From a virus: a stretch of DNA of 64,000 bases. The position numbers and the translations under genes were made by a program. The notes beneath the pieces were generated by a model. That model worked only from the letters and a program-made list of their open reading frames with translations, was not told the DNA's origin and ran no database searches. The stretch lies in IMG/VR virus record IMGVR_UViG_3300036820_000010, positions 20,581-84,580 of that record; one strand, 5' to 3'. The stretch's first letter is position 1. Each line of letters starts with the position of its first letter. Below, one piece after another: positions 1-64,000 of the stretch.

Positions 1-8
1 TACTGATC

Positions 9-2432
9 ATGGGTGCGGTCGCGGCTGCTCCTCTGATCTTCGCCTTAAGCTCAGTTGCCATCGTCCTAGCTACCTTCACTGCAGGTCTGATCGCGGCTAT
101 GGCCGTGATGGCAATCGGGTTCGGGGGCCTTGCCCTACTCGCGGGCGGATTCACTTTCCTAGCCGTATCCATGGGCCATACTGCTGCAACTGCCCAGCAA
201 GTGCAACAGGCCCAGTCGAATTTGACTTCGGCCCAAGCATCTGCTGAGTCAGCCCAGAACTCCTACAACAGTGCAGTCAAAGCCAACGGAGCGAGTTCCT
301 CCCAGGCCGAAATCGCCCTGCAAAGACTCCAAGTCGCCCAATCTAACGTCACCTCGGCCCAGAAGACCCTCAACTCAACTCTCGCCTCCCAGAAGGAAGG
401 GACTTCTCCTGCTATCCTAGCCTTCAAACAATTGCAGGAGGCCTACAAGGGAGTAGCAACTTCCCTGGCCTTGATGAGCCAGGGCCCAGCAGCAGAGATC
501 ATCAACTTCTTGACCACCCTTGCCCCGATGATCGAACAAACTGGCCAAGACCTGGTCACCTGGTTCGGGCCTCGGGTCACTCCCCTGATCAACGCTCTCG
601 GGGTCGGGTTCGAGATACTGCAGAACACTCTAGTCAACCTTGGAAACGTGGTCGGACCCTTCTTCGACCAGGTCCTGTCCGAAACCCCACAATTCTCTGC
701 ACTCCTAGTTGATATGTCGAATATCGGGGTGTCGGCTGTCTCTGGACTTCTAACTAATCTTCTCAACCTCAGCAACTGGTTCATGCAAGAACTGCCTGTC
801 TTCGGACCGATCGTCTCCCAGATCTTCGGAGGGGTAGGGACGATCCTCCAGAATGTCGGTCAGGCCTTCGGACAGATCTCTCTCCAGGTGATCGCCAACT
901 GGCCTCAAGTCGTCAAGACCTTCCAGGAGGTCGGAGATGTCTTAGGCCCGGTTCTCAAGACCATCGGGGGCCTCGGAGACTTCGCTCTCCAACACCTGTC
1001 GGTCGTCACCCCGATCGTCCTCGGATTGGTCGGAGCACTCGTCATCTTGAAGACTACTGTGGCTGCCGTCCAGGCAGGCCAAGCTATCTACAACGCCTAC
1101 CTCGTGATCGCTAAGGTAGCGACCTCCGCCTGGACCGTCGCCCAGGCAGTCTTCAACGGGGTCATGGCACTCGACCCGATCACTCTGATCATCATCGGGA
1201 TCATCGTTCTGATCGCGATCATCATCCTGGTCATCACTCACTGGAAAGAGTTTACTGCTGCTCTCCAAGTCGCCTGGACCTGGTTCACCAACGTCGCCTC
1301 AGTTGTCGAAGATTTCATCAAGACCCACTGGCCTCTGTTTGCTGCTGGACTGGTCACCGTCTTGGGCCCAGTTGGGGCACTGATCGATCTGATTATCTTG
1401 ACTGTAACCCACTTCAACCAACTTAAGACTACTGTTGAGAACGTCATGAGTTCCATGGGTTCTGCGATCGGGGGAGCCTTCTCCCAAATCGGGACCTTCA
1501 TCCACAACGGACTGAAGGACGCCCGCACAGTTTTAGTCGACTTCATCAAGATGGTCGACAATATCCCGGTCATCGGAGGGGCTATCTCGGGAGCGGGATT
1601 GACTCCCTCATCAGTACCTGCCTTCGCCCAGGGAGGATACGTCTCTCAGCCTACTCTCGCTGTAGTTGGAGAGGGAGGTGGCGGAGAGTACATGATCCCG
1701 ACCGGAGCAGGAGCGGGATCTCGTGCTGTCGAATTGTGGAAGAAGGCAGGCGAGGCCTTAGGCATGGGCGCCAACATGACCGTAGGCAGCATCGGTGGAC
1801 AGTGCCTGCAATGGGTATCTGACGTGACCGGATTGTTCTACGGGATTCCCATGGCAAGTGGACTTGCTCCCTACATCAACTCGGCTAGTGCTACTCCGGG
1901 AGAAGTCTTCGTCAGCATGATTCCTCCCTATGGGCATACAGGATTTGTCTTGGGTACTGGGCCTTCTGCTAGTGTCGAGGACTCGAACTGGGTCGCCCCT
2001 TTGACCATCGGGATCCACAAACTCAGCGACATTCCTGACATCGCAGGTTACATCAACCTAGGTAAGTCAGTATCAGGCCTCGCTAGTGCGACCAGCGCTA
2101 CTGGTATCTTCGACATTCCTGCTCTGGTCAAGGGAGTAGTCACTTCTGCCCTTGGAGGCCTAGGCGGATGGGAGGGGGCAGTCGCTAAGGGTGTCGTCAA
2201 CATCAGCGCTGACACCCTGATCAAGAAGTTCGACCGCGGAGGTTCACTGCCTCGAGGCGCATCGATTGCGGTCAACGGGACAGGGTCTGCAGAATCTGTA
2301 CTAGGCCCTCCTGCCGAACAGAAGTTGACGACCATAAACCAACTCCTCACTAGCATCGATAAGACTTTGAAGATGATCTCAGGCCAATCTCCCGCGGGCT
2401 CGAACGAGGCCCAGAAGGCATACGGTGGCTAA
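9..2432 (+). CDS. Tape measure protein (C-terminal part; probably begins upstream of the window) with C-terminal CHAP-like peptidoglycan hydrolase motif
   Basis: Ala/Gly/Leu-rich amphipathic repeats with periodic Trp/Phe; 'PAFAQGGYVSQPTLAVVGEGG' and 'KFDRGGSLP' motifs typical of TMP C-termini; CHAP-like 'GQCLQWV...PYGHTGFV...EDSNW'; directly upstream of tail genes. Confidence 0.85.
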   Translation: MGAVAAAPLIFALSSVAIVLATFTAGLIAAMAVMAIGFGGLALLAGGFTFLAVSMGHTAATAQQVQQAQSNLTSAQASAESAQNSYNSAVKANGASSSQAEIALQRLQVAQSNVTSAQKTLNSTLASQKEGTSPAILAFKQLQEAYKGVATSLALMSQGPAAEIINFLTTLAPMIEQTGQDLVTWFGPRVTPLINALGVGFEILQNTLVNLGNVVGPFFDQVLSETPQFSALLVDMSNIGVSAVSGLLTNLLNLSNWFMQELPVFGPIVSQIFGGVGTILQNVGQAFGQISLQVIANWPQVVKTFQEVGDVLGPVLKTIGGLGDFALQHLSVVTPIVLGLVGALVILKTTVAAVQAGQAIYNAYLVIAKVATSAWTVAQAVFNGVMALDPITLIIIGIIVLIAIIILVITHWKEFTAALQVAWTWFTNVASVVEDFIKTHWPLFAAGLVTVLGPVGALIDLIILTVTHFNQLKTTVENVMSSMGSAIGGAFSQIGTFIHNGLKDARTVLVDFIKMVDNIPVIGGAISGAGLTPSSVPAFAQGGYVSQPTLAVVGEGGGGEYMIPTGAGAGSRAVELWKKAGEALGMGANMTVGSIGGQCLQWVSDVTGLFYGIPMASGLAPYINSASATPGEVFVSMIPPYGHTGFVLGTGPSASVEDSNWVAPLTIGIHKLSDIPDIAGYINLGKSVSGLASATSATGIFDIPALVKGVVTSALGGLGGWEGAVAKGVVNISADTLIKKFDRGGSLPRGASIAVNGTGSAESVLGPPAEQKLTTINQLLTSIDKTLKMISGQSPAGSNEAQKAYGG

Positions 2433-5211
2433 TCCAAATCCCCCGACCCTCAACCAACCATCCCAAGACGGGTTGTTGAGCAACACACTAGGTTCAACGA
2501 CGACGATCGCTGGGAGCAACTCGATCGTCTTCTCGAGTCACTACAAGAACGCAGCAGGATCTTCTGACCCGATCGCCTGTATCCGCGCGATTGTCAAGCA
2601 GACAGCTCAACTCAACTATGACCCGATGTCAGAAGTCATCCTGTGGGACTCAGGCTGGACTGGAATTCCCCCAGTCCAAAGCATTCCGACTGCTTCCAGC
2701 GAGGCAGGCACTCCAATTTCCGGAACTTACAAAGACCGGGTCTACATCATGTTCTCGGGCCAATCAGGGTCGAACGTGGGATCTGGGAACGTCTGGAGTG
2801 CTTCAGTCAAGGGGGGAATGGTTGGGACCTGGAGGCAGGAAAACTCCTTAGGCCCGACTTCTAACTGGTTTCCAACTGGAGCACTCGGGACCTCTACCTA
2901 CCTAGCCGGATGTACTCAACTCGTCGGGTACAAAGGCTGGTTGTACGTCTGTGTAACCCCCCAGGGATCTCCTGGGACTACAGCAGTTCTTCTAGGCGCA
3001 CCCATCAACCTGAACGGGTCCTTGGGCAACTGGGAATTTCTGGCTACCGCACCCTACAACTTGCACTCCAACGGTATGATGTGCGTTGGGCGACCTAACC
3101 GAACGTCTCCATCCCCAACCACAGCACCCGGAAACCTGTTCATCATGGGCGGGTACAACACTTCCGGAAACCAAGTTTCCAACTGTTCATCTTGTTACTT
3201 GAACTCTGATGGAACGTTATCTGCAGGAACCACCGGATCCTGGTTCGCCCAGAGCGCGATGCCAATTGCCCGTCAGAACGGGCAGGTCTACTACGACAAC
3301 AACTACCCTTACATCTACATAGTCGGAGGAGATTCTGGCGCAACTCCGGCCAACCTGACTATCGGGGGTTCGATCAACAACTCCGATATTGTGACCTGGT
3401 CTTCCAACATCACCAACGGAACTTTGGTCGCTAACAAGACCCTAGGCGCACTCGTCGTCACCCTAGGCCCTGACTACGCTACCCACTTCTGGTACCTAGG
3501 CGGGTGCGCGACGACCGCCGGCGCCCAGACATCAACTGTCTACCACACGCAACTAACTTCTCCTGGAGCCTGTACAGGTTGGACTACTGCAGCATTCTCT
3601 CTGCCTCAAGTTCCTACAGCGACCAACTGGGCTCCCCAACTCTGTGCCTGGTCAGGCTCGACACCTGGGGCCTCGGCACCTGGAATCAACCAGTTGGCCT
3701 CACCAGGGACAGTAGGTATCGGAGGAGAGACTGTCTCTGGAGCCTTCCCGGCGACGATCGGGGAAACTGGAGACGCGTCGGGTACGACAGGTGCTCTTCC
3801 CTGGATCGCTTACATGTACCAGGGGTCTACTGTCGAGTCAAACTCTCCCCACTCAACTGTTCCTGCTTCTTGGAAATCAGGCAACGCTCCGGGTTTAGCA
3901 GTCTCAGACCTAGGTGGGTCGACCAAAGCCTCGATTACCAGTAACCTAGATGGGTCGCAAGATATCGAGTTCTGCTTTAGGGGTTGGGGAGGAATCCAGG
4001 CCTTAAGTTCAAACGCTGCCTATGCTGGGGGAGTCCAAGCCCAGAACGGGTACCAGATAGAACTTGAAGTTCAGTATATCTCGATCCAAGGAGGAATCTC
4101 CTCGATCGGGTACGCAATGCTCAACTGCGGGCAAGGCCCAACCCTGTCCAACGTCACCCCAACTGGAACGGTGACCAATGCCCAGCCTACCCTTGGTTTT
4201 GCCTTCATCCAAGGCATCGGGGGCAAGGGTGAGTACACCTACGACATCCAGGTGAAGAATCCCTCAGGCACAGTCATCTTCGACACCGGACTTCTCCACG
4301 ATAACGTCAACTCAATTCAGTTGAAACTAGCCCAGTTACTGGCCAAGTCGACCACCTATACCCTGGTCATCTCTGTCTTCTCCCAGGATACTGTTTACCC
4401 TGGATCCTACAACTACGTTGTCTCAAGTACGACGTTCACGACATCTGCATTCTCGACACCCAGTGCACCGACCGGGTTCACTGCTGTCAAGACCGACACC
4501 AACGGAAGCGTAGCCCTCAACTGGTCGTCGGTCTCAGGGGCCTCCTACTACCGGGTTTACTGGAACCCAGCAAGTACCGGATGGCTACTCTACGCTGACA
4601 ACGTGAGTGGAACCTCCTACACAGCCATGGACAGGCTCCCAGTTGGAATGTCAGTCCAGTGGGCGGTGTCGGCAGTCAATGCAGTCCCAGGCGAGGGTTC
4701 GATGTCTTCGACAGTAACTACTCAACTCTCGCCTGGGTACTGGTCTGCCTACTTGCACGTCGTGGGCAAGGGAACTACTTACGGGATCGCCTCCCAGATC
4801 CAAGACACTCCCAACATCACCGAAACCATCGATTCGACATCTCTCTTGGCCATGGGCCAGGGTGCCCCGATCACCCGCTATGGCGAGAACGACTATCGAC
4901 AGGTCCAAGGCAACGTCCTCCTGATCGACGCTACACCTGCCTCGATCCAGTCTTTTCAGGCAATCATGGACCAGGTCAAGGCAGGAGGGGTTTGCTACTA
5001 CCGAGACGCTATCGGAGGCTGTCTCCCCTGCACCTTCGACAACTCCCAAGGACTGACCATAGTCGGACCTTGGAACCGTCAGATAGCAGTCAAACTCACC
5101 GAAGTAGCCGACCTTTCTGGTCCGTATATCGGGACTGGATACGCAGTCGGGTACCAGACTCTAGTCAACGGAAGAGTCCCACCCATTGCTACTGTCGAGA
5201 GACTACTCTGA
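2425..5211 (+). CDS. Minor tail protein (Kelch/beta-propeller-like repeats, FN3 domain, Dit-like C-terminus)
   Basis: G/S/T-rich 928 aa; Kelch-like 'LFIMGG', 'IYIVGG', 'WYLGG'; FN3-like 'PSAPTGFTA...LNWSSVSGASYYRVY...VSAVN'; follows TMP. Confidence 0.7.
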   Translation: MANPNPPTLNQPSQDGLLSNTLGSTTTIAGSNSIVFSSHYKNAAGSSDPIACIRAIVKQTAQLNYDPMSEVILWDSGWTGIPPVQSIPTASSEAGTPISGTYKDRVYIMFSGQSGSNVGSGNVWSASVKGGMVGTWRQENSLGPTSNWFPTGALGTSTYLAGCTQLVGYKGWLYVCVTPQGSPGTTAVLLGAPINLNGSLGNWEFLATAPYNLHSNGMMCVGRPNRTSPSPTTAPGNLFIMGGYNTSGNQVSNCSSCYLNSDGTLSAGTTGSWFAQSAMPIARQNGQVYYDNNYPYIYIVGGDSGATPANLTIGGSINNSDIVTWSSNITNGTLVANKTLGALVVTLGPDYATHFWYLGGCATTAGAQTSTVYHTQLTSPGACTGWTTAAFSLPQVPTATNWAPQLCAWSGSTPGASAPGINQLASPGTVGIGGETVSGAFPATIGETGDASGTTGALPWIAYMYQGSTVESNSPHSTVPASWKSGNAPGLAVSDLGGSTKASITSNLDGSQDIEFCFRGWGGIQALSSNAAYAGGVQAQNGYQIELEVQYISIQGGISSIGYAMLNCGQGPTLSNVTPTGTVTNAQPTLGFAFIQGIGGKGEYTYDIQVKNPSGTVIFDTGLLHDNVNSIQLKLAQLLAKSTTYTLVISVFSQDTVYPGSYNYVVSSTTFTTSAFSTPSAPTGFTAVKTDTNGSVALNWSSVSGASYYRVYWNPASTGWLLYADNVSGTSYTAMDRLPVGMSVQWAVSAVNAVPGEGSMSSTVTTQLSPGYWSAYLHVVGKGTTYGIASQIQDTPNITETIDSTSLLAMGQGAPITRYGENDYRQVQGNVLLIDATPASIQSFQAIMDQVKAGGVCYYRDAIGGCLPCTFDNSQGLTIVGPWNRQIAVKLTEVADLSGPYIGTGYAVGYQTLVNGRVPPIATVERLL

Positions 5212-5324
5212 TGGACCGTCTAGGATCAGATCTCTTCAAGATCATGACTTGCGGAACGATCCTTGTAGTCATCTTAGTCTTGATCATCATCGGCCTTGGG
5301 ATCACGTTAGTCGCTGTCCACTGA
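5211..5324 (+). CDS. Small single-TM protein (37 aa)
   Basis: MDRLGSDLFKIMTCGTILVVILVLIIIGLGITLVAVH; start overlaps the upstream stop and fills the gap between tail genes. Confidence 0.5.
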   Translation: MDRLGSDLFKIMTCGTILVVILVLIIIGLGITLVAVH

Positions 5325-5325
5325 G

Positions 5326-6495
5326 ATGCTGCAGATCGGACCGGTTACTTCACTCGCTGGGACCTCGTACTCTCAATCCCAAATCCTCCAGGCAGTCTTC
5401 GGGCCTTCACTTAAACTCGGGTGGAGATTCGACCTACTCTACCCTGACCTGTCCTACAAGGCAGACCTGACTGCATTAGTCGATCCCTCCCTACAACCCC
5501 CGACGATCACCTACGACTCGACCCAAGCCGTCAAAGAGTCACTCTCGATCCAGATGCGACCCTCCCCGGTCGCCAACGTCTTGCAGGACCTAGTCAGGGT
5601 CAGATTCTTGGTTTTTACTCAAGATGGATCCCACTGTGAGTGGCCGATCGGGATCTATTCTCTAGTCCCCCCAGTCAAGAACATCTACGACGGCTACACC
5701 TGGTGGCAGATGTCCTGTCCTGACCTGTCTCAGGTCTTGGCTGACGCCGCATTCTCTGTCTCAACAGCAGTTGATGCTGGAGTGTCTTACTCGACTGCGA
5801 TCGCCATCTTCTGTGCTACTTATGGAGGCTTGACCCCACTCTCTACCTACATCCCGAATCCCAGCGTAGGGTTGCCATCATCGCAGACCTGGACCTCAGG
5901 AACATCCTACCTCACCGCGATCAACAACCTACTGACTGCAGTCAACTACAAGAACGCCTGGTTGGAAGGCAACATGCTGACCGCGAGTGTGATGCCCGAT
6001 TACAACACCGCATCTCCGGTCTTGCTGTTGGACGCTACCGCGGCCGGGAACACCAACGCGCGGATACCCATCTTCGCCCCTCTGAAAGAGACTCCGGACC
6101 TCAGTAACGCCTACAACCAGATCTTGGTCACCGGACAGGATCCTTCCAACAACCCTATCTCCGCCTACTACGAGAACAACCGCCCTGACTCCGAGATCTC
6201 GACCGTCAACTGGCATCCCCGCCTGCAGGTCATCAACAACTCCGCGATCGCTAACCAAGCAGCCGCCTACGCTATGGCCATCACCCAAGCCCAACTCGCT
6301 GCCCAGGTCTACTCCCAACTGCAGGTCGAGACAGTACCCTTCCCTTTCTTCGGAGACCTAGATGTCATTCAGTTCACCTACAACTCCCAGGATGAGGGAA
6401 CTGTACAGTACAACTACGTAGTCGTCAAAGCCTCCCACGTCTGTGCTGCGAGTCAACCGACTACTTTGACCCTGCAGAGGATAGTCAACGCATGA
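5326..6495 (+). CDS. Minor tail / baseplate hub (Tal-like) protein
   Basis: Position after the Dit-like gene; 'AYNQILVTG' and 'PFFGDLDVIQF' resemble siphovirus hub proteins. Confidence 0.65.
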   Translation: MLQIGPVTSLAGTSYSQSQILQAVFGPSLKLGWRFDLLYPDLSYKADLTALVDPSLQPPTITYDSTQAVKESLSIQMRPSPVANVLQDLVRVRFLVFTQDGSHCEWPIGIYSLVPPVKNIYDGYTWWQMSCPDLSQVLADAAFSVSTAVDAGVSYSTAIAIFCATYGGLTPLSTYIPNPSVGLPSSQTWTSGTSYLTAINNLLTAVNYKNAWLEGNMLTASVMPDYNTASPVLLLDATAAGNTNARIPIFAPLKETPDLSNAYNQILVTGQDPSNNPISAYYENNRPDSEISTVNWHPRLQVINNSAIANQAAAYAMAITQAQLAAQVYSQLQVETVPFPFFGDLDVIQFTYNSQDEGTVQYNYVVVKASHVCAASQPTTLTLQRIVNA

Positions 6496-7172
6496 ACCCT
6501 CTGACTAACTCGAAGGCAGTATCCCGGCAGTTCCTAGACAAACGGGATAAGATCAAAAACAACCTGAATGCTGGGCGCTTCTTTCAGGGAATCATCGCTG
6601 GAGTAAACTACTCAGCATCACCTTTCCTAGTTCAAATTCAGCACATCGGTGAACCTGCAGTCGCCAAAGGTTGGCACGCTGTTGGAAGCACAACCTACTA
6701 CCCGATCGTTGGAGACAGGGTACAGATGGTCTGGCAGGACGAAGAAAAGGCCCAAGCCGTATGGCCGATCGGGAACCCGGGCAGAACATCAAGGATGTTC
6801 AAGACGAGTGCCCAAGTTCTTGCCTCTGGGGAAAACTTCGTTCAGTTTGATTCCGTAAGTACCGACCAGATGGGCATTGCCTCGACCATTTCCTCTGGGT
6901 TCATCATTGTTGCCCCAGGACAGTACAAAGTTGCCGGGGCCTGTGCAAGTGCGACAGGATCATCAAGATGGTTGGTCTCTATCTACCAAAACGGAACTGA
7001 GGTTGCCCGCCTACAGGACGTCGGGTCTTCAGCGTTCAACGCAGGATCTGGAACTGCAACCTTGATCTGCCAGACAGGTGACCTCATCCAACTCGGGATC
7101 TATTCTGGGACATCAGTTAACCTGCAAACAGCATCTGGAACCAACTTCTTCGAGATCATCTGGGCACCTTAG
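6492..7172 (+). CDS. Tail fibre / receptor-binding protein with C1q/TNF-like C-terminal domain
   Basis: N-terminal 'YYPIVGDRV' OB-like motif; C-terminal 'FIIVAPGQYKV...IYQNG...GDLIQL' C1q-like pattern. Confidence 0.6.
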   Translation: MNPLTNSKAVSRQFLDKRDKIKNNLNAGRFFQGIIAGVNYSASPFLVQIQHIGEPAVAKGWHAVGSTTYYPIVGDRVQMVWQDEEKAQAVWPIGNPGRTSRMFKTSAQVLASGENFVQFDSVSTDQMGIASTISSGFIIVAPGQYKVAGACASATGSSRWLVSIYQNGTEVARLQDVGSSAFNAGSGTATLICQTGDLIQLGIYSGTSVNLQTASGTNFFEIIWAP

Positions 7173-7181
7173 AATGAAGGC

Positions 7182-7514
7182 ATGTCCGCAGGCACCTGGT
7201 CCCTATACCTAGATCCCAGGAACCGAGCAGTTGTCACTGCAGGCCCCCCAGGGTCTGACTTTCTCAACACCCAAGACCTGGTCGAATTCGACACAGATTC
7301 TGAGACCTTCAGGGTAGAGTACCAAGAATCTTGGGCAGAAGCCCAAGCCTCAGGCCAGGACCTGTCAGTAGCCGAAGACGGGACAACGACTATAGTCCCC
7401 CACCTCCCGACTGCTTCTGACCTCAAGGTCGCCCGCCTGAGAAACTTCCTGAATCACCCTAACCCGCAGTTGGGAGATGTCATCTCGATACTCAAAGATC
7501 AGTTAGGAGGTTGA
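7182..7514 (+). CDS. Hypothetical tail-associated protein (possible fibre chaperone)
   Basis: ORF in the tail operon directly after the RBP-like gene. Confidence 0.5.
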   Translation: MSAGTWSLYLDPRNRAVVTAGPPGSDFLNTQDLVEFDTDSETFRVEYQESWAEAQASGQDLSVAEDGTTTIVPHLPTASDLKVARLRNFLNHPNPQLGDVISILKDQLGG

Positions 7515-7515
7515 G

Positions 7516-7824
7516 ATGGCATCTGGAGATTGGGTGACTGGATCCTACATCGTCATCTTGAGTGGATCCTTGCCCGAACTAGCCGCAGGTGAAGCAGGCG
7601 CTGCCGAAGTAACCTACAACATCGTCCTGCCTTCTGGGGGAACTGTCCTGAACGGAGGCTCCTCCGGACTAGCCCCCTTCTCATACCAGGCTGACGACAC
7701 CCAACCCATCTCATCAGGAGCCATGGCACTCGTCGTCGCCTTAGCCCAGCATGAGAACCTACCTGTCCACCTGACGACCACCATTGTCAACCCTGACGGG
7801 ACGACTTCCCCGATCACGTCATGA
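7516..7824 (+). CDS. Hypothetical protein
   Basis: RBS AGGAGG; tightly coupled ORF. Confidence 0.55.
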   Translation: MASGDWVTGSYIVILSGSLPELAAGEAGAAEVTYNIVLPSGGTVLNGGSSGLAPFSYQADDTQPISSGAMALVVALAQHENLPVHLTTTIVNPDGTTSPITS

Positions 7825-8246
7825 ACTCGACAGTTATCTCGTCTGCTATCTTTGCTGCAGCGGCTGTCGTTATGGGACTTGCTACTACTCTTGAAGCGTA
7901 TCGAGCGGTGGTCATCACTGACCCGTTCCGGGGCCTAGCCTCACTCGCCTTTCTGGTCTTAACTGTAACCCTGGGCTACGAAGCCTTCGCCATCGACGAG
8001 AACAAACCCAAGATCTTCCCAACCATCTCAAGGGAAACTGCACTTGCCTTCGCCAAGTTCCCGGGTATCGGACTGGTAATTATCGGGGTGGTCATGATCA
8101 CTGCGGGAGCACTCTTCAAGCACTTCACCCAGCAAGACACGAAAGTCTTAGGTCAGTACACAGGCTGGATCGTCATTGGGGTAGCATGCGTCGAGATCAT
8201 CGTCGGAGGAATTCTGACAACTGTAACCCATTGGCAGGCACTGTAG
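7821..8246 (+). CDS. 4-TM membrane protein
   Basis: Four hydrophobic segments; ATGA overlap. Confidence 0.65.
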   Translation: MNSTVISSAIFAAAAVVMGLATTLEAYRAVVITDPFRGLASLAFLVLTVTLGYEAFAIDENKPKIFPTISRETALAFAKFPGIGLVIIGVVMITAGALFKHFTQQDTKVLGQYTGWIVIGVACVEIIVGGILTTVTHWQAL

Positions 8247-8256
8247 GTGAACGCGG

Positions 8257-8604
8257 ATGCCGGAAGCCCTGAACTTAACTGGACTGATCAACGATGGGGG
8301 GTGGGTCTTCGCGACCATGGAGGCTATGGTCCTCCTGTATGCCTTCCTGAATGGACGAGTCGTCCAGGGGAGACTGTTCGATAGATCCCAAGGCCAGATC
8401 GACAAGATTCTGCCCGCCTTGACTTCTGTAACAGCTACACTCAAGGACGCGACTCAACTCCTCTCCCAAGTCTCTACTAGACTAGCAGCACTCGAAGCCC
8501 GAATGACGGGGACAGAAAAGAACCTCGCCAACCTAGACGGTGATATAGGCGATATGAGAGTGAACGCCGACCTGCCTTATCGAGGCCCCAGGCGAGGTGA
8601 CTGA
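8257..8604 (+). CDS. Holin-like single-TM plus coiled-coil protein
   Basis: N-terminal TM followed by an amphipathic helix; upstream of the endolysin. Confidence 0.55.
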   Translation: MPEALNLTGLINDGGWVFATMEAMVLLYAFLNGRVVQGRLFDRSQGQIDKILPALTSVTATLKDATQLLSQVSTRLAALEARMTGTEKNLANLDGDIGDMRVNADLPYRGPRRGD

Positions 8605-8762
8605 TGGGACTCTTCTCTTGGTGGAAGGAGTTGACTAAAGATCTCCAGTCCAACAGGGAGCAGTCCCTAGAAGAACATGAGAAGAAGATCTCGTCTGCCT
8701 TATCCCAAGCAGACAGGGTAGCCAAAGAATACCGTGAGATGGAAGAGGCACTTAAGAGATGA
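8604..8762 (+). CDS. Small helical protein (52 aa), paralog of 9139..9345
   Basis: MGLFSWWKELTKDLQSNREQSLEEHEKKISSALSQADRVAKEYREMEEALKR; coupled at both ends; below the ORF-track cutoff. Confidence 0.6.
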   Translation: MGLFSWWKELTKDLQSNREQSLEEHEKKISSALSQADRVAKEYREMEEALKR

Positions 8763-9148
8763 GCAAGAGGATCATCTGGCCGACAGGGATCTTACTCCTG
8801 TCCTCGATTGTTCTCCTTACCATCTACAAGTATCTAGGAGCAGTCCTAGTCGACCACGTTGTTGGAGGGATGATCATCATCATTGCCCTCGCTGACATCG
8901 TCATCTGGATTCTCTACTACATCACCTGGAGACAGCATCGAGACGTCGCCTTCCTAGAAGGTGAAGTCGCCCGTTTGACCTTGACCGTAGAAGGGGCGAT
9001 TATGTTGGGTGGAGTAGGGGTGAACATCTATTTTCAGCATATCCTTCCCCCAGGTCTATCAGGAGTTTTGCTAGTACTAGGCCTGATCGCGATGAGCTAC
9101 GCTCCCCTATTCCTCCTCATCCAGTACGTGAGGGCGGGGTGGGCGTGA
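8759..9148 (+). CDS. 4-TM membrane protein
   Basis: Hydrophobic segments; coupled start. Confidence 0.65.
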   Translation: MSKRIIWPTGILLLSSIVLLTIYKYLGAVLVDHVVGGMIIIIALADIVIWILYYITWRQHRDVAFLEGEVARLTLTVEGAIMLGGVGVNIYFQHILPPGLSGVLLVLGLIAMSYAPLFLLIQYVRAGWA

Positions 9149-9345
9149 CTCTGACCATGAACTTCAAACGCATCCTACTGCGAGTTTCAGGTAGACAGAT
9201 GAGGACGAAGTTAGATGAGAATGATAGAAAAGCCCAGGAAGCAATCAAGGAAGCCAAGAGAGTAGAAGCACTCTACAACCAATTCAAACTAGAACAGTTA
9301 GTCCAAGAAGTTCGTCGGAATGCGGACAAAGGGAATTTTGAGTGA
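9139..9345 (+). CDS. Small helical protein (likely start ~9157)
   Basis: 'LDENDRKAQEAIKEAKRVEALY' resembles the 8604..8762 product. Confidence 0.55.
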   Translation: MGVTLTMNFKRILLRVSGRQMRTKLDENDRKAQEAIKEAKRVEALYNQFKLEQLVQEVRRNADKGNFE

Positions 9346-9351
9346 ACTAGC

Positions 9352-9750
9352 ATGGGATTCCCTCAAATCTTCATCGACGTCTTTACGGTCATATTCCTGA
9401 TTGCAGTCATTTCTCTGATCATCTTCTCTTCTGCTGAAGTCTATGATGGAACCAAGACTCTGTATGCCATAGTCAAGACAAAAGCAGAATATTCCCTCTC
9501 TGATTTTCATGGAATGATCTGGTGGTGCCGAGTTCTACGCTGGGGAGGAGTATCCAATCTAGCCTCTACCTTCCTCATGATCCTAGCCGGGATCCTAGAT
9601 GCTAGGATCGCCGACAGCGTGCCCCTAGCCGACACCTTCCCTATTGTCTTATCCAACTTTTCACTAGAACTGTTCATGCTGATCATGGCCGGACGCTCTG
9701 CCTTGTTCGTGATCGCGCGGCGGATACTGTACCCAGTAAAGGAGAAATAA
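9352..9750 (+). CDS. 3-TM membrane protein
   Basis: Three hydrophobic segments. Confidence 0.6.
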   Translation: MGFPQIFIDVFTVIFLIAVISLIIFSSAEVYDGTKTLYAIVKTKAEYSLSDFHGMIWWCRVLRWGGVSNLASTFLMILAGILDARIADSVPLADTFPIVLSNFSLELFMLIMAGRSALFVIARRILYPVKEK

Positions 9751-9807
9751 CTGATATGGGTTTTCCATGGTGGTGGTTCTTGACCGTGATGATGAGGGAA
9801 TGGTCGT

Positions 9808-10734
9808 TTGGCTAACCTGAGTGCAGGCAGAATCAAGCCTGAGGACGTCTACACCCCTCCCACCGACGTCCTCGAGACAATCCTGAAGCCTAGAATCCAG
9901 ATCCCAAGTTACCTTCTCCGCAAGATAGGGGACACCTCGACGATAAGAACTGGGTACGACTCGATCACGGCTAAGAACATCCCGGCCAACGCTTCAATCG
10001 CTATGGGCTACGGGGATGGGTTGTACCAGTGGTCGGCCGCTGACTGGGCACGGTTCTCTCAAATCACCGTCGAAATCGCAGTCAACCCGACCCACAACCT
10101 AGGTAAGGTCTACGACTGCGAGACGGGCAACGGAGAACCCGCAGATGCTGTGCCTTGGGTGAAGATGCGCAGAGCAGCAGGCATCGACCCGACCATCTAC
10201 TGTGGGCAGAACTCATGGTGGGAACAGATCATCCAAGCCTTTGTGTCTGCTGGAGTCGAGCAACCCCACTACTGGGTAGCCAACTACGACGGGGTGCAAA
10301 CCATCCCTGCAGGAGCGATCGCCAAGCAGTATGCGGATCCTGGGCAGTATGACCTGTCTTGCGTCGCTGCTTACTGGCCTGGGGTAGATCCGACTCCTCC
10401 CCCTACACCCACCAACAAGTCAGGAGACGAGATGAGGACCTTCATCTTCACGACTACCGGCCAGCCTGCGATCGAAGTCGACGACCGGGGAGCAACTGGA
10501 ATCCCTGACCAGGTCACCTACAAGGCGATTCTCGCCTCCAACGACGTTGATCTCTGGACCAACGTCAACCCGTCCTTCTTCACTGCAATGCTCAAGAAGT
10601 GGGCAGTAGCAACTACTCCTGCTACCGCCTCGGCTACTACCCTGACAGAGCACATCAAGGCCCTGTTCGCCAACCACGACGAGGAAGCAAACGGCCCTCT
10701 GCAGAACTGGGACCCGTCTTGGGACACCAAGTAG
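9808..10734 (+). CDS. Endolysin, GH25-like muramidase domain, Pro/Thr linker, C-terminal domain
   Basis: 'VYDCETGN', 'PTIYC', 'YWVANYDG', 'AKQY', 'YDLS' GH25-like motifs; TPPPTPT linker; adjacent holin. Confidence 0.75.
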   Translation: MANLSAGRIKPEDVYTPPTDVLETILKPRIQIPSYLLRKIGDTSTIRTGYDSITAKNIPANASIAMGYGDGLYQWSAADWARFSQITVEIAVNPTHNLGKVYDCETGNGEPADAVPWVKMRRAAGIDPTIYCGQNSWWEQIIQAFVSAGVEQPHYWVANYDGVQTIPAGAIAKQYADPGQYDLSCVAAYWPGVDPTPPPTPTNKSGDEMRTFIFTTTGQPAIEVDDRGATGIPDQVTYKAILASNDVDLWTNVNPSFFTAMLKKWAVATTPATASATTLTEHIKALFANHDEEANGPLQNWDPSWDTK

Positions 10735-10737
10735 GCA

Positions 10738-10986
10738 GTGCCTGACTACTCCCCCTATATCGCAGCCGTGATCGGATTCTTGAATCTGGTTCTCGCTGCC
10801 CTCGCTGCCTTCGGGGTCATGACTTTGACTCCGACCGAGCAGACAGCACTCTCGGCCATCTTCGCCTCACTCGGATCAGGAGCACTCCTGTTCATCCCCG
10901 TCTTCATCCACGTCAAGGCGGTAACCATGATCAAGGCGAAGAACGGAGTCTACCAGATGCCCAAGTCTTCAACCTCAGGCAAGTAG
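10738..10986 (+). CDS. Holin (2 TM, basic C-terminus)
   Basis: Two TMs; 'LTPTEQTAL' turn typical of phage holins; directly after the endolysin. Confidence 0.7.
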   Translation: MPDYSPYIAAVIGFLNLVLAALAAFGVMTLTPTEQTALSAIFASLGSGALLFIPVFIHVKAVTMIKAKNGVYQMPKSSTSGK

Positions 10987-11772
10987 ATGCTAGTCACCTC
11001 AGGTACCCTGGTCAGGAGATACCAAGAACTCGACACCAATCCCTATGGACTAGGCAGGCACATGGTCCTAGACGCCCGCTCACTCGACTACACAGTCGAG
11101 AGAGATGAAGACAAGATGGCGACTTCGGTCAAGCCAGTTACCTGGTTGCCCTCTATCCCGATCCTTAACCAAGGCCAAGTCGGATCCTGCACCGGAAACG
11201 CCTCGACCTACCACCTGTCCAACCTGTATACCAAGAACCTACCCAAATGTGTCCTAAGCAAGGACACCCTGTCTACCTCGACACCCAACCAGAACGAGAA
11301 GTTCGCCCTAGAGGTCTACCATGAGGCGACCACCGACGACGGCCTAGGCCCCCCTTACCCACCCAACGATCGCGGGTCATCGGGCCTCGGAGCCTCGAAG
11401 GCTATGCTCTCGGCCAAGTTGATCACCCAGTACACCTGGGCGACCACACTCGAAGGCTGGATGGTCCTGATGCAGACTAGGGGGACCATCATCGGGACTC
11501 CCTGGTACCAGGCCTTCTTCGAGCCTGACTCTAACGGGTTCATCGACTCTGACCCGTCTTGGGAGCAATCAGGCATCGCAGGTGGGCATGAGATCTACAT
11601 CTGCTCTCTAGAGGCTTGGAATCCAATAGACCCGTCTAAGTCGGTAGTCGCCTTCCCCAACTCCTGGGATACTTCCTGGGGAGACCAAGGCTATGGGAGG
11701 CTCCACCTCTCGACCTACCTCAAACTGCAGTCCCAGATAGACGTCAAGCAGTTTGAACTGACCCCTGCCTGA
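10987..11772 (+). CDS. Papain-like cysteine peptidase (C1 family)
   Basis: Catalytic motifs 'NQGQVGSCTG', 'GGHEI', 'NSWDTSWGDQGYG'. Confidence 0.85.
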   Translation: MLVTSGTLVRRYQELDTNPYGLGRHMVLDARSLDYTVERDEDKMATSVKPVTWLPSIPILNQGQVGSCTGNASTYHLSNLYTKNLPKCVLSKDTLSTSTPNQNEKFALEVYHEATTDDGLGPPYPPNDRGSSGLGASKAMLSAKLITQYTWATTLEGWMVLMQTRGTIIGTPWYQAFFEPDSNGFIDSDPSWEQSGIAGGHEIYICSLEAWNPIDPSKSVVAFPNSWDTSWGDQGYGRLHLSTYLKLQSQIDVKQFELTPA

Positions 11773-11778
11773 GAATCC

Positions 11779-12117
11779 ATGCTAGCAGAACTCTTTCGTT
11801 GGGTTCTGCACTATACCGGGTCGGACAACGTGTCCGGACCTTGGTATGGATTCTTCTCGGGATTCGGGAGCGACCTAAGCGAAATCACTCTAGTTGGGGC
11901 AGTCGTCGCCTTCTACTGGAAACATACTTGCCACGTCGGAGGATGCTGGAGGCTAGGTCGCCTCAAGGTCGAAGGCTCAGAGTGGACTGTCTGCCACAAG
12001 CATCACCCAGAAGGTCCCCCCTCCCATCATGACATCCTGAGGCATTTTCACCAGAGGCAGGAAGAAAAGTACAAGGCCCAAGCTCACTCCAACCTAACAG
12101 GACGAGCCGAGAACTGA
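11779..12117 (+). CDS. Membrane protein with Cys/His C-terminal motif
   Basis: TM segment followed by 'CHVGGCWRLG...VCHKHHP'. Confidence 0.6.
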   Translation: MLAELFRWVLHYTGSDNVSGPWYGFFSGFGSDLSEITLVGAVVAFYWKHTCHVGGCWRLGRLKVEGSEWTVCHKHHPEGPPSHHDILRHFHQRQEEKYKAQAHSNLTGRAEN

Positions 12118-12255
12118 AACGTACTCAACCTGCCAAGAACGGCCCCCGGCAGAGCAGGTGCTCCCTGCCGACCGGAACCTCCGGTTAAGGAGGCTGGACA
12201 TCCCTGACTAGGTGTTTCCAGTTTCGACTCGACTCGCCCTGTCAAGCAGGAGATC

Positions 12256-12513
12256 CTAAACTGCGATCCCGTGGATGTCGAGGAGAACCTCGTCCCAAGG
12301 CCGCATCAGGTCCCGGGCCATGATCTCGAGGTCGATCTCTAGGATCTCAAGAATCGCCTCTGCCTTCGAGGCCGGGATCTTCACGTTCCCTGCCTCCCAC
12401 GAAGCGACATCAGGCTGAGAAGTGCGCGCGAGTGCGAGGGCCAGGGTCTCCTGGGTCATTCCTGCCCTCTTACGAAGGACAGTCAGAGTAAGAATCTCGC
12501 GTCCACGTACCAT
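12256..12513 (-). CDS. XRE-family HTH DNA-binding protein
   Basis: 'LRKRAGMTQETLA...SQPDVASWEAG'; TATAAT just upstream (~12523). Confidence 0.8.
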   Translation of the reverse strand: MVRGREILTLTVLRKRAGMTQETLALALARTSQPDVASWEAGNVKIPASKAEAILEILEIDLEIMARDLMRPWDEVLLDIHGIAV

Positions 12514-12537
12514 CTTACCATGATTATAACACAAATA

Positions 12538-12915
12538 TCAGGCAGCACTTAACCAGAGTTTCAGGAAGGCAGAAGTCGAATCGTGACCTAGACAACGTAG
12601 GCAAACGTTATCAGGCTCGGCTATGACCTCCTCGGCACCGAGGCAGGTCGCCCCAAAGGTCATGTTCCCGCATCGAAACATGCAGCAGTAGTGGGTCTCG
12701 TAGATATGCACTCCGCCTACCCGGTGGAAACGAAACCCCCGTCGAGTTGATCGGACCCACGGGCCTGCCTCGAAGAAGAGTTCGCTAGGACTAGTGGACG
12801 AGTCTTGGTTTCCTGTAAGCAGAGTCATTTCTTCGCTTAGAATTCGCTTCTGACTTCTCTTCTTCTGCGTCCTTCTCCTGCAAGTAAGCAGAAGAGTTCC
12901 AGGACTTCGCTTCAC
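12538..12915 (-). CDS. Hypothetical Cys-rich protein (true start probably ~12828)
   Basis: Fills the gap after the polymerase gene; CxxC 'CLRC'. Confidence 0.45.
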   Translation of the reverse strand: MKRSPGTLLLTCRRRTQKKRSQKRILSEEMTLLTGNQDSSTSPSELFFEAGPWVRSTRRGFRFHRVGGVHIYETHYCCMFRCGNMTFGATCLGAEEVIAEPDNVCLRCLGHDSTSAFLKLWLSAA

Positions 12916-15376
12916 CCCACCTGAGGCCCACCTTCAATTTACTGTCAAAAGGAACTCCTGTCCCAGGCAAGATCTTTTGGCCTGCCTCACTCATCGTCTT
13001 CTTGATGTAGGGGATGAGGTCTTCAACCAGGTCGTTCCTGACTTCCAAGTAAATCGCGTCATGGATAGAAAACAGGACGTAGGCCCCCTTAGGCAAGTTC
13101 TGGTGCAGGTCGATGAGGGCCCGAATACAAATGTCAGAAGCAGTACCTTGGATAGGAGAATTGAACGCCTGCCTCTCGATCGAACCTTTGTCCTTGCGTT
13201 GGACTAGGGGGAATCTGCGCCTGCGACCTAGGGGGGATTCGACCATCTTATCCCGCAAGGCCTTCGCCTTGACTGAAACCATGTAGTCCCGCAAAACAGG
13301 AAACCCGTCTAGGAACTGCCTCAAAAAGAACTCTGCCTCTTGAATCGTCCACCAATGCTTACCCGGGGGCAAGAACTCAAACTCAGACCCCTCAACTAGA
13401 GCCTTTGCTGTTCTACCGTAGAGAATCCCGAAGTCAGCCCGCTTAGCAAGGTCCCGGTCAAAATCATCGACGTCTTCTGGAGGCTTGGAAAACATCATGG
13501 CCGCAACTTCTCGGTGCACATCCCGCCCCTCAACAAAGGTAGCTATGAGTTGAGGATCTCCGCAAAGGGCTGCTGCAACCCTGAGTTCGAGTTGCGAGAA
13601 GTCAGACTCCACCCAGGTATACCCTGGAGTAGGCACAAACGCCTTGCGAATCTCTGTCCCTAAGAGTTGGGGGATGTTTTGGAGATTGGGATTTGAACTT
13701 GAGATGCGTCCAGTTGCGGTCCCGATGATCCTGAAATCTGAGTGGATTCTCCCATTGTCTCCAACCCGGGCGAGGATCCCGTTGATGTAGGTCTTGAGAG
13801 TCTTTTGGCGCTCCCGGTAATGAATGATCGCCTGGAGACCCGCCTTGACCTCAGGATCCTGGGCAGTAGTAGAAAGTGCATGCAGCACCGTCCTGTTGGT
13901 GGTCGTCGCGGATTTGGCCCGTGAACCCGATACATCACCAGTGACTTTTGCCTTAGCCGACCTCCACGTCTCGTAGACAAGTTTCTTGACCTGCAGAGGA
14001 GATCCTGGGTTGAAGTCGTCAAACCCGTACTTCTTACCTAAGACCTTGAGGTCCTGGAGTCTCTTCTCGACATCGAGTTCAACTTCCTTCTGCAGGGACT
14101 CTAAATAGGGGATATCGACCTGGACACCTCGCAACTCGATGTCAGAAAAGGCCAAGGTCGCCGGAAGAAGAAGGTCCTCGGCTACCGCGAGGAGTTTAGG
14201 GGATTCTTCTTCGACTTCATGGCGTAACTTGGCTGCGAGTTGTGCAGTATAGTAGACATCCTTTGCCTGGTAAGCGTAGAGTTCAGGCAAGGCCACCTTC
14301 TGGTCCGCGGGCGTCATCTTGTAGTAAGCAGGAAAGTCGAAGTCATACCCGTCATCGTCGTAGTGGACCCTAGCCAAGGCCTTCAACCCATGGATCTTGA
14401 AGCGCCCAATCGGCCTTTCGTCTAGGCAGTACGACCAGGCCATGGTGTCGGCTAGACGGGGGGGATGCAAGTATTCCCCAAACAGAATATCAAGGAACTG
14501 CAGATCAAACTTCATGTTGTGCAGGACCAGAGTGCCTCTCTGCACTCCACCCATCAGAACCGCGTGCATGACGCGGAGAGAACGCGGATCTGACAAGAGG
14601 TCAGGGGGGACGATGACAGCCTGGTTCCCCGCACAGAACCCAACTGAGATGATCTTGTCTCGCAACGCCTCGACACCCATCGTCTCGATGTCACAGGACA
14701 AATAACCTGTCTGCACCGAAGACTCGACTAAGCCCGGAGGATGCCCTGAGACTCCGAGTAGAAAATCTTCTACTCCCTTCCCGGTCGCTGGAACTGTCAA
14801 CTGAATATTGGGTTCTGGGAGAGGAGAATCATTCGCCAACCACTTCTCGATGTCGTTGGCGAAGTCCCGGAAGACATCAGGATCACGTAAAACGGCAGAG
14901 GGATGGTAAGTCGGGACAGTATAGATCTGTCGCCCACCCCAAGTCGTATAGATCCCCCTGCCTCTCTGCGTCGTGATCGTGGCCATACGCGACAGACGAG
15001 TCGCTGCCGTCAACCCAACACCCCCGACAGTCAGGATCTTCTTGGGGTTGACCAGGCAAACCTCACTCTCTAGACGGGATGCGCAAACCTGAATCGCCGA
15101 GATCCCAGGAAACTTGTTTCCTGGGGGATAACAGAGGATAGTATTAGTGAAGTAGACCTCATCGAGATCAACTCCATGCCCCTTGAGTGTCGAGCGCAAG
15201 AGTTCTCCCGCGGGTCCGACAAAGGGAAAACCCCTAGCCGCCTCGATACCTCCTGGAGCCTCCCCTAAGATCAAGAGACCATCCCCTGACCCGTTTCCCT
15301 GGACCAGAGGACTATCCTTGAGGACACAATTCTCACATCTTGCAGGTAGGTCTGGGTTGAGTTCTCGACGAGGCAT
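12791..15376 (-). CDS. polA: DNA polymerase A with N-terminal family-4 uracil-DNA glycosylase domain and 3'-5' exonuclease
   Basis: UDG4: 'CENCVL', 'LGEAPG', 'PFVGPAG', 'TYHPSAVLR'; ExoI 'DIET'; Pol motifs 'TATGRISSSNPNLQNIP', 'DFSQLELR', 'AKRADFGILYG', 'IHDAI'. Confidence 0.95.
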   Translation of the reverse strand: MPRRELNPDLPARCENCVLKDSPLVQGNGSGDGLLILGEAPGGIEAARGFPFVGPAGELLRSTLKGHGVDLDEVYFTNTILCYPPGNKFPGISAIQVCASRLESEVCLVNPKKILTVGGVGLTAATRLSRMATITTQRGRGIYTTWGGRQIYTVPTYHPSAVLRDPDVFRDFANDIEKWLANDSPLPEPNIQLTVPATGKGVEDFLLGVSGHPPGLVESSVQTGYLSCDIETMGVEALRDKIISVGFCAGNQAVIVPPDLLSDPRSLRVMHAVLMGGVQRGTLVLHNMKFDLQFLDILFGEYLHPPRLADTMAWSYCLDERPIGRFKIHGLKALARVHYDDDGYDFDFPAYYKMTPADQKVALPELYAYQAKDVYYTAQLAAKLRHEVEEESPKLLAVAEDLLLPATLAFSDIELRGVQVDIPYLESLQKEVELDVEKRLQDLKVLGKKYGFDDFNPGSPLQVKKLVYETWRSAKAKVTGDVSGSRAKSATTTNRTVLHALSTTAQDPEVKAGLQAIIHYRERQKTLKTYINGILARVGDNGRIHSDFRIIGTATGRISSSNPNLQNIPQLLGTEIRKAFVPTPGYTWVESDFSQLELRVAAALCGDPQLIATFVEGRDVHREVAAMMFSKPPEDVDDFDRDLAKRADFGILYGRTAKALVEGSEFEFLPPGKHWWTIQEAEFFLRQFLDGFPVLRDYMVSVKAKALRDKMVESPLGRRRRFPLVQRKDKGSIERQAFNSPIQGTASDICIRALIDLHQNLPKGAYVLFSIHDAIYLEVRNDLVEDLIPYIKKTMSEAGQKILPGTGVPFDSKLKVGLRWGEAKSWNSSAYLQEKDAEEEKSEANSKRRNDSAYRKPRLVH

Positions 15377-15380
15377 ACCT

Positions 15381-15710
15381 TCACTCAGGTTTCGGCATAG
15401 ACGACGTCTCCGAGACAGCAGTTAGGTTCTGCAACCATGCCTCTGCTCGAGGATCCGGGATCAACTGCCAAATGCATACCGGATGAATAGATTTGACGAT
15501 CTGTCCATCAACTGCACATCCAGGAGACAACTCGCAGTGCCCATCTTCCGTCCAGGCACGCAATAATTTACGCCCCTTGGTGTTCTCGACACCATCAGGG
15601 TCCTGGCATTCACCCCCGACCAGATGGCAATCAAAGGCAGCCAACCCATGAAAATGCCGTCCACAAGACCCACAGTGATCAGTGCACGTCTGGCGTATGA
15701 CTCTTGGCAT
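15381..15710 (-). CDS. Zn-binding phage protein (FDxH-type)
   Basis: 'HCGSCGRHFHGLAAFDCH...C'. Confidence 0.6.
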   Translation of the reverse strand: MPRVIRQTCTDHCGSCGRHFHGLAAFDCHLVGGECQDPDGVENTKGRKLLRAWTEDGHCELSPGCAVDGQIVKSIHPVCIWQLIPDPRAEAWLQNLTAVSETSSMPKPE

Positions 15711-15894
15711 GTCCCCTCACCAACTTTAAGTCTGACATCGGAAAGTCCTGGGGATAAACCAACCCCTCGACCTTGACCCGTGCCCAGGTCTTGAACACTC
15801 TCCTGACTATCCCAGGACGCGGCCTAGTAATCCCATGCCTGATCGCCAACTTCGAGTTGACGATCACCTCGTCACCTGCTTTGAAGTCTTCCAC
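15679..15894 (-). CDS. Small SH3/KOW-like hypothetical protein
   Basis: 'FKAGDEVIV...GIVRRV...RVKV'. Confidence 0.5.
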   Translation of the reverse strand: MEDFKAGDEVIVNSKLAIRHGITRPRPGIVRRVFKTWARVKVEGLVYPQDFPMSDLKLVRGHAKSHTPDVH

Positions 15895-15903
15895 TTAAAG
15901 TCT

Positions 15904-16173
15904 TCAGATTAAAGGCCTCAGAGATATCTCTAGGATTTCTCGGTCAAACTCCATGTGCAGGACCTTCCCCGGGTAGTCGATGTAGACAGTCTTGAGTTCA
16001 GATCCTTCCGGTACCCCTTCGATAACTTGGGCACTGATCACACTGCCTTGAGTCAACATCCCAACCAAGAAATCGATCGAGACCAGGACTTCATTAGAAC
16101 GGGGACCCTTAAAACCTGCGAACGGGGCGGTCTTGGGTTTCGGTCTCCTGACGATGTAGTCCGGAACTCGCAC
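15904..16173 (-). CDS. Hypothetical protein
   Basis: RBS AGGAGG; co-oriented in the operon. Confidence 0.5.
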   Translation of the reverse strand: MRVPDYIVRRPKPKTAPFAGFKGPRSNEVLVSIDFLVGMLTQGSVISAQVIEGVPEGSELKTVYIDYPGKVLHMEFDREILEISLRPLI

Positions 16174-16993
16174 CGGGACCTCCTTGGGCTAGAGTAGCAA
16201 AAACAGACGCATTTGCCTTGGCCAAGGCCAGTTCCTCCTCGGTCAGGACCCAAGAAAAGTAATTTAGAGGACGAGTCGGGTACTCTGGAACCTTACCCCC
16301 TGCCTTGAGCCTGATCCCTGCCTTTGCATAGCAGAAGGGCTTTGCACTGTCAGTCGATCGAATCCACGGAAACTCACTAGCCATGTCGCCCAAGACCCAG
16401 AGTTGCCTCCCCCAGCCTAGAAGGTGCACCTCGACACCATCATTTTCGACCAAAGGCAAGATGTCATCGCGGAGAATCTTAGGAACCCCACCTTCCCATA
16501 TCTCGTAGTCCTTAGACACTCCGACGGTCGGGGGTTGGGTGAAGATCTCAGGGTAGACCTTGTGATGTCGGGCCCACTGCATCATCAAACCGAAGAGGCA
16601 GGACTTGTAGTCCTTGTAATCCTCGCCCTGCGGGACCAGCATCAACTTCGGGACAGGAAGTTCTGTCTTCGCGGCAAAAGTAAAGAACTCCTTAGCCTTG
16701 GACAGGGTCTCCATGCTCTTGAACAAGTGATCAGGAACAACTACCTCGTTGGACTTGACTTCACTCGCATGCTTGAGTAGATTAGTTGCCTGGGCCCCTG
16801 CAGTAAATTCGTGGGCACTGTTGTCAAGTATTAAGTAAGCCCCCTCTTTCTTCTCCCGCATGTAGTGATCCCGGTACGCCTTGCGGTTCATCATGTGATC
16901 GAGTAGAAGGTGGTACTTAGAGTGCCCGAATCGATCTAGATGGGCAGTAGGCGGGATCAGAGCAACGAACATTCTAGGAGCGTCTCCATACAT
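16109..16993 (-). CDS. TGT/DpdA-like TIM-barrel protein, candidate 7-deazaguanine transglycosylase (likely start 16972)
   Basis: 'LILDNSAHE', 'VVPD', 'VPQG', 'VHLLG', 'RSTDSAKP' follow the order of TGT/DpdA motifs (DSG, D, H.LG, S.DS); lies within the que cluster. Confidence 0.6.
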   Translation of the reverse strand: MYGDAPRMFVALIPPTAHLDRFGHSKYHLLLDHMMNRKAYRDHYMREKKEGAYLILDNSAHEFTAGAQATNLLKHASEVKSNEVVVPDHLFKSMETLSKAKEFFTFAAKTELPVPKLMLVPQGEDYKDYKSCLFGLMMQWARHHKVYPEIFTQPPTVGVSKDYEIWEGGVPKILRDDILPLVENDGVEVHLLGWGRQLWVLGDMASEFPWIRSTDSAKPFCYAKAGIRLKAGGKVPEYPTRPLNYFSWVLTEEELALAKANASVFATLAQGGPGASSGLHRQETETQDRPVRRF

Positions 16994-17777
16994 ATAAGGT
17001 CGTCGTCGGGAACTCGCGGTCGTAGGTGATGTAGTTGGTAAATTGTCCGATCAGTTTCGGGAGAACCGTTTCGATGCCCAGGTACTCGGCCCAATGATTA
17101 TAGCGGATGAGGAGTTGCAGATCGGATTTGAGGGCCTTGACTGTCGAGGCGTGGTCGACATCGTGAAACTCACACTGCATCTTAGTCGGGAAGTTCCAGC
17201 CTCGCCCAAAAGGTTTCTTCATGATCATGGTGTGCGGGTCACCTTCTGACCCCCCACCCGCGTAGTGCATAAAGGTAACCTGAGGCGCAGATGCGCACTC
17301 TAGGGGTTGCTTCGGCCACAGGGAGCACCCTTTACCTCCATTAGGCCTCTCTGCCGTCAGGTAGGGGCAAAACGGATAGGGACTCTGGTTGACCGAAACT
17401 ATAGTACTCGCTTTCCCATTGACGATGATCTCACGCTCTTCCCAAGGCACTAACTTTTTCTTAGACTCTTCCATCTCCGCGAATTCTTCCGGGAGAAAGT
17501 CGAGAGTGACCGCGATCGCACAGCAAGCGTGGCACCCATCGACGCAGACGAACTGCCGGAAGACAGAAGGTCCGATCCCAACCCATTCTGGAATCTTCTT
17601 CAAGACCGGCCTGTTCTTCTTACCCCAGTAGACAGGTTTCGGAGACAGGCAGGCCAACTGATGAGTCATCTTGAAAATCGAGTCGGGGTAGGTAGATGAC
17701 GGATTGCGCTTCAGGCGAGAGTCGTGAGGATCTACATCGTCGAAGAACCCGGGCAGAGTCGGAAGTTCCTTCCTCAT
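16974..17777 (-). CDS. YkgJ/CxxCxxCC-family Fe-S cluster protein
   Basis: 'CVDGCHACC', 'FCPYL', 'GCSLWPKQPLECASAP'. Confidence 0.7.
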   Translation of the reverse strand: MRKELPTLPGFFDDVDPHDSRLKRNPSSTYPDSIFKMTHQLACLSPKPVYWGKKNRPVLKKIPEWVGIGPSVFRQFVCVDGCHACCAIAVTLDFLPEEFAEMEESKKKLVPWEEREIIVNGKASTIVSVNQSPYPFCPYLTAERPNGGKGCSLWPKQPLECASAPQVTFMHYAGGGSEGDPHTMIMKKPFGRGWNFPTKMQCEFHDVDHASTVKALKSDLQLLIRYNHWAEYLGIETVLPKLIGQFTNYITYDREFPTTTLYVWRRS

Positions 17778-18082
17778 TTCATTTTCCTATTGATGAACTC
17801 GACGATCTGAATAGCAACTGCAGCAGTGTGCACACACTCCTCAACAACATTGTCCAGGAGTTCATTCCAATGGTCGGAATCAGACTGAGTATCGAAGTCA
17901 AGTATTGCCTTGGACACTTCTCCGAACTCCTCGCCTAGGATCAATCCCCACTTGTCTAGTGGATGATTCTGCTCACCCCATAAGCCTTGTTGTCTTTCCC
18001 TCTCCTCCAGGACCAGTTGCATACTGTCTTCAGTAGACTTGAGATCGAAGTCAGACTTTACAGGCGCCATGGAGTTCTCCAC
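17774..18082 (-). CDS. MazG-like nucleotide pyrophosphohydrolase
   Basis: 'ERERQ...WG', 'ILGEEFGEVSKA', 'EECVHTAAVA'. Confidence 0.8.
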   Translation of the reverse strand: MENSMAPVKSDFDLKSTEDSMQLVLEERERQQGLWGEQNHPLDKWGLILGEEFGEVSKAILDFDTQSDSDHWNELLDNVVEECVHTAAVAIQIVEFINRKMK

Positions 18083-18351
18083 TCAGGCAAGGCCTCGGGT
18101 GTGATGTACTCTTGGGGAAGCGTATCTTCTAAGGGTTTCAGGTCCTCTGTGAGATTGGAAACTTTCCCCTGAACCTCACCCATACCCTTGCCCAGACTAA
18201 ACAGAAAGGCAGAGAAACTCCTCAACCCCCTAGTGATCTCTTCTCCCAACTCTTGGCCTGACTGGAAAGCAGGATCGACCACTTCGACAACCAGGGGTGG
18301 GTCTAGTCGGTCAGCAAGATTGCGCAAGACCCCACCTAGTTTATGCCTCAC
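18058..18351 (-). CDS. Hypothetical protein
   Basis: GTG start overlapping the queC stop (VRHKLGG...). Confidence 0.45.
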   Translation of the reverse strand: MRHKLGGVLRNLADRLDPPLVVEVVDPAFQSGQELGEEITRGLRSFSAFLFSLGKGMGEVQGKVSNLTEDLKPLEDTLPQEYITPEALPEWRTPWRL

Positions 18352-19052
18352 AAATTGATTCCCCCGACCGCAAGGGATCTCTCTAAGGAGACTTGGTACA
18401 AAGTCGGGTCCTTGATCCCAGCCAGATGAAACGCCTCGCGCCTCTCGACACAAGTAGCACAGAGACCGCAGTGCTGGGATCCGCCTTCGTAACACGACCA
18501 AGTCAGGTCCCAAGGGACCTTGGCTTCCTGGCCCCTCTTGGCGATTTCTGCCTTAGTGTTGTGGATGAAAGGAGCAGTTACCCGGAAGTCATCCCTGTAG
18601 AACCCTGAGTTCCCGATCCTCGCGGTCCGGTTGAACTCGTCGATGAAGGCAGGACGGCAGTCAGGGTAGATAGCATGGTCACCCGCGTGGACCGCAGTAA
18701 CCACCCGATCTGCCCCGAGGGCTACTGCCCACCCGACCGCGATCGAAAGGAGGATCATGTTTCGGTTAGGGACCACCGTCGCCTTCATACTCTCTTCGGT
18801 GTAGTGACCATGAGGAACTTCTTTGTCTGAAGTCAGAGCTGACGTTGACAGGAGTTCCCGCAAAGGCTCCATGTCGACCACTCTCCACTCAGAGAAGAGT
18901 CGCTGCGCGCACATGTTGGCGAACTTGAGTTCCTTACTGTGCTTCTGGCCATAATTTACTGAAAGGCAGTACAGTTTGTCCCCGTTGCCTTTGAGGATGT
19001 GGGCCAAGGCAACACTGTCCATGCCTCCCGACAGTAGTACTACACTCTTCAT
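18348..19052 (-). CDS. queC: 7-cyano-7-deazaguanine synthase
   Basis: 'LLSGGMDS', 'YGQKH', 'VPNRN', 'YPDCR', 'TWSCY...HCGLCATCVER'. Confidence 0.97.
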   Translation of the reverse strand: MKSVVLLSGGMDSVALAHILKGNGDKLYCLSVNYGQKHSKELKFANMCAQRLFSEWRVVDMEPLRELLSTSALTSDKEVPHGHYTEESMKATVVPNRNMILLSIAVGWAVALGADRVVTAVHAGDHAIYPDCRPAFIDEFNRTARIGNSGFYRDDFRVTAPFIHNTKAEIAKRGQEAKVPWDLTWSCYEGGSQHCGLCATCVERREAFHLAGIKDPTLYQVSLERSLAVGGINL

Positions 19053-19246
19053 AGATAAGTTTGTTCTCCCGCCTTGTAACGAACTGCGTCGATCGCGTCC
19101 ATGACTCGGTCAATCGGTTCAGTCCAGAGTGTACTGAGTTCGCCTAGAGTCATCTTCTTCTCGTCATCGGACATAGACTCTACAGTTTCCATGAGTCTCT
19201 GGAAAGGCATACTGCGTAGAGTACGTCTAGAGTCCTCAAGCATCAC
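19049..19246 (-). CDS. Hypothetical protein
   Basis: ATGA-coupled at both ends. Confidence 0.55.
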   Translation of the reverse strand: MMLEDSRRTLRSMPFQRLMETVESMSDDEKKMTLGELSTLWTEPIDRVMDAIDAVRYKAGEQTYL

Positions 19247-19812
19247 CTAGATCCCCTCAACGCTAAGAACTCAGCACGGGCCTCAGGTTCCCTAAGAAAG
19301 TCCCCCCTGACCGCAGAAGTCACTGTCCTAGACCCTGTCGCCTGGATCCCCCTGATGGTCATGCACGCGTGTTCTGCTTCGAGGACGACCATGCAATTTT
19401 TACTTAGGTTCTCCTCGATGCAGTTAGCAACCTGGGTCGTGATTCTTTCCTGCATGGTCAACCGTCTAGAGTAAATATAGACGATGCGAGCCAGTTTCGA
19501 CAACCCGATGACCCGACCTTGGGGAATGTACCCGACATGAGCAACTCCCAAGAAAGGCAGTAAGTGATGTTCACACAAGGAGACTAGAGGAATGTCCTTG
19601 ACCAGGACCATCGAATTGTAGCCATCAGCCTCGAAGTGAGTGAACAGGTCTTTGGGGTTTAGAGAATACCCTCGAGTCATCTCCTGGTACATCTCGATGA
19701 CGCGGCGAGGCGTCTCCTTCAGGCCTTCCCGCGTCGGGTCCTCCTTGATGTACTTGAGGATATCCTCGACAGCACGCAGACCCCCGGGATGAACTTCCCT
19801 ACCCGACACCAT
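19243..19812 (-). CDS. folE: GTP cyclohydrolase I
   Basis: 'REGLKETPRRV', 'SLCEHHLLPF', 'GLSKLAR', 'QERIT', 'HACMTIRG'. Confidence 0.97.
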   Translation of the reverse strand: MVSGREVHPGGLRAVEDILKYIKEDPTREGLKETPRRVIEMYQEMTRGYSLNPKDLFTHFEADGYNSMVLVKDIPLVSLCEHHLLPFLGVAHVGYIPQGRVIGLSKLARIVYIYSRRLTMQERITTQVANCIEENLSKNCMVVLEAEHACMTIRGIQATGSRTVTSAVRGDFLREPEARAEFLALRGSR

Positions 19813-20338
19813 CTTCCTCCCGGTGAATCAGGAACCGCAGGTACCAGAGGGCCTTCTTCAAGTCGTCAACTCCCCCCTTCTTCGACCAACGGGTGACGTA
19901 CTTGACGATGTTGCCTTCCGCGTAAGGCAGGTTGTTGGCCGCTATATACTGAATGGGCTCGATCTCGAACCCGCCTCGGTAGTGCCCACCCTGGTGCGAT
20001 GTCGAGAAGAGTTCAGTCCCCTGCTCCTGACGCAAGGCCTCGAGTTTCTCAGGATTGAGTTCTTCTGGGATCTCGTCATCAGGTAGATCCTGCCTTGCCC
20101 CTGGGTCCCCGGGAATCTTGATCTCACTCAGATCCCTACCTAGAGACTCCAGAACATCTTCATCTGCCTCGGGTTCTGGTCCAGGATAAAAATCAGATTC
20201 TGGGGGAGACGGGTTACGGTTAGCCATTTCAGCAACTATCGAGTTTTGGGGAGTGACGACCATCTTCGATCCCCCGACATTAGACTCAGTTGACTCTGCC
20301 TTGGGTTTCTTGTCGTCAGATGTATTTGTCTTGCTCAC
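19799..20338 (-). CDS. DUF3310 domain protein (T7 gp1.7-like) with acidic N-terminal extension
   Basis: 'GGHY...IEPIQYI...EGNIVKYVTRW..KGGVDDLKKALWYL'. Confidence 0.85.
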   Translation of the reverse strand: MSKTNTSDDKKPKAESTESNVGGSKMVVTPQNSIVAEMANRNPSPPESDFYPGPEPEADEDVLESLGRDLSEIKIPGDPGARQDLPDDEIPEELNPEKLEALRQEQGTELFSTSHQGGHYRGGFEIEPIQYIAANNLPYAEGNIVKYVTRWSKKGGVDDLKKALWYLRFLIHREEDGVG

Positions 20339-20687
20339 TCAAGTCCACCAGTAGATAGTCGTGGATCAGGACGTGGTTCTGGGCCCAAGAATTCTTCTTG
20401 GCTACCTCGCAGACCCTTTGGTGTACTGCTTGGTAGTTCGCCCAGTCGTCAAAAGTCAGATTACCTTTGGTCAAAGCCCAGACTCGAAGAGACTCCATGT
20501 GGCGAAACCCGAGTTTCCGTAGATCTACGCGCAGGCGATTCCATCCACTTCTTTCAGTGTTCAAGCCCATGCCTCGGGCTTCCTTCTCGTACTCCTTCTC
20601 GTTGAGTTCTCGGAAGAACTCCATACTTGGCTGTTTCTCCACCCTACGCCGCCTCCTACGTTCCCCTCGTGTTTCCAAAGATCTCAA
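20316..20687 (-). CDS. Hypothetical protein
   Basis: Co-oriented ORF filling the gap in the operon. Confidence 0.5.
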   Translation of the reverse strand: MRSLETRGERRRRRRVEKQPSMEFFRELNEKEYEKEARGMGLNTERSGWNRLRVDLRKLGFRHMESLRVWALTKGNLTFDDWANYQAVHQRVCEVAKKNSWAQNHVLIHDYLLVDLSEQDKYI

Positions 20688-21375
20688 CCTGCAGACGGGG
20701 GGATAGGTTCCACCCTTCTAAGAGAACCGACTTCGCTACTGCCTGCATATGCTCTTGTAAGGCCTCGACATCGATACCTTCTGGCATGATGTAGACAGGG
20801 TGAAGATCATGCTTGGTCACCAGGTACTTGACCTCGGCCAGATCATCATCAGAAGTGACCACGAACTTCCAACAGGTCTTGTGAGTATCCTGCAGAATAT
20901 CCAAGGCCTCGGGATTGTAACGCTTCGCCTTCTCGTTGCCTGAGTTCTCGAGTTTCGGAGAGCAGTTGAACTGGGTCACCCGCGTGACCAACTCCCGGGT
21001 CGGAGTGATCGTACCTGCTGTCTCGACCTCGACTCGAACCGCAGAAGACAGGGTGTTGAGGTACTCAGCCAAGACCTTCTGCTGCAGGAGAGGCTCACCC
21101 CCAGAGACGACCAACATAGGCACCCTCAAGTTGAAGAGGCCCAAGGTCTTGAACTGAGCAGTGATCTCCTCGAAGGTCATCCGGGTGAGTTCGACCTTAG
21201 GATCGTACTTGACCCCGTTACGTCCTGTCCAGTCCCATGTATAAGGAGTATCACACCAGGAACAGTGCAAGTTGCATGCCCCTAACCTCAAGAAGCAGCA
21301 AACTCTACCTGCGGACGAGCCTTCACCTTGGAAGGTAGGCCCGAACTGTTCACTGACCAAGAGTTCCTCCCTCAT
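20656..21375 (-). CDS. queE: 7-carboxy-7-deazaguanine synthase (radical SAM)
   Basis: 'TFQGEG', 'CNLHCSWCDT', 'SGGEPLLQ', 'VETAGT', 'SPKL'. Confidence 0.97.
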   Translation of the reverse strand: MREELLVSEQFGPTFQGEGSSAGRVCCFLRLGACNLHCSWCDTPYTWDWTGRNGVKYDPKVELTRMTFEEITAQFKTLGLFNLRVPMLVVSGGEPLLQQKVLAEYLNTLSSAVRVEVETAGTITPTRELVTRVTQFNCSPKLENSGNEKAKRYNPEALDILQDTHKTCWKFVVTSDDDLAEVKYLVTKHDLHPVYIMPEGIDVEALQEHMQAVAKSVLLEGWNLSPRLQVEIFGNTRGT

Positions 21376-21378
21376 CTG

Positions 21379-21759
21379 TCAGATCGTGATCTCAACCCAG
21401 GTGTTAGCCGTCTCCGAGACAGCAACCTGGACTATTCCCCACTCAGAATCTGGATACTCGGTGCGCACAGTGTCCTGGAGTTGAGTCAGAATCCACTGAC
21501 CAATGCGTTCTGCCGTCGGAACCTGGATGAAGGCGTTGAGGTCCTGGTGATCGAACTTATGCAAGACCGGGTGCATGATCGAAGTCAGAGTAGCAAAGTC
21601 GACAACCATCCCCTCCTCGGACTGGCCTTGAGAGGGTTGGACTGGACCCTCAACTGTCACCCGAACTCGGTAGGAGTGACCATGGGGGCGGCGACATTTT
21701 CCCTCATGGTTAGGTAGATGGTGAGCAGCCTCAAACCCGTACTCCTTCGAAATCCTCAT
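21379..21759 (-). CDS. queD: 6-carboxy-5,6,7,8-tetrahydropterin synthase
   Basis: 'FEAAHHL', 'CRRPHGHSY', 'GMVVDF', 'DHQDLN', 'PTAE'. Confidence 0.97.
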   Translation of the reverse strand: MRISKEYGFEAAHHLPNHEGKCRRPHGHSYRVRVTVEGPVQPSQGQSEEGMVVDFATLTSIMHPVLHKFDHQDLNAFIQVPTAERIGQWILTQLQDTVRTEYPDSEWGIVQVAVSETANTWVEITI

Positions 21760-21769
21760 GTGCTCCACC

Positions 21770-22210
21770 TCACAGGATCTCCAGTTGAGCAGGATAGGCA
21801 GCAACCGACGTGATCTCGATCCCACCTCGACGCTTCTGGGTCACCTCAACTCGAATCGCCCGTGGGTGCAACTCGAGTTTGATCGTGCGCAGGATAATTG
21901 CTGGAAGAGCCTCACAAAAGACTCCCTGGGTGCGGAACGACTCCAGATAGAGTTTAAGACTCTTACTCTCTAGAATATGATCTGCAGGCCGGTAGCGAAT
22001 CGTGACCCGGTACATGTCAGGCTGCAGAGTAACCGGACAGATCGCGGTCACCTCGTCCGACTGCATCTCGACCATCGAGGGTCGATCGTCCTCTGGGATC
22101 TGGATCGCGTCTAGGCGGGTGAACTTCCTGCCTCGATGACCCAGGTATAGGCGGCTTGAGTCAGGTTCCCCTGCCTCCGTCTCAGAACTTGCCTTCTCGG
22201 TTTCGTTCAT
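21770..22210 (-). CDS. queF: preQ0 reductase (unimodular QueF)
   Basis: 'CPVTLQPD', QueF motif 'ESKSLKLYL', 'RGGI'. Confidence 0.9.
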   Translation of the reverse strand: MNETEKASSETEAGEPDSSRLYLGHRGRKFTRLDAIQIPEDDRPSMVEMQSDEVTAICPVTLQPDMYRVTIRYRPADHILESKSLKLYLESFRTQGVFCEALPAIILRTIKLELHPRAIRVEVTQKRRGGIEITSVAAYPAQLEIL

Positions 22211-22466
22211 CTACCTTTTCTTCTATTAGCTTGAGAACTTCTTCGACCGCGACGATAGTATAGATCTTGTTCAGGAGATCCTCAGGAATCCTCCTGAAGA
22301 AGTACAACCAACGCTCCCTCTCCTGGACTATTCCCAACTCTAGTCCAGAAGAGAACCCCTCCTCGTAACCGGAACTTCTATACCCACTAGAATCCATGAC
22401 CCACTCGGGCCCAGGTAGGCCTGAGTTAGTCACCTCGAAGTTCCAACCGAGTCTCCTCTTCCCCAT
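22182..22466 (-). CDS. Hypothetical protein
   Basis: Co-oriented ORF. Confidence 0.5.
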   Translation of the reverse strand: MGKRRLGWNFEVTNSGLPGPEWVMDSSGYRSSGYEEGFSSGLELGIVQERERWLYFFRRIPEDLLNKIYTIVAVEEVLKLIEEKVDERNREGKF

Positions 22467-22474
22467 GTCGGGAC

Positions 22475-22960
22475 CTACTTGAACGACCGCCTGACCTGCT
22501 GATTCCCCTTGAACGGGGAGGCAGCATCACCTCCCGCAGGAACTGCCTCCGCGACCTGAGGCGTTTCTCCAACCGGGACCAAATCCTCGACCCGAGAGGT
22601 CATCCGCCCCTGGTACTTCTCGTTGCGGACCGAGGCAACCGCAGGCAACCCATCGAAGGACGGATCAAGGAGCATCCCTGTCCCATCGTCGAAGTCGAGG
22701 TCCAACGACTGCGCCTCGATCCCGAAGTTCTGGAAGACTGCCTGCAACCGGAACAGGGCCTTAGGCGAGAAGGAAGTCATCATGTACAGGGTTCGGCCTT
22801 CGAACTCACCTGACACGATGGTCAACTTCCAGTTGAGGTAAGGAAATTCAGACCCCTCCGACTGCCTCTGCTCGACCGAGTCGATCAGGACCTCGTACTT
22901 GCCGGGTTTGACCGGGGTCTGAACCTCGACACCAGAGAAATCGAGAGTATACTTAGACAC
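22475..22960 (-). CDS. DUF669-like phage single-stranded DNA-binding protein
   Basis: 'LDFSGVE...VKPGKYEV', 'YLNWKLTI..GEFEGRTL'; downstream of the Sak4-like gene; GTG start with GGAGG RBS. Confidence 0.75.
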   Translation of the reverse strand: MSKYTLDFSGVEVQTPVKPGKYEVLIDSVEQRQSEGSEFPYLNWKLTIVSGEFEGRTLYMMTSFSPKALFRLQAVFQNFGIEAQSLDLDFDDGTGMLLDPSFDGLPAVASVRNEKYQGRMTSRVEDLVPVGETPQVAEAVPAGGDAASPFKGNQQVRRSFK

Positions 22961-23162
22961 TGGCTTTCGCCTCCTCGTGAGCCGGGAGCAACAGAAGATT
23001 GCCCCGTGGGTACTGCGCCGACTTGAGTCTGAAGACCCAGTACTGGGCCATGACGTCCCCATACTGCACTCCTCCAAACTCCCCCGGCGGGTTCTTGGCC
23101 ACCGCAATCTGCTCGATGGCGAGGGAGTTGACCATTTTCTCCCAGGTTACCCGAGACAACAT
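22953..23162 (-). CDS. Hypothetical protein
   Basis: Coupled ORF between the Sak4-like and SSB genes. Confidence 0.5.
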   Translation of the reverse strand: MLSRVTWEKMVNSLAIEQIAVAKNPPGEFGGVQYGDVMAQYWVFRLKSAQYPRGNLLLLPAHEEAKASV

Positions 23163-24016
23163 CAGGCCTTGACCTTCTGCTTCTTGAGGACTTCATCGGC
23201 GAGGGCACCTGCCTCTTGGGGAGTCATCTTCTCGATGGGTTGGACAGCATCACCATCTTCTGCGCGGACAGCCGGAGTCTCCGCGGGCGGGCCCCCAGGG
23301 AAGTGTAGAACGTCGAGCAACTTGGTCACCGTCGGATCATCCAAGTACTCTGGGATCACATCTCCCCAACGGGTCCGTGCCTTGACTCGGAACTGCGAGA
23401 ACCCGGACAGGAGAAGAGACCTAGTCTCTTGCATGGTCCCATCAGACCCTCGTTCCTGAGAGATAGCGAAGTACCCCGCGACATCGAACAGCCCAGGAAG
23501 TTCCTCGGCCAACTGCCCTGCGAGAGCAGGAACCTTAACTGCTCCTACTCTCGGTTCGACGACTTCTTTAGACAAAGAAGTCATGAAGACGTGCATCGGA
23601 AGGTCACGGAAGGACCTGACGAAGCGCCTCATCTGGACAGTTGCCTTACCGTAGTCCTGCTGCTGCAGAGCGTTCGGGTCGTTGCGTCTCGCCTGCTCCC
23701 CTTCTAGGATGTCGAGGAGGGTGAAGATGTGAGTTTCTGATAGAGAGTCGATGCAGATCGATTGGTAGGGAAGATTCGATCGCGGCGACTCGAGCTCAGA
23801 ATAGACTTGAGAGTACGTATCCCAATCCCGAATCTCGACCATGTCGATGTCGAGACCAGCGAGAGTTTGAGATCCCCCCTCAAAGTCCAAGAACAAGACG
23901 GGAGACGTCCTCGGATCGAGTTGAGCAGTACCTAAGAAATGGGTCTTGCCTGCTCCTGCGGGCCCAAAGATCAACGCCTTCAAGAAGCGCCCCTGGTCGG
24001 GTTTGATTATCTTCAA
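23162..24016 (-). CDS. Sak4-like (AAA_24) ssDNA-annealing ATPase
   Basis: 'LIFGPAGAGKT', 'FLDFEGG', 'ICIDSLSE', 'QDYG'. Confidence 0.85.
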   Translation of the reverse strand: MKIIKPDQGRFLKALIFGPAGAGKTHFLGTAQLDPRTSPVLFLDFEGGSQTLAGLDIDMVEIRDWDTYSQVYSELESPRSNLPYQSICIDSLSETHIFTLLDILEGEQARRNDPNALQQQDYGKATVQMRRFVRSFRDLPMHVFMTSLSKEVVEPRVGAVKVPALAGQLAEELPGLFDVAGYFAISQERGSDGTMQETRSLLLSGFSQFRVKARTRWGDVIPEYLDDPTVTKLLDVLHFPGGPPAETPAVRAEDGDAVQPIEKMTPQEAGALADEVLKKQKVKA

Positions 24017-24077
24017 GTCTTGGATCTCCAGACTTACGAATGAACGAAGGGACGGGCCTCAATCATTATAGATGGAG

Positions 24078-25115
24078 TTACCATCTCCTGTCAGGGTTGA
24101 TCTTGAAGTTCGCCCCAAGTAAGTGCTGATGGTCGGACCCGTCTTCCATCGCCTGGCAAACCTGCAAGAAATCACACCTGGGACAGTGCAAAGCAGACGG
24201 GGAAGGATACGCCTTCTCTGGATACTTAGAAATATCCAACATGTCCTTGAAGACATAGAAGAGATGTTCTTCATAAGCCTTGATTTGAGCGAGGTTGCGA
24301 GACGTAACTTCTCTGTGGAAGAAGGGATCCCACCCACGAGTCTTGAGAGCGTTCAGGGCCTGGATATGCTTGCTCGATCGAGTCAAGTCGAGTTCGACCA
24401 TCTTCGAGTAGTACCACCCGTGCAAGGTGAGTTGATCCTTGGCTGTCGAGAGAGACCCGTCTTTCAGGAGGCGGGGGAGGTTCGGGACCTTCTTCAAGAG
24501 TGTCTCGTAGACCACACCCTTGAACAGTTCCCCAGTCAGGCGCCAGAAGGAGTAGTAGTACCCAGTCACCTGGTCGTCGAGGTCTAGGCCTCGGCCTTGG
24601 GTCCAAACTTGCGCCCCTGTCTTGTAGTCGACCAGGTACAAGTCTGAACCTTCAGAAGCAATCCGGTCCATCCTCGCCGTCAACCTAGGTCTTGACTTGA
24701 GAGTTGCTCTCCCCGTCGAGGTTCTGATCGGGACCCACACTCTCCGTTCCAAAGAAACCGTCCTGAGTTGCAACGAGGTCCCCCGGTCGAAGGCAGCGTA
24801 GTTGCGCAACATCTCGACACCAAGCGGTTTGTAGGCGTAGATGTCGTTCTCTACCCACCCCCACAGGCCCCCATACTCCTGCTGCAAGTCGACGATCGAC
24901 GAATCAAACTCCTTCTCGAACTCGTCGATCGTGGCTTGCATCGAGTAGGATCGCCCGTACTCCTCTAACGCATGGTGGATCAAGGTCCCGAACCACAGAC
25001 GGTCATCCGGTTTCTTGAGTTGGTATCCAAGATAAGAACCTAGATACCACTGGCGCCTGCACTCCTTGAACTGACCGACTTCGGTCACCGAAACTTCATC
25101 AAGAGACCTTGGCAT
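24078..25115 (-). CDS. Cas4/RecB-like PD-(D/E)xK exonuclease with Fe-S cysteines
   Basis: 'ECRRQWY', 'FGTLIHHALE', 'ARMD...LVDYKT', 'Q...Y', 'HCPRCDFLQVC'. Confidence 0.85.
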   Translation of the reverse strand: MPRSLDEVSVTEVGQFKECRRQWYLGSYLGYQLKKPDDRLWFGTLIHHALEEYGRSYSMQATIDEFEKEFDSSIVDLQQEYGGLWGWVENDIYAYKPLGVEMLRNYAAFDRGTSLQLRTVSLERRVWVPIRTSTGRATLKSRPRLTARMDRIASEGSDLYLVDYKTGAQVWTQGRGLDLDDQVTGYYYSFWRLTGELFKGVVYETLLKKVPNLPRLLKDGSLSTAKDQLTLHGWYYSKMVELDLTRSSKHIQALNALKTRGWDPFFHREVTSRNLAQIKAYEEHLFYVFKDMLDISKYPEKAYPSPSALHCPRCDFLQVCQAMEDGSDHQHLLGANFKINPDRRW

Positions 25116-25533
25116 CTTCTAGGCCTGGAAACTCATCCTTGAGTTTCTTGACGATGAAGTAGAGTCCGATGCAGGCAGCATCCCTCTCATGAGAACTCTT
25201 GAAGTGGTGTTGAGGAAACAGGCCTCTCAACCAACGAGTCTGGAAGTACGGTTTCCAATCTGCGGGTTTGATCATAGTTGCTGCAGGAAAGACCCCCCTG
25301 AGGGCTGCCTCGATGGCCAGGAGTTCCCGTCCGAGTTTGCCCATTCCTCCATGAGCAGCCGTCATCTCTAAGATGACAAACTTCTGCTGCATCGGGAGGT
25401 CTAGATAAATCTGGGGCTCCTTCCTAGATTCAGTCCTGAGGAGTCTCCACTCTTGGCCTAGAACAGTGTTCTTCTGCTCGAAGATCGCCCAACCAGACGT
25501 GATCCCGACGTCAATGGCTAGGAGTCTCGACAC
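25099..25533 (-). CDS. RuvC-like Holliday junction resolvase
   Basis: 'LLAIDVGITSGWA', 'VILE', 'PADWK', 'HERDA'. Confidence 0.75.
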   Translation of the reverse strand: MSRLLAIDVGITSGWAIFEQKNTVLGQEWRLLRTESRKEPQIYLDLPMQQKFVILEMTAAHGGMGKLGRELLAIEAALRGVFPAATMIKPADWKPYFQTRWLRGLFPQHHFKSSHERDAACIGLYFIVKKLKDEFPGLEDAKVS

Positions 25534-25909
25534 CGAACTTCTCCCGGTTGACAGGTTCACCGTTGAGGGTATAGACGAGGAACAGGCCTCCCTTGCAGTG
25601 ACAAGGGGAGAACATGGACTTGTCCTCGGTGTAAGCAACGGTCTCGCACCCGCAGTCAAAGCACTTCATGACTGCGTTGCAAGGAGTAGGAGCCTCAGAT
25701 CCCGGGGATGACCCCTCAGTTGTGATCCCGACCACTCCATCGTCAGGTAGAGATAAGACCATGATCAAGGCCTGCCTCATCTTAGAACCCATGTTCAGGA
25801 TACGAACTGCCTGATCTTCTCCTGGATGCTCCTCGTCTAGAAAAATCAGGTTCTTCTTACCCGCAGTAGTCTCAACCCAGATGTATCCGTTCCTATCTAA
25901 ATCAATCAT
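25511..25909 (-). CDS. Hypothetical protein with C-terminal Zn-finger-like cysteines
   Basis: 'CFDC...CHC'; ATGA-coupled. Confidence 0.5.
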   Translation of the reverse strand: MIDLDRNGYIWVETTAGKKNLIFLDEEHPGEDQAVRILNMGSKMRQALIMVLSLPDDGVVGITTEGSSPGSEAPTPCNAVMKCFDCGCETVAYTEDKSMFSPCHCKGGLFLVYTLNGEPVNREKFGVETPSH

Positions 25910-27609
25910 GGGACTCCTGTCAAATTTCTCAGAATAGACGCTAGGTCAGCATTCGAGATCTTCGAGATCGAAGGCAACTTTCCGGCTAGGTTACTCTCGA
26001 CTAAATCATCAATCGTGTTCATCGCCTTGAGGGTGATGATCAAGGGAGAATGCTTCAGTCCGATTCTCAACACCCGGTGCAACGACTGCACATAGTCGTC
26101 AGCCGCCCAGGTCTTGTCCAAATAGACCATGGTCCTGGTGTTCTGCAAGTTTTGCCCGAAGCGCCCAACTGGGATCGACAGGATCAAGATGTCTGTCTCA
26201 CCTGCCTTGTAGCGGGCGAGTTTCTCCTCGTTCTCACGAGACCCCTTGTCTGAAGTCGCTCCGTGTACCCAGTCTACCCGCAGGGACATCCCTTTCCAGC
26301 CTAGCTTGGTCGCAACGTCGGACTGAAGAAGACGCTCCTTCAAGGCCCCGGCTGACGGAAGCCAATTCGTCCAGATGACACAAGGAAAGTCGAAACTGCG
26401 AGCAGTGATCATGTCCACGATCGCGTCCGCCTTGCAAGACGAGTGCTCTCCCCCGATGTTGATCGTGTCAGTAGTAATCTGCTGCAAGCGGATGAGCTGA
26501 GCCAGGACAGTCGAGGCTTGGACCTTGACCCCGTTGTCCAAGGTAGCCGTGAACTTGGTCAACATGTCTGAGTACGCGTCTAACTGCTTGCGAGTCAGAG
26601 TAACCTCGACCAACTGCGGGATCGCCTGTGGGAGTTGGGAGTACACCTCTGCCTGATTCCTAACAAACATCAGGTCTGAGAAATCAGCATTCAAGTCTCG
26701 GTCCTCCCTCGACCCCTCGATCACGGTCCCCCAGATGCCTTGGTCAACCCAGGTGTAGCGATTCGCAAACCTCCAGAAGGAGCGCAAACCCCCAGGTTCA
26801 CACAGGTGCAGTTGCGTCCACAGGTCGTCAGCATATCTGGTCGAAGGAGACCCCGTCAGTTCCCACCATCTGTCAGCAAAAGGCCTGAGTTTCAGAAGAG
26901 ACTTGAACCTGCGTGTCTGGCGATTCTTGACCAAAACCGACTCATCGACGATGACCAGATCCCAATGCCGCAGGAAAGTATCTAAACGTTTTCCGACGAC
27001 AGTGTCCCAGTTGGTCACGTACCAGCCTTCTTCTAAGGGAGGATCCTTCTCTAGACGAACCAAACGAGTATCAGGAGCAAACCACTTCTGTTCCTCGGTT
27101 ACCCACTGGGAGACTAGATCCTTAATCGTGAAGACCAGTACTGACTTGAGACGAAGGCGCCTACCCGACAGGAGCGAGACGAGAGTCTTGCCTAGACCAG
27201 GACTCAAGACCAACATCTGACCTGGCTTGGGATCCTGCACCAACCTGTCCGAAGCCTCCTTCTGGAAGTCGTACAGACGGGAGTAAACTGCACGGAGAGA
27301 CGCGATCTCTCCGGTAGACCCCATCTTCTCGACATCTTGTGCAGGGGTATAGATTTTCGTGGAGAGACGACGTCTCGCTGCGTCAGTGACTTCCATCCGG
27401 GGAAAAATCTCTAGGGCAGTCAATGCGTAAACCTGCAGGTCTGGCATCGTGTACTCACCACGAGACTTGTTCCAGGTCACCTGCAACCTGTCCCGAATCA
27501 ATTTGGGAGTTGTCGCAGGTGGACGGAACCGAAAGAGTTTCCCGTCATGGTCAAGGCGCCCGGTGAAGGGGAGGGTGGGCACTTTGCCCACCCCAGGTGC
27601 TACCCCCAC
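25906..27609 (-). CDS. SNF2-family helicase
   Basis: 'LYDFQ', 'PGLGKT', 'IVDES', 'LTGSP', 'GQNLQ', 'QSLHRVLRIG'. Confidence 0.9.
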   Translation of the reverse strand: MGVAPGVGKVPTLPFTGRLDHDGKLFRFRPPATTPKLIRDRLQVTWNKSRGEYTMPDLQVYALTALEIFPRMEVTDAARRRLSTKIYTPAQDVEKMGSTGEIASLRAVYSRLYDFQKEASDRLVQDPKPGQMLVLSPGLGKTLVSLLSGRRLRLKSVLVFTIKDLVSQWVTEEQKWFAPDTRLVRLEKDPPLEEGWYVTNWDTVVGKRLDTFLRHWDLVIVDESVLVKNRQTRRFKSLLKLRPFADRWWELTGSPSTRYADDLWTQLHLCEPGGLRSFWRFANRYTWVDQGIWGTVIEGSREDRDLNADFSDLMFVRNQAEVYSQLPQAIPQLVEVTLTRKQLDAYSDMLTKFTATLDNGVKVQASTVLAQLIRLQQITTDTINIGGEHSSCKADAIVDMITARSFDFPCVIWTNWLPSAGALKERLLQSDVATKLGWKGMSLRVDWVHGATSDKGSRENEEKLARYKAGETDILILSIPVGRFGQNLQNTRTMVYLDKTWAADDYVQSLHRVLRIGLKHSPLIITLKAMNTIDDLVESNLAGKLPSISKISNADLASILRNLTGVP

Positions 27610-28157
27610 TACGCAGAGTCAATCTTACGGTAGTGGGTGTCGAGACGATACCCAACCGGCTGTTCCTCTGTCCGCCTCCCAAACGGGGACACCCCAACTG
27701 AGTGCGAGCAGTGGGGGCAACGAATCCTCTTCTTGCGATAGTCCCAAGGGTTCCTGTCCCTCAGGACTGCTCCGTGCAGGATCTCAAGGCTTTCCTCCTC
27801 GACATCGAGGCCTGATCCCTCACACTTGACATGGTTCGGGTGCTCGCGCAGGAACTTCCCCCGAGCAGGATTGTCCTCGTCTATCTCTTCCGACTCGGAC
27901 TCGTCCTCACCCCCGTCAGACTCTGACTCTCCTTCGTCGAGGTCGACTTCAGTCTCATCGTCGACCAGGTCGGAGTCCTCCCCGTCTTCGGTTTCAGGAT
28001 CTAGGTCGTCGTCACGCTCTTCTGCCATCGAGTCCTCCTCAGAAGTTTGATCTCCCGGAGGAACTATGGCCGGGGCGGCCGCTATCTCCTCTACTCGCGC
28101 CCGTCGCCTTTCTTCTGCCCTTCTCGCCTTCTCCTCCGGGGACAGTGCTTTTGTCAT
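27609..28157 (-). CDS. Highly acidic protein with C-terminal Zn ribbon
   Basis: ~50-aa D/E tract; 'CEGSG...CPHC...H'. Confidence 0.6.
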   Translation of the reverse strand: MTKALSPEEKARRAEERRRARVEEIAAAPAIVPPGDQTSEEDSMAEERDDDLDPETEDGEDSDLVDDETEVDLDEGESESDGGEDESESEEIDEDNPARGKFLREHPNHVKCEGSGLDVEEESLEILHGAVLRDRNPWDYRKKRIRCPHCSHSVGVSPFGRRTEEQPVGYRLDTHYRKIDSA

Positions 28158-28474
28158 CCTAACAGCTCCTGACTGTTTACTTGACGGGAATCCTCGAGGC
28201 GTTTCTGTTCCTCAACTGCGATTCGACGCAGGTCCTCGAACACCACCTCAAGTTCAAGTTCTAGGTCCATATACTTGTGGGCGACTGCTTTCGGGGACAA
28301 CTCCATCACGGACATCCACTTCTGGATCGTCCCCCGTGACAAGTCGAGTTGGTCTCCTACCTCCTGGTAAGTCAAACCCCGCTCCCAGTACAAACGCCTC
28401 AACACCCACTCGATTGGGCCTCGACGTCTCTCAACCTCCAGCATGGCTTGGGTCTTCGGGTACTCGGGCATCAC
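28154..28474 (-). CDS. HTH DNA-binding protein
   Basis: 'LYWERGLTYQEVGDQLDLSRGTIQKWM'. Confidence 0.75.
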   Translation of the reverse strand: MMPEYPKTQAMLEVERRRGPIEWVLRRLYWERGLTYQEVGDQLDLSRGTIQKWMSVMELSPKAVAHKYMDLELELEVVFEDLRRIAVEEQKRLEDSRQVNSQELLG

Positions 28475-28767
28475 CCGACTTCCCAGCCTAGAGCCTGCTC
28501 AGGGGATACTGCTGACTGCACTCGAACTCCGGGATACCTAGCATTACGAGACTTTTTGTACTTCCGACGAATCTCATCCCCAACCTCTTTGCCTGAAGTA
28601 GCAGTTCGAAAGGGACCGATCGGAGGAGACTCATGCCCCTCCTTATCCCAGATCATGGTCAAAACGTAGACGGTCACCTCCGAATCATCTCCTTCTGGAC
28701 GGGCCCGACCACTTGCCCGAAAGTCGGAGTACGACGCGCACCGTGAATCTCCTCGGTCGTCAACCAC
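28471..28767 (-). CDS. Hypothetical protein (likely start ~28677)
   Basis: Co-oriented; GTGA overlap with the upstream stop. Confidence 0.45.
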   Translation of the reverse strand: MVDDRGDSRCASYSDFRASGRARPEGDDSEVTVYVLTMIWDKEGHESPPIGPFRTATSGKEVGDEIRRKYKKSRNARYPGVRVQSAVSPEQALGWEVG

Positions 28768-30020
28768 AGGGTCGGAATCTTCGGGTCAACTGCTTGAGAA
28801 ACACTCCACTCCATGTCAGTGACGATGATGAGCCACTCGTAGTTACCTTCCTTGGCTATCTCGGCGATCGAGGGAGACAGGTCAGTTCCACCACGCCCTT
28901 GCCACTCTAGGGGAATCTGCATCGGGAAGTCAAAACGACTGAAGGTACGATCAGCACCCACGATCGTCCGCGTATCCGCCTGGCGCATGCGCACCTTGCA
29001 GTCAGGAAAGATCTGAAGCGCCCTCTCGATGAAGGTAATAGCCACCTGGCAGTCAGAAGAGTCCATCGACCCTGACGTGTCCACCAAGACCATACCCTCG
29101 CCCAATTCTCTAGCCCGAAGAGACGGAAGTATCACGTCACTCCGGTAGACACTCCTCCGGTTAGGCCGAGAGTACGAGGTGCGGGTCGGCGCGTACCGAG
29201 TCATGAACTGCTTCAAGAGAGACTCAACATCGATCTTCGCCTCGGTCTCGACCCTCGAAACTTCCTTAACCCAACCCGGAAGGTTCCCGCAGTTCTTCGA
29301 GGTCATCACCCCAGTCGCGACCCGGTCTTCCCACTCCTCCTTGGCCTGGGCGACGTTCTTCTTCTTCTGCGCGTCAGATCGATTGTCCTCGCCTGACTGA
29401 GACGACTCTGAACCCGGAGTAGTACTTTGGGCCTGACTCGTCTGCCCCTGCCTGTCACCCTCTCCCTCGGCCTTGCCTGAGATCGAAGGGTGCGGCATGA
29501 CTTCTCCGACCGAGACAGGAGTACCCTGGCCCTGGCCTTGGCCTTGACCTTGACCTTCCTGGCCTTTCATCTCCTCGGCTATCTTCTGCAAGAGATCCTT
29601 CAACTGCTCGTAGTACCACTCGGCCGAACGACCTGCCTCGACATCCCGGAACCTACCTACCTCGGGTACACAACCCAACCGCATCACGATTCCGGTCGGG
29701 TCGCAGTACTCCTTGATGTAGTAGTTCAGGGCGAGGTCAGCGGCCAGGTTCCACTCCTGGGCCGGGATCTGCCCGAACCTGAAGTGATGACCTAGGAACA
29801 GGTGACCCGCCTCATGCAGGATGATCTCCTGGACATCTCGAATCGACATCTTGTCGATGAAATCCGAGTTGTAGTACAGGTGAACTCCATCGGTCGCAGC
29901 CGTCGTGATCACGAGACTCCTGATCTCGACAACTTGCAACGCTGAGATCATGGCCGCGAAGTACGGGTGATGGTCGTAGACGTGATCGAAGCCTCTACGG
30001 ATTTTATCTCGTGCCTTCAT
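28674..30020 (-). CDS. DUF2201-type metallopeptidase-like plus VWA domain protein
   Basis: 'TAATDG', 'ILHEAGH..LGH', 'WNLAADLALN', MIDAS 'VDTSGSM', 'GRGGTD', 'TD'. Confidence 0.9.
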   Translation of the reverse strand: MKARDKIRRGFDHVYDHHPYFAAMISALQVVEIRSLVITTAATDGVHLYYNSDFIDKMSIRDVQEIILHEAGHLFLGHHFRFGQIPAQEWNLAADLALNYYIKEYCDPTGIVMRLGCVPEVGRFRDVEAGRSAEWYYEQLKDLLQKIAEEMKGQEGQGQGQGQGQGTPVSVGEVMPHPSISGKAEGEGDRQGQTSQAQSTTPGSESSQSGEDNRSDAQKKKNVAQAKEEWEDRVATGVMTSKNCGNLPGWVKEVSRVETEAKIDVESLLKQFMTRYAPTRTSYSRPNRRSVYRSDVILPSLRARELGEGMVLVDTSGSMDSSDCQVAITFIERALQIFPDCKVRMRQADTRTIVGADRTFSRFDFPMQIPLEWQGRGGTDLSPSIAEIAKEGNYEWLIIVTDMEWSVSQAVDPKIPTLWLTTEEIHGARRTPTFGQVVGPVQKEMIRR

Positions 30021-30074
30021 GCTTTAATTATAGTACATGCAGGAGGGGCCTGCACAGTTTTTCTAACTTAAATT

Positions 30075-30112
30075 GAGAAGAAGGAGACCCTCCTAGAGAA
30101 GGCCCCCCTCCT
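30075..30112 (-). terminator. Putative intrinsic terminator
   Basis: Minus-strand hairpin GGAGGGGGGCCTTCT-CT-AGGAGGGTCTCCTTCTT followed by a T-rich tail. Confidence 0.45.
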
Positions 30113-30128
30113 GAATTCTTAAGAAAAA

Positions 30129-30689
30129 CTACGGAGCAGTCGTCGTCCAAACTCCAGGCGTCGAGTCGAACCCCGAGTCGGCAGTCCAGTGAACGGTACT
30201 GACACTGACTCCGTTGGGCAGTTCGAAGGCGACTAGACCCTTCAAGGAAGTACCGGGCGTGAGGTTGAAGTCACCCCCATCGAAGTTGGTTCCCTCAGAC
30301 AGAGACCCGATATACTCCTGGTAGACCTGACCGTTGCTCCCGATTATCGTAGCGTCGTTGTTGGCATCGTCGTTGACGGTACCCGAGACCCCGGTCAGGG
30401 TGAACATAGCACCCACGAACCTATCTCCATTGTCAGGAACAGTGAACTCATCCGCTCCCTGGGCAGGATCGATGACCTGGGTGAGCTGCACGGTGTAGAC
30501 GTTCCCCTGGCTATCGGTCACCTGGAAGGTTCCACCGATTTGCTGGGGACCTGCGGGCGGAGTTGGAGTCGACTTGGCCTGAGACCCTGACTTAGGCGGG
30601 TTGACAGAAGCCGTCGGACTCACCGTCCCGCACCCGGCCACGAACAGGGCAGCGACAAAGGCTACCGCAATCACGATTATCTTGGTCAT
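30129..30689 (-). CDS. DUF4352-like lipoprotein (possible superinfection-exclusion / surface protein)
   Basis: Lipobox 'FVAGC'; 'GDRFVG', 'LTPGTSLKGLVAFELP'. Confidence 0.75.
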   Translation of the reverse strand: MTKIIVIAVAFVAALFVAGCGTVSPTASVNPPKSGSQAKSTPTPPAGPQQIGGTFQVTDSQGNVYTVQLTQVIDPAQGADEFTVPDNGDRFVGAMFTLTGVSGTVNDDANNDATIIGSNGQVYQEYIGSLSEGTNFDGGDFNLTPGTSLKGLVAFELPNGVSVSTVHWTADSGFDSTPGVWTTTAP

Positions 30690-30761
30690 TCGCTTTCGAC
30701 CTCCTAGGGTCATTCCGAGGTTACCTGGGCCAGAACTGTTCAAGAGGGGAAGCGAGGCCCC

Positions 30762-31628
30762 TTAGGCCTCGCTCTTGTCCCACCCACTGATGTCGTCGAG
30801 GATAGATCCTGCCTTGGACTGGAGACGCTCCTTGCCTCCCTCCTCCGACCGAACCTCCTCGGCCGTCATCCCGCCGAGTTCCTTCGAGACCTTCTGGATC
30901 AGAGCGGTGATCTTGGGGTCGTTGGTCAGGTTCAGGGCGGGCGCCTGCTCCAGAAGAGCGTTCAGGGACTCAAGAGTCGTCTTGTGAACCCTCTCCCCCT
31001 TCGCGATCTTCGAGACAGCGTCGACCAGACGGTGGACGATGTCAGACGTCGCCTGCGCGATCTGCTTCTGGGTGTTGGCCACGACCCGGTCGCGAATCTC
31101 GTCCTGCACTTCCTGGGACACGTGACGTAGACGAAAGTCCTTGGACGGAAGAGGGGTCTCTTCGGTCTCGAAGGCAAAAGCGCTATCCATCTTCTCGACA
31201 CTCGGGAAGGGAACATCTTCAGCGACCGAGGGTCCGACCCTCTCAAGGTAGTTCTGGACCAGCTCGTCCCGCTGCGAGATGACCTTCTGCGCCTCGTCCA
31301 GATACTCCTGTTCGTACTTGCGCATCTCCGACATGAACTCTTGGTAAGAAGTAATCGGGAGGATCCGGAAGTCCTCGGACCAGGGGAGAGTCTTCTCCTT
31401 GAAGTAAGCCTTGGCCGCAGTGTAGACCCGGTTCAAGGGCCCGAGAACCGTCCACTGGATTACCTGGACGTACCCCTTGACCGAGGCCTTGTCCGCCTCC
31501 AACGACTCCGCCGCCGCCGAGGTGACCGTCTTGCTCGAGGTCAGGACTCCAAGTTGCGTGATCCTGAGGCGAACCAGGATCGCATCCCGAGACAGATCGA
31601 ACGAAGAAGGCGAGTTCTGCACGTACAT
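30762..31628 (-). CDS. Helical protein (DUF3150-like), typical partner of phage MoxR-AAA/VWA genes
   Basis: 'AILVRLRI', 'TLPW...RILP', 'DFRL', 'LNLTNDP'; RBS AAGGAG. Confidence 0.6.
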   Translation of the reverse strand: MYVQNSPSSFDLSRDAILVRLRITQLGVLTSSKTVTSAAAESLEADKASVKGYVQVIQWTVLGPLNRVYTAAKAYFKEKTLPWSEDFRILPITSYQEFMSEMRKYEQEYLDEAQKVISQRDELVQNYLERVGPSVAEDVPFPSVEKMDSAFAFETEETPLPSKDFRLRHVSQEVQDEIRDRVVANTQKQIAQATSDIVHRLVDAVSKIAKGERVHKTTLESLNALLEQAPALNLTNDPKITALIQKVSKELGGMTAEEVRSEEGGKERLQSKAGSILDDISGWDKSEA

Positions 31629-31715
31629 GACTCCTTTTCTAGAATTCCGCTTAACATCTATTATTATAAGGCACTCAGGAAGAAACTGCAAGCAAAATCC
31701 TGACAAATTTAAGGA

Positions 31716-31756
31716 GAAAATAAAGAGACCGGACCCCCTAGGGGCCCGGCCTCCTT
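31716..31756 (-). terminator. Intrinsic terminator
   Basis: Minus-strand hairpin GAGGCCGGGCCCC-TA-GGGGGTCCGGTCTC plus TTTATTTT. Confidence 0.7.
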
Positions 31757-31769
31757 GTGATGGGGGGTC

Positions 31770-32231
31770 CTAGTTAGCCGGGTGTCCAGTATCCGGGAAA
31801 CCCGGAACCACAGGCGCTGTCTGCACCTGAGACCCGACAACTGCAGGAGTTCCCCCACCCGAGCCGGTTCCCGTCGTCTGCGTTGACGGGGGAGTCGGCG
31901 TCGAGGTCGGAGTTGGAGTAGAAGTTGGGACAGGCGTCGGAGTCGGAGTAGGCACAGGAGTTGGAGTAGCCGTCGGGGATGGGCAAGGGGTGGGCTTGAC
32001 GCAGTCGTGGTTGTTCCCACCCTGGTCATTTCCACCCTGCAGAATCACCCCATAAGTCTGACCCCCACAGTTCTTACCCCCGTTGCCTCCATTACCTCCC
32101 TGGCCACCGTTCCCCTGGTTGTTATTCCCACCGGAGAAGTTAGCACTCGCCGAGATAGAGAAGACAACTAAACCGACCAGGATTGCGGCCACCCCCAGGA
32201 TGACCTTGATTGACTTGAGACCTCTGATCAC
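31770..32231 (-). CDS. Secreted protein with G/N-rich segment, PT repeats and C-terminal FPDTG
   Basis: Signal peptide ending 'ASA'; (PT)n linker; RBS GAGGAGG. Confidence 0.7.
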   Translation of the reverse strand: MIRGLKSIKVILGVAAILVGLVVFSISASANFSGGNNNQGNGGQGGNGGNGGKNCGGQTYGVILQGGNDQGGNNHDCVKPTPCPSPTATPTPVPTPTPTPVPTSTPTPTSTPTPPSTQTTGTGSGGGTPAVVGSQVQTAPVVPGFPDTGHPAN

Positions 32232-32289
32232 TGCAACCTCCTCAGGTTTTCTATTCCGTACTGCCCCAGGATGATATCGGATCCACCAA

Positions 32290-32971
32290 CTTAGATTTTA
32301 AGGAGGGCACCCAAGATTTTTAGGCCTTGGGCGCCCGGAAGGAAGGGAGTCAACCTTGGTTAGGACCTCGACACCGAGATCTTCGATCAGGCCCGTCTGC
32401 CTAGGCACTAAGTGAAAAACAGTCAACCCTTAACGCAGAGTGCACTTCCGACTGGGGGTGTATAGTTTCACTCCTAGACCTGCTGCAGCATTTCAGCAGA
32501 AAGGCCCGATCGAAGTAGACAGTAAGAAGCGGGGAGCGAGATTCCTGAAAGCCAGAAAGTTAAGGAAAGGCAGTGTTTCGGGGTGAGAGTCCCCCCTACT
32601 AAGGGCCTTTCCCCGTCCCAACTCTACTCAATCTCAGCCGGACGACAGTGACCCCTAACTTCATCACCTGCCCGGGACTCCCCTGAGGCAGCTCGAGCTT
32701 ACCTCTTGCTGTCTACCTACCGGATTGACTTGTCACCTATTTCGGTTGGATAGACAGGCCTACTCATCCTCCCCGGGACACTCAAGTTGTAAACTAAGTC
32801 AACCCTAGATACCTGAGTAAGGGGGGAGTTTCGACACTTTCAGACTATCTACCCAACCCATCCGCAATCGAACTCGCGGACAAGGTGGAGGAAGCGCGGG
32901 TCCTATGACCAAAGACCCAAGCATGGGAACCTACCTTGCCTCCCCCACCTTGTCCGCGTATTCAACTGACA
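32290..32971 (-). ncRNA. Candidate large structured non-coding RNA (~680 nt)
   Basis: No ORF >=60 aa on the minus strand; TTGCAT-N17-TATAAT promoter immediately upstream; many long helices whose G-U pairs mostly favour the minus strand. Confidence 0.6.
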
Positions 32972-32977
32972 ACTATG

Positions 32978-33006
32978 ATTATAGCGCCACCAAGCCTCGA
33001 ATGCAA
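32978..33006 (-). promoter_or_regulatory. Sigma70-type promoter TTGCAT-N17-TATAAT
   Basis: -35 at 33006-33001, -10 at 32983-32978. Confidence 0.75.
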
Positions 33007-33015
33007 CCGAAATCC

Positions 33016-33282
33016 TCAACTCTTTTCGTGGGCGCCCAAGGCCTTAAGACTACCCTGAGGCAAAGACTCGATATCGATGATCGGACCTGCCTCACCCGCG
33101 GCAGAGATATCAGGCACTCCCTCAGCAATGACCAGAATCTCGTAGTCTAGCCTCATCCTCTGACCCACAGACACCCAAGCCTCACCCCCGCCTATCACCT
33201 TGACCAGAACTCGAGAGCCTTCGATCTTACGGATCTCGACTTCTGCGACCGCATGCAACTCCCCTGAGACCCCAGACCTCAT
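33016..33282 (-). CDS. Hypothetical protein
   Basis: RBS GGAGG; coupled ORF. Confidence 0.5.
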   Translation of the reverse strand: MRSGVSGELHAVAEVEIRKIEGSRVLVKVIGGGEAWVSVGQRMRLDYEILVIAEGVPDISAAGEAGPIIDIESLPQGSLKALGAHEKS

Positions 33283-33563
33283 CAGGACCTCCCGCTGTCA
33301 AGACTTGGAATATCAGGATGTCTTGAGAAGAACTCCTCGGAAGAGATCCTCAACAAGTGGAAGGAGACTACATCCTCGAGAAGGGAATAGTACCTGAGCA
33401 TCCATTCTTCTTGCCCGACAGCGATACCTTCCTCAACACCCTCCCGGTACCTCATCTCCTGGACTGTCTCGGGCCTCCTGATGACCAACTCATAATAGAC
33501 CTCAGGGTCAACCTCAACTACCCTGCCTGAGGAAAGATGCACAAAGTCTTTGTCCAGGGTCAT
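33282..33563 (-). CDS. Hypothetical protein
   Basis: MTLDKDF start overlapping the upstream stop. Confidence 0.5.
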   Translation of the reverse strand: MTLDKDFVHLSSGRVVEVDPEVYYELVIRRPETVQEMRYREGVEEGIAVGQEEWMLRYYSLLEDVVSFHLLRISSEEFFSRHPDIPSLDSGRS

Positions 33564-34588
33564 CGCCTCAGTTTGAACACCTGATCCTTGACCAGTAGGG
33601 GCTTGTCCTCTGGACCCTTGACGAACGGATCGATCCAGATCTGACGATGATCCTGCAGTGATGGGTACCACTGCTGCCTCCAGAATCCGCCTGTCGCACC
33701 CCCGACGATCCAGCGATGATCCCAGTTGACCCCGATCGGGTCATGGTCAGAATGGGGTCTCTTGGGAACTGCTCGACGCAGAGTGACCACTTGGATTTCC
33801 TGGACCTTAGACTTAGTCTTCCTCTCGATGCCCCTTCTGATCTGACGAGGCAAATGAGCAGTCTCACGGACTGCCACCCTCTGCTGGCACATAGCGAAGA
33901 ATGCCACCAAGACCAAGTAGTCTGGCTTAACTGACTCTTTCTGCCCCTCTTCCCTCTCACTCTCCTTTAGGGTCTTCCCGAATTCGAAGGCAGTAAAATG
34001 CAGGAGAGACAAACGAGGAAGTTGACCCAACATATCCGAGTGCCTCTCTAGGACATCCCGAAAGATCCCCTGGTTGACCTCGTCCAACGGGTCTTGCATG
34101 TCCGACCAGAACCCGACCAAGACCCCAAAACGTCCGTCTACCTCAGGGTACTGAACTGACTTCCAAGACATAGCGCAGGTCCTGCAAGTCTTTCCATGGA
34201 CCTCTTTGAAGGTCAAGTACTCTGACAGGATCATCACCCCGTCAGGAGAAGGCAAGTCTGACTCTAAGAGACGCTGGTCGTCCATCGACTCTGCCGCCTT
34301 CAAGAGGAGGTTAGACATCTCGCGAGTAACCAGATAGACAGGAGCGTCCCGAAAGGGACCTAAGACTCCCCCTGCCCAGGACTCGAAGTTGAAGTTAGTA
34401 CCTATCTTCGTGTTGAGAGAATCCAAAAACCCCTGGAAGACCCTGTGACCCAAAGAAGTCTTAGACCAAGAATAGAGATTAGTAACCAACGAAATCCCGT
34501 CAGCGGCCGTCCCCCACAAGGGGGGAGGCCCACTAACCAGAGAAGGCTTCTGACTCATGTCAGAACTGCTCAACCTTCTTCTGTCCAA
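33560..34588 (-). CDS. Conserved phage hypothetical protein (HRWxV..G.WR.Q motif)
   Basis: C-terminal 'DHRWIVGG..GFWRQQWYPS...IWIDPFVKGPEDKPL' resembles a motif seen in actinophage proteins. Confidence 0.65.
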   Translation of the reverse strand: MDRRRLSSSDMSQKPSLVSGPPPLWGTAADGISLVTNLYSWSKTSLGHRVFQGFLDSLNTKIGTNFNFESWAGGVLGPFRDAPVYLVTREMSNLLLKAAESMDDQRLLESDLPSPDGVMILSEYLTFKEVHGKTCRTCAMSWKSVQYPEVDGRFGVLVGFWSDMQDPLDEVNQGIFRDVLERHSDMLGQLPRLSLLHFTAFEFGKTLKESEREEGQKESVKPDYLVLVAFFAMCQQRVAVRETAHLPRQIRRGIERKTKSKVQEIQVVTLRRAVPKRPHSDHDPIGVNWDHRWIVGGATGGFWRQQWYPSLQDHRQIWIDPFVKGPEDKPLLVKDQVFKLRR

Positions 34589-35672
34589 AGTCGACCGACA
34601 CCCTAGATGCAGAAGGCCTGTTGTTCTTGGTCTTCCACAAGTGGTACTGAGGAGCAGTCAGAGTGCGCGGGATGTCTTCGACCAGACGGCGGACCAAGTA
34701 GGTCGAGGGCTCTTCTGGCCAGCGCATCCCGTAGACCAGAATTGCGTTAACTGCGTCCTCGTTACCCTTAGCGTAGTTGACCAGAGACAGAGTCAGAGAG
34801 TACAGGAGGGAAGGTTCCTTCGGGATCTTGACCGACTCAGGGGAGTCCAGGATCTCTTGAATCTGAGGGACCTCCTCGAACATCTTCTTGTACTGTAGAA
34901 ACTCGGTCGCCGCACCCTCACCGATGCAACCCGCCATCAGCGCCTTGGTGATGTCCTTGGTCTCGAACTTACCTTCTAAGGAGAGTTCCTCGGCTACCCC
35001 CAGGATCCTATCCGCGTACTCGAAGGACCGTGGAGTAGCGTAGGCCATGTCGGTAACGTCTGGCTTCTCCTTCGCTGCCCCGTTCGCCCAGACCTCCTGA
35101 CGAAAGGCAGCAAACCCCTGCAGTAAAGGAGAAACATCGCCCAACTTCTGGGCCCAAGCAAGAAAAGAGCGAAGAGCATCCTGGGACCCAATCTCGATGT
35201 AGAGGTGACACATGCGGTTGGCCGCCGCCTTCGACAGAGGAGTAGTCCCGATGTCAGAAGTCGAGTTCCCAGCCAAGATCACGAAGGCGTTCTTGGAGAG
35301 TTCGTGCCCATTCAACTTCCGGTCCAGGATCAACTGCAGGGCAGTATTCTGAACGTCGAGGCGAGCCCGGTCGAACTCATCGAGGAACACGATCGCCTTC
35401 TCGTCAGTATCGAAGGGGAGCGTCTGAGGCATGAGGTACGTGAGGACCTTGTGCCCATCCTCCGCATCCTGGGGATAGGGAATCCCGCCTAAGTCAGAAG
35501 GTTCCTTGTCCGAGAGTCGGTAGTCGTAGATCTTGTAGTCCAGACGCTCCGCGATCTGCCTGACTACCGAGGACTTCCCGATCCCAACCGGACCCCACAG
35601 GGCAACCGGGACCTGAGCGACGAAACAAGTCACCGTCGCACGCTCCGCCTGCTCCAAGGTGATGAACTGCAT
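34560..35672 (-). CDS. MoxR-like AAA+ ATPase
   Basis: 'LWGPVGIGKS', 'DLGGIP', 'FLDEFDRA', 'LAGN', 'ANRM', 'TPRSF'. Confidence 0.9.
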   Translation of the reverse strand: MQFITLEQAERATVTCFVAQVPVALWGPVGIGKSSVVRQIAERLDYKIYDYRLSDKEPSDLGGIPYPQDAEDGHKVLTYLMPQTLPFDTDEKAIVFLDEFDRARLDVQNTALQLILDRKLNGHELSKNAFVILAGNSTSDIGTTPLSKAAANRMCHLYIEIGSQDALRSFLAWAQKLGDVSPLLQGFAAFRQEVWANGAAKEKPDVTDMAYATPRSFEYADRILGVAEELSLEGKFETKDITKALMAGCIGEGAATEFLQYKKMFEEVPQIQEILDSPESVKIPKEPSLLYSLTLSLVNYAKGNEDAVNAILVYGMRWPEEPSTYLVRRLVEDIPRTLTAPQYHLWKTKNNRPSASRVSVDFGQKKVEQF

Positions 35673-35730
35673 ATTTGAACTCCTGCCCTGGACTCGAGCG
35701 GGCTTCTCGCCGGGTTCCTTGATATCTATT

Positions 35731-35759
35731 ATTATAGGCACTCAGACACAGGAACGCAA
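35731..35759 (-). promoter_or_regulatory. Promoter TTGCGT-N17-TATAAT; same class at 31663-31691, 30027-30055 and 46677-46705
   Basis: Exact 17-bp spacing in all copies; the 31.7-kb and 35.7-kb copies share CTGAGTGCC(T)TATAATAATAGAT. Confidence 0.7.
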
Positions 35760-35793
35760 GGTCCTAGGGTAGAAATTTTCAGGAAAACCTAGA

Positions 35794-36153
35794 CTAGGAA
35801 GATTTCTCTCCCGGACCACTGACTACCTCGACATGAACTAGGCCTCGAGGCTTCGGCTGGGCCAGGACTTGGTCCGAGATGAGGAAAGCAGCATCCGCAA
35901 CATCCACCGCAGCAACTGGAATCTCAGTTTCTAGGGTCAAGCGCAACTTACGCCCATCTTGAAGAAGGACAGCATTAACGACGCGCGCGCGCGTAGTCTT
36001 CCCATCCTCTCCACGGACTACAGTAGACGTCCCGGGCAGTTTGGAAACTGACCCCTCTGCCCAGATCGAGTTACCTTTAGGTCCGACTTCTAGAGTCCAA
36101 CGCATCCTTTTCTGCTCTCCTCTTGGCTGCTCGGTCTCGGTTACGCTGGGCAA
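35794..36153 (-). CDS. Hypothetical protein
   Basis: Co-oriented ORF. Confidence 0.45.
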   Translation of the reverse strand: MPSVTETEQPRGEQKRMRWTLEVGPKGNSIWAEGSVSKLPGTSTVVRGEDGKTTRARVVNAVLLQDGRKLRLTLETEIPVAAVDVADAAFLISDQVLAQPKPRGLVHVEVVSGPGEKSS

Positions 36154-36427
36154 GATTCCGACTCGCGTTGGCCCTACCTTTCAGGCGGGCTCGGTTAGTG
36201 TAAAAGACCTCACGCGTAATCTCCCACTCCAACCCTCCCTCGACAACCAGGTCACGGTGATAGACAAGAATCGGGACTCCCTTCTCGATCTTAGGTATGA
36301 TCACGGCCGTGTTCTTGAGGCACGCCTTCATCACCCAGGCTTCACCCTGGTACAAGACATCCTGCATAGGCTTGGGTTGGTGATCAAGAGTAGGCCGGCC
36401 TTCTAGTGCTGCTGGGAGAGTCTTCAA
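36077..36427 (-). CDS. Hypothetical protein
   Basis: Coupled ORF. Confidence 0.5.
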   Translation of the reverse strand: MKTLPAALEGRPTLDHQPKPMQDVLYQGEAWVMKACLKNTAVIIPKIEKGVPILVYHRDLVVEGGLEWEITREVFYTNRARLKGRANASRNLAQRNRDRAAKRRAEKDALDSRSRT

Positions 36428-36645
36428 CCTTGCTCCTTCGATGCGTTAATCCGATTCTTAACTGCTGCCGGAGGATGCCCGATATGGTACTTGTGGCAAA
36501 AACTGCAGGAATAAGGAATCAGACCTCCTCCCTGCCCGTTGTTCCTGATCGACTCTATGGCTGCTAGGGCTTCTTCATGGGTGTCGAACTGCCTCTTGCC
36601 TTGACACGCAGACCGACGGAGTCTTCGCTTCGATGACATATTCAC
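36424..36645 (-). CDS. Small Zn-finger protein (C..K.F...YxCxxCxxYH)
   Basis: 'CQGKRQF', 'YSCSFCHKYHIGH'. Confidence 0.7.
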   Translation of the reverse strand: MNMSSKRRLRRSACQGKRQFDTHEEALAAIESIRNNGQGGGLIPYSCSFCHKYHIGHPPAAVKNRINASKEQG

Positions 36646-36902
36646 TTTACTCCCGGCTTATTGATGACTTTTGAACTCAAAGTCCCCTGGATCGAAAACC
36701 TCCTGAGTTGGGAACTTTCACCCCGAGGAACAGGAGAAGGCGAACCCGAGTAGAAGAACTCTATCTCAGCATCAACTGACTCGAGTTCAACCCAACTCCC
36801 ATTCCCGAAGAAAACTTGGACTTTAGTCAGAGGGTTCGAGAGTTCACTGAAGTCGTCCAGGGGTTCCTCCTGCCTGACCACATAGTCAGGAACAGAAATC
36901 AT
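36642..36902 (-). CDS. Hypothetical protein
   Basis: MISVPDYVVR start resembles MRVPDYIVR of 15904..16173. Confidence 0.5.
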   Translation of the reverse strand: MISVPDYVVRQEEPLDDFSELSNPLTKVQVFFGNGSWVELESVDAEIEFFYSGSPSPVPRGESSQLRRFSIQGTLSSKVINKPGVK

Positions 36903-37198
36903 CCCGCCTTCTTCTTCTGACACCATACACAAACCATGTCTCGGCCGAGGGGCCCAGCACAAGACCTACAGGTCCCATGCGGACGGATCAAGTTCAGACG
37001 GTAGACGGTGAGGGACGCTTGTAGATCTGCGAGAACACTCAGAGACTCTGCGCGTGGAATATGGGCCTTGACGGCTCGACAAGATGGGAGGGAAATGATC
37101 CTGTCCAACTCGCTAGACTCCGCCTCTAGAACCAACTCTACGGTCGAGGCAGGGAGTCCCTTTGGGGGTCGCACCATCAAATCCATCATGTCTATCAT
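36899..37198 (-). CDS. Zn-ribbon hypothetical protein
   Basis: 'CRSC...CVWC'; TATAAT upstream. Confidence 0.55.
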   Translation of the reverse strand: MIDMMDLMVRPPKGLPASTVELVLEAESSELDRIISLPSCRAVKAHIPRAESLSVLADLQASLTVYRLNLIRPHGTCRSCAGPLGRDMVCVWCQKKKAG

Positions 37199-37237
37199 TA
37201 TAGTAGGTCTTGCGGGAGCGTGCGGGTTTTCCCTCCC

Positions 37238-37399
37238 TCAAGGGACTAGAAAGAAGACCAGTCCGACAAAGGCCAGTCCGATCCCGAACGGGAGCAACTG
37301 CAGAGACCCGACGGCTACCCCGAAAGTAACCAAGAACTCCGCGATCGCTCCGAGAATCAATAGAACTGCTCCAACGACGGCGCGAGTCGATCTCGGCAC
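37238..37399 (-). CDS. Small 2-TM membrane protein
   Basis: VPRSTRAVVGAVLLILGAIAEFLVTFGVAVGSLQLLPFGIGLAFVGLVFFLVP; RBS GAGGAG. Confidence 0.55.
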   Translation of the reverse strand: MPRSTRAVVGAVLLILGAIAEFLVTFGVAVGSLQLLPFGIGLAFVGLVFFLVP

Positions 37400-37645
37400 C
37401 TAAGACTTCTCCTCGTTGTCTTCATTGTCTGATGAAGGCGTGCCCATTTCCTCAGGGAAGAACCACAACCCACAGGTCTTGCACAGAGTCTGCACAATCC
37501 CCTTCTTCGCCTGCTCCTCTGCCCACGCATGCCAACCTAAGTAGTCATGGGCAGGCACGACGTCTATGTGCCAGGAGCATTTCTTGGGTTGAGAGTACGC
37601 ATCTTGGCCACGAGAGGCCCGGTAGCGATGACTCTTACGTCGCAA
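37400..37645 (-). CDS. Hypothetical protein
   Basis: 'C..H...P.DYLGWHAWA...CKTCGLW'. Confidence 0.55.
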   Translation of the reverse strand: MRRKSHRYRASRGQDAYSQPKKCSWHIDVVPAHDYLGWHAWAEEQAKKGIVQTLCKTCGLWFFPEEMGTPSSDNEDNEEKS

Positions 37646-37656
37646 TTCTAAGAGCC

Positions 37657-37899
37657 TTAAAATACCCGAGAAGTCTTAGTTCTGATCTCCCCGCCGACTG
37701 AACCTCGGTCAAAAAGAGAATCCCCCGGAAAGGCAGACTTCTCAGTCAACCCTGCCCAGTCTTGGCCTAGGACCAAGATCAAAGCCTCTTCTAGACGGTC
37801 GACCTTGTGAGCTAGGACCTCGACCGCAGACTCTGCCTTGCTCAGGCGCTGGGCCAGGGAAGGTCTAGTCTCGACAACTTGGTTCACACCTTGGTCCAC
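37657..37899 (-). CDS. Hypothetical coiled-coil protein
   Basis: RBS; heptad pattern. Confidence 0.5.
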   Translation of the reverse strand: MDQGVNQVVETRPSLAQRLSKAESAVEVLAHKVDRLEEALILVLGQDWAGLTEKSAFPGDSLFDRGSVGGEIRTKTSRVF

Positions 37900-38172
37900 C
37901 TACACATCCTCCTTACTCGCTGAGATCGACTCGATCGCAGTATCCCGAATCAACTTCTGGTCCCTCCTCAACATGTCGAAGAGTACTCTCCGCGCGACTA
38001 CCGGCTTGGACTGAACTTCGACGAACTTCCCGCCTCGCGTATGCAGGACGATCGCCCTCGCTACCCACCTTTCCTGGGTCGTGCCTAGAAGTTTGCCATC
38101 AGCATCGAAGGCCTGGTAGAAGGTCAGGTCAAGTGCTGCTGGCAAATCAAACCTTTTGTCCTTCATGTCCAT
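37900..38172 (-). CDS. Hypothetical protein
   Basis: First gene of the leftward unit. Confidence 0.5.
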   Translation of the reverse strand: MDMKDKRFDLPAALDLTFYQAFDADGKLLGTTQERWVARAIVLHTRGGKFVEVQSKPVVARRVLFDMLRRDQKLIRDTAIESISASKEDV

Positions 38173-38417
38173 CTATAAGTATATAGGGTCCGATCAAGAA
38201 GTGCGCAGTGAGAAATTGATATAGATAGGCAACCCCATCCGATATACAATCCTAAGCACCTCGGGTGGTCGCTCCCGAAAGTCGATAGGAGAAAGGGGAC
38301 TCTTGGACCTGTCCCGGTTATACAGGTCTGCCTCCAGTCATTGAGTACCCTAGAGGGCCCGAGGTACATCAAAACAAGGAGGCAGCCAGGACATGGGCCA
38401 GGCGCTAACGTCTATCG

Positions 38418-40310
38418 GTGAGTAAGTTTCGGCTCACCCATCTTCCTCAAATCACCTACGACTATGTACGCGCAGTCAGAGCAGATGGGTTGGTCGAATG
38501 CGGGGACAGGGAGTGTAAAGTCTTATGCCCTGCCCATCCCGACGTCAAACCGTCACTGTCAGTCAAGGACCTGGGCAAAGATGGCCTTCTCCTGCACTGC
38601 CATGCTGGGTGCCTGTACTCCCAGATCATCGAGGCCTTAGGTGCCCTCGAAGTCTCTGCCCCTCAACCCGCAGTCAAACTGCAGTTGAAACCAGAGACTG
38701 AAGAAACTCAAGCCTTCTCGCCCGACACCCTAGAATGGTTCTCGACCTACACTGGGGTACCTACAAGTTTTCTCTTGAGCCTAGGCAGGAACATCGCCTT
38801 CGCCCAGAAAGAAATTCGCTTCTTATTTCCAGGCGTCAAGGCAGCCAAGTACCGGAAGGCGAGAGCCAAAGAGTTCTGGTGGATCCAAGACGGGGGCGAC
38901 CGACCCCCATTCTGGCCACTCCCGCCCAAGACACTCCCTACCCGCATCTTTCTAGCGACCGGAGAGACAGACTGCATCTCACTCAAGTCTTTGGGCTATG
39001 ACGCCTTCGCCTTGACTGCAGGCGAGGGGGCGATGCCGGAACTCGCGGCACTCCGCGTTCTCTACGACCGAGGAGTACGCGAGATCGTCTATGTCCCAGA
39101 TCTAGACGAGGCGGGCCAAAGAAAGATCCCGATTCTTCAGGAAAGAATCGAAGACGCCGAGATCTCGTTCTTAGAGATCAACCTAGCATCCCAAAGAGAT
39201 CCCCTGATCGGGGAGAAAGACGCAAAAGGCGTAGTCTCTAGACTCCTCGACAGCATCGAGGCGGGAGACATCAAGAAGATTCTGGACTCGTTGGTTGCTC
39301 AACCAACTCAACTCGAAGAACGCTTTCCTACTGTCGATCTAGGCGCCTTGATGCTGGCCGGGATTCCGCCTCGCCCCTTCCTGATCCCAGACCTCATCTA
39401 CAAAGACAGGTGCATGGTTCTTCATGGACCTTCAGGTGATGGAAAGACGATGATCTCCCTGGCCTTGTGTTCCGAAATGATCAAAGCAGGAGAAACTGTC
39501 TTCTACTGCGACGAAGAAAACGGGGAAGACGAGATAGCCAAACGCCTGATGGGTTTGGGCCTAACTCCAACCCAAGTTACCAACCAGTTCCTATACTTTC
39601 CTCTAACATCGCCTTCCCTCAAAGAAGCCGACTCCCTCCTCAGGAGAATAGTAGGATTCAACCCAGTCTGGGGAGTCTTTGATTCAGGGGCTGACTTCTA
39701 CACAGCAGCAGGCCTCAAAGAGAATGACAATGACGACATGGTCACCTGGTTCAAGGCCTTTGTTCAGCCCCTGTCTCGAACTTACCAGATAGGCTCACTT
39801 CTCTTAGACCACGAAAATGCAGTTGGAGAAGAAGGTAAACCCAGAGGAGCATCTTCGAAGAAACAGAAAACTGATGCCTCCTGGCATATCAAGGTAACCA
39901 AACCTTTCGACCAGGATACTATTGGAGAGGTAGAATTCGAGAGAAAGAAGAACAGACACGGAAGCCTACCCCCCCTACGCAAGGCTAGGATAGGTGGAGA
40001 TGGACAGGGAAACATTGATTTCCACCTCTACCCCACAGTAGTAACTCCTACTGTATCTCAACAGCAGGCACACGCTAATGCTAAGAGGATGCAGTACTGG
40101 TGGACCGAAGTCGACAAGGTACTTCGCCAGGCAGGATGCGTCGATGCTTCTTCGGGGCTGAGTCAATCGAAGCTGTTTTCTGCTCTTCCCTCAGGCCTAG
40201 GTCAAGCAGACAAGACCCAAATGATGCAGGATTGCGCAGACTCTCCTCTGTCTAAGGTCAAGCGTCAAGTCTTCGGGCCTAGGAAGACAATTACTTACTG
40301 GGTAGTGTAG
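38418..40310 (+). CDS. DNA primase-helicase (Zn finger, TOPRIM, AAA_25/RepA-like helicase)
   Basis: 'CPAHPDVKPSLS...LLHCHAGC', 'GETD', 'PDLDEAG', 'GPSGDGKT', 'LLDH', 'RGAS'. Confidence 0.9.
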   Translation: MSKFRLTHLPQITYDYVRAVRADGLVECGDRECKVLCPAHPDVKPSLSVKDLGKDGLLLHCHAGCLYSQIIEALGALEVSAPQPAVKLQLKPETEETQAFSPDTLEWFSTYTGVPTSFLLSLGRNIAFAQKEIRFLFPGVKAAKYRKARAKEFWWIQDGGDRPPFWPLPPKTLPTRIFLATGETDCISLKSLGYDAFALTAGEGAMPELAALRVLYDRGVREIVYVPDLDEAGQRKIPILQERIEDAEISFLEINLASQRDPLIGEKDAKGVVSRLLDSIEAGDIKKILDSLVAQPTQLEERFPTVDLGALMLAGIPPRPFLIPDLIYKDRCMVLHGPSGDGKTMISLALCSEMIKAGETVFYCDEENGEDEIAKRLMGLGLTPTQVTNQFLYFPLTSPSLKEADSLLRRIVGFNPVWGVFDSGADFYTAAGLKENDNDDMVTWFKAFVQPLSRTYQIGSLLLDHENAVGEEGKPRGASSKKQKTDASWHIKVTKPFDQDTIGEVEFERKKNRHGSLPPLRKARIGGDGQGNIDFHLYPTVVTPTVSQQQAHANAKRMQYWWTEVDKVLRQAGCVDASSGLSQSKLFSALPSGLGQADKTQMMQDCADSPLSKVKRQVFGPRKTITYWVV

Positions 40311-40335
40311 AGGACCCCCAATCCGTCTATAATTA

Positions 40336-40562
40336 CGACCGCCTCGCCACCGTCTCGAGATGGTGTGAGACAGCATGACCCGGTCCATGTCCGACGACCG
40401 CCTCGTGGGGGGCCATAAGAACGAAGTTCTGGCCCCTAGCGAGACGGTCGGAGTGGACCCTGAATGACCGGCGAGGTGGTCACTAGCGACCGTAGCGACC
40501 GCCTCACTCCGGTCGCAACGGTCGCAGAAATTTAAGGAAACTCCCCAAAACCGACCGCCTCG
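40336..40562. repeat. Iteron-like repeats (4x CGACCGCCTC plus inverted GGTCG copies), putative replication origin
   Basis: Copies at 40336, 40395, 40496 and 40552, in non-coding DNA directly after the primase-helicase. Confidence 0.6.
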
Positions 40563-40575
40563 TCAGGAGAAAACC

Positions 40576-41232
40576 TTGAAGACCAGCCTCTATCGGTTTT
40601 TCGACAGACAGGGAAACCTACTCTACATCGGGATTTCAAAGGCCCCCCTCCAACGCCTCCTGCAGCATCGGGAGGAAAAACTTTGGTGGGAAGAAATCGG
40701 AACCATCAAACTTGAGTTTTTCGAGACCCGAGAAGAAGCCCTCTTCCAAGAATTTACCGCAATTCAAGCAGAACAACCCAGGTACAACATCCACAGTAAA
40801 AAACTTAGGCAAGTTTCCCCCAAACTAGGGAATGCACTACCTTCTTCCCTTCTGCCTACTGAACTCATATTCGAAGGGGAATCCAAATTAGGGTGGAATC
40901 TACCTGACGACTGTCCCCACTGTGAACTTCCAGTGTCTCCGGTCAAGATTGATCTCCTAACCGGAGAATGTTTCTACTCCTGTCCTACCTCCCAACTCAC
41001 CTGGACCTGCCGTTGGGGACTCGAATACAACTTGGGTAAAAGGACCTTCTCAAACCTGAAAAACTTAACTAGAGGAATGAGCAAAGTAATCCAAGTCCCT
41101 GGAGGCTATGCCTGCACCCAAGAAGACCTCAGAGAACTTAAGACCCTCAACCTAAAATTTCCTTCTCCCCTTAGAAGATGCTGGAAAGGTTGGGATGGGA
41201 AGTTTTATGGGTTCACTCAAAACCTCCTATAA
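40576..41232 (+). CDS. GIY-YIG nuclease domain protein
   Basis: 'LYRFFD..GNLLYIGIS....RL.QH...K.WW', 'E..AI..E.PRYN'. Confidence 0.8.
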   Translation: MKTSLYRFFDRQGNLLYIGISKAPLQRLLQHREEKLWWEEIGTIKLEFFETREEALFQEFTAIQAEQPRYNIHSKKLRQVSPKLGNALPSSLLPTELIFEGESKLGWNLPDDCPHCELPVSPVKIDLLTGECFYSCPTSQLTWTCRWGLEYNLGKRTFSNLKNLTRGMSKVIQVPGGYACTQEDLRELKTLNLKFPSPLRRCWKGWDGKFYGFTQNLL

Positions 41233-41265
41233 TGATGGAAAGATCGATCATAGGAGAACTCAAGA

Positions 41266-41571
41266 GTGCACCCGAAAGACATCGTCGTCGACCAGTTGTA
41301 CAGTCGAACTTGGCAAGCAGTCGAGACAACCCCTGAGGCCCAGGAAGCCCACCGGGAGTTCATCAAGTTCTGGGTCGACTGGCTGACCGAAGAAAGCAAC
41401 GGCGAATTCAGGCATCAGCGGGCAGAACCTTTGATGGCACTCCCCTCGATCATCGGGCAACACCAGGAGATCAAGGCACTCCCTCCGCGGACAAACCCGG
41501 AAAACAACCCTATAGCCCAACCGCCCTCGGTGTCGAGGCGACAGCGTAGCCCGAAGGCGAAAGCAGAGTGA
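41266..41571 (+). CDS. Hypothetical protein
   Basis: RBS AGGAG; TATAAT upstream. Confidence 0.5.
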   Translation: MHPKDIVVDQLYSRTWQAVETTPEAQEAHREFIKFWVDWLTEESNGEFRHQRAEPLMALPSIIGQHQEIKALPPRTNPENNPIAQPPSVSRRQRSPKAKAE

Positions 41572-41918
41572 AGTACGCCTCAACCGTCGATGAAGCAGCA
41601 GGTATCCTGAAGGTCTCCTCGCCTACCGTCAGGCGTTGGTGCATTTCAGGAAAACTCAAAGCAGTCAAGTTTGGAGACTCCTGGATGATTGATCTGAACC
41701 CGAGCCCGTCCAAGGATCATCCCGTCTACCGCAAAGTCAAGGACGACTCGAGGGGAGTAACTCCTGTCTACTTCATCGTCTGCGACGAGGGCTACCGGGA
41801 GTCGATTGTCTGCGATGGGATGTACGAGTGGGCAGCCGATTGGTTGCTCGAGGTTTTGGGCCGACGACCTTATGCCCCAAGACATCGGCCTCAGGAGTCG
41901 GTCCATAGTGGGACCTGA
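41568..41918 (+). CDS. Excisionase-like HTH (HTH_17) protein with C-terminal extension
   Basis: 'TVDEAAGILKVSSPTVRRWCISGKLKAVKFGDSWMI'. Confidence 0.8.
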   Translation: MKYASTVDEAAGILKVSSPTVRRWCISGKLKAVKFGDSWMIDLNPSPSKDHPVYRKVKDDSRGVTPVYFIVCDEGYRESIVCDGMYEWAADWLLEVLGRRPYAPRHRPQESVHSGT

Positions 41919-42213
41919 ACTCAACTTTTCTGGTGTCGAGAACACCCCGGGCGAACACTTCTCTGGGCGTCCTAAGGCCTGGTGCTGTGACTGCCGCGAA
42001 TGGTGCTACCCTGATCCTGAACTGCACTGCGGTTGCTGCACCGACTACCTGAAGTCCATCGCCAGGCGCCCCTCGATGAGTTTTCGTTGGTATGACCTGT
42101 GGGTAGGGGCCTACTTCGATCAGGAGTACCAGCGCCTGTTCATCTGCCTTCTTCCGACCTGGGTCCTACGCATCGACCTGCGCTGGTTTGCGAGGCGACA
42201 CCAGAAAGGGTGA
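41806..42213 (+). CDS. Hypothetical Cys-rich protein (likely start ~41872)
   Basis: 'WCCDCREWCYP...CGCC', 'WYDLWVGAYFD'. Confidence 0.5.
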   Translation: MSAMGCTSGQPIGCSRFWADDLMPQDIGLRSRSIVGPELNFSGVENTPGEHFSGRPKAWCCDCREWCYPDPELHCGCCTDYLKSIARRPSMSFRWYDLWVGAYFDQEYQRLFICLLPTWVLRIDLRWFARRHQKG

Positions 42214-42244
42214 TTCTGCCTCCTTGGTGTCGAGAGGCTGTCAC

Positions 42245-42465
42245 GAGAAGGGTAGGGTACGGTACTTTCGGTGAGGATCAAAACTTAACTCTGCTAGGCA
42301 TTAGCAAGAGGAGGTTTCGGGTCGGGGGCGAGAGATCAAAGACCCCTCGCTCCCTTTGACCCAACACGAGTTCGAAACTCAAGCACACGGGATCAACCCT
42401 GTGTGTGTGTGAAGTCTAGTGCACGTGCGGTACTCGCGCGTACTAGAACCTTCCCTTTTCTTGCC
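42245..42465 (+). ncRNA. Candidate structured RNA (~220 nt, multi-hairpin junction)
   Basis: Closing helix GAGAAGGG/CCCTTTTC enclosing five hairpins with G-U pairs on the + strand; no credible ORF. Confidence 0.4.
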
Positions 42466-42825
42466 TTCTTTTGTGGTGTCGAGATTGAAAACTTCCTCTG
42501 CCTTCCAAGCGAGTTCTGCAGTTTTTGACCAAGAACCTCATCCAACCCGAGGACTTTGTCTTGTTCTCGTAGGCGACTTTACTCCCGCAACTACTCAGCC
42601 TTATAACCTCAGGTTAGATGCCATGAGTTATCAACCCGGAAATTAATACAGAATCTTCCCCGATTGCGCAGATGATCATTATCAGACCAAAACTCAAGGG
42701 TACTCGAGCATAAGGTCCTAGTCTTGCCCAATGTCTAAGAACAACGTACCCTTCCCACATAAGGCAAAGGGATGATCCTAGGATAACTCCTCGAATAACC
42801 CAGGGTCATAAGGTTTGTAGAGGCC

Positions 42826-43362
42826 TCACCCACCACTCCCCTCCTCGGGCAGTTTGGACTGCTCCCTCAGCGCGGAGACGATGGGCTCTGGGATGTGGCC
42901 GTCCTGATACTTCACGCGGAGCCAGTCGGCGGTTTCGTCCGGTTCCCAATACATATCCTTGTCAAGCTGTGCCGCCAGCGCCTCATACCGCTCCTGCTCC
43001 CGAACGAGGAGGGGCTGGACGGCGGTGGCGATGTACCCAGCCATGAGGTCCCACTTATGTCGCTCGATACGGTCTACGAAGAATCCCCGGCCATGATCAG
43101 TCGCCTCATCCTCCAGTGCCTTCAGGATCACTTCGGTCAGGCCAGCGGCCCCCGGCACCACCCGTTCCCGCTCTGCGCGGGCTCCGTAGGCCAGAATCCA
43201 CCTGGCAAGCTCAGGGTTGCAGCCGATCAACGGCTTCCCGGCTGATTCCGGGTTCGTGAACTTCTCTTCTTCGTAGCGAGCACTGGCTTCGGCCCGGAGG
43301 CGTTGCATCTCGGCCTGAAGCGCCGTCGCGAAGTCGTCGGGCTGGCTGGTTTGGTTAGGCAT
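42826..43362 (-). CDS. Hypothetical protein
   Basis: Long ORF in the leftward accessory unit. Confidence 0.5.
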   Translation of the reverse strand: MPNQTSQPDDFATALQAEMQRLRAEASARYEEEKFTNPESAGKPLIGCNPELARWILAYGARAERERVVPGAAGLTEVILKALEDEATDHGRGFFVDRIERHKWDLMAGYIATAVQPLLVREQERYEALAAQLDKDMYWEPDETADWLRVKYQDGHIPEPIVSALREQSKLPEEGSGG

Positions 43363-43543
43363 GACCGACTGCTCCCACAAGCAGGGTGCCGAGACCGGTG
43401 ATGAGCATGACTACGGCTAGGCGTGGGTCTACACGAGGGGTCTTAGCTCCCAGTGAGTATCCAGTGATGATGACTCCGCCCACCATCGAGATCGACCAGG
43501 CGACCAGGGTGATCCCGATCCTCGCTGCAGTCAGCCAGGTCAT
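43355..43543 (-). CDS. Small 2-TM membrane protein
   Basis: MTWLTAARIG...; ATGA-coupled. Confidence 0.55.
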   Translation of the reverse strand: MTWLTAARIGITLVAWSISMVGGVIITGYSLGAKTPRVDPRLAVVMLITGLGTLLVGAVGHA

Positions 43544-43638
43544 GGCTGACTCCTCCCGATCAAGTAGCCGACGACCAGGGCAAAGATAGAGAGGAACGTG
43601 ATGACGGCCATCATCCACAGGAACGCATTGACAGTCAT
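43540..43638 (-). CDS. Small single-TM protein (32 aa)
   Basis: MTVNAFLWMMAVITFLSIFALVVGYLIGRSQP; ATGA overlaps at both ends. Confidence 0.5.
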   Translation of the reverse strand: MTVNAFLWMMAVITFLSIFALVVGYLIGRSQP

Positions 43639-43832
43639 GGCTGCCTCCTCCAGGGCCATCGTCCCTGCTCTCTGCGATACCCGAAGTTGACGATGGTCAG
43701 CATGATGGCGGCGAACGCGGCCAGGGCCACGAACGCCAGGAATGGGGAGGCGCGGACCAGCAGGATGTAGGGGACGAAGAGGATGCAGCCCGTCACGATC
43801 CCGGCTATCGCCATCTTCTGGGCGGTCTTCAT
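43635..43832 (-). CDS. Small 2-TM membrane protein
   Basis: Two hydrophobic helices and a basic C-terminus. Confidence 0.6.
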   Translation of the reverse strand: MKTAQKMAIAGIVTGCILFVPYILLVRASPFLAFVALAAFAAIMLTIVNFGYRREQGRWPWRRQP

Positions 43833-43871
43833 GGCTGCCTCTTCCAGGGCCAGATCTCGCGGAGTTCGGGG

Positions 43872-44132
43872 CTACTGCTCATGGCCGGCGGCCTCTAAGA
43901 GGGCGCGGTAGGTGTTGTAGAGAAGGTCCGCGGCGCCGTCAACCTCGGCTCCGGTACCGACGAATTCAGGGAGCATCGTCTTACTCCACTCCTCCAGCGC
44001 CCGCAACAGGGCGGGGAGTTGGGGAGCTATGCGCTCAAGAATTGCCCGCTGAAGAATTGCGTCATGTGTGTCGTCAAAGTGATTCGCCTTGGGCACGGAG
44101 AGGTGCTCCAGGTCGTCAGCCAACTTGCTCAT
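43872..44132 (-). CDS. Hypothetical protein
   Basis: ATGA-coupled; RBS GGAGGAG. Confidence 0.55.
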   Translation of the reverse strand: MSKLADDLEHLSVPKANHFDDTHDAILQRAILERIAPQLPALLRALEEWSKTMLPEFVGTGAEVDGAADLLYNTYRALLEAAGHEQ

Positions 44133-44611
44133 GGCTTCTCCTCCAGGGCGGCCAGCGCCTCTTGGGCGACCTCACTCGTTGGGCCTCCATGAGGAAGGCC
44201 TAGAACGGTCCGAGCTATCGTCCCCGCATCCGCGGAAGCCGTCACCGCCGACTGCTGCGAGGATGCCTTCACGATCCACCGCAGCGCCTTCTCGTAGCGC
44301 TCCAGGCGCTCGACATAGGGGCGAAGGCAGGCAGTTTCCTCCTGCGAGGCCTCGACCATCCCGAGGGTGAAGTCCAAGTAGTGTTCCTTAACTACCTCGA
44401 CCACCTTGGTAGCCAGGTCCCCCCAATAGATGTGCGGGTCTAACTGCCCCCAGGCATCCAAGACCTCCAAGATCTTAGACTCCAGAGTCTTGGTCTGGTC
44501 TGATTCTTCTAAGGCTTCAGTAGGAGTACCCAGTCTCCCATCTCGCATAGGTACTCCTAGGATCAAGTCCTCTTCTTCATCCTCGGGTGGATCATTCAAT
44601 TCATCAGACAC
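44129..44611 (-). CDS. Hypothetical protein
   Basis: Co-oriented ORF. Confidence 0.5.
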   Translation of the reverse strand: MSDELNDPPEDEEEDLILGVPMRDGRLGTPTEALEESDQTKTLESKILEVLDAWGQLDPHIYWGDLATKVVEVVKEHYLDFTLGMVEASQEETACLRPYVERLERYEKALRWIVKASSQQSAVTASADAGTIARTVLGLPHGGPTSEVAQEALAALEEKP

Positions 44612-44960
44612 CAGACTTCTCCTTCTCGCCTAAGGCGTCCTCAAGGTTTACTTCGACTAACATGCCCAAGCGACCTGCGATCCTGACCAGTTGCGACACT
44701 GAGGGGTAAGCATCGTAGAACCCGCGACAGACAGGGGAATCTCGAGTTACTCTTGCCTCATCGTTCCCATCGTCTTCTTCGACCGTGTACTCCTCGTAGA
44801 CCATAGTCTCATGGCAGGGGATATGGGTCTGTCTCGCTCGACACTCTTCGACCATACTGTGGACTCGACCCGGGTTTAACTGCATCTTGTTCCCGGGTCG
44901 GAAGATACAGGTAGCGCACTGCTCACTGAGTACATAAGCGAGACTTCGTTGCCTACTCAC
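44604..44960 (-). CDS. Cys-rich hypothetical protein
   Basis: 'QCATCIFRPGN', 'IPCHET', 'VCRGF'. Confidence 0.6.
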   Translation of the reverse strand: MSRQRSLAYVLSEQCATCIFRPGNKMQLNPGRVHSMVEECRARQTHIPCHETMVYEEYTVEEDDGNDEARVTRDSPVCRGFYDAYPSVSQLVRIAGRLGMLVEVNLEDALGEKEKSGV

Positions 44961-45168
44961 TCGACTCCTCCTTCTCCTTGTAGGTAATGACTACAGAGAG
45001 GAGTTGCTTCGACTTGGTGTCGAGGGACCAACAGGTCCGGTCGACTCGTCTTGATGCTCCATCCAAGAAGTAGTTTAGCCAGTCTAGAGGAACCAAAACC
45101 AAGGAGATACCTATACACAGGAGCGCTTCTCCCCAAGGCCGGTCTGAGAGAAAGGCCTTGATCATCAA
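44953..45168 (-). CDS. Hypothetical membrane protein
   Basis: MIKAFLS start coupled to the upstream stop. Confidence 0.4.
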   Translation of the reverse strand: MMIKAFLSDRPWGEALLCIGISLVLVPLDWLNYFLDGASRRVDRTCWSLDTKSKQLLSVVITYKEKEESSE

Positions 45169-45635
45169 GAAGCCCTTTCCACGATCGTCCCACAGTGGGC
45201 GCAAGGAGTTCCGAGTACCTGGTCTGGTGTCGAGCAAGCCTGGCAGACCTGCGGATCCCAGGAGATCACCCAACCCAGATTGAAGCGGGCGTGACGATAC
45301 TCCTCGAGGGCGTCTAAGTTCACTCCGTATCCCCCTCTCGTCGGAGGTGAGGAGATCAGGTGGTCGTAGGCCTGTCCGTACTGGACCCAGGCCTGGTCGA
45401 GATTCAGTCGCTTACCCACTGTCGAGGCAGCATAGACCTCGAGGTACAGGCGGGAGTTCTTCATCGCTTCGTGGTAGGTCCGGTACTTGGCTCGGTACTC
45501 TAGATCTTCTAGGGTCAGGTGGGACTTGATTACAGGCCTGACTTTCTGGGGGCCCCTAAGAGAAGTTCTGCGCCGGTTAGGCCGGTAGAAGCCTCTAATC
45601 CCGGGAAACAGTGGGAACGAGATCCCGAAACTCAT
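45165..45635 (-). CDS. Hypothetical protein with C-terminal Zn ribbon
   Basis: 'CQAC...CAHCG'. Confidence 0.55.
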   Translation of the reverse strand: MSFGISFPLFPGIRGFYRPNRRRTSLRGPQKVRPVIKSHLTLEDLEYRAKYRTYHEAMKNSRLYLEVYAASTVGKRLNLDQAWVQYGQAYDHLISSPPTRGGYGVNLDALEEYRHARFNLGWVISWDPQVCQACSTPDQVLGTPCAHCGTIVERAS

Positions 45636-45865
45636 CTTACTCTCCTGCGGTCTGCCTTCGGATGCTTCGGAGGCCTCTGGGACTTCTCATCCAGGGCAGC
45701 CGACGCTTTGACCAAGCGGGTGACTTCTCGAGTCGCCTTCCCCTTCTTCCTCTTGACGACCTGCGCCAACTTCTCGTCTAGGCTCAACGCCTGGTAGTGG
45801 GCCTGCCTAGCAACTGCTGCCTCTCGACGCTTGGTCTTGCGACCTGGGAAGTTCTTTCTTCTCAT
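45632..45865 (-). CDS. Small basic protein
   Basis: K/R-rich; RBS GGAGG. Confidence 0.55.
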   Translation of the reverse strand: MRRKNFPGRKTKRREAAVARQAHYQALSLDEKLAQVVKRKKGKATREVTRLVKASAALDEKSQRPPKHPKADRRRVR

Positions 45866-45869
45866 CTAA

Positions 45870-46301
45870 TTACCTCCGGTTTGTCGAAGTGACTCGAACC
45901 TCGTAGGTCTCACCCCCGAGTGAGGTCTCGAACTGTAGGTTAGGGAAGGGGAAGAACTCATACAGACGACGGAGTGCCAACTCGATATCGTCCTCTAAGC
46001 GCTTGACTGCTGCCTTGCGCTCCGAGTTGAGGTCGAGAGTACCCGAGGGCATCTCCAAGGCCTGTCTCGAAGAGCGGATGTTCTTTCTCCGAGTTCGCAT
46101 CAGGGAGTTTCTCTCCTCTCGGATCTTCTCCTTCTCGCCTTCGGTCATCACTTCGCTAGCGCAGATGTGGGCGGTCTTGAGGTCAGGATTCATCTTGCGG
46201 TGGACTTCGCGGTAGGTCTTCTTGAGTTGCCCTACTCTTTGCGAGGCCTTGGCCATCGGGACGTCTTCCTCTTGGAAGTCTGGAAGGGAGTCTAGAATCA
46301 C
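45870..46301 (-). CDS. Hypothetical protein
   Basis: Co-oriented ORF. Confidence 0.5.
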   Translation of the reverse strand: MILDSLPDFQEEDVPMAKASQRVGQLKKTYREVHRKMNPDLKTAHICASEVMTEGEKEKIREERNSLMRTRRKNIRSSRQALEMPSGTLDLNSERKAAVKRLEDDIELALRRLYEFFPFPNLQFETSLGGETYEVRVTSTNRR

Positions 46302-46495
46302 TCTGAAATCCCCTTGGGCAGGACCTTCTGCCAGACTGAGTGAACTTCGAATCCATCGAAGATCGAGGTTTTTAGTCCCTGGCGCAGATGAGTAACTGCT
46401 TCCTCGGGACTCCTGGCCTTGAGGACTCTAGTGGTGACAGTGTTCTTGAAACTCCCATTGAACCTCTTGCTGATCTTGACCTGGTAGGTGTTCAC
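46298..46495 (-). CDS. Hypothetical protein
   Basis: RBS; coupled ORF. Confidence 0.5.
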   Translation of the reverse strand: MNTYQVKISKRFNGSFKNTVTTRVLKARSPEEAVTHLRQGLKTSIFDGFEVHSVWQKVLPKGISE

Positions 46496-46668
46496 CTCGC
46501 CTCCTGCTTGTTGAGACGGTCGATGAAGTCCCTTTCCGCGATCGGGTTCGGGGACTTCACGTTCTGCAAGTCGTAGTAGAACTTGAGGTCCAGAATATGC
46601 CTGACCTTAGCCGCCCCGAACAGCGACCTGACCTTGACCATCTCGTAGCGATCTTCTTTTCTGTTCAT
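46492..46668 (-). CDS. Hypothetical protein (58 aa), first gene after the promoter
   Basis: MNRKEDRYEMVKV...DFIDRLNKQEAR; follows TTGCAT-N17-TATAAT. Confidence 0.55.
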   Translation of the reverse strand: MNRKEDRYEMVKVRSLFGAAKVRHILDLKFYYDLQNVKSPNPIAERDFIDRLNKQEAR

Positions 46669-46734
46669 CTCCTATGATTATAGGTCATCCTGACAGGAAA
46701 TGCAAGGACCTTTAGGAGAATCTAGGCTTGGATC

Positions 46735-47067
46735 ATGGCGACTCGAGCCAAGGTAGCCTGCACCCGCCTAGGCTGCGGGAAATTCCAACCTTGCCCCGAC
46801 CACGGGTTCATGGCCGACGACCGGCGCGAACTCGACCGCGTCGCCTGGCGCAGGCTTCGCGCGCGCGTCCTTCGTGAGGAGCCCTTCTGCCTCGATTGCG
46901 ACCGAGACGGGCTAACTACCCGGGCGGTCGAGGTCGACCACGTAGACGGGAATCCTGCCAACAACTCCCTCTCCAACCTGAGGCCCCTCTGCAAGTCACA
47001 CCACTCCCGCAAGACTCGGTCGTCAGGTTACAACTACCGCGGCCAAGGAGAAAACAAACTCAAGTGA
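46735..47067 (+). CDS. HNH endonuclease, terminase-associated (HK97 gp74-like)
   Basis: 'CTRLGC...CPDH', 'WRRLRARVL.EEPFC..C', 'VDHVDG', 'NLRPLCKSHHSRKT'. Confidence 0.85.
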   Translation: MATRAKVACTRLGCGKFQPCPDHGFMADDRRELDRVAWRRLRARVLREEPFCLDCDRDGLTTRAVEVDHVDGNPANNSLSNLRPLCKSHHSRKTRSSGYNYRGQGENKLK

Positions 47068-47783
47068 TCCTCAAATGGGTTAGGACCTGGCCGAAGACGA
47101 TTCCTCCTAACCGTTCCTATATCGTTGACGACTGCCAAAAAGTTGAGGTCGAGAAGTACGACTCCTCCCCTCTCGCCGATGTTCAGGCAGATGGAATCTT
47201 TCTCTTAGAGTGGGATATGGCCATCTCCCCTGAGGATGCCGAGTACTTCGAGTCTATCTGCCGCAAGTCCCAGAAAGAAATCAAGGTCGCTCCCTACTAT
47301 CTGTACTCTACTCACGATTCCCACTGGTGCCACTGGAACTGCGACAACTTAGGAGTACTCTTTGATCCTCGCAACCTGCGCGAGGATGGGTTCCCCCGGG
47401 ATTTGCCCCTTCGCTACGTCAAGAATCTAGAACCTGACTGCGACGGGTTCGGGTTCGGGTGCGTCTACTTCCCAATGCGCCTCCTGCAGGATTATGTCGA
47501 GGCAGGAGTAGGCAAACTGACTGACCTCAACTTCTCTATCTGGAACTTGAGGCGAGGTACTAACCCGATCGAGATAGTCTGGGATGTGAGGCCAGCCCAT
47601 CTGCATTTCTCATGGAGTAGGCGCCCTTTTCACCTAGTCTCCCAGTCCGCTATGGAAGACGACTTAAGTTCTGGCCAAAAGGCCATGCAAGATGACGCCC
47701 AGATCCCGATTCTTGCTCAGACAGCCGAGATTCTGCCCCTCAGAGAGAGGGAATCTGCACTGCCGGATTGGCAACCCTCTTGA
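47064..47783 (+). CDS. Possible GT-A-like glycosyltransferase
   Basis: 'FLLEWDMA' (DxD-like), 'GFGFGCVYF', 'DLNFS', 'HLH'. Confidence 0.4.
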   Translation: MILKWVRTWPKTIPPNRSYIVDDCQKVEVEKYDSSPLADVQADGIFLLEWDMAISPEDAEYFESICRKSQKEIKVAPYYLYSTHDSHWCHWNCDNLGVLFDPRNLREDGFPRDLPLRYVKNLEPDCDGFGFGCVYFPMRLLQDYVEAGVGKLTDLNFSIWNLRRGTNPIEIVWDVRPAHLHFSWSRRPFHLVSQSAMEDDLSSGQKAMQDDAQIPILAQTAEILPLRERESALPDWQPS

Positions 47784-48075
47784 ACTTCTCAGAGAAGCGA
47801 TTAGTTCCGTTACTGACCCAGAGTTCCCCGTTGTAGACTCCTGCCTGGACGAAATCTGTCTCGACCCAGACAATAGTCACGTTCCCGTCAGTCGGATCCT
47901 CATCCAGATAGATAACATCGCCGGCTGTCTTGGATTGGGTAGTCCCATCAGGATTCATCTGCTCCCAGGTGCAGGTGTACCCAGTCAGGTCAATTGGGTC
48001 TAGGTTAGGATCCTCGAAGGAGTGGACTAGGGGAGGAGGTGCCTCACCCTGAGTGATTGTCTCTAAGATGACCAT
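47740..48075 (-). CDS. BppU N-terminal-like Ig-fold virion protein
   Basis: 'PIDLTGYT', 'DGNVTIVW.ETDF..AGVYNGELWV'. Confidence 0.65.
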   Translation of the reverse strand: MVILETITQGEAPPPLVHSFEDPNLDPIDLTGYTCTWEQMNPDGTTQSKTAGDVIYLDEDPTDGNVTIVWVETDFVQAGVYNGELWVSNGTNRFSEKFKRVANPAVQIPSL

Positions 48076-51000
48076 CTATCCACCTCGAATTGTAGTACCC
48101 GAGGATACCTCCCCAATGATCGTCGTCGAGGGGGAACTTCCCTCGATCGAACTCGAGTAGGCCCGAGTAGTCGTCAAGAGTCCCTTTGATTTCAGTGCGG
48201 CTGTCATAGAAATATCGGTAGAAATCGTACCCGAGACCAAGATCTTCTCGACAACCTGACCGATGAGAACAGATTGCGCAGCAAGTTCTCCGATCAGGGA
48301 AACCAAGGCAGCGAGTTCTCCTTGGGCCTCAGAAGTTGCTTGAATCGAGCCTTGGACCTCTAGTCTGAGACCTGATTCGATGGCTGAAGTCAGGCCAGTG
48401 ACTGTCTCGATAGTCCCGACGACCCAGTAGATAGCCACTGAGTCGCCACTAAGTTCCGAGGCAGAAGAAATCTGACCCTCGACAGCAAAATCTTCCGATA
48501 GTTCCGAGGCAAGAGCGCTTCCGGCCGAGATCGTGCCTTCTAGACTTATCGCGACAGATGGTGTCGCCTGCAGGCCTGTCTCGGCTGGGATAGACCCGTC
48601 AACTCCTGTCCCCGAAGACTCAGTAACACTAGCCGAGACTTCAGATTCTGCCTCAAGACTTCCGGTCAAACCCCCAGAAACTTTGGGTTCTGCACTGAGA
48701 TCTGTCCCGGATACTATAGATCCCTCGACTGAGATGACTACAGAAGGCGTAGATCCTAGGGAAGTCTTTGCCTCTAGTCCCCCAGTAACCTGATTCCCTG
48801 AAGTTTGCGACTCGGTCGCTTCAATCTGGGTAAGGGAAAGTATAGACCCAGTCAAGTCTATTCCGATTGCGGGTGTCGCTTCTAGGGAAGTTTCTGCACT
48901 GACGATCCCGGATTCTTCTTCTGTTGCCTTGATCGTACCTGTGAGTGCAGTCGAATCTTGAACTTGCGAGATCAGAGAGACTTGAACTGCAGGCGTCGCC
49001 TCAACTGCTGCCGAGGCAACCAAACTTCCAGTTTCACTCTCGACAACAGTTGGGGTCGAGGTGAGGCTCGACTCGGGTTCAACTGAACCCGAGATCGACT
49101 CTAGGGCACTAGCAGTACCGGATAGGTCCGACTGAGATGAGATAGACCCGGTCAGGGGGACAACGGAAACCGGGGAGAATGCCTCAACATAGGCGGTATA
49201 AGGAGCAGTTGCCCCGTTCGTGTTCCCCCAGTTGACCTCTAAGACGTTGGTCCCAGATCCCGAAGGCCCGTCTAGAACGACCCAAGTCTGGACCGGAGGG
49301 TTGGTCGTCGGAGAAGACAACCCGACCAAGGTCTGCAACTTTCCGGCAGCGACCGGATTCCCGCCTGCGTCAGTCGCGTAACCCATGATGGCCGAGACGA
49401 CCAGATCTCCAGGAGATGCCGAGGTTACCTCGACACCAGCAGATTGGTTGAGGTCAGTTTGAGCAGAATCCTCAGAGGCACTGACATCTACTCCTAGGCT
49501 AGAAGTGATCATGCCGAGGTCCAAAGAGGAGTTGCCTGATGTCCCAGGAGTGTGAGTCATACTCACGGTGAGCCCAGAAGATGCGATCGCCGAACTTGCT
49601 ACCGCCCCCCAAACACTCTGCCGAATATGGTTAGACCCATTGACTTGATCCCCTGAGTCGTTGAGTTGAGACCAGGTGAGGCCTCCCCCAGACGGAGAAG
49701 AGACACTCCCCGCCAATCCTGTAAACCCAGTATCCGACGCGCGCAAGCGCAGAATCGCACCTGCTGGGATCGCGCCTAGGCTGTTGGTGATCGTCGGAGT
49801 GATCGAAGAGTAGCCCAGGTTCTGGCCTAAAAGGGTAAACTCTGCGCTTGGGGTCCCCAAACCTGCGCCTGCAGGATTCAACGAGAGTGCGAACCCGACC
49901 CAGGTCGAGGTCGCAGATGCTGTCGTCGAGACGGACTGGTTGGATCCCGCTGCCTGTCCGTCGGAGTCAAACCAGGCCATAGGAGAAGAGGAGGCCCTCT
50001 GGGTCAGTCCACTGGGTGTCGAGAAGGTGAAGTTAGATACTGAGTAGGGAACAAACCCGATGACTGCCCAGTTTTGGTTCTGGACCTGGAACTGATTCGA
50101 GGCGACAGGAGAACCTGTACCCACCCCTGCGAAGACGACTGAGTAATCCTGGTTGGTGTAGGGAGTAGTGTTGTCTATGCCTCGATAAGCACCTGCCTCG
50201 ACTCCAGAATAGCAAGCAGTCGGGGTTCCTGATGCAGCAAAATCAAAAGTTGGAGTAGGAGTCGATCCTAACCCCCAGTAGACAGCGTTTTTCAGACCCG
50301 CGTTGTCAGAAGACCCGATCAAGGTCCAGCCTGAAGGCGCTGCGGGTACGTCAGGAGCAGTTGCCCCGTCCCAGTAGACGTGGGCGAAGATGACGTCTGT
50401 AGTTTGCAGAAGGCCCCCGCCCAACAGGGGTACCGTGACCGAGTTGGCAGGAGAGGTGTTGATCGAATCGTCCCAATCGACGAAGTCTACTCCAACTACT
50501 CCTCCGTGGGCAGTTCCAGCCAACTGAGATGCAGCAGAGATGGAACCGGTCAAGGCAATCTGTTCAGACAGGGTGCCTGCTAGTTGCGAGGCAGGCGCAG
50601 AAGACGCAGTTTCGGCAACTGCTGCCTTGACGGCTGCGGTCAAAGCCGTCTGATCTTGGACAGTACCCGTGATCGACGACCCAGTAGTCTTAGAATCTAC
50701 CCCGGAGATGGTGCTTGCTGCCGTGATGCTGCCCGAGACTGCAACTGCTATATGGGGAACCGCATTGACTTGAGAACCCGCGGACAAGGCAGCATTGACA
50801 GCTTCTTTGGAAGTTGGTGCAGAGGTGAGACCAGTAGTAGAAGAAGAACTTCCGGATAGTTCTTTTCGAGCAGAAACAGACCCTGCTAGAGTAGAGGCTG
50901 AGGCAACTGAACCCGAGACGTTATCTGTAGTTCCAGTAGGTGAGAACTTGAAGGTGGCGACTGAACCCGCGTACCCAGAAGTTGAACTCGAGAAGGAGAC

Positions 51001-51537
51001 AGAGGCAGTCAGGGGAGATCCTGAAGTTCCAACTGCAGCGTTGGTTTCAGTGATAAATTGTCCCGGAGACCCAGCGAGGTTGGACCCTAAGGTATACCCA
51101 GATTCTGCAGTAGCAGTTCCATGATCAGAGATGAAGCATGCGCAACCGAGTTCATTAGTTCCCGAAAGATTTCCGTTGGTTGTCGCGGAGAAAGAAGTGA
51201 ACGAACCAGAAGCATTAGCAGAATTTCCGCCCTGATCAGCGGTGCAGGCGGGCCACTCCTCGATGCGCAGGAAGACGTCTCCTGACCCTCCTGACATAGT
51301 GAAGGTCTTAAGACCTCCTGGGTTCGCCTCGTAACGAGCGATTGCTGTCCAGGACCCATAGTTACTGTTGGCATCAGTAGAGTTTGGGACGATCGTGAAT
51401 CCCGACGGGGGAGTCAGTGCAGTGTCAGACGAGTAATCGGCCATATAGGCGATCAGGGTCGTCCCTACACTTGAGTTAGCCCCAAGTGAAACTGAACTGC
51501 CTTCTACTTGGACCCCAGGTTGAACTAAGGAGGGCAC
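48076..51537 (-). CDS. Long Ser/Thr/Gly-rich fibre-type virion protein with ~20-aa repeats and beta-sandwich domains
   Basis: Repeats such as 'LTGSISAASQLAGT' and 'VSGSITAASTISG'; 'TPPSGFT'/'APSGWTLIG' domains. Confidence 0.7.
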   Translation of the reverse strand: MPSLVQPGVQVEGSSVSLGANSSVGTTLIAYMADYSSDTALTPPSGFTIVPNSTDANSNYGSWTAIARYEANPGGLKTFTMSGGSGDVFLRIEEWPACTADQGGNSANASGSFTSFSATTNGNLSGTNELGCACFISDHGTATAESGYTLGSNLAGSPGQFITETNAAVGTSGSPLTASVSFSSSTSGYAGSVATFKFSPTGTTDNVSGSVASASTLAGSVSARKELSGSSSSTTGLTSAPTSKEAVNAALSAGSQVNAVPHIAVAVSGSITAASTISGVDSKTTGSSITGTVQDQTALTAAVKAAVAETASSAPASQLAGTLSEQIALTGSISAASQLAGTAHGGVVGVDFVDWDDSINTSPANSVTVPLLGGGLLQTTDVIFAHVYWDGATAPDVPAAPSGWTLIGSSDNAGLKNAVYWGLGSTPTPTFDFAASGTPTACYSGVEAGAYRGIDNTTPYTNQDYSVVFAGVGTGSPVASNQFQVQNQNWAVIGFVPYSVSNFTFSTPSGLTQRASSSPMAWFDSDGQAAGSNQSVSTTASATSTWVGFALSLNPAGAGLGTPSAEFTLLGQNLGYSSITPTITNSLGAIPAGAILRLRASDTGFTGLAGSVSSPSGGGLTWSQLNDSGDQVNGSNHIRQSVWGAVASSAIASSGLTVSMTHTPGTSGNSSLDLGMITSSLGVDVSASEDSAQTDLNQSAGVEVTSASPGDLVVSAIMGYATDAGGNPVAAGKLQTLVGLSSPTTNPPVQTWVVLDGPSGSGTNVLEVNWGNTNGATAPYTAYVEAFSPVSVVPLTGSISSQSDLSGTASALESISGSVEPESSLTSTPTVVESETGSLVASAAVEATPAVQVSLISQVQDSTALTGTIKATEEESGIVSAETSLEATPAIGIDLTGSILSLTQIEATESQTSGNQVTGGLEAKTSLGSTPSVVISVEGSIVSGTDLSAEPKVSGGLTGSLEAESEVSASVTESSGTGVDGSIPAETGLQATPSVAISLEGTISAGSALASELSEDFAVEGQISSASELSGDSVAIYWVVGTIETVTGLTSAIESGLRLEVQGSIQATSEAQGELAALVSLIGELAAQSVLIGQVVEKILVSGTISTDISMTAALKSKGLLTTTRAYSSSIEGSSPSTTIIGEVSSGTTIRGG

Positions 51538-51578
51538 CTAACTACCACCTGGGTTCAAGAGAGGCACTGTGCCCCTTC

Positions 51579-52055
51579 CTAGGTTATGGTCAGTGAGAGG
51601 GCACCGATGGCAAAGGAGATGGTCACCCCAGCACCGTTGACGATGTTGGTGTTCGGGGTCAGGGGCCCAGCGCCCATGAAGTTAGAGGCAGTCGTCCCAG
51701 TTAAGGTCTTCCACAGAGAGAACCAGGTCAGGGCAGTTGCCCCGGTCGACCAGGCAGCAGACGATGCCGCAAAGGCAACGGCGACTGCGTTGGTCAAGAC
51801 TTGCCCTGATCCAGATGCTGTCGGAGCCGCGAAGTCTCCGACGACCAGGACTCCTCCTCCGATCTCGACTCGAGCATAACCCCCTGTGCCAGAAGTCGGT
51901 TCAGCAAGACCTGTACCATCAGGTGCAGTCGGTGTTGCTGTCGAGAGTCCGACATAACAAGTAGTCGGAGCAGTGATCGCTTGGGCACGCAGGTAGAAGT
52001 TGAGGAGATCCTGCTGTGCCTGAGTAGACAGCTGACCCCCGGAGTTGAATGCCAT
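51579..52055 (-). CDS. Small fibre-associated virion protein
   Basis: 'YVGLSTATP', 'GGYARV', 'TISFAIGALSLT' pattern of small phage fibre/decoration proteins. Confidence 0.7.
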   Translation of the reverse strand: MAFNSGGQLSTQAQQDLLNFYLRAQAITAPTTCYVGLSTATPTAPDGTGLAEPTSGTGGYARVEIGGGVLVVGDFAAPTASGSGQVLTNAVAVAFAASSAAWSTGATALTWFSLWKTLTGTTASNFMGAGPLTPNTNIVNGAGVTISFAIGALSLTIT

Positions 52056-52123
52056 CTCTGCAGGTTCTCCTAGAACATAGCAAATTTGAACTCGCCTGCA
52101 AGTAGAATTCTAGTACAAAACTA

Positions 52124-54838
52124 TCAGGCAGATCCTAAGAGTGTCGGACGCTTCTTCTGGGTGACCGTGAAGCAGCGTGACAAGGCCATGATAGCCGCAA
52201 CCACTCCGTCGATCTTATCTCCTGCCTTGAGCTTAGAAGGTTTGACGTTGCCCGCAGGATCGAGTTCGACAGCGAAGTTGTCGACCATCCAGCGCATGCA
52301 CCCGTTGGGCAGGTGCTTGTACATGAGTTTACCAGATTCTGCCAAGAGTAGAAGTCTCTGCAACTCCTTGGTCGGAGGAGACATGCTCGGAAATCCCTGG
52401 CGCACTTCGGTCATGTTGAAGGCCTCATCCTGCAACTCAGATGAGATCTGAGTAGCGTTCCAGGGGTCGAAAGCGATCTCTTGGATCTGGAAGTTCCTAG
52501 CATCCAACTCGAGTTGCTTCTTGATGTAAGTGTAGTCAGTGACGTTGCCAGGAGTCAACTGCAACCAGCCTTGTTGCACCCAGAAAGCGGCACTTCCTGC
52601 TGTTCGTCGGTTGAGTGCAGTTAAAGACTCACTTGGAGCGAAGACCCTAAAGATGCTGACGTGGGAAGAATCTTCCTGGGGAAAATCTAGGCAGTAGGCA
52701 CTGAGGTCTGTTGTCGAGGCAAGGTCCATCCCGCAGTAGCACTTCTGCCCCTTTAAGGATTCTTCTTGCATCTCGACCTCACCCATGTCCCAGTGGGAGA
52801 CACTCAAGTAACGAGTATCCTGGCGGGTCCTGATGTTGAGGTGCAAGCGCAAGAAAGACGCTAACTGGGCAGGGGATTGCTGGGCCTCACGTGCTGCCTG
52901 CTGCATGAAGCGACGGTTAGGTGAGATCCCGTAACCAGGATTGGCCTTCTTCCAGGTCTCCTCGGAAAAAGGATCGTCTGTCGGGAGTGCTGCCCAGATG
53001 ACTCCGTAAGTTCCCTGGTCCTTGATCGCCCCCCTCGCTAACTGCTCTATTCTTTCTCTCCGTTGAGCATAGATCGTCGTCGTACGCGAGTCATCGGCGG
53101 TCGTGATCGTCAGAGACAGAGGTTGTGCCCTCGAGCCCATACCAGTCTCGAGTGCTTCGACCAGAGCACCTGACTTGTGGACGTGGAGTTCGTCGATGAT
53201 CGTCCCATGCACGTTGGCCCCGTGCAGGACGTCAGCCAGAGAAGACACTGCAGCGAAGTAAGACCCGGTCGGCTTGTGGATAACCTTCTCGGTAGTGACC
53301 GAGACGTATGGCGAGAGATCAGGGGATTTCTTAGCGATTTGTTGAACAGGCTGGAAGCAGTACCTAGCCTGTTCCTTCCCGGTAGCCGCAGCGTAGACCT
53401 GAGCCCCTTCTTCTCCGTCTGCCGTGGTCAGATAGCAGGCGATGCCTCCCGCGAGAGTAGTGTTGTGGGTCGGGACTAGACCTTCTCCTGCTAGATAGCA
53501 GTGAGACGGGTGGGCGACTTGAATGCAGCACATCAGACGAGGTTCGACTTCTTCGATCGAAGTTACCTGGTTGGTCGAAGATCGAGTTGGCCTGACAGGC
53601 CTTGGTTCTAGGAGGCAGGCTTTTCTTCTCAACCTGAAAGGGGAAAAGTCTGACCAAGCAGTAAAGGAAACCAGATACACAGGCCCACAGTCTTTTCCGT
53701 TCAGGGTTGCCCTGTCTTCTCTAAAGGTAGGTTTGAACCCTAAAGACCTAGCCAAGAACAGTACTCCCTCGGCCAAATTCCTTCTGGTGTTCGAGAATTC
53801 ACAGCGGGACAGGTTAGGAGAACATCCTGCATATCCGTCAGTGTCCATCAGACCTCGCAGGAGTTCAAGACGTTGGGCCTTTGAACCCAAGAGGTACTGT
53901 CCTGGAATTGACTTGTTACTCAGGACTCCTATCTGTCTGAGTTTCTTTTGCAGGCCCAAGTAGGTTCTAGTTATACCTGAGTTAGAAACTGCTCCAAGAG
54001 AAAATCCTGCTTCTAGTAAAGAATCATGGATGTCTTCATCGGCATTGGTTACCCCTCCTCCCTCGGAAGTCCCATCCCCCAACCAAACTCCCAGGATGTA
54101 AGGGTCTAGAAGAAGGTCTTGGGCCTTACGTTCTAGGGGTCTTGGGACCTCTACACAGTATCTCCTCTCGACCCCAGACCAGGGATGCAGAAGATAATCC
54201 CTGGACATTTCTTCAGTAGTCCTGACTAACCACCGATTGCGGTAGCGATCATGGACCCACCACTGATGCTCTTCTCCAGCAATAACTTCTTGACCCGCAG
54301 AAAATCTTATCCGGTACGCCTTCTTGAACTCAGGCGTAGAGACGTAAGTTATTTGAGTCAAAGGCCCATCTGGGGAATGGACAGAATCTCCTACTCTCAA
54401 GGCCCCCATTGTCGACCATCCCTTAGAAGTCAACATGGGAGTATCTACAGAAAGTTCCTTCCCGTTTTTTCGGGGCACTTCAACGTGAACTTTGCGGATT
54501 ACCCGGCATACCGCCTTGGTGTCAGGATCGACCAGGACCCACCCGAAGACAGGAGCGATCACATAGGCGATCTCCCAGGGGTCAGGTTTCAGGACTCTAC
54601 CTGCCCAGATGCCTTGGGTATGGCGAAGTTTGGAGAAGACTGACAGGACTCGGTCAACTCGAGAGGCGTCGAAGAAGACTCCTCGACCCGAAGGTTCTGG
54701 GGTCTTGAACAGGGGAGGGCACTTAGGAAAAGGTATGTGCCTTGACTTGAGGTACCACTTGACTTCTTCCGACAGACGGGGATCCTGTAGGTTGAGTACT
54801 CTCGCTGTCTTGGGTTTGGCCTTGACTTGAGGGGCCAC
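52124..54838 (-). CDS. terL: Terminase large subunit (Terminase_1 type) containing an intein
   Basis: 'VPRKNGK|TT' Walker A split by the intein; 'IIDELH', 'ITTA', 'GMDLASTTDL', 'FDPWNA', 'KIDGVVA'. Confidence 0.95.
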   Translation of the reverse strand: MAPQVKAKPKTARVLNLQDPRLSEEVKWYLKSRHIPFPKCPPLFKTPEPSGRGVFFDASRVDRVLSVFSKLRHTQGIWAGRVLKPDPWEIAYVIAPVFGWVLVDPDTKAVCRVIRKVHVEVPRKNGKELSVDTPMLTSKGWSTMGALRVGDSVHSPDGPLTQITYVSTPEFKKAYRIRFSAGQEVIAGEEHQWWVHDRYRNRWLVRTTEEMSRDYLLHPWSGVERRYCVEVPRPLERKAQDLLLDPYILGVWLGDGTSEGGGVTNADEDIHDSLLEAGFSLGAVSNSGITRTYLGLQKKLRQIGVLSNKSIPGQYLLGSKAQRLELLRGLMDTDGYAGCSPNLSRCEFSNTRRNLAEGVLFLARSLGFKPTFREDRATLNGKDCGPVYLVSFTAWSDFSPFRLRRKACLLEPRPVRPTRSSTNQVTSIEEVEPRLMCCIQVAHPSHCYLAGEGLVPTHNTTLAGGIACYLTTADGEEGAQVYAAATGKEQARYCFQPVQQIAKKSPDLSPYVSVTTEKVIHKPTGSYFAAVSSLADVLHGANVHGTIIDELHVHKSGALVEALETGMGSRAQPLSLTITTADDSRTTTIYAQRRERIEQLARGAIKDQGTYGVIWAALPTDDPFSEETWKKANPGYGISPNRRFMQQAAREAQQSPAQLASFLRLHLNIRTRQDTRYLSVSHWDMGEVEMQEESLKGQKCYCGMDLASTTDLSAYCLDFPQEDSSHVSIFRVFAPSESLTALNRRTAGSAAFWVQQGWLQLTPGNVTDYTYIKKQLELDARNFQIQEIAFDPWNATQISSELQDEAFNMTEVRQGFPSMSPPTKELQRLLLLAESGKLMYKHLPNGCMRWMVDNFAVELDPAGNVKPSKLKAGDKIDGVVAAIMALSRCFTVTQKKRPTLLGSA
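53462..54457 (-). mobile_element. Class-3-type intein (332 aa) with LAGLIDADG homing endonuclease in the TerL Walker A
   Basis: N-terminus ELSVDTPML; block B 'EEHQW'; 'LGVWLGDG', 'LRGLMDTDG'; block F 'MCCIQV'; C-terminus 'VPTHN|T'. Confidence 0.9.
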
Positions 54839-54861
54839 TTTGGGTTCTTGGGTACCCCTAT

Positions 54862-55140
54862 CTAGGCCAGGAGCATCAACCAGGAGACATCAGCAGAAGT
54901 GGATTCTACTATCCCGTACAAGTCGTGAGGACTATCTCCAACTGAAGGAACACTCAAGACAGACCCAGCCGCAAGGGATAGACCTTGGTCTTCTCCGGTA
55001 GTTGAAACTGAAGGTCCACCTAGGAACACGGCTACTGATCCGTTGTTCTGGATGAGTACTCCGTCATTCTCTTCTGGAACAGTACAGATGAGGGTAGGAG
55101 AAGTATCTACTGAAGTTGTTCCGTTACTGTAAGTGCTCAT
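54862..55140 (-). CDS. Small beta-rich hypothetical protein
   Basis: 'VLIQNNGSVAVFLGGPSVST'; lies between terS and terL. Confidence 0.6.
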   Translation of the reverse strand: MSTYSNGTTSVDTSPTLICTVPEENDGVLIQNNGSVAVFLGGPSVSTTGEDQGLSLAAGSVLSVPSVGDSPHDLYGIVESTSADVSWLMLLA

Positions 55141-55181
55141 CTTAACAGTTCCTTAGATCCCTTTACCTTGAGGCTTGGGGT

Positions 55182-55709
55182 CTACTTGGTTCCGGCCTTG
55201 GCTCCTGGCGAGAAGGGGTTCTCTTCCTTGGATGGGTCAGGAGACGCTGGAACCTTGACTCGAGGTTCAGACGCTGGGGTCAACCCGAACTCATTCGCCC
55301 ACCACCGGTAGTGGGAGTCGGCAGTCTCTAGGTTGAGGAGTGCTGGGTTCTTGACATCCGCCCCGAAGCGATTCTTGGTTATTTGGCCTTCTACCTTGAT
55401 TATCTCTTCACACTCGCGGTAGCGCGACCAGGACTCGCACAGGATGACCAACCCAGCAAGATTGTGTTCGGCGAGGATGTTGAGGCGAGCCATCTCTGGA
55501 ACCAAAATATCCCAGTGTTTCGAGGCCTCAGGGGACAGGTAGTCTGGCTTTTCAGGTGCGAAGCGGGAGTAGGGAAGATCAGGTTTGACGATCGGTTCCC
55601 AAGTTCGGTCGTCGTGGATCCCGTCCGAGGATTCTAGCAACTTGAGGGAAGTAGTCTTGAGTCTCGGACCTTGCCCAGCTGGGGCCTTGGTTACTCCCTT
55701 AGCGCTCAT
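55182..55709 (-). CDS. terS: Terminase small subunit, P27 family
   Basis: 'KPDYLSPEA..HW', 'L..LCESW', 'KNPAL', 'EFGLTPAS'. Confidence 0.9.
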   Translation of the reverse strand: MSAKGVTKAPAGQGPRLKTTSLKLLESSDGIHDDRTWEPIVKPDLPYSRFAPEKPDYLSPEASKHWDILVPEMARLNILAEHNLAGLVILCESWSRYRECEEIIKVEGQITKNRFGADVKNPALLNLETADSHYRWWANEFGLTPASEPRVKVPASPDPSKEENPFSPGAKAGTK

Positions 55710-55773
55710 ATATAGGATTCTACATGAGGAGAGGACGAGCACTGTGCCCGCCCTCCCTTGGACAAGGAATTGT

Positions 55774-55995
55774 CTACTCGACGAGGTGGTCGAACTGGCC
55801 CCTCTTGGCTGCGGCTAGGAACGCCCCAAACTCGCCTTTCGTCGAGAAGATCGAGTCGGGCGAGAAGGTCTGGTTGCGGATCTCGATCGGCATGGAAGGA
55901 TCCCCGGTCGGAGAAATCTCCATGCAGTTGTTGAAACCTCCTGACTCGTCTGCCTTTTCCCATGGACGCCCAGTTTCAGGGTCTACCTTGAACAT
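55774..55995 (-). CDS. DUF397 domain protein
   Basis: 'WEKA..S.G.NNCMEI...IRN...F...EF.AFLAAAKRGQFD'. Confidence 0.75.
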   Translation of the reverse strand: MFKVDPETGRPWEKADESGGFNNCMEISPTGDPSMPIEIRNQTFSPDSIFSTKGEFGAFLAAAKRGQFDHLVE

Positions 55996-56180
55996 GACAA
56001 CTCCTCTGCTGGTACCCCAGCATAAACTTCTTGAACCCTGTCCCTCAACTGGCGCAGAAGAGTTTCTGCTTCTTCTAGGGGCAGGACAACACATCGACTA
56101 TCTTTTGCTCCCCTCCGGTTGACGACCGTCAGGGAGTTTCTTGGGATCTCGACTTCTACGGTTTTTCCGGGCACGTTCAC
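55983..56180 (-). CDS. Hypothetical protein
   Basis: RBS AGGAGG. Confidence 0.4.
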   Translation of the reverse strand: MNVPGKTVEVEIPRNSLTVVNRRGAKDSRCVVLPLEEAETLLRQLRDRVQEVYAGVPAEELSCSR

Positions 56181-56370
56181 GCCTCCTACTCAGTTCCGTC
56201 TGGCGGAGTAGGCCTTCCTGAATTAAAAAGCGAGTAGCGTTAGCGAAGTGCTGGACATGAACCTCATGCATGAAGGCGTACACCTGATCTTGCGTACCCT
56301 CGTCGATGTAGACCCTCGCTTGTGGCAGTTTCTGGTCCGTGTCCTTCTCGACAAAGGTCTGACTAGCCAC
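56098..56370 (-). CDS. Possible ribbon-helix-helix protein
   Basis: 'ARVYID...V..F...FANATRFLIQEGL'. Confidence 0.45.
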   Translation of the reverse strand: MASQTFVEKDTDQKLPQARVYIDEGTQDQVYAFMHEVHVQHFANATRFLIQEGLLRQTELSRRRERARKNRRSRDPKKLPDGRQPEGSKR

Positions 56371-56499
56371 GACTCAGTTTGTCCTCCTTTCTGTAACGAG
56401 TTGCTGTGATGCAGTCACAGTCACAGTCACCCCCACATGAGAGGTGATCTCCTTGCACACAGGACCCGCACTCAGATGTGTACTGGATATTGTCTATGG

Positions 56500-56766
56500 T
56501 CACTGGCGAGGCAGGATTCTGCCTTTGAGAATGGGAACTGTGTTTACTGGAACTGCCTTTTGCACGAGAATGCATATCTCAGTCCTCGCTGGGTTCTGGA
56601 AGGACGCGGACATTTGCCAACCCTCAGAAGCAAGTTGATTCAACTGGGTGAGAAGGGTCTCGTCCGTGAGATCCTCCCACTCCCCCTTGATCTGTTGGTA
56701 TTCCATCCTGAATTGGACAGGTTGCATTTGACCGATAAGTATAGACACATGCGTGAGGGATGTCAA
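56500..56766 (-). CDS. Hypothetical protein (DUF4177-like)
   Basis: 'MEY...QLNQLASEGWQM'. Confidence 0.5.
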   Translation of the reverse strand: MTSLTHVSILIGQMQPVQFRMEYQQIKGEWEDLTDETLLTQLNQLASEGWQMSASFQNPARTEICILVQKAVPVNTVPILKGRILPRQ

Positions 56767-57032
56767 AGGGACTCCCGGATTTGAGTTGATTTTCCCTTAG
56801 TTTAGTAGAGAATCTGCCTGTTGACAGTGATAATTACTGTGAATGTAAGTTTACCAGAGGTCAACTCACAGCCCACAGAGACCCTCCACAGTATTTTCCA
56901 CAGTCGCTTCAGTGGCCAGAAAGTTACTGTTCCAAGCCGGGGCCTAGAGAGTCGGGGCGCCAACGCCCGGAGCCAAACTGCAGCCACTTCTTCCGCCACC
57001 CCGGGGTGGGCCACCCTTGGTTTTTCCATAGT

Positions 57033-57100
57033 ACCTTATGACTGTTAAGCACATGGAATGCTTAACAGTCATAAGGTCATAGGACTTAACAGTCATAAGG
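57033..57100. repeat. 19-bp perfect inverted repeat plus a third direct copy
   Basis: ACCTTATGACTGTTAAGCA (57033-57051) / TGCTTAACAGTCATAAGGT (57059-57077); CTTAACAGTCATAAGG again at 57085-57100. Confidence 0.85.
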
Positions 57101-57426
57101 CCTCATCCTGTTCAGGTATAAGAAGGCAAGGTGAGGAGGGTTAACTCAAGGCGCCTGCCTGCCTTGTCCTCGCGCTCGCCTCATCCTTATGACCTCAGGC
57201 GCCTCGTCCTTATCCTGCCTGCCTCGTCTTTGTTAAACACATGACTTCATTTAAGTTATACCTAGGCACTCCTCATCCTTATCCCAACGATGACTACGAA
57301 CCTTATCCCAGTCCCCATCAGGCACAGGCCTGACATCATACCCACAGTCAAGGCGCCAACAAGACAAGGCATATTTCTACCCTAGACCCCTTGACATCTA
57401 GGTGCCAATTGTCTATGATTATAGAT

Positions 57427-57717
57427 ATGGGAACGTTGCGCGCAGGAGGCGAGAAGCGAGGCAACTCGCGTGATCGTCGCAACCGCAAGGTGTGGATGCT
57501 GCGCACATGGGACAATGACCTGGGTGTCGAGGCATGCCGTTGCGTGCATTGCGCACGAATCGGCAGAGAGACGATCCTCGACATCAAGGGTGTCGAGGCA
57601 GATCGCATCGTCCCCGGAGCGTCCTATGCCCATGACAACGTGCAACCGTCCTGTCGATCGTGCAACCTCGCCCGATCGAACAACATCGCCTGGGCACCGC
57701 AAGGCGCCTTCGCCTAG
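57427..57717 (+). CDS. Small HNH endonuclease, leaderless
   Basis: 'RGNSRDRRNRKVWML', 'CVHC', 'EADRIVPG.SY..DNVQPSCRSCN'; TTGACA-N17-TATGAT promoter just upstream. Confidence 0.8.
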   Translation: MGTLRAGGEKRGNSRDRRNRKVWMLRTWDNDLGVEACRCVHCARIGRETILDIKGVEADRIVPGASYAHDNVQPSCRSCNLARSNNIAWAPQGAFA

Positions 57718-57733
57718 AGGAGTTCAATCGACA

Positions 57734-57928
57734 ATGTCCCGTGTCAACGTCAAGGTCTACCTAGGTAGGTCGCCTCACGTTCGCAACCTGCAGGATGTCG
57801 AGGCAAAGGTCGCCCGCCTAATGCGCCAGGCAGAGAACGACCGCCTGTCGTTGTGGGTCAACTTGGACCTGCCCGACGACGACGAACTCAACGAGCAGCG
57901 GGAGCTGCACGACCTAGGGGTGCTGTGA
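57734..57928 (+). CDS. Hypothetical protein
   Basis: MSRVNVKVYL start with GAGGAG RBS. Confidence 0.5.
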   Translation: MSRVNVKVYLGRSPHVRNLQDVEAKVARLMRQAENDRLSLWVNLDLPDDDELNEQRELHDLGVL

Positions 57929-58152
57929 TGCGAGATCTCAGCGACCTCAATCAGGAGCGCTTCGAACAGGGGTTCGAGCGCCTCCTCGTCCTGTATCGCA
58001 ACTGGAAGAAGGCGGAGGAGGTCGTCCCTCAGAATGCGCATCGTGAGGTAGGCGCCTACAACAGGTTCATGTCCGCCCTCGACATGTTCACGATCATGTC
58101 GGGCGAGGTCTCGGCGACGACGATGTCCTACCTAGAGGACGAGGTGTCCTGA
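57928..58152 (+). CDS. Hypothetical protein
   Basis: MRDLSDL start; TGATG coupling. Confidence 0.5.
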   Translation: MRDLSDLNQERFEQGFERLLVLYRNWKKAEEVVPQNAHREVGAYNRFMSALDMFTIMSGEVSATTMSYLEDEVS

Positions 58153-58445
58153 TGCTCGTGCCCAAGGTCGTCCCGTCCGATGGTGTCGAGGAGGCGTTCG
58201 CTATGTCGCGTGTTTCGCGTTTCGCGTTTCGTGTTTTCACGGTCGTGACGTTCGTCCCTATGGGCGCCCTCTTAGTCCTAGGGGCAGGCATGGTCACGGG
58301 TGTCGCGCGCGTCGATCGCGTGTCGGAGCAGGTCGTGGGTGTGTCCGCGGGGCAGTTCGATGCCTCTCGTAGTGTCGAGGAGCACTATTGCTCCCTCGAC
58401 GTGATGTCAGGTCGTGTCATCGTGTCGTGTCAGGAGGCGAACTGA
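58152..58445 (+). CDS. Membrane protein
   Basis: One TM segment. Confidence 0.45.
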   Translation: MLVPKVVPSDGVEEAFAMSRVSRFAFRVFTVVTFVPMGALLVLGAGMVTGVARVDRVSEQVVGVSAGQFDASRSVEEHYCSLDVMSGRVIVSCQEAN

Positions 58446-58609
58446 TGAACAAGGCAGAGCAGAAGGCGAAGGTGATCGAGGCACGTCGCCTCCTGAACCA
58501 CGCCATGGATCACGTAACGATGGGTAATCACGAACAGGCATTCTCCCTGTTCGAGGAGGCCCAGGGAATCGTGTTCGACCTCAAGGAGGCGAACCTGACG
58601 CCCGTCTGA
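58445..58609 (+). CDS. Hypothetical protein
   Basis: MNKAEQKAK start with AGGAGG RBS. Confidence 0.55.
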   Translation: MNKAEQKAKVIEARRLLNHAMDHVTMGNHEQAFSLFEEAQGIVFDLKEANLTPV

Positions 58610-58628
58610 CTGCACTCGATCACAGTTG

Positions 58629-58666
58629 CGCCCGTTTGTCAACCCTGGCAAACGGGCGTTCGTTTT
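58629..58666 (+). terminator. Intrinsic terminator
   Basis: CGCCCGTTTGTCA-loop-TGGCAAACGGGCG followed by TTCGTTTT. Confidence 0.75.
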
Positions 58667-58943
58667 ATATCAGGAGTGTAGACACGCTGTGACGCGAGCA
58701 GCCGGTCGCTGCGCGATCGAGGTCGTCACCCCAATAACTCACACGGGCAAACTCTTTTATCGTCGCAGAATCGAGATTTTGCTGTAAACGTTTGCAGGGA
58801 TCTCGTTAGGCGTGCGAACTAGATTAGTTCGCGTGACTAACATCGGTTTTTCCCCAGGTCCTGATATTCGATGCGCACGCTCCCGGTCGATCGTCTATAA
58901 TCATTGTAATGACCTACGGGAACCTACACACAGGAGGCAACGC

Positions 58944-60023
58944 ATGCCCTCGATCATGACTGGCGTCGAACTCTCGCAAGCCGAGGTGGGCGTTCGCGAA
59001 TTCGTCGTCAAGGACCTAGTCCCCAAGGGGTCACTGACCCTGGTCGCGGCTCGCAAGGGGCGAGGCAAGAGCGTGTTCACCTTGTCCCTCGCCCATCACG
59101 TCACGACCGGCAGGCCTTTCCTGGGTCGTCCTGTCACCCAGGGGCAATGGCTGTACGTCGGGACCGAGGACGACTCGATCGAGTTGAAGGGTCGTTACAA
59201 GCGCCTGTGCGACACCTTGGGCGACGACGCATCGCCCGACATCGACTTGGGCACCCAGTGGGCGAAGCAGTCAGAAGGCGGGATCGACGAATTGCGACGT
59301 TGGGTCGCAGGGTGCGACAACCCCCAGGGGATCACGATCGACTTGGCTGTCGGGGTGACGCCTGAACTCCTGGTCGTGCGTCGGGGGTGGGCGGCGATCG
59401 CGACGTTGATGAAGGAGTGGATCGACCTAGCGCGCCAAGAGAACATCGCCATCATTCTGGTCCTGCACATGAATCGAGGCAAGGACAACTCGAGTGACCC
59501 GATCGGGGACGTGCAGGGATCAGGAGCGGTCACGGCTTACGCCCAGACGCTCCTAGTCATCCAGGGGTCGAACCTAGGCAGCGAACGTTCGTTGTTCGTC
59601 GCGGGCAAGTTCGGGAACTCGATGACCCCGATCACGATCGACGGGGCGTCGATGACGGTCGAACTGCGCGACACGTCATCGGTCGATGACGAGGCGATGT
59701 CGAAGGAGCGCTCTCGCCTGATCACCCTGATCGCCCAGAACCCAGGGTTGAAGGCACGTGAGCTCGCCCGCAAGTGTCGTGATCGTCAAGTCGAGGCGAC
59801 GTGTCGCCTGCTGCAGATGATGGGCGACGACCATCAGGTCGACGTGCGCGAGCGCAGATATTACCCTCACATCGTCGATGTCAACGACCTCGAGGCGGGA
59901 CACGAGGTGTTCGTCCTGGGCAACGATGGGAAGGCGGTCAAGGCAGTCGTCTCCCAGGCATCCCTCCTCGACGCGCCCACCCCTCGCCTGGTTGTCGAGG
60001 AGCACGAGAAGGGGGTCGCCTGA
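58944..60023 (+). CDS. AAA_25/RepA-like ATPase-helicase with C-terminal winged HTH
   Basis: 'FVVKDLVPKG', 'ARKGRGKS', 'FLG.PV.QG..LY...ED', 'VLHMNR', 'GSGA'; RBS AGGAGG. Confidence 0.8.
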   Translation: MPSIMTGVELSQAEVGVREFVVKDLVPKGSLTLVAARKGRGKSVFTLSLAHHVTTGRPFLGRPVTQGQWLYVGTEDDSIELKGRYKRLCDTLGDDASPDIDLGTQWAKQSEGGIDELRRWVAGCDNPQGITIDLAVGVTPELLVVRRGWAAIATLMKEWIDLARQENIAIILVLHMNRGKDNSSDPIGDVQGSGAVTAYAQTLLVIQGSNLGSERSLFVAGKFGNSMTPITIDGASMTVELRDTSSVDDEAMSKERSRLITLIAQNPGLKARELARKCRDRQVEATCRLLQMMGDDHQVDVRERRYYPHIVDVNDLEAGHEVFVLGNDGKAVKAVVSQASLLDAPTPRLVVEEHEKGVA

Positions 60024-60072
60024 CCCTCGAACGAACGTACGCGGGCGACAGGAAAAATTCCTGTCGTCCGCC

Positions 60073-60116
60073 TTGACATTTCCTGTCGAATCGTCTATAT
60101 TTATTGCATGGGAACA
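60073..60116 (+). promoter_or_regulatory. 44-bp repeat copy 1: TTGACA-N17-TATATT promoter with leaderless ATG
   Basis: TTGACATTTCCTGTCGAATCGTCTATATTTATTGCATGGGAACA, identical in 3 copies. Confidence 0.9.
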
Positions 60117-60260
60117 ATGCCACTCGCGTCGATCATCACCTACGCCTTCCTGTGGGCGATCCCTGCCTCGTTCGTAGGCATGGTCGCCTTCACCATCGTC
60201 GCCCGCGTGCGAACTCAGGTCCAAGTCAAGCGACCCGCACGCCGTAGGAGGACCTTCTGA
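60108..60260 (+). CDS. Small membrane protein (50 aa), leaderless
   Basis: MGTMPLASIITYAFLWAIPASFVGMVAFTIVARVR... Confidence 0.6.
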   Translation: MGTMPLASIITYAFLWAIPASFVGMVAFTIVARVRTQVQVKRPARRRRTF

Positions 60261-60460
60261 TGCACACAACCGACCTCTCGATCGTTTGTTCGTACATCGC
60301 GCGTACGATCTCGGCCTGCGAAGTCGACGAGGTGCTAGGCGACGGGACCGCGCGCGCGATCGATGAGGCGATAATGATCCTAGACCTCGACACTCAGCAT
60401 GGCAGGATAGTCGATGTCGCGCGCGTCGTGTTCGACGAACTCGACATGTTCGAATCCTGA
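60260..60460 (+). CDS. Hypothetical protein
   Basis: RBS AGGAGG; coupled ORF. Confidence 0.55.
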   Translation: MHTTDLSIVCSYIARTISACEVDEVLGDGTARAIDEAIMILDLDTQHGRIVDVARVVFDELDMFES

Positions 60461-60479
60461 AGATTCCTACATTCTCCTG

Positions 60480-60523
60480 TTGACATTTCCTGTCGAATCG
60501 TCTATATTTATTGCATGGGAACA
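60480..60523 (+). promoter_or_regulatory. 44-bp repeat copy 2
   Basis: Identical to copy 1. Confidence 0.9.
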
Positions 60524-61060
60524 CGATACCCGATCACTGCGAAGTACGCCTCGACTTGCCCCTCCTGCAACGGGGCGATCGAGGTAGGCGACAGGGTCCT
60601 GTGGGCGCGAGGCGAGAAGGCGACGCACGTCGTCTGCCCCAAGAGCACGTCGTGGGTCACGCAGCAGCAGGCACCGGTCGCGCGCATCGCGCCCGAGGCC
60701 CAAGGCGTCTACGTCATCGAGGGGGACGACGAGTCACAGATCGTCAAGGTGCAGGCGACGCGTGACGGTCAGCGCACCTACGCGATGCGTTGGGAGGATC
60801 GCAACGCCGCCCGCCTGATGGGGAACGGCGAACACGCGCACGGCGAATGGGTGTACGAACCTGGCTTGGTCACCGTCGTCGCCCGTGAGGGACACAAGAT
60901 GACCCTCGACGAGGCGAGGGCGTTCATCGTTCTCTACGGGCAGTGTGTGCGCTGTGGGCGTCACCTGAAGGCGGCCGAGAGCGTCGAACGCGGGATCGGT
61001 CCCGTCTGCGTCAAGTACTTCGAGGCAGGAACGACCGGGGCGAGCGTGATCGCCGCCTGA
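60515..61060 (+). CDS. DUF6011-like Zn-binding protein, leaderless
   Basis: 'AKYASTCPSC...I..GD', C-terminal 'GQCVRCGRHL....SVERGIGPVC'. Confidence 0.75.
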   Translation: MGTRYPITAKYASTCPSCNGAIEVGDRVLWARGEKATHVVCPKSTSWVTQQQAPVARIAPEAQGVYVIEGDDESQIVKVQATRDGQRTYAMRWEDRNAARLMGNGEHAHGEWVYEPGLVTVVAREGHKMTLDEARAFIVLYGQCVRCGRHLKAAESVERGIGPVCVKYFEAGTTGASVIAA

Positions 61061-61074
61061 CGATTCGTTCGCAA

Positions 61075-61110
61075 GGGGGGTCGTGCGCGATGCGCACGAC
61101 CCCTTCTTCG
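61075..61110 (+). terminator. Terminator hairpin
   Basis: GGGGTCGTGCGC-GAT-GCGCACGACCCC followed by TTCTT. Confidence 0.7.
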
Positions 61111-61147
61111 TGGGCTACATCCTTACGAAGATTTTACAAGTTCCCTG

Positions 61148-61191
61148 TTGACATTTCCTGTCGAATCGTCTATATTTATTGCATGGGAACA
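61148..61191 (+). promoter_or_regulatory. 44-bp repeat copy 3
   Basis: Identical to copy 1. Confidence 0.9.
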
Positions 61192-61530
61192 ACCAACGAC
61201 ACGACGAAGACCTTCGACCCCGCCTCGTTCTCGATCGACGCGATGTGGGCAGTCGTCAAGCCACTGCAGGAAACAGACGAGAAGAGGGCAGAGGTGCTCT
61301 GGCGGGTCATGGAGGGGATCGCCAACGCGACCCAGAACGCGCGCCAGGCGACCCGTCGCCTGCGTCAATCCTGCGACGACCTCGACGCTTCCATCGATTC
61401 AATCTGGTCGCATGAAGTCGCCCTGGCCTCAGTCGACCTAGAGAAGGCGCTCGCGACGAGAAGCGTCCTCCTCCCGATCCTGATCAACCTCCTAGGCAAG
61501 GCCGAGGTCACCCGCCTTCTCGGAACTTAG
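61183..61530 (+). CDS. Hypothetical helical protein, leaderless
   Basis: MGTTNDTTK start inside repeat copy 3. Confidence 0.65.
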   Translation: MGTTNDTTKTFDPASFSIDAMWAVVKPLQETDEKRAEVLWRVMEGIANATQNARQATRRLRQSCDDLDASIDSIWSHEVALASVDLEKALATRSVLLPILINLLGKAEVTRLLGT

Positions 61531-61550
61531 ACGCGACGAATCAGTCGTCG

Positions 61551-61590
61551 AGGCGACCCCCACATCTAAGGGGTCGCCTTCTTCGTGTTT
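61551..61590 (+). terminator. Terminator hairpin
   Basis: AGGCGACCCC-loop-GGGGTCGCCT followed by TCTTCGTGTTT. Confidence 0.65.
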
Positions 61591-61864
61591 CTCGACACCT
61601 ATCCCGATGGGTGTCGAGGGTGTCTAGGCCTACCCCTTGTTCTGCGCGCACAGGTCGACGCTCTGACACGGAACTGCGCACCCCGCACAGGTTGATGGAG
61701 TACGAGAGAGCGCGTCGGAGCGTCGAAGACACGACGCGGAGAGACGGGCGTAGCGACGCGAAATCGCATACCCTTAGTGGGTACACCCCCGTAAGAGAGA
61801 TTGCGGCTGCTCGCGTCGAAATTTCCTGTTGACATTTCCCGGGGTGATGTGCGATACTATAAAT

Positions 61865-62170
61865 ATGGGAATCGACAAGTCGCGGATGACTCAAGACGCC
61901 GCCTACGTGATCGACCTCGATCGTCGATCGATGTTGGTCCTTTTAGACGACACGGTCAACGAGGTCCTAGCCGAGAACTTCGACCTGAGCATGCGAGAGG
62001 TGATCATGCGCGTACGCAAACTCGACGAGGAAGGCCTAGAGGAAATGGTCACCTCAGGTTCGATCACGCGCGACGAATGCGAGACGGCGATGCGCCCGAC
62101 CGACGAGGATATTCGATCGTCGATCGCGAACTATCGCGCGATGTTCAACCTGATATCGCGCAACTTCTGA
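61865..62170 (+). CDS. Hypothetical acidic protein, leaderless
   Basis: TTGACATTTCC...GATACT promoter variant at 61829; MGIDK start. Confidence 0.65.
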   Translation: MGIDKSRMTQDAAYVIDLDRRSMLVLLDDTVNEVLAENFDLSMREVIMRVRKLDEEGLEEMVTSGSITRDECETAMRPTDEDIRSSIANYRAMFNLISRNF

Positions 62171-62185
62171 CAATCCCCTGTTCCC

Positions 62186-62224
62186 TGCGACGGGCGCGCA
62201 ACGTGCGCGTCCCGTCGCATTTTT
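62186..62224 (+). terminator. Intrinsic terminator
   Basis: TGCGACGGGCGCGCA/TGCGCGTCCCGTCGCA followed by TTTTT. Confidence 0.75.
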
Positions 62225-62309
62225 GCATAAGGAAGGACAGGCACCTGCAATGCCCGTCCCATCGTCGTGATATGACACACCCCCGTTGCAGGCGGGAGTT
62301 GAGGGTCGT

Positions 62310-62549
62310 CTAAGCGGTCGTGCCCATGGACACGTCGCCCATGATGTTGGGGTCGACGACGATGTCGAGATGCGCGACGTTGACGCGCACGAACGCCTCG
62401 ATCCCGTGATCCTTGATCGAGGAGTCGTCCTCGTCGGTCGCGAGGTAGGTGGCGAACTCGTGTCGCGCGTCGGCGGCGTTGCGCGCCCGCACGATCGACA
62501 CGTAGGTCCCGTCCCCGTCCGGGGTGACAACGATGTATGCGTTTCCCAT
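62310..62549 (-). CDS. Hypothetical protein, leaderless
   Basis: Minus-strand TTGACA-N17-TATAAT, then ATGGGAAAC (MGNAY). Confidence 0.65.
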   Translation of the reverse strand: MGNAYIVVTPDGDGTYVSIVRARNAADARHEFATYLATDEDDSSIKDHGIEAFVRVNVAHLDIVVDPNIMGDVSMGTTA

Positions 62550-62859
62550 TACTATGATTATAGGGGGTCGGGGGCATCCTGTCAACCCCGAATTTTCGTT
62601 CGTGCACGCGTGCGTGCGCACGTGTCGCTTGTCAACCGCGTTTTCGCGTTTCGTGTTTCGCGTTTCGTTTACAACATATCGCGATAGTGTCGGGAACCCC
62701 TAGGGGACCTCGACACCCATCTCTGCCCACGCAGACCCTGGGCGTCTCGCGTCACAGCCGGTCGCTGCGACACGAGAAGGCACGCCCCGATAGATTCGTC
62801 GGCCGAGAGATTCTCGCGTCGGAGATCGCGTCTCTCCGCGTCGAGGTGACCTGGTGAAT

Positions 62860-62931
62860 TTCCAAGTTTCTTGGAATTCCCAAGGCCCTTGGATTTTCCA
62901 ACATTCTTGGAAATTCCAAGGGCCTTGGATT
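62860..62931. repeat. Four tandem 18-bp palindromic units (TTCCAA-N4-TTGGA-like)
   Basis: TTCCAAGTTTCTTGGAAT / TCCCAAGGCCCTTGGATT / TTCCAACATTCTTGGAAA / TTCCAAGGGCCTTGGATT. Confidence 0.8.
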
Positions 62932-64000
62932 TTCCCCAGGGCGAACGCCCGTTCGGGTTTAAACCGAAAATCCGAACCGGGCTTACCAGGGGCTGCTCTC
63001 GGGGGCTTACCGTACCGGTTTTATATTATAATTATAATGTAATAGAAATTTTCAAAAACTGCAAAAATTTTTTTTTCAGGTTTTGGGTTTTTGCCTTGAC
63101 TCCCCTTGGATTTTGTCCAGGCAAAGCAAGACCTTGGTCTCTACTCCACCTTGCCTAGAAACGCAACATCTTGAGATTCGACCGAAGTAGTTTGACTTCT
63201 CCTCCGAGGTAAGACTCAACCCCCGCACTCATCCTGGGTCTCAAGACAGAGTCAGGGAACAAATTCAGTCAGTCTAGACTCCACCTGGATTTATTACGCG
63301 CACGCGCGCTTGAAACCAATCCCGACGTGATCTCCCGACGTGTCAAGGTTCCTGAGTTTTCCCAAAGGCAGGAGTCTGAGAACCTGAGTAAACCCCAAAT
63401 CTAGTCTCTACTCCAATGACTGACCCCGCAACCAGAGTTGCATCCCCTAGGGGAACTCAAGGCCTAGAAACTCAAAATCAAACGGGGAGAAAAGCCCCCC
63501 GGTATTTTTCAAGGGAGCGGGGCTACCCCGGGGGCCTAGGCAAACGGGGAGAAAACAGAGTGAGTGTGTTCTGAGTGTCGAGAAAACCCCCTGGGTCCTG
63601 TGATTATTGAAGTTCCCTCTCTGCCCAGGACTCTACCTTGAATCAAAACAGACCAGGGAAAAGACCGGACTTGTCGGGAGGGCATGGTGCGGGGTGTCGG
63701 GTAGGTGGGGAGTGGTAAGTCTTGTCGGTCAGTCCTGGCATGGACAGTCGGCTTGGTGAGGTGCGGCAAGGTTAGTCGGAAAGGATAGGTACGGCCAGGT
63801 TCGGTAAGTCGTTACGGTCTGGATAGTCTAGAAGGCAGGGTTCGGGTTGTCGGAGTGGGACGGCATGGTGTGTGCCGGATTGTCGGGACGGCATGGGCTG
63901 GAAGGGATTGTCGGTGAGGTATGGGCTGTCGGGGAGGGATGGATTGTCGGGGGGGGGGGGGGGGGGTACGGTGTGGTCCGGGTTTTAGGTAAGGTGTGGT

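Follow-up and report, generated by a model that had tools for sequence, protein, structure and literature searches.

The DNA analysed here (the window) is a 64,000-nt stretch comprising bases 20581–84580 of the 84,580-bp contig of an uncultured soil phage. Exact copies of the 9-mer GGTGTCGAG are scattered along it, and their prevailing direction changes between window positions 32367 and 41529. As the earlier note had described, this switch interval contains a primase-helicase gene and a block of ACGACCGCCTCG iterons. A GIY-YIG endonuclease gene follows the iterons; near the switch, no other candidate for a site-specific nuclease was found. The phage also encodes HTH_17 and sigma70_r4-like proteins, and carries a recombination module of the Sak4/exonuclease/SSB-like type, with AAA_24 (Sak4-like), PDDEXK_1 and DUF669 genes. 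The features are as follows, in window coordinates.

3657–3665, minus: GGTGTCGAG, missed by the earlier note; antisense in a 928-aa tail-region gene
4452–4460, minus: GGTGTCGAG, antisense in the 928-aa gene
11029–11037, minus: GGTGTCGAG, antisense, LDT frame
11277–11285, minus: GGTGTCGAG, antisense, STP frame
14669–14677, minus: GGTGTCGAG, sense (GVE) in the PolA gene
15585–15593, minus: GGTGTCGAG, outside called genes
16430–16438, minus: GGTGTCGAG, sense (GVE)
22925–22933, minus: GGTGTCGAG, sense in the DUF669 gene
23162–25115, minus: recombination module, Sak4-like AAA_24 ATPase and PD-(D/E)XK exonuclease (PDDEXK_1)
24813–24821, minus: GGTGTCGAG, sense in the PD-(D/E)XK Cas4-like exonuclease gene
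25526–25534, minus: GGTGTCGAG, sense
27636–27644, plus: GGTGTCGAG, left-arm polarity exception, antisense
32367–32375, minus: GGTGTCGAG, non-coding; final leftward copy ahead of the switch
38418–40310, plus: gp4-like primase-helicase (Zn finger, Toprim_2, AAA_25), within the switch interval
40335–40562, no strand: iteron block, three to four ACGACCGCCTCG and a 16-nt inverted repeat; candidate origin
40576–41232, plus: GIY-YIG endonuclease, Cys-rich in its C-terminal part
41529–41537, plus: GGTGTCGAG, first rightward copy, opens the four-copy cluster
41568–41918, plus: gene for an HTH_17 DNA-binding protein, within the four-copy cluster
41932–41940, plus: GGTGTCGAG, non-coding, context CTTTTCTGGTGTCGAGA
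42226–42234, plus: GGTGTCGAG, non-coding, context CCTCCTTGGTGTCGAGA
42475–42483, plus: GGTGTCGAG, non-coding, context CTTTTGTGGTGTCGAGA
45016–45024, plus: GGTGTCGAG, antisense to a minus-strand gene block
45226–45234, plus: GGTGTCGAG, antisense
49429–49437, minus: GGTGTCGAG, right-arm polarity exception, sense in a 1153-aa gene
50015–50023, plus: GGTGTCGAG, antisense in the 1153-aa gene
57523–57531, plus: GGTGTCGAG, early region
57589–57597, plus: GGTGTCGAG, 66 bp after the 57523 copy; preceded by an inverted partial copy, CCTCGACA
58182–58190, plus: GGTGTCGAG, sense (GVE)
61591–61618, no strand: two copies in inverted, back-to-back arrangement, CTCGACACC-N10-GGTGTCGAG, close to the second switch, where the arms converge
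62709–62717, minus: GGTGTCGAG, leftward, near the right contig end
63650–64000, plus: right half of a 695-bp GGNNN/GTC repeat array, continuing at the contig's left end

Abundance and context of the word

Exact matching on both strands located 26 copies of GGTGTCGAG in the window, namely all 25 positions listed in the earlier note and the one at 3657–3665. The whole contig holds 32 (19 on the minus and 13 on the plus strand), or one per 2.6 kb, and GGTGTCGAG is the commonest 9-mer of the genome. The earlier note had expected about one copy by chance; dinucleotide shuffles of the window contained 0.97 ± 0.96 copies (maximum 4). Under a genome-wide order-3 Markov model, 2.1 copies are expected, and the excess over chance is approximately 15–30-fold.

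A word without function might result from codon usage (GTC-GAG, CTC-GAC) together with abundant TCGA and strand composition. Among hexamers, GTCGAG ranks first, TCGA occurs at about 2.3 times its uniform expectation, and in many bacterial genomes GGTGTCGAG is 2–8 times commoner than its reverse. However, 200 synonymous-codon shuffles retained only 2.6 ± 1.6 genic copies (maximum 9) against the 20 observed, showing that the enrichment survives correction for TCGA and codon composition. The word spells 13 of the 22 occurrences of the Gly-Val-Glu (GVE) or Leu-Asp-Thr (LDT) tripeptides, even though it uses the minority codons GGT (only 20% of Gly codons) and ACA. As previously claimed, copies lie in genes of both strands and in non-coding DNA (11 sense, 9 antisense and 12 outside called genes, in several frames). 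The last number, which is an upper bound, amounts to an approximately twofold enrichment in 18% of the DNA.

The nine bases are accompanied by weak flanking preferences (T at −2, K at −1 and R at +1). One-mismatch variants show no excess beyond the codon-driven TGTCGAG background. Short-range clustering of the copies is significant (p = 0.001, joint test), with same-direction clusters of two to four copies every 3–10 kb, and the gaps between copies reach 6–9 kb, including one of 8 kb left of the iterons. In the four-copy cluster around the HTH gene, three copies have a common 17-nt context.

Orientation on two arms

The orientation split reported for the window was borne out, with 11 minus and 1 plus copies left of 40 kb (n = 12) and 11 plus and 3 minus copies right of it (n = 14). 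With genome position 57.5 kb as the divide, there are 16 minus and 2 plus copies below and 11 plus and 3 minus above (Fisher 1.9e-4; n = 32). The bias is significant over the whole genome, both for the best change point on a linear map (permutation p = 0.0012) and for two change points on a circular map (permutation p = 0.002). Strand-specific composition alone predicts 59–67% of copies in the favoured orientation, and compared with an expectation of 0.60–0.65, the observed 27 of 32 gives p = 0.003–0.013. The polarity is therefore genuine, though of no more than moderate strength.

This compositional polarity is a further point for a word without function, but variants matched in composition show no polarity (25:26 and 7:13), and neither do the 77 one-mismatch copies or the sub-words of GGTGTCGAG. 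The variant, codon-shuffle and tripeptide tests largely refute that explanation, which we consider extremely improbable. Where arm and gene strand are in conflict, 8 of 10 genic copies go with the arm. The general proposal of a replication-oriented cis signal thus stands, in that orientation is set by position relative to the putative origin and not by codon use or transcription.

On both sides, GGTGTCGAG points away from the likely replication origin. The two arms diverge from the primase-helicase/iteron region (genome approximately 53–62 kb) and meet again at approximately 79–82 kb or at the repeat array of the contig ends. The genome also shows a G/T skew, independent of genes, that divides into these two arms; in the left arm, the coding-strand GC skew is −0.077 for plus-strand genes and +0.078 for minus-strand genes. 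The cumulative GC-skew minimum was not found at 40.4 kb, where it had been expected, but at genome 69.4 kb (window approximately 48.8 kb), some 8–10 kb right of the switch. The cumulative T-A minimum lies at genome 62.3 kb (window approximately 41.8 kb), and the edge of the 695-bp repeat array coincides with the cumulative skew maximum. Copies are not concentrated at the contig ends, and two of the three nearest the right end are in the wrong orientation. Taken together, GGTGTCGAG is very probably a selected DNA-level signal that needs all nine bases and is read on one strand, the G/T-rich strand of both arms.

Candidate readers encoded by the phage

In word length, exactness and density, the closest match is provided by the nick sites behind the localized single-strand interruptions of T5, tf/LUZ24-like and phiKMV-like phages. 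A phage nickase recognising GGTGTCGAG would interrupt the word-bearing strand in virion or replicating DNA and leave 3′-OH ends directed outward on both arms, which could also prime strand-displacement synthesis by the phage PolA. In phage tf, the 9-mer TACTRTGMC occurs 14 times in 46 kb, is strand-exclusive, lies in convergent gene sets and has almost no near-variants (PMC3517423). These nick (sci) sites are exact words of about 9 nt, at approximately one per 3 kb, that are strand-specific irrespective of gene direction and whose near-variants are rare or inactive (PMC3517423); GGTGTCGAG has these traits at one per 2.6 kb, its near-variants being unpolarised. The GIY-YIG endonuclease gene in the switch interval would suit such a nickase, and the inverted pair at 61591–61618 would then yield a staggered double-strand cut. 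However, described nick systems mark one strand throughout the genome, whereas the strand of GGTGTCGAG switches once or twice to form two domains (19 minus, 13 plus), and neither a DNA ligase nor an HNH nickase was found among the approximately 60 proteins scanned. We regard a nick site as unlikely, although it is the second of our candidates.

Alternatively, the gp4-like primase-helicase may prefer the word for starting primers or for loading on the lagging-strand template. With an origin at the iterons, both arms would carry GGTGTCGAG on that template, which is also the strand that a DnaB-type helicase would follow away from the origin. The primase-helicase gene, with its Zn-finger/Toprim/helicase architecture, and the iterons lie in the switch interval, and the four-copy cluster stands directly to its right. 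Zn-finger/Toprim primases (T7 gp4, T4 gp61, DnaG) read 3–5 nt; the T7 gp4 recognition site is 5′-(G/T)(G/T)GTC-3′, and GGTGTCGAG contains GTGTC, a T7 primase pentamer. In contrast to the 5-nt T7 sites, only the full 9-mer is polar here. Once the exact 9-mers are masked, the remaining GTC, [GT][GT]GTC, GGTGTC and GTGTCGAG sites are no more polar than composition predicts (GTGTC 77:55, GGTGTC 23:14, GTGTCGAG 5:7). Because GTGTC, GGTGTC and GTGTCGAG lose all polarity in this way, a short T7-type primase site is unsupported. The clustered, uneven spacing and the gaps of 6–9 kb also argue against priming, T7 primase sites are not to our knowledge over-represented, and distant relatives with the same primase-helicase (28–39% identity) have no comparable word. 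A priming or loading site therefore appears rather improbable and ranks third.

Ranked fourth, and doubtful, is an asymmetric site, dispersed over the genome, to which a DNA-binding protein of the phage such as the HTH_17 protein would bind. Its role would be that of a polar roadblock or organiser comparable to stoperators or Tus/Ter, with replication forks, and not RNA polymerase, responding to its orientation. The approximately twofold enrichment outside called genes, the cluster around the HTH gene with its common context, the short-range clustering and the inverted pair with its 10-bp spacer are consistent with such a site. Cluster A mycobacteriophages have 23–36 stoperators, 13-bp asymmetric repressor sites, and the copy number of GGTGTCGAG is similar; in both cases, tens of asymmetric copies are distributed over the genome and flip between arms. 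Stoperators, however, follow transcription, are mostly intergenic and are degenerate, whereas GGTGTCGAG is exact. Its orientation ignores transcription (11 sense versus 9 antisense) and 20 of the 32 copies are genic, so that the stoperator-like reading of the earlier note fits poorly. Stoperators are bound by the immunity repressor, and no repressor was recognised among the proteins of the present phage. Binding sites normally tolerate variation, but the one-mismatch variants are neither in excess nor polar, and we know of no binding-site system polar to replication arms at such a density.

It is very unlikely that GGTGTCGAG is the target of the predicted 7-deazaguanine DNA-modification enzyme (a TGT-fold transglycosylase), carrying a strand-specific modified mark. 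The TGT within the word echoes the UGU recognised by tRNA-guanine transglycosylase, and its central G has T on both sides. However, there is no link between the enzyme and the word, and neither polarity nor over-representation is required of a modification target. The phage DpdA contexts known in the 2019–2020 literature are short (GA, GGC), and a Pfam scan gave no match for window 16109–16993.

The phage's own replication machinery, acting through a strict 9-nt primase-helicase start or loading signal or a nickase site for strand-displacement priming, is a possible though not probable reader. A 9-nt primase-helicase signal would be far longer than any known site of the Zn-finger/Toprim class. 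If the phage machinery reads GGTGTCGAG, the word would be an autonomous replication-polar equivalent of Chi or KOPS and a new kind of replication signal.

Analogy with Chi

Among the readers suggested earlier, a Chi-like nuclease or recombination signal is the best fit by analogy, and we tentatively place it ahead of the phage nick site, the priming or loading site and the polar protein-binding site, while considering it somewhat less than an even prospect. A helicase-nuclease, more likely a host enzyme of the RecBCD/AddAB type than a phage enzyme, would enter the phage DNA where an end is free or a replication fork has broken, and head inward to the origin. It would meet GGTGTCGAG from the 3′ side of the word, on the 3′-ended strand, where degradation would stop and give way to recombination or repair. 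With several same-direction copies in a cluster, recognition of one of them would become more likely. Assuming ends or a terminus at approximately 79–84.6 kb and an origin at approximately 53–62 kb, 27–28 of the 32 copies are in the Chi-active orientation. GGTGTCGAG matches no known Chi, and we know of no described Chi that is 9 nt long. The active orientation, for an enzyme moving from an end or collapsed fork to the switch, follows the RecBCD/Chi geometry (PMC12315714).

Chi accumulated by a phage would be the commonest k-mer, at approximately one per 2 kb, and GGTGTCGAG agrees with this in rank and density (one per 2.6 kb). In the lambdoid phage LLS, Chi is the commonest octamer (20:3 oriented, one per 1.9 kb), and in Pseudomonas phage MD8 its orientation is 32:0 (PMC12315714; bioRxiv 10.1101/2021.07.08.451572; Bobay et al. 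2013, PMC3784561); in phage P1, it is again the commonest octamer, with 50 intermixed copies (31 plus, 19 minus). These Chi-rich phages (LLS and relatives, MD8 and P1) share with the present phage an exact short word that is the top k-mer, occurs within genes at approximately one per 1.4–2.6 kb, 15–30 times over chance, and is strongly biased in orientation relative to the DNA ends. In contrast, their word is the host's known 8-nt Chi, whereas here it has 9 nt and corresponds to no known Chi. Their copies are unipolar or intermixed, whereas those of the present phage form two opposed domains. Lambdoid phages with their own recombination module have few Chi sites (PMC12315714, PMC3784561). LLS and MD8 lack such a module and their copies crowd towards an end, whereas the present phage carries Sak4-like, exonuclease and DUF669 genes.

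No enrichment of GGTGTCGAG was found in 866 sampled genomes, which cover less than 1% of species (the densest had one copy per 12.8 kb and was not polar), or seen in IMG/VR. Because of this coverage, these searches are weak evidence against Chi. A genome-wide scan for GGTGTCGAG pairs returned only tandem or REP-like arrangements among the 120 matches listed. The phage genome contains neither the E. coli nor the Pseudomonas Chi octamer.

Should GGTGTCGAG serve the host as Chi, it would be a new Chi of unusual length and a pointer to the host; it would also be relevant to how phage DNA is protected from CRISPR spacer capture linked to RecBCD. Few genome-wide signals give enzymes a direction of travel on DNA; strand-polar words such as Chi, KOPS and nick sites do so, and phages accumulating such words show how they cope with host nucleases and replicate. 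The present case is unusually clean, with one exact 9-mer forced into minority codons and bipolar around a primase-helicase/iteron locus. In combining a bipolar word with recombination genes of its own and with a genome predicted to carry 7-deazaguanine, the phage is unlike any of the described Chi-rich or nicked phages.

KOPS/SRS and bacterial Chi resemble GGTGTCGAG in being leading-strand sequences of both arms that flip at the origin with the G/T skew (PMC3384302). They differ in being chromosomal, read by FtsK/SpoIIIE or RecBCD, and spaced at one per 5–15 kb (PMC3384302). No dif-like site or translocase was noticed in the phage, and the copies converge at approximately 79–82 kb. The canonical KOPS word is evenly divided between the strands of the phage genome (13:13).

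Genome organization and the two switch points

The virus contig is 84,580 bp long (G+C content, 54.8%), and the window covers bases 20581-84580 of it. It is linear according to IMG/VR, and CheckV estimates its completeness at 88%. The phage is present in two soil metagenomes, and no RNA dataset is listed for it. Coordinates below refer either to the window or to the whole contig (genome).

Features of the phage genome
Genome 8891-9445, plus strand: class I SAM methyltransferase in the left small-gene region, outside the window (Methyltransf_11, E = 1.9e-9)
Genome 10.9-32.3 kb, plus strand: HK97-type head genes, portal, protease and tail genes
Window 12.3-38.2 kb, minus strand: replication/recombination block
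Window 28154-28474: sigma70_r4-like protein
Window 32367-41529: diverging switch, holding the divergent promoter region, the primase-helicase and the iterons
Window 38418-40310, plus strand: gp4-like primase-helicase
3' of the primase-helicase: ACGACCGCCTCG iterons, GIY-YIG endonuclease gene at window 40576-41232 and HTH_17 gene at window 41568-41918
Window 48076-51537, minus strand: 1153-aa protein without a Pfam or PHROG match, its gene flanked by that of the head protein and a small gene
Window 51.6-55.7 kb, minus strand: TerS, intein-bearing TerL and head protein
Window 56.7-62.6 kb: early region with consensus TTGACA-N17-TATAAT promoters, confirmed here
Window 61591-61618: back-to-back inverted pair CTCGACACC-N10-GGTGTCGAG, within the converging-switch interval
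Genome 78.8-82.2 kb: converging switch

The minus-strand replication/recombination block encodes PolA fused to a UDG-like domain, an SNF2 helicase, a Sak4-like AAA_24 ATPase, a PD-(D/E)XK Cas4-like exonuclease, DUF669, MoxR and a VWA protein. Neither tRNA genes nor Rfam families were found. The SAM methyltransferase may bear on the predicted deazaguanine chemistry. The LAGLIDADG intein part of TerL (window 53306-53972) lacks contig cover in the strain of the second soil run, which suggests a presence/absence polymorphism of the intein.

The over-represented 9-mer under study, hereafter the word, takes opposite orientations in two arms that part at the diverging switch. The arms are unequal in length (about 55-60 kb and 20-25 kb). 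A skew minimum had been predicted near window 40.4 kb. The minimum falls at genome 62.3 kb for cumulative T-A but at genome 69.4 kb for cumulative G-C, and therefore the predicted position is only roughly right.

A 695-bp array of GGNNN/GTC units runs across both contig ends (window 63650-64000 plus genome 1-335; confirmed here), so either the map is circular or the array is terminal. Its units are degenerate, 18-24 bp long, with the consensus GGNNNGGATTGTCGG; the array includes a G17 run and carries GTC 40 times on the plus strand versus 10 on the minus strand. The maxima of the cumulative G-C and keto skews fall at its left-end edge (~genome 330). We rejected the array as a form of the word; the common part is only T-GTC-G, and it is a different element.

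Enrichment, orientation and spacing of the word

All 25 positions listed in the earlier note are exact copies, to which one at window 3657 has to be added, and the whole genome holds 32. No other 9-mer of the genome is as frequent; dinucleotide shuffles predict ~1 copy of the word, and an order-3 Markov model predicts 2.1. GGTGTCGA occurs 34 times, and the next base is G in 32 of them. The earlier note had asked whether TCGA and codon composition might account for the excess. The enrichment persists after this correction: 20 genic copies are observed, whereas synonymous-codon shuffling within genes leaves 2.6 +/- 1.6. The richness of the genome in TCGA and GTCGAG is a codon effect, which is unpolarised and covered by the same null. 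Of the 22 Gly-Val-Glu or Leu-Asp-Thr tripeptides in the proteins, 13 are encoded by the exact word, compared with the 6.7% predicted from codon usage. Among the codons that it uses are minority ones, namely GGT (20% of Gly codons) and, in the Ser-Thr-Pro frame, ACA (11% of Thr codons). The enrichment over the nulls and the minority-codon spelling indicate that the DNA word itself is under selection. That the word is a pure by-product is extremely improbable.

The minus strand carries 16 of the 18 copies found below genome 57.5 kb, and the plus strand carries 11 of the 14 found above that point (Fisher 1.9e-4). Permutation with free choice of the change point gave p = 0.0012, and the orientation bias described in the earlier note is thus significant over the whole genome. 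Of the genic copies, which occupy four frames, 11 are in sense and 9 in antisense orientation. For ten of them, arm and gene strand call for opposite orientations, and eight of these ten follow the arm. The polarity is not a gene-strand effect. A genome-wide excess of G and T lies on the same strands as the word and is independent of gene direction; in the left arm, genes on the plus strand have a coding-strand GC skew of -0.077 and those on the minus strand one of +0.078. Strand-specific Markov models predict the favoured orientation for 59-67% of the copies, whereas 84% is observed (p = 0.003-0.013). One-mismatch variants (n = 77; same-composition controls) are unpolarised (25:26 and 7:13), and with the exact copies masked, GTGTC, GGTGTC and GTGTCGAG are no more polar than composition predicts. 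Therefore, all nine bases matter. In the flanks, T occupies position -2 in 21 of the 32 copies, with K at -1 and R at +1 (28/32); farther upstream, C is found at -10 in 20 copies and TCGA at -11 in only five.

The copies are clustered. Gaps shorter than 1 kb number 16 of 32 (9.8 expected) and those of 1-2.5 kb number three (9.5 expected), with a joint p of 0.001. They form 14 clusters of one to four mostly co-oriented copies, 3-10 kb apart, such as those at window 41529-42483 and 57523-58190; regular spacing among the 14 clusters of the whole genome is not significant. Their density is raised about twofold outside called genes. To the right of the HTH_17 gene, three copies in non-coding DNA have CTTTTYTGGTGTCGAGA in common.

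Candidate readers of the word

The word is a real, selected, replication-arm-polar 9-mer, a variation on the polar recognition words that densely populate some known phage genomes. If the origin is at the iterons, the word would lie on the leading-strand sequence (that is, the lagging-strand template) of both arms. This geometry fits equally a Chi-like signal, a primase/helicase signal and outward-pointing nicks.

A Chi-like signal is a possible reading, which we adopt tentatively. An enzyme would then move from the ends or from collapsed forks towards the origin. Such a signal accounts for the status of the word as the top k-mer, its density, its polarity, its independence of genes and its clustering, and it has precedents among phages. 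In phages LLS and P1, no octamer is more frequent than Chi (one per 1.9 kb), which has an orientation of 20:3 in LLS, and the Pseudomonas Chi is found at 32:0 in MD8 (PMC12315714). The authors of that study explain Chi-rich phages by protection from RecBCD together with RecBCD-driven recombination from a free end (PMC12315714). However, no described Chi is as long as the word, the phage carries a recombination module of its own, and the copies do not crowd at the ends. This phage contains neither the E. coli nor the Pseudomonas Chi word.

Nick sites, with breaks pointing outward, best match the exact 9-nt specificity. In phage tf, 14 copies of TACTRTGMC lie on one strand throughout, regardless of convergent gene sets, and near-variants are almost absent (PMC3517423). 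We regard this reading as rather unlikely, because the known systems are all unipolar and neither a ligase nor an HNH gene was found among about 60 proteins scanned here, the only candidate being the GIY-YIG gene inside the switch interval.

The statistics of the word are alike to those of Chi-accumulating and localized-nick phages. It differs from both precedents (LLS, P1 and MD8 on the one side, tf on the other) because its orientation flips around the likely origin, as Chi and KOPS likewise do in bacterial chromosomes. P1 was considered as a bipolar precedent and rejected, since a direct check found its Chi sites intermixed (31 on the plus strand and 19 on the minus strand).

A priming or loading site for the primase/helicase passes the orientation test, and the T7 primase pentamer GTGTC lies inside the word. 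This reading is nevertheless unlikely in view of the strict need for 9 nt, the lack of polarity in short sub-sites and the clustered spacing. Distant phages with a related primase-helicase also lack comparable words: a primase-helicase profile retrieved six metagenome and 52 IMG/VR loci (23-39% identity), among which neither enrichment of the word nor a comparable polar 9-mer of their own was found. The closest primase-helicase homologue, P0002, is 44% identical and comes from a 19-kb JGI contig.

There are hints of a polar protein-binding site in the inverted pair and in the cluster of copies around an HTH gene, whereas the lack of degeneracy in the word makes such a site quite doubtful. It is very unlikely that the word is the target of a modification enzyme.

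Occurrence in other genomes and related strains

Megablast of INPHARED with 8 kb of the phage gave no match, tblastn with PolA gave nothing above 28% identity, and no PolA homologues were found in IMG/VR. Judged by these comparisons and by the primase-helicase profile, the phage has no close relative among cultured or IMG/VR phages. The capsid protein search in the Atlas gave no hint of a host. Of the two soil runs (X1 and X2), the second contains a strain that is ~1.7% diverged. With 40 of its 348 differences listed, four copies of the word could be inspected (window 41529-42475); all are unchanged in a piece with 31 differences per 1.2 kb, but this conservation is not significant because only ~0.9 changes are expected in them.

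None of 866 sampled genomes comes near the word density of the phage; the highest density among them is one copy per 12.8 kb, and the copies there are not polar. These tallies take in the unpublished genomes G407, G279, G304, G595, G844 and G695. The draws for the phylum of G004 and the class of G556 overlap (G008, G012, G028, G032, G036 and others are in both) and are not clean taxon samples, so this negative result excludes no phylum or other taxon. In IMG/VR the inverted word pair was matched 38 times, roughly as often as chance predicts, and enrichment was seen in none of the matches. For the direct pair in GTDB (185,579 species genomes), the multi-copy loci among the matches listed (at least 120) were only tandem coding repeats and period-8 palindromic inserts. 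The latter, (GGTGTCRA)n, recur about every 0.9 kb in a Phycisphaerales MAG (L140:5000-7800), apparently within coding sequence, and account for 11 copies of the word within 3 kb. They are a REP/MITE-like element unrelated to the phage.

Several other short words of the phage genome are unevenly represented. AGCGG/CCGCT is threefold under-represented (~28 per strand versus ~83 under a uniform expectation, whole genome), GCTGGTGG and GCTGGCGC do not occur in the whole genome, and TCGA reaches ~2.3 times its uniform expectation. GGT, GTT and GTG are in excess by ~1.3:1 on the strands favoured by the word, and the heptamer GGTAGGT is polar (21:2) in the same two arms, with a z of 4 that is borderline after multiple testing.

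What the first reader, a model, noticed from the sequence alone, without database searches (positions are those of the whole stretch)
32290..33006. Candidate novel ~680-nt phage non-coding RNA with its own promoter, long helices and repeated loop motifs
Seen: a ~700-bp stretch with no credible ORF in an otherwise gene-dense genome, starting right after a perfect TTGCAT-N17-TATAAT promoter on the minus strand (start ~32971). On that strand it folds into long helices. These include a 5' stem CAGUUGAA..CGCGGACAAGGUGGGGGAGGC / GCUUCCUCCACCUUGUCCGCG..UUCGAUUG (32865-32969), GGUUGGGUAGAUAG / CUGUCUAUCCAACC, GUAGACAG / CUGUCUAC, GGAAAGGC / GCCUUUCC, CUUCGAUCGGGCC / GGCCUGAUCGAAG, and a 3' hairpin GGGCGCCCAAG / CUUGGGUGCCC. 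Most imperfect pairs are G-U on this strand. GGUUGACU occurs three times (+ strand 32348, 32421, 32797) with one complementary AGUCAAUCC (32722), and GUCCCGGG (self-complementary CCCGGG) occurs twice. Known: phages carry large structured ncRNAs (GOLLD, ROOL) that oligomerise through loop-loop contacts. Inference: this is a large functional RNA, possibly a new class, using alternative or intermolecular pairings. Alternatively it is a giant regulatory leader for the secreted PT-repeat gene.
Basis: partly seen in the sequence, partly recalled or inferred. Interest (0 to 1): 0.85.

Follow-up and report, generated by a model that had tools for sequence, protein, structure and literature searches.

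The report
Orphan 670-nt structured phage RNA
A soil phage carries a gene-free stretch of about 670 bases with its own promoter that folds, on one strand only, into an unusually stable and strongly conserved RNA. It matches no known RNA family, so it is a credible new large non-coding RNA, but its function is still a guess.

Summary
Window 32300-32971 (minus strand) has no ORF under code 11, TAG=Q or TGA=W. It lies just downstream of TTGCAT-N17-TATAAT-CATAG, one of 10 matches to a recurring phage promoter motif.

Evidence that it is a functional RNA:
- It is the best-folding 686-nt window in the 84.6-kb genome (z -7.9 against shuffles).
- The excess structure is strand-specific: without the 5' hairpin, z is -5.3 on the minus strand and -1.7 on the plus strand, with 39 G-U pairs against 1 A.C mismatch.
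- A second soil variant has 2 substitutions in 686 nt. About 16 are expected at the synonymous rate of the neighbouring genes. All three changes leave the fold intact.

New here:
- Long-range complementarity (15 + 11 bp) brackets the element, but only in read-through transcripts.
- The element sits in a 2.85-kb lineage-specific insertion. This insertion splits a conserved MoxR-DUF3150-DUF2201 module and also carries an AcrVA2-like gene.
- Predicted access to the downstream gene's ribosome-binding site is the same with or without the RNA.

No Rfam family matches, and no homologue was found anywhere, so covariation could not be tested.

Best reading: an autonomous stable structured ncRNA, possibly doubling as the leader of the secreted 153-aa gene. 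Its function and any oligomerisation are untested. The scan had also noted this same stretch in an overlapping window.

The parts
32978..33006 (-). Promoter P_nc: TTGCAT-N17-TATAAT, followed by CATAG. Predicted start about 32971 (+/-2).
   Evidence: The extended -10 motif TATAATCATAG (up to 1 mismatch) matches 10 times in the window (0.18 expected). At 8 of the 10 sites an ORF starts within 2-98 nt; this site is one of two where none does.
32300..32971 (-). ORF-free structured RNA of about 670 nt (domains D1 to D4).
   Evidence: no ORF. (folding z -7.9; best window in the genome; strand-specific). (39 G-U against 1 A.C). (2 substitutions in 686 nt against about 16 expected at dS).
32864..32970 (-). 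D1: 5' hairpin made of 9-bp and 21-bp helices capped by two small hairpins. It begins 6-8 nt after the predicted start.
   Evidence: pair probability 0.97-1.00. (z -10.6). Its length makes it a plausible substrate for a double-strand-specific RNase; this is inference.
32744..32858 (-). D2: long irregular hairpin with a 14-bp basal helix. GGUUGACU copy 1 sits in the apical loop.
   Evidence: z -4.2. Both the X2 bulge change (32758) and the 1-nt deletion (32787) fall at unpaired positions here.
32348..32730 (-). D3: multi-branch domain closed by AGUCAAUC (32730-32723) pairing with GGUUGACU copy 3 (32355-32348). It contains D3a (GUAGACAG/CUGUCUAC), D3b (13-bp helix, GGUUGACU copy 2) and the hairpin GAUCUCG-GUGU-CGAGGUC.
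   Evidence: closing helix probability 0.94. (z -2.9). X2 change at 32518 turns G-C into G-U in the D3a closing helix.
32305..32336 (-). D4: 12-bp 3' hairpin GGGCGCCCAAGG/UCUUGGGUGCCC with tail UCCUUAAAAUCU. There is no real U-tract.
   Evidence: z -4.4. The terminator scan did not call it.
33030..33062 (-). Upstream bracket arms (UGCCUCAGGGU and AGGCCUUGGGCGCCC). They lie inside the 3' end of the 88-aa ORF, upstream of P_nc.
   Evidence: 18-nt inverted repeat, 94% complementary, 693 nt apart. (15-bp helix probability 0.98; 11-bp helix probability 0.91). (4 of 2000 shuffles and 0 of 508 natural windows do as well).
32262..32336 (-). Downstream bracket arms: GGGCGCCCAAGGCCU (32336-32322, also the 5' arm of D4) and AUCCUGGGGCA (32272-32262).
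   Evidence: The first arm can pair either with the upstream arm or with 32316-32305, so the two pairings are alternatives.
31770..32231 (-). 153-aa ORF with a signal-peptide-like N-terminus, a G/N-rich region and PT repeats. SD GAGGAGG at 32245-32239. It is the only ORF in the P_nc transcription unit.
   Evidence: Pfam and PHROGs give only low-complexity hits. Codons 5-8 carry a second copy of AAGUCAAUC (repeat D3).
31722..31756 (-). Intrinsic-terminator-like hairpin with a U-rich tail that ends the unit. The next promoter, TTGCAG-N17-TATAAT at 31691-31663, follows.
33560..34558 (-). p342, an AcrVA2/FinQ-like protein and the first gene of the insertion. It is followed by small ORFs at 33282-33671 and 33016-33282 that have no relatives.
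   Evidence: pLDDT 87; Foldseek E 6e-5 to AcrVA2; VIA Z 10.7, 220 aligned residues. (no relatives of the small ORFs).

Best explanation
A host-type (sigma-70-like) promoter drives a structurally autonomous RNA of about 670 nt, read from the minus strand. It folds into four domains and about two thirds of its bases are paired. A 30-bp 5' hairpin begins a few bases after the start site and a 12-bp hairpin sits at the 3' end, so both ends are capped.

I infer that these caps, together with the G-rich compact fold, make the RNA long-lived and resistant to Rho and to exonucleases.

Transcripts that read through from the upstream MoxR-ATPase operon contain two extra segments inside the 3' end of the 88-aa gene. 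These pair with the RNA's 3' flank (15 + 11 bp). They enclose the whole element in a stalk and displace the local 3' hairpin. I read this as an rRNA-like processing or insulation stalk. It would let the element be cut out of, or folded apart from, the polycistronic mRNA, and it would leave the downstream 153-aa gene with a short leader.

The element lies in a lineage-specific accessory insertion next to an AcrVA2-like gene. The most likely role is therefore a trans-acting accessory (host-takeover or counter-defence) RNA, and some transcripts also serve as the 5' part of the 153-aa gene's mRNA.

Shown here: the promoter motif, absence of an ORF, strand-specific structure, purifying selection, the bracket complementarity and the insertion context.
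Inferred: the transcript ends, processing, stability and trans action.
For: - Promoter motif recurs 10 times (0.18 expected). ORFs normally start within 2-98 nt of it, but not here.
- No ORF under three genetic codes. A natural 1-nt deletion is tolerated.
- Folding z is -7.9, and this is the best of 456 genome windows.
- Without D1, z is -5.3 on the minus strand and -1.7 on the plus strand. There are 39 G-U pairs against 1 A.C mismatch.
- Between two natural variants the RNA differs at 0.29% of sites. Flanking genes show dS about 2.3% (16 changes over 699 sites) and dN about 0.33%. Poisson P is about 2e-5 against dS.
- The three changes are G-C to G-U, a bulged C and an unpaired A.
- Bracket helices have probabilities of 0.98 and 0.91. 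Only 4 of 2000 shuffles and 0 of 508 natural windows do as well.
- SD and start-codon accessibility is 0.38-0.42 with the RNA, with read-through, or with a short leader. The element therefore does not engage the translation start.
- In more than 15 relatives ATPase, DUF3150 and DUF2201 are contiguous. Here 2.85 kb is inserted between the first two.
- p342 in that insertion has the AcrVA2 fold.
Against: - No homologue was found in any collection reached, so there is no covariation test.
- All structure is thermodynamic prediction.
- The 3' hairpin lacks a U-tract and no promoter separates it from the 153-aa ORF. A discrete 670-nt species is therefore unproven, and the RNA may simply be a 5' UTR.
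- The low-divergence tract runs from 31437 to 33147, beyond the RNA. A recent local recombination or sweep could explain part of the conservation.
- Perfect helices of 13-21 bp are unusual for ornate catalytic or scaffold RNAs.
- Trans action and any link to defence rest on genomic context alone.
Confidence: 0.45

Rival explanations
1. The whole element is a giant cis-regulatory 5' leader of the 153-aa secreted PT-repeat gene. Alternative pairings would set how much transcription or translation reaches the ORF, depending on which promoter made the transcript. The candidate pairings are three GGUUGACU copies against AGUCAAUC in the RNA and in codons 5-8 of the ORF, the three-way choice at the 3' hairpin, and an anti-SD-like CCCUCCUU.
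For: - No promoter lies between the RNA and the ORF, and the ORF is the only gene before the terminator.
- A 16-nt repeat, AGGUNNCAAGUCAAUC, occurs both in the RNA and at the start of the ORF.
- The upstream arm and 32316-32305 compete for the same partner, as in attenuators.
- CCCUCCUU can pair with GAGGAGG (read from the sequence).
Against: - Predicted SD and start-codon accessibility is unchanged by the presence of the RNA.
- About 240 base pairs and 670 nt under uniform purifying selection is far more than any known leader needs.
- The 3' hairpin has no U-tract, so a terminator/antiterminator switch is doubtful.
- No riboswitch or leader family matches.
Confidence: 0.3
2. It is a relic or passenger of a mobile or selfish DNA element, such as a MITE-like insertion with terminal inverted repeats or a decayed intron. 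It would be structured because of its inverted repeats and have no function of its own for the phage.
For: - 18-nt inverted repeats flank the promoter plus RNA, 693 nt apart.
- The region is a lineage-specific insertion.
- It is an orphan sequence.
Against: - The excess structure is strand-specific, and G-U outnumbers A.C by 39 to 1. Decaying DNA repeats would give symmetry.
- Divergence is about 8-fold below dS.
- There is a single copy in the genome and none in related phage records.
- No target-site duplication is evident.
- The bracket is bipartite, with a 7-nt against 49-nt asymmetry, unlike terminal inverted repeats.
- No group I or II intron model matches, even at E up to 10.
Confidence: 0.1
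3. It is a DNA-level element of the replication module, either an origin with GGTTGACT iterons or an R-loop primer-RNA origin of the ColE1 or T4 type.
For: - It lies among replication-type genes (helicase, primase, polA region).
- GGTTGACT occurs 3 times locally, and all 7 copies in the window are on one strand.
- A strong promoter reads into a G-rich strand, with the most negative GC skew of the window.
Against: - There is no AT-rich unwinding segment (GC 0.53).
- Cumulative GC skew does not turn here.
- The structure is RNA-strand-specific.
- A better iteron-bearing candidate lies at 56.8-57.3 kb.
- The polar 9-mer GGTGTCGAG switches orientation between 32.4 and 41.5 kb, not within the element.
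- Relatives lack the region altogether.
Confidence: 0.07

Closest known systems
GOLLD and ROOL (large ornate RNAs, often phage- or prophage-borne; form RNA-only cages, PMC12286853)
   Same: Size class of 580-800 nt, a phage setting, no ORF, a multi-domain fold and unknown function.
   Different: No match to either covariance model. Not next to tRNA genes, since the window has none. Long perfect helices of 13-21 bp rather than many short ornate ones. Oligomerisation was not tested. Known from only two near-identical sequences.
Processing stalks of rRNA operons and RNase III sites in phage T7 and lambda polycistronic transcripts (from my own knowledge)
   Same: Sequences on both sides of a stable RNA pair over hundreds of nucleotides and enclose it in a stem within the primary transcript. 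Long dsRNA hairpins also lie between genes.
   Different: Cleavage is only inferred. The stalk is 15 + 11 bp with a large asymmetric loop. The element also has its own internal promoter, whose transcripts lack the 5' arms. The phage encodes no RNase III.
Phage morons (promoter-gene-terminator cassettes inserted between conserved genes)
   Same: A promoter, one small secreted-protein gene and a terminator, inserted inside a module that is contiguous in relatives.
   Different: A 670-nt structured, conserved RNA lies between the promoter and the gene. Classical morons have short leaders.
Type III toxin-antitoxin loci (ToxIN-like)
   Same: The order is promoter, non-coding RNA, hairpin, ORF.
   Different: There is no tandem repeat array. 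The ORF is a secreted low-complexity protein, not an endoribonuclease. It has no PADLOC hit.

Membership tests
GOLLD / ROOL / OLE / HEARO / raiA and other large Rfam ncRNAs | Match to the family's covariance model (sequence plus consensus structure) | tested here: not met
   cmscan of the whole window at gathering scores gave 0 hits. At E up to 10 on 32100-33200, only generic miRNA-hairpin hits on D1 appeared, far below their gathering scores.
Group I / group II introns | Catalytic-core model match (P3-P9; domain V/VI) and insertion within a host gene | tested here: not met
   No Rfam hit even at E up to 10. The flanking ORFs are separate genes with their own stop, RBS and start. The element contains a promoter.
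RNase P RNA, tmRNA, tRNA-like | Model or ARAGORN match | tested here: not met
Cis-regulatory leader / attenuator | Lies between a promoter and the regulated ORF | tested here: met
   Promoter at 33006-32978, ORF start at 32231, and no other promoter-like site between them.
Cis-regulatory leader / attenuator | Alternative structures that occlude the SD/start codon or form a terminator | tested here: inconclusive
   SD accessibility is the same with and without the element. A three-way alternative pairing does exist at the 3' hairpin, but that hairpin has no U-tract.
Replication origin | Iterons plus an AT-rich unwinding element, and a skew or polar-motif switch | tested here: not met
   GC is 0.53 with no AT-rich tract. 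Cumulative skew is monotonic across the region. The structure is strand-specific.
MITE-like mobile element | Terminal inverted repeats, target-site duplication, multiple copies | tested here: not met
   An inverted repeat is present. However, there is a single copy in the genome, none in 12 related phage records, and no duplication at the ends (sequence). Host genomes could not be searched.
rRNA-like processing stalk | Flanking complementary segments that enclose the RNA in the primary transcript | tested here: met
   Helices of 15 bp and 11 bp with probabilities of 0.98 and 0.91 in the read-through fold. Only 4 of 2000 shuffles and 0 of 508 natural windows do as well.
rRNA-like processing stalk | Endonucleolytic cleavage in the stalk | not testable with these tools
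   This needs end-mapping of transcripts.
AcrVA2 / FinQ family (neighbouring gene p342) | Shared fold over most of the protein | tested here: met
   Model pLDDT 87. Foldseek E 6e-5 with probability 1.0. VIA Z 10.7 over 220 residues, against 2.4 for the next unrelated row. Anti-defence activity was not tested.

The most novel reading that the evidence does not exclude
This is a new class of large phage-encoded structured RNA. It would be made both from its own promoter and by excision from operon transcripts through an rRNA-like bracketing stalk. It would act in trans as an RNA-based host-takeover or counter-defence factor, within an accessory island that also carries an AcrVA2-like gene.
Probability: 0.25. 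Interest if true: 0.8.

Novelty: new variant of a known kind. Interest (0 to 1): 0.62.

Why it matters
Only a handful of bacterial and phage RNAs of 500 nt or more are known (GOLLD, ROOL, OLE and a few others), and their functions remain largely open questions. Another one would give a second handle on what such RNAs do during infection. This candidate has clean anatomy: a defined promoter, capped ends, a bracketing stalk and a place in an accessory island. It is short enough for chemical probing and cryo-EM, and the cassette can be cloned without knowing the host. The dual route to the same RNA, by its own promoter and by a processing stalk in read-through transcripts, would also be an unusual piece of phage gene organisation.

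Tried and rejected
Homologue hunt (all negative):
- blastn 'distant' search against 50,697 phage records.
- Exact or degenerate pattern of the D1 arm in IMG/VR.
- A three-motif spacing pattern in IMG/VR gave 5 hits, all chance matches by blastn and nhmmer.
- nhmmer and blastn against 28 loci around ATPase relatives from IMG/VR, JGI metagenomes and GTDB genomes.
- BLAST against the 12 complete related virus records.
- Relatives of p342, p88 and p129 in IMG/VR: one distant p342 hit with no RNA beside it, and none for the other two.
- The scan's own index.

Tools and limits:
Long contigs encoding the 45-53%-identical ATPases (P0002-P0030) could therefore not be fetched.
- The look-up of sequencing runs listed no RNA holder, only two soil DNA runs, one of which is probably the source.
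- No covariance model was built, because a single-sequence model would add little over BLAST.

Readings considered and dropped:
- Recoded ORF.
- Reverse-transcriptase-linked RNA such as a retron or DGR: no RVT_1 in the genome.
- IscB or HEARO guide RNA: the 'HNH endonuclease' PHROG hit at 28674-30020 is a DUF2201 metallopeptidase/VWA protein by Pfam.
- Cas12a repeat mimic: there is no UCUAC-N4-5-GUAGA hairpin.
- T-arm mimic at GUUCGAUUG: the closing pair is wrong and ARAGORN found nothing.

Technical note: evaluating the mirrored structure on the opposite strand gave meaningless energies, because ViennaRNA scores non-canonical pairs oddly. That result was not used.

Full report
**Setting.**
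- The window is bases 20581-84580 of an 84.6-kb IMG/VR virus record, estimated 88% complete.
- The DNA occurs in two soil metagenome runs. One of them is probably the source.
- The stretch in question lies on the minus strand inside a long leftward operon. That operon starts at a promoter in front of a MoxR-type AAA ATPase at 34560-35741.

**Check of the observation.**
- The sequence reads TTGCAT-17 nt-TATAAT at 33006-32978.
- The generic sigma-70 scan did not call it, because the -35 matches only 3 of 6 positions.
- The motif is nevertheless a recurring element of this phage. TTGC..-N17-TATAAT occurs 4 times against 0.01 expected. The extended -10 TATAATCATAG (up to 1 mismatch) occurs 10 times against 0.18 expected.
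- At 8 of these 10 sites a long ORF starts 2-98 nt downstream, and several of those mRNAs look leaderless. Only the site at 32973 and one at 57413 have no ORF behind them.
- From 32971 down to about 32300 no frame exceeds about 80 codons under code 11, TAG=Q or TGA=W.

**Structure and statistics.** The minus strand folds to -303.1 kcal/mol (z -7.9). The plus strand gives z -3.8. I folded 456 windows of 686 nt across the whole genome and regressed energy on composition. This stretch has the largest excess, -50.7 kcal/mol against -32.5 for the next window. The fold has four domains:

| Domain | Window coordinates | Description | z |
|---|---|---|---|
| D1 | 32970-32864 | 9 + 21 bp hairpin | -10.6 |
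| D2 | 32858-32744 | Long irregular hairpin | -4.2 |
| D3 | 32730-32348 | Closed by AGUCAAUC pairing with the third GGUUGACU | -2.9 |
| D4 | 32336-32305 | 3' hairpin | -4.4 |

- With D1 removed, the remaining 564 nt still give z -5.3 on the minus strand (0 of 60 shuffles as good). The plus strand gives only -1.7.
- The minus-strand fold has 39 G-U pairs and one A.C mismatch. The plus-strand fold has 14 G-U and 7 A.C.
- This asymmetry points to selection on an RNA read from the minus strand. A DNA palindrome, origin or decaying inverted repeat would not produce it.

**Selection.**
- Run X2 carries a variant of the phage.
- Over the contig that spans 29597-33418 I classified the listed differences. 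There are 16 synonymous changes over about 699 synonymous sites (dS about 2.3%) and 7 replacement changes (dN about 0.33%).
- The 686-nt RNA has 2 substitutions (0.29%) and a 1-nt deletion. About 16 substitutions would be expected at dS, giving a Poisson P of about 2e-5.
- The three changes are:
  - a C-to-U that turns G-C into G-U in the GUAGACAG/CUGUCUAC helix;
  - a change in a bulged C;
  - loss of one unpaired A.
- Caveats: this is a comparison of only two sequences, and the low-divergence tract extends from 31437 to 33147. A recent local exchange therefore cannot be excluded.

**What is new.**

*Bracket.*
- In transcripts that enter from upstream, 33044-33030 pairs perfectly with 32336-32322 (15 bp, probability 0.98).
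- In the same transcripts, 33062-33052 pairs with 32272-32262 (11 bp with two G-U pairs, probability 0.91).
- The upstream arms lie in the last codons of the 88-aa gene, in front of the promoter.
- The 32336-32322 arm is also the 5' half of D4. The upstream arm and the local 3' half therefore compete for it.
- Duplex energy between the two flanks is matched by 4 of 2000 shuffles and by 0 of 508 natural windows.
- Such enclosure of a stable RNA by its flanks is how rRNAs are presented to RNase III. Cleavage here is my inference.

*Lineage-specific insertion.*
- In more than 15 distant relatives the ATPase, DUF3150 and DUF2201/VWA genes are directly adjacent.
- In this phage 2.85 kb is inserted between the ATPase and DUF3150. 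It holds p342, two small ORFs, the RNA and the 153-aa gene.
- Promoter, RNA, 153-aa ORF and terminator (31756-31722) form a moron-like cassette. The next promoter follows at 31691-31663.

*AcrVA2-like neighbour.*
- p342 has the AcrVA2/FinQ fold: pLDDT 87, Foldseek E 6e-5, VIA Z 10.7 over 220 residues.
- The AcrVA2 family is described as widespread on mobile elements and is usually found in bacteria without Cas12a (bioRxiv 10.1101/2022.11.29.518452).
- The insertion therefore looks like an accessory or anti-defence island.

*Autonomy from the downstream gene.*
- The predicted unpaired probability of the 153-aa gene's SD and start codon is 0.38-0.43. This holds whether the transcript starts at P_nc, upstream, or just before the SD.
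- The element therefore behaves as a self-contained fold.

**Comparison with known families.**
- No Rfam family reaches its gathering score in the window.
- At E up to 10 only generic hairpin models hit D1.
- There are no tRNA or tmRNA genes, and the phage has no reverse transcriptase or RNase III gene.
- The element is thus not a member of GOLLD, ROOL, OLE, HEARO, the intron families, RNase P or tmRNA.
- It resembles GOLLD and ROOL only in size class and phage setting.

**Homologues.**
- None was found by any route.
This blocked the most promising route, the long contigs of ATPase relatives at 45-53% identity.
- Covariation, the standard proof of a structured RNA family, is therefore missing.

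**Rival readings.**
- *Giant leader for the 153-aa gene.* This stays plausible because no promoter separates the two. A 16-nt repeat containing AAGUCAAUC also recurs in codons 5-8 of the ORF. and the sheer amount of conserved structure argue against a purely cis role.
- *Origin of replication.* This is unlikely. There is no AT-rich tract, the skew does not turn and the structure is strand-specific. A better iteron-rich candidate lies at 56.8-57.3 kb. The polar 9-mer GGTGTCGAG (26 copies against about 1 expected) changes orientation between 32.4 and 41.5 kb.
- *MITE-like relic.* This is contradicted by the G-U asymmetry, the single copy and the strong conservation.

**Verdict.** This is a real, promoter-driven, strand-specific, conserved structured RNA element of about 670 nt with no known relatives. 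I put 0.45 on an autonomous stable ncRNA that may also serve as a leader, 0.30 on a purely cis-acting leader, and the rest on DNA-level or relic readings. Function and oligomerisation are open.

Noticed in passing
window 33560-34558 (-): p342 (332 aa as called) has the AcrVA2/FinQ fold (Foldseek E 6e-5; VIA Z 10.7 over 220 residues). Its family shares a near-invariant C-terminal motif, SHRW..GHWRxQWYPS..IWIxPFVKGP. More than 120 homologues carry no Pfam domain.
   Followed up: partly
window 28674-35741 (-); loci L003, L004, L008, L014, L017, L019, L020, L022: The MoxR-type AAA ATPase, DUF3150 and DUF2201 (metallopeptidase-like plus VWA-like) genes form a conserved contiguous three-gene phage module. 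In this phage it is split by a 2.85-kb insertion, and by phrog_806 between DUF3150 and DUF2201. The PHROGs label 'HNH endonuclease' for the DUF2201 protein looks wrong.
   Followed up: partly
window 12518, 17092, 31658, 32973, 35726, 37192, 46672, 57413, 58896, 62552: A promoter class with the extended -10 TATAAT-[CAG]AT[ATG]G occurs 10 times against 0.18 expected. In several cases the ATG lies 2-4 nt after the motif, which suggests leaderless or nearly leaderless mRNAs.
   Followed up: partly
window 56790-57420 (-): A second ORF-poor stretch lies behind an exact TATAATCATAG. It is moderately structured (z -4.4 on the minus strand, -3.5 on the plus strand). It is full of ATAAGGAYGAGG-type direct repeats and a CCTTATGACTGTTAAG / CTTAACAGTCATAAGG inverted repeat. 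This looks like an iteron or operator region, possibly the origin, at a divergent early-gene junction.
   Followed up: partly
whole window: The 9-mer GGTGTCGAG occurs 26 times against about 1 expected. It is strongly polar: minus strand up to 32.4 kb (one exception) and plus strand from 41.5 to 45.2 kb. One copy forms the hairpin GAUCUCG-GUGU-CGAGGUC inside the RNA (32381-32364).
   Followed up: partly
whole window: All 7 copies of GGTTGACT in the window lie on the minus strand (2.8 expected on both strands together). This includes copies inside plus-strand genes at 632, 6451 and 10080.
   Followed up: no
L010:1399-2029; L024:3944-4559; L006:3395-4064 and L007:3509-4119: Distant relatives carry ORF-free stretches of about 600 nt, 4-6.5 kb upstream of the ATPase gene. 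L010 has TAGGGAAC iterons in both orientations plus an AT-rich palindrome, which looks like an origin. L024 has a 42-nt inverted repeat and folds very well on both strands (z -9 and -16). The L006 and L007 stretches are 73% identical to each other. None resembles the RNA studied here.
   Followed up: partly
window 30762-32297 (-): The TAG stop of the 153-aa ORF is in frame with the DUF3150 ORF, so reading TAG=Q would fuse them into 511 aa. A terminator and a promoter lie between the two, so this is probably coincidence.
   Followed up: no
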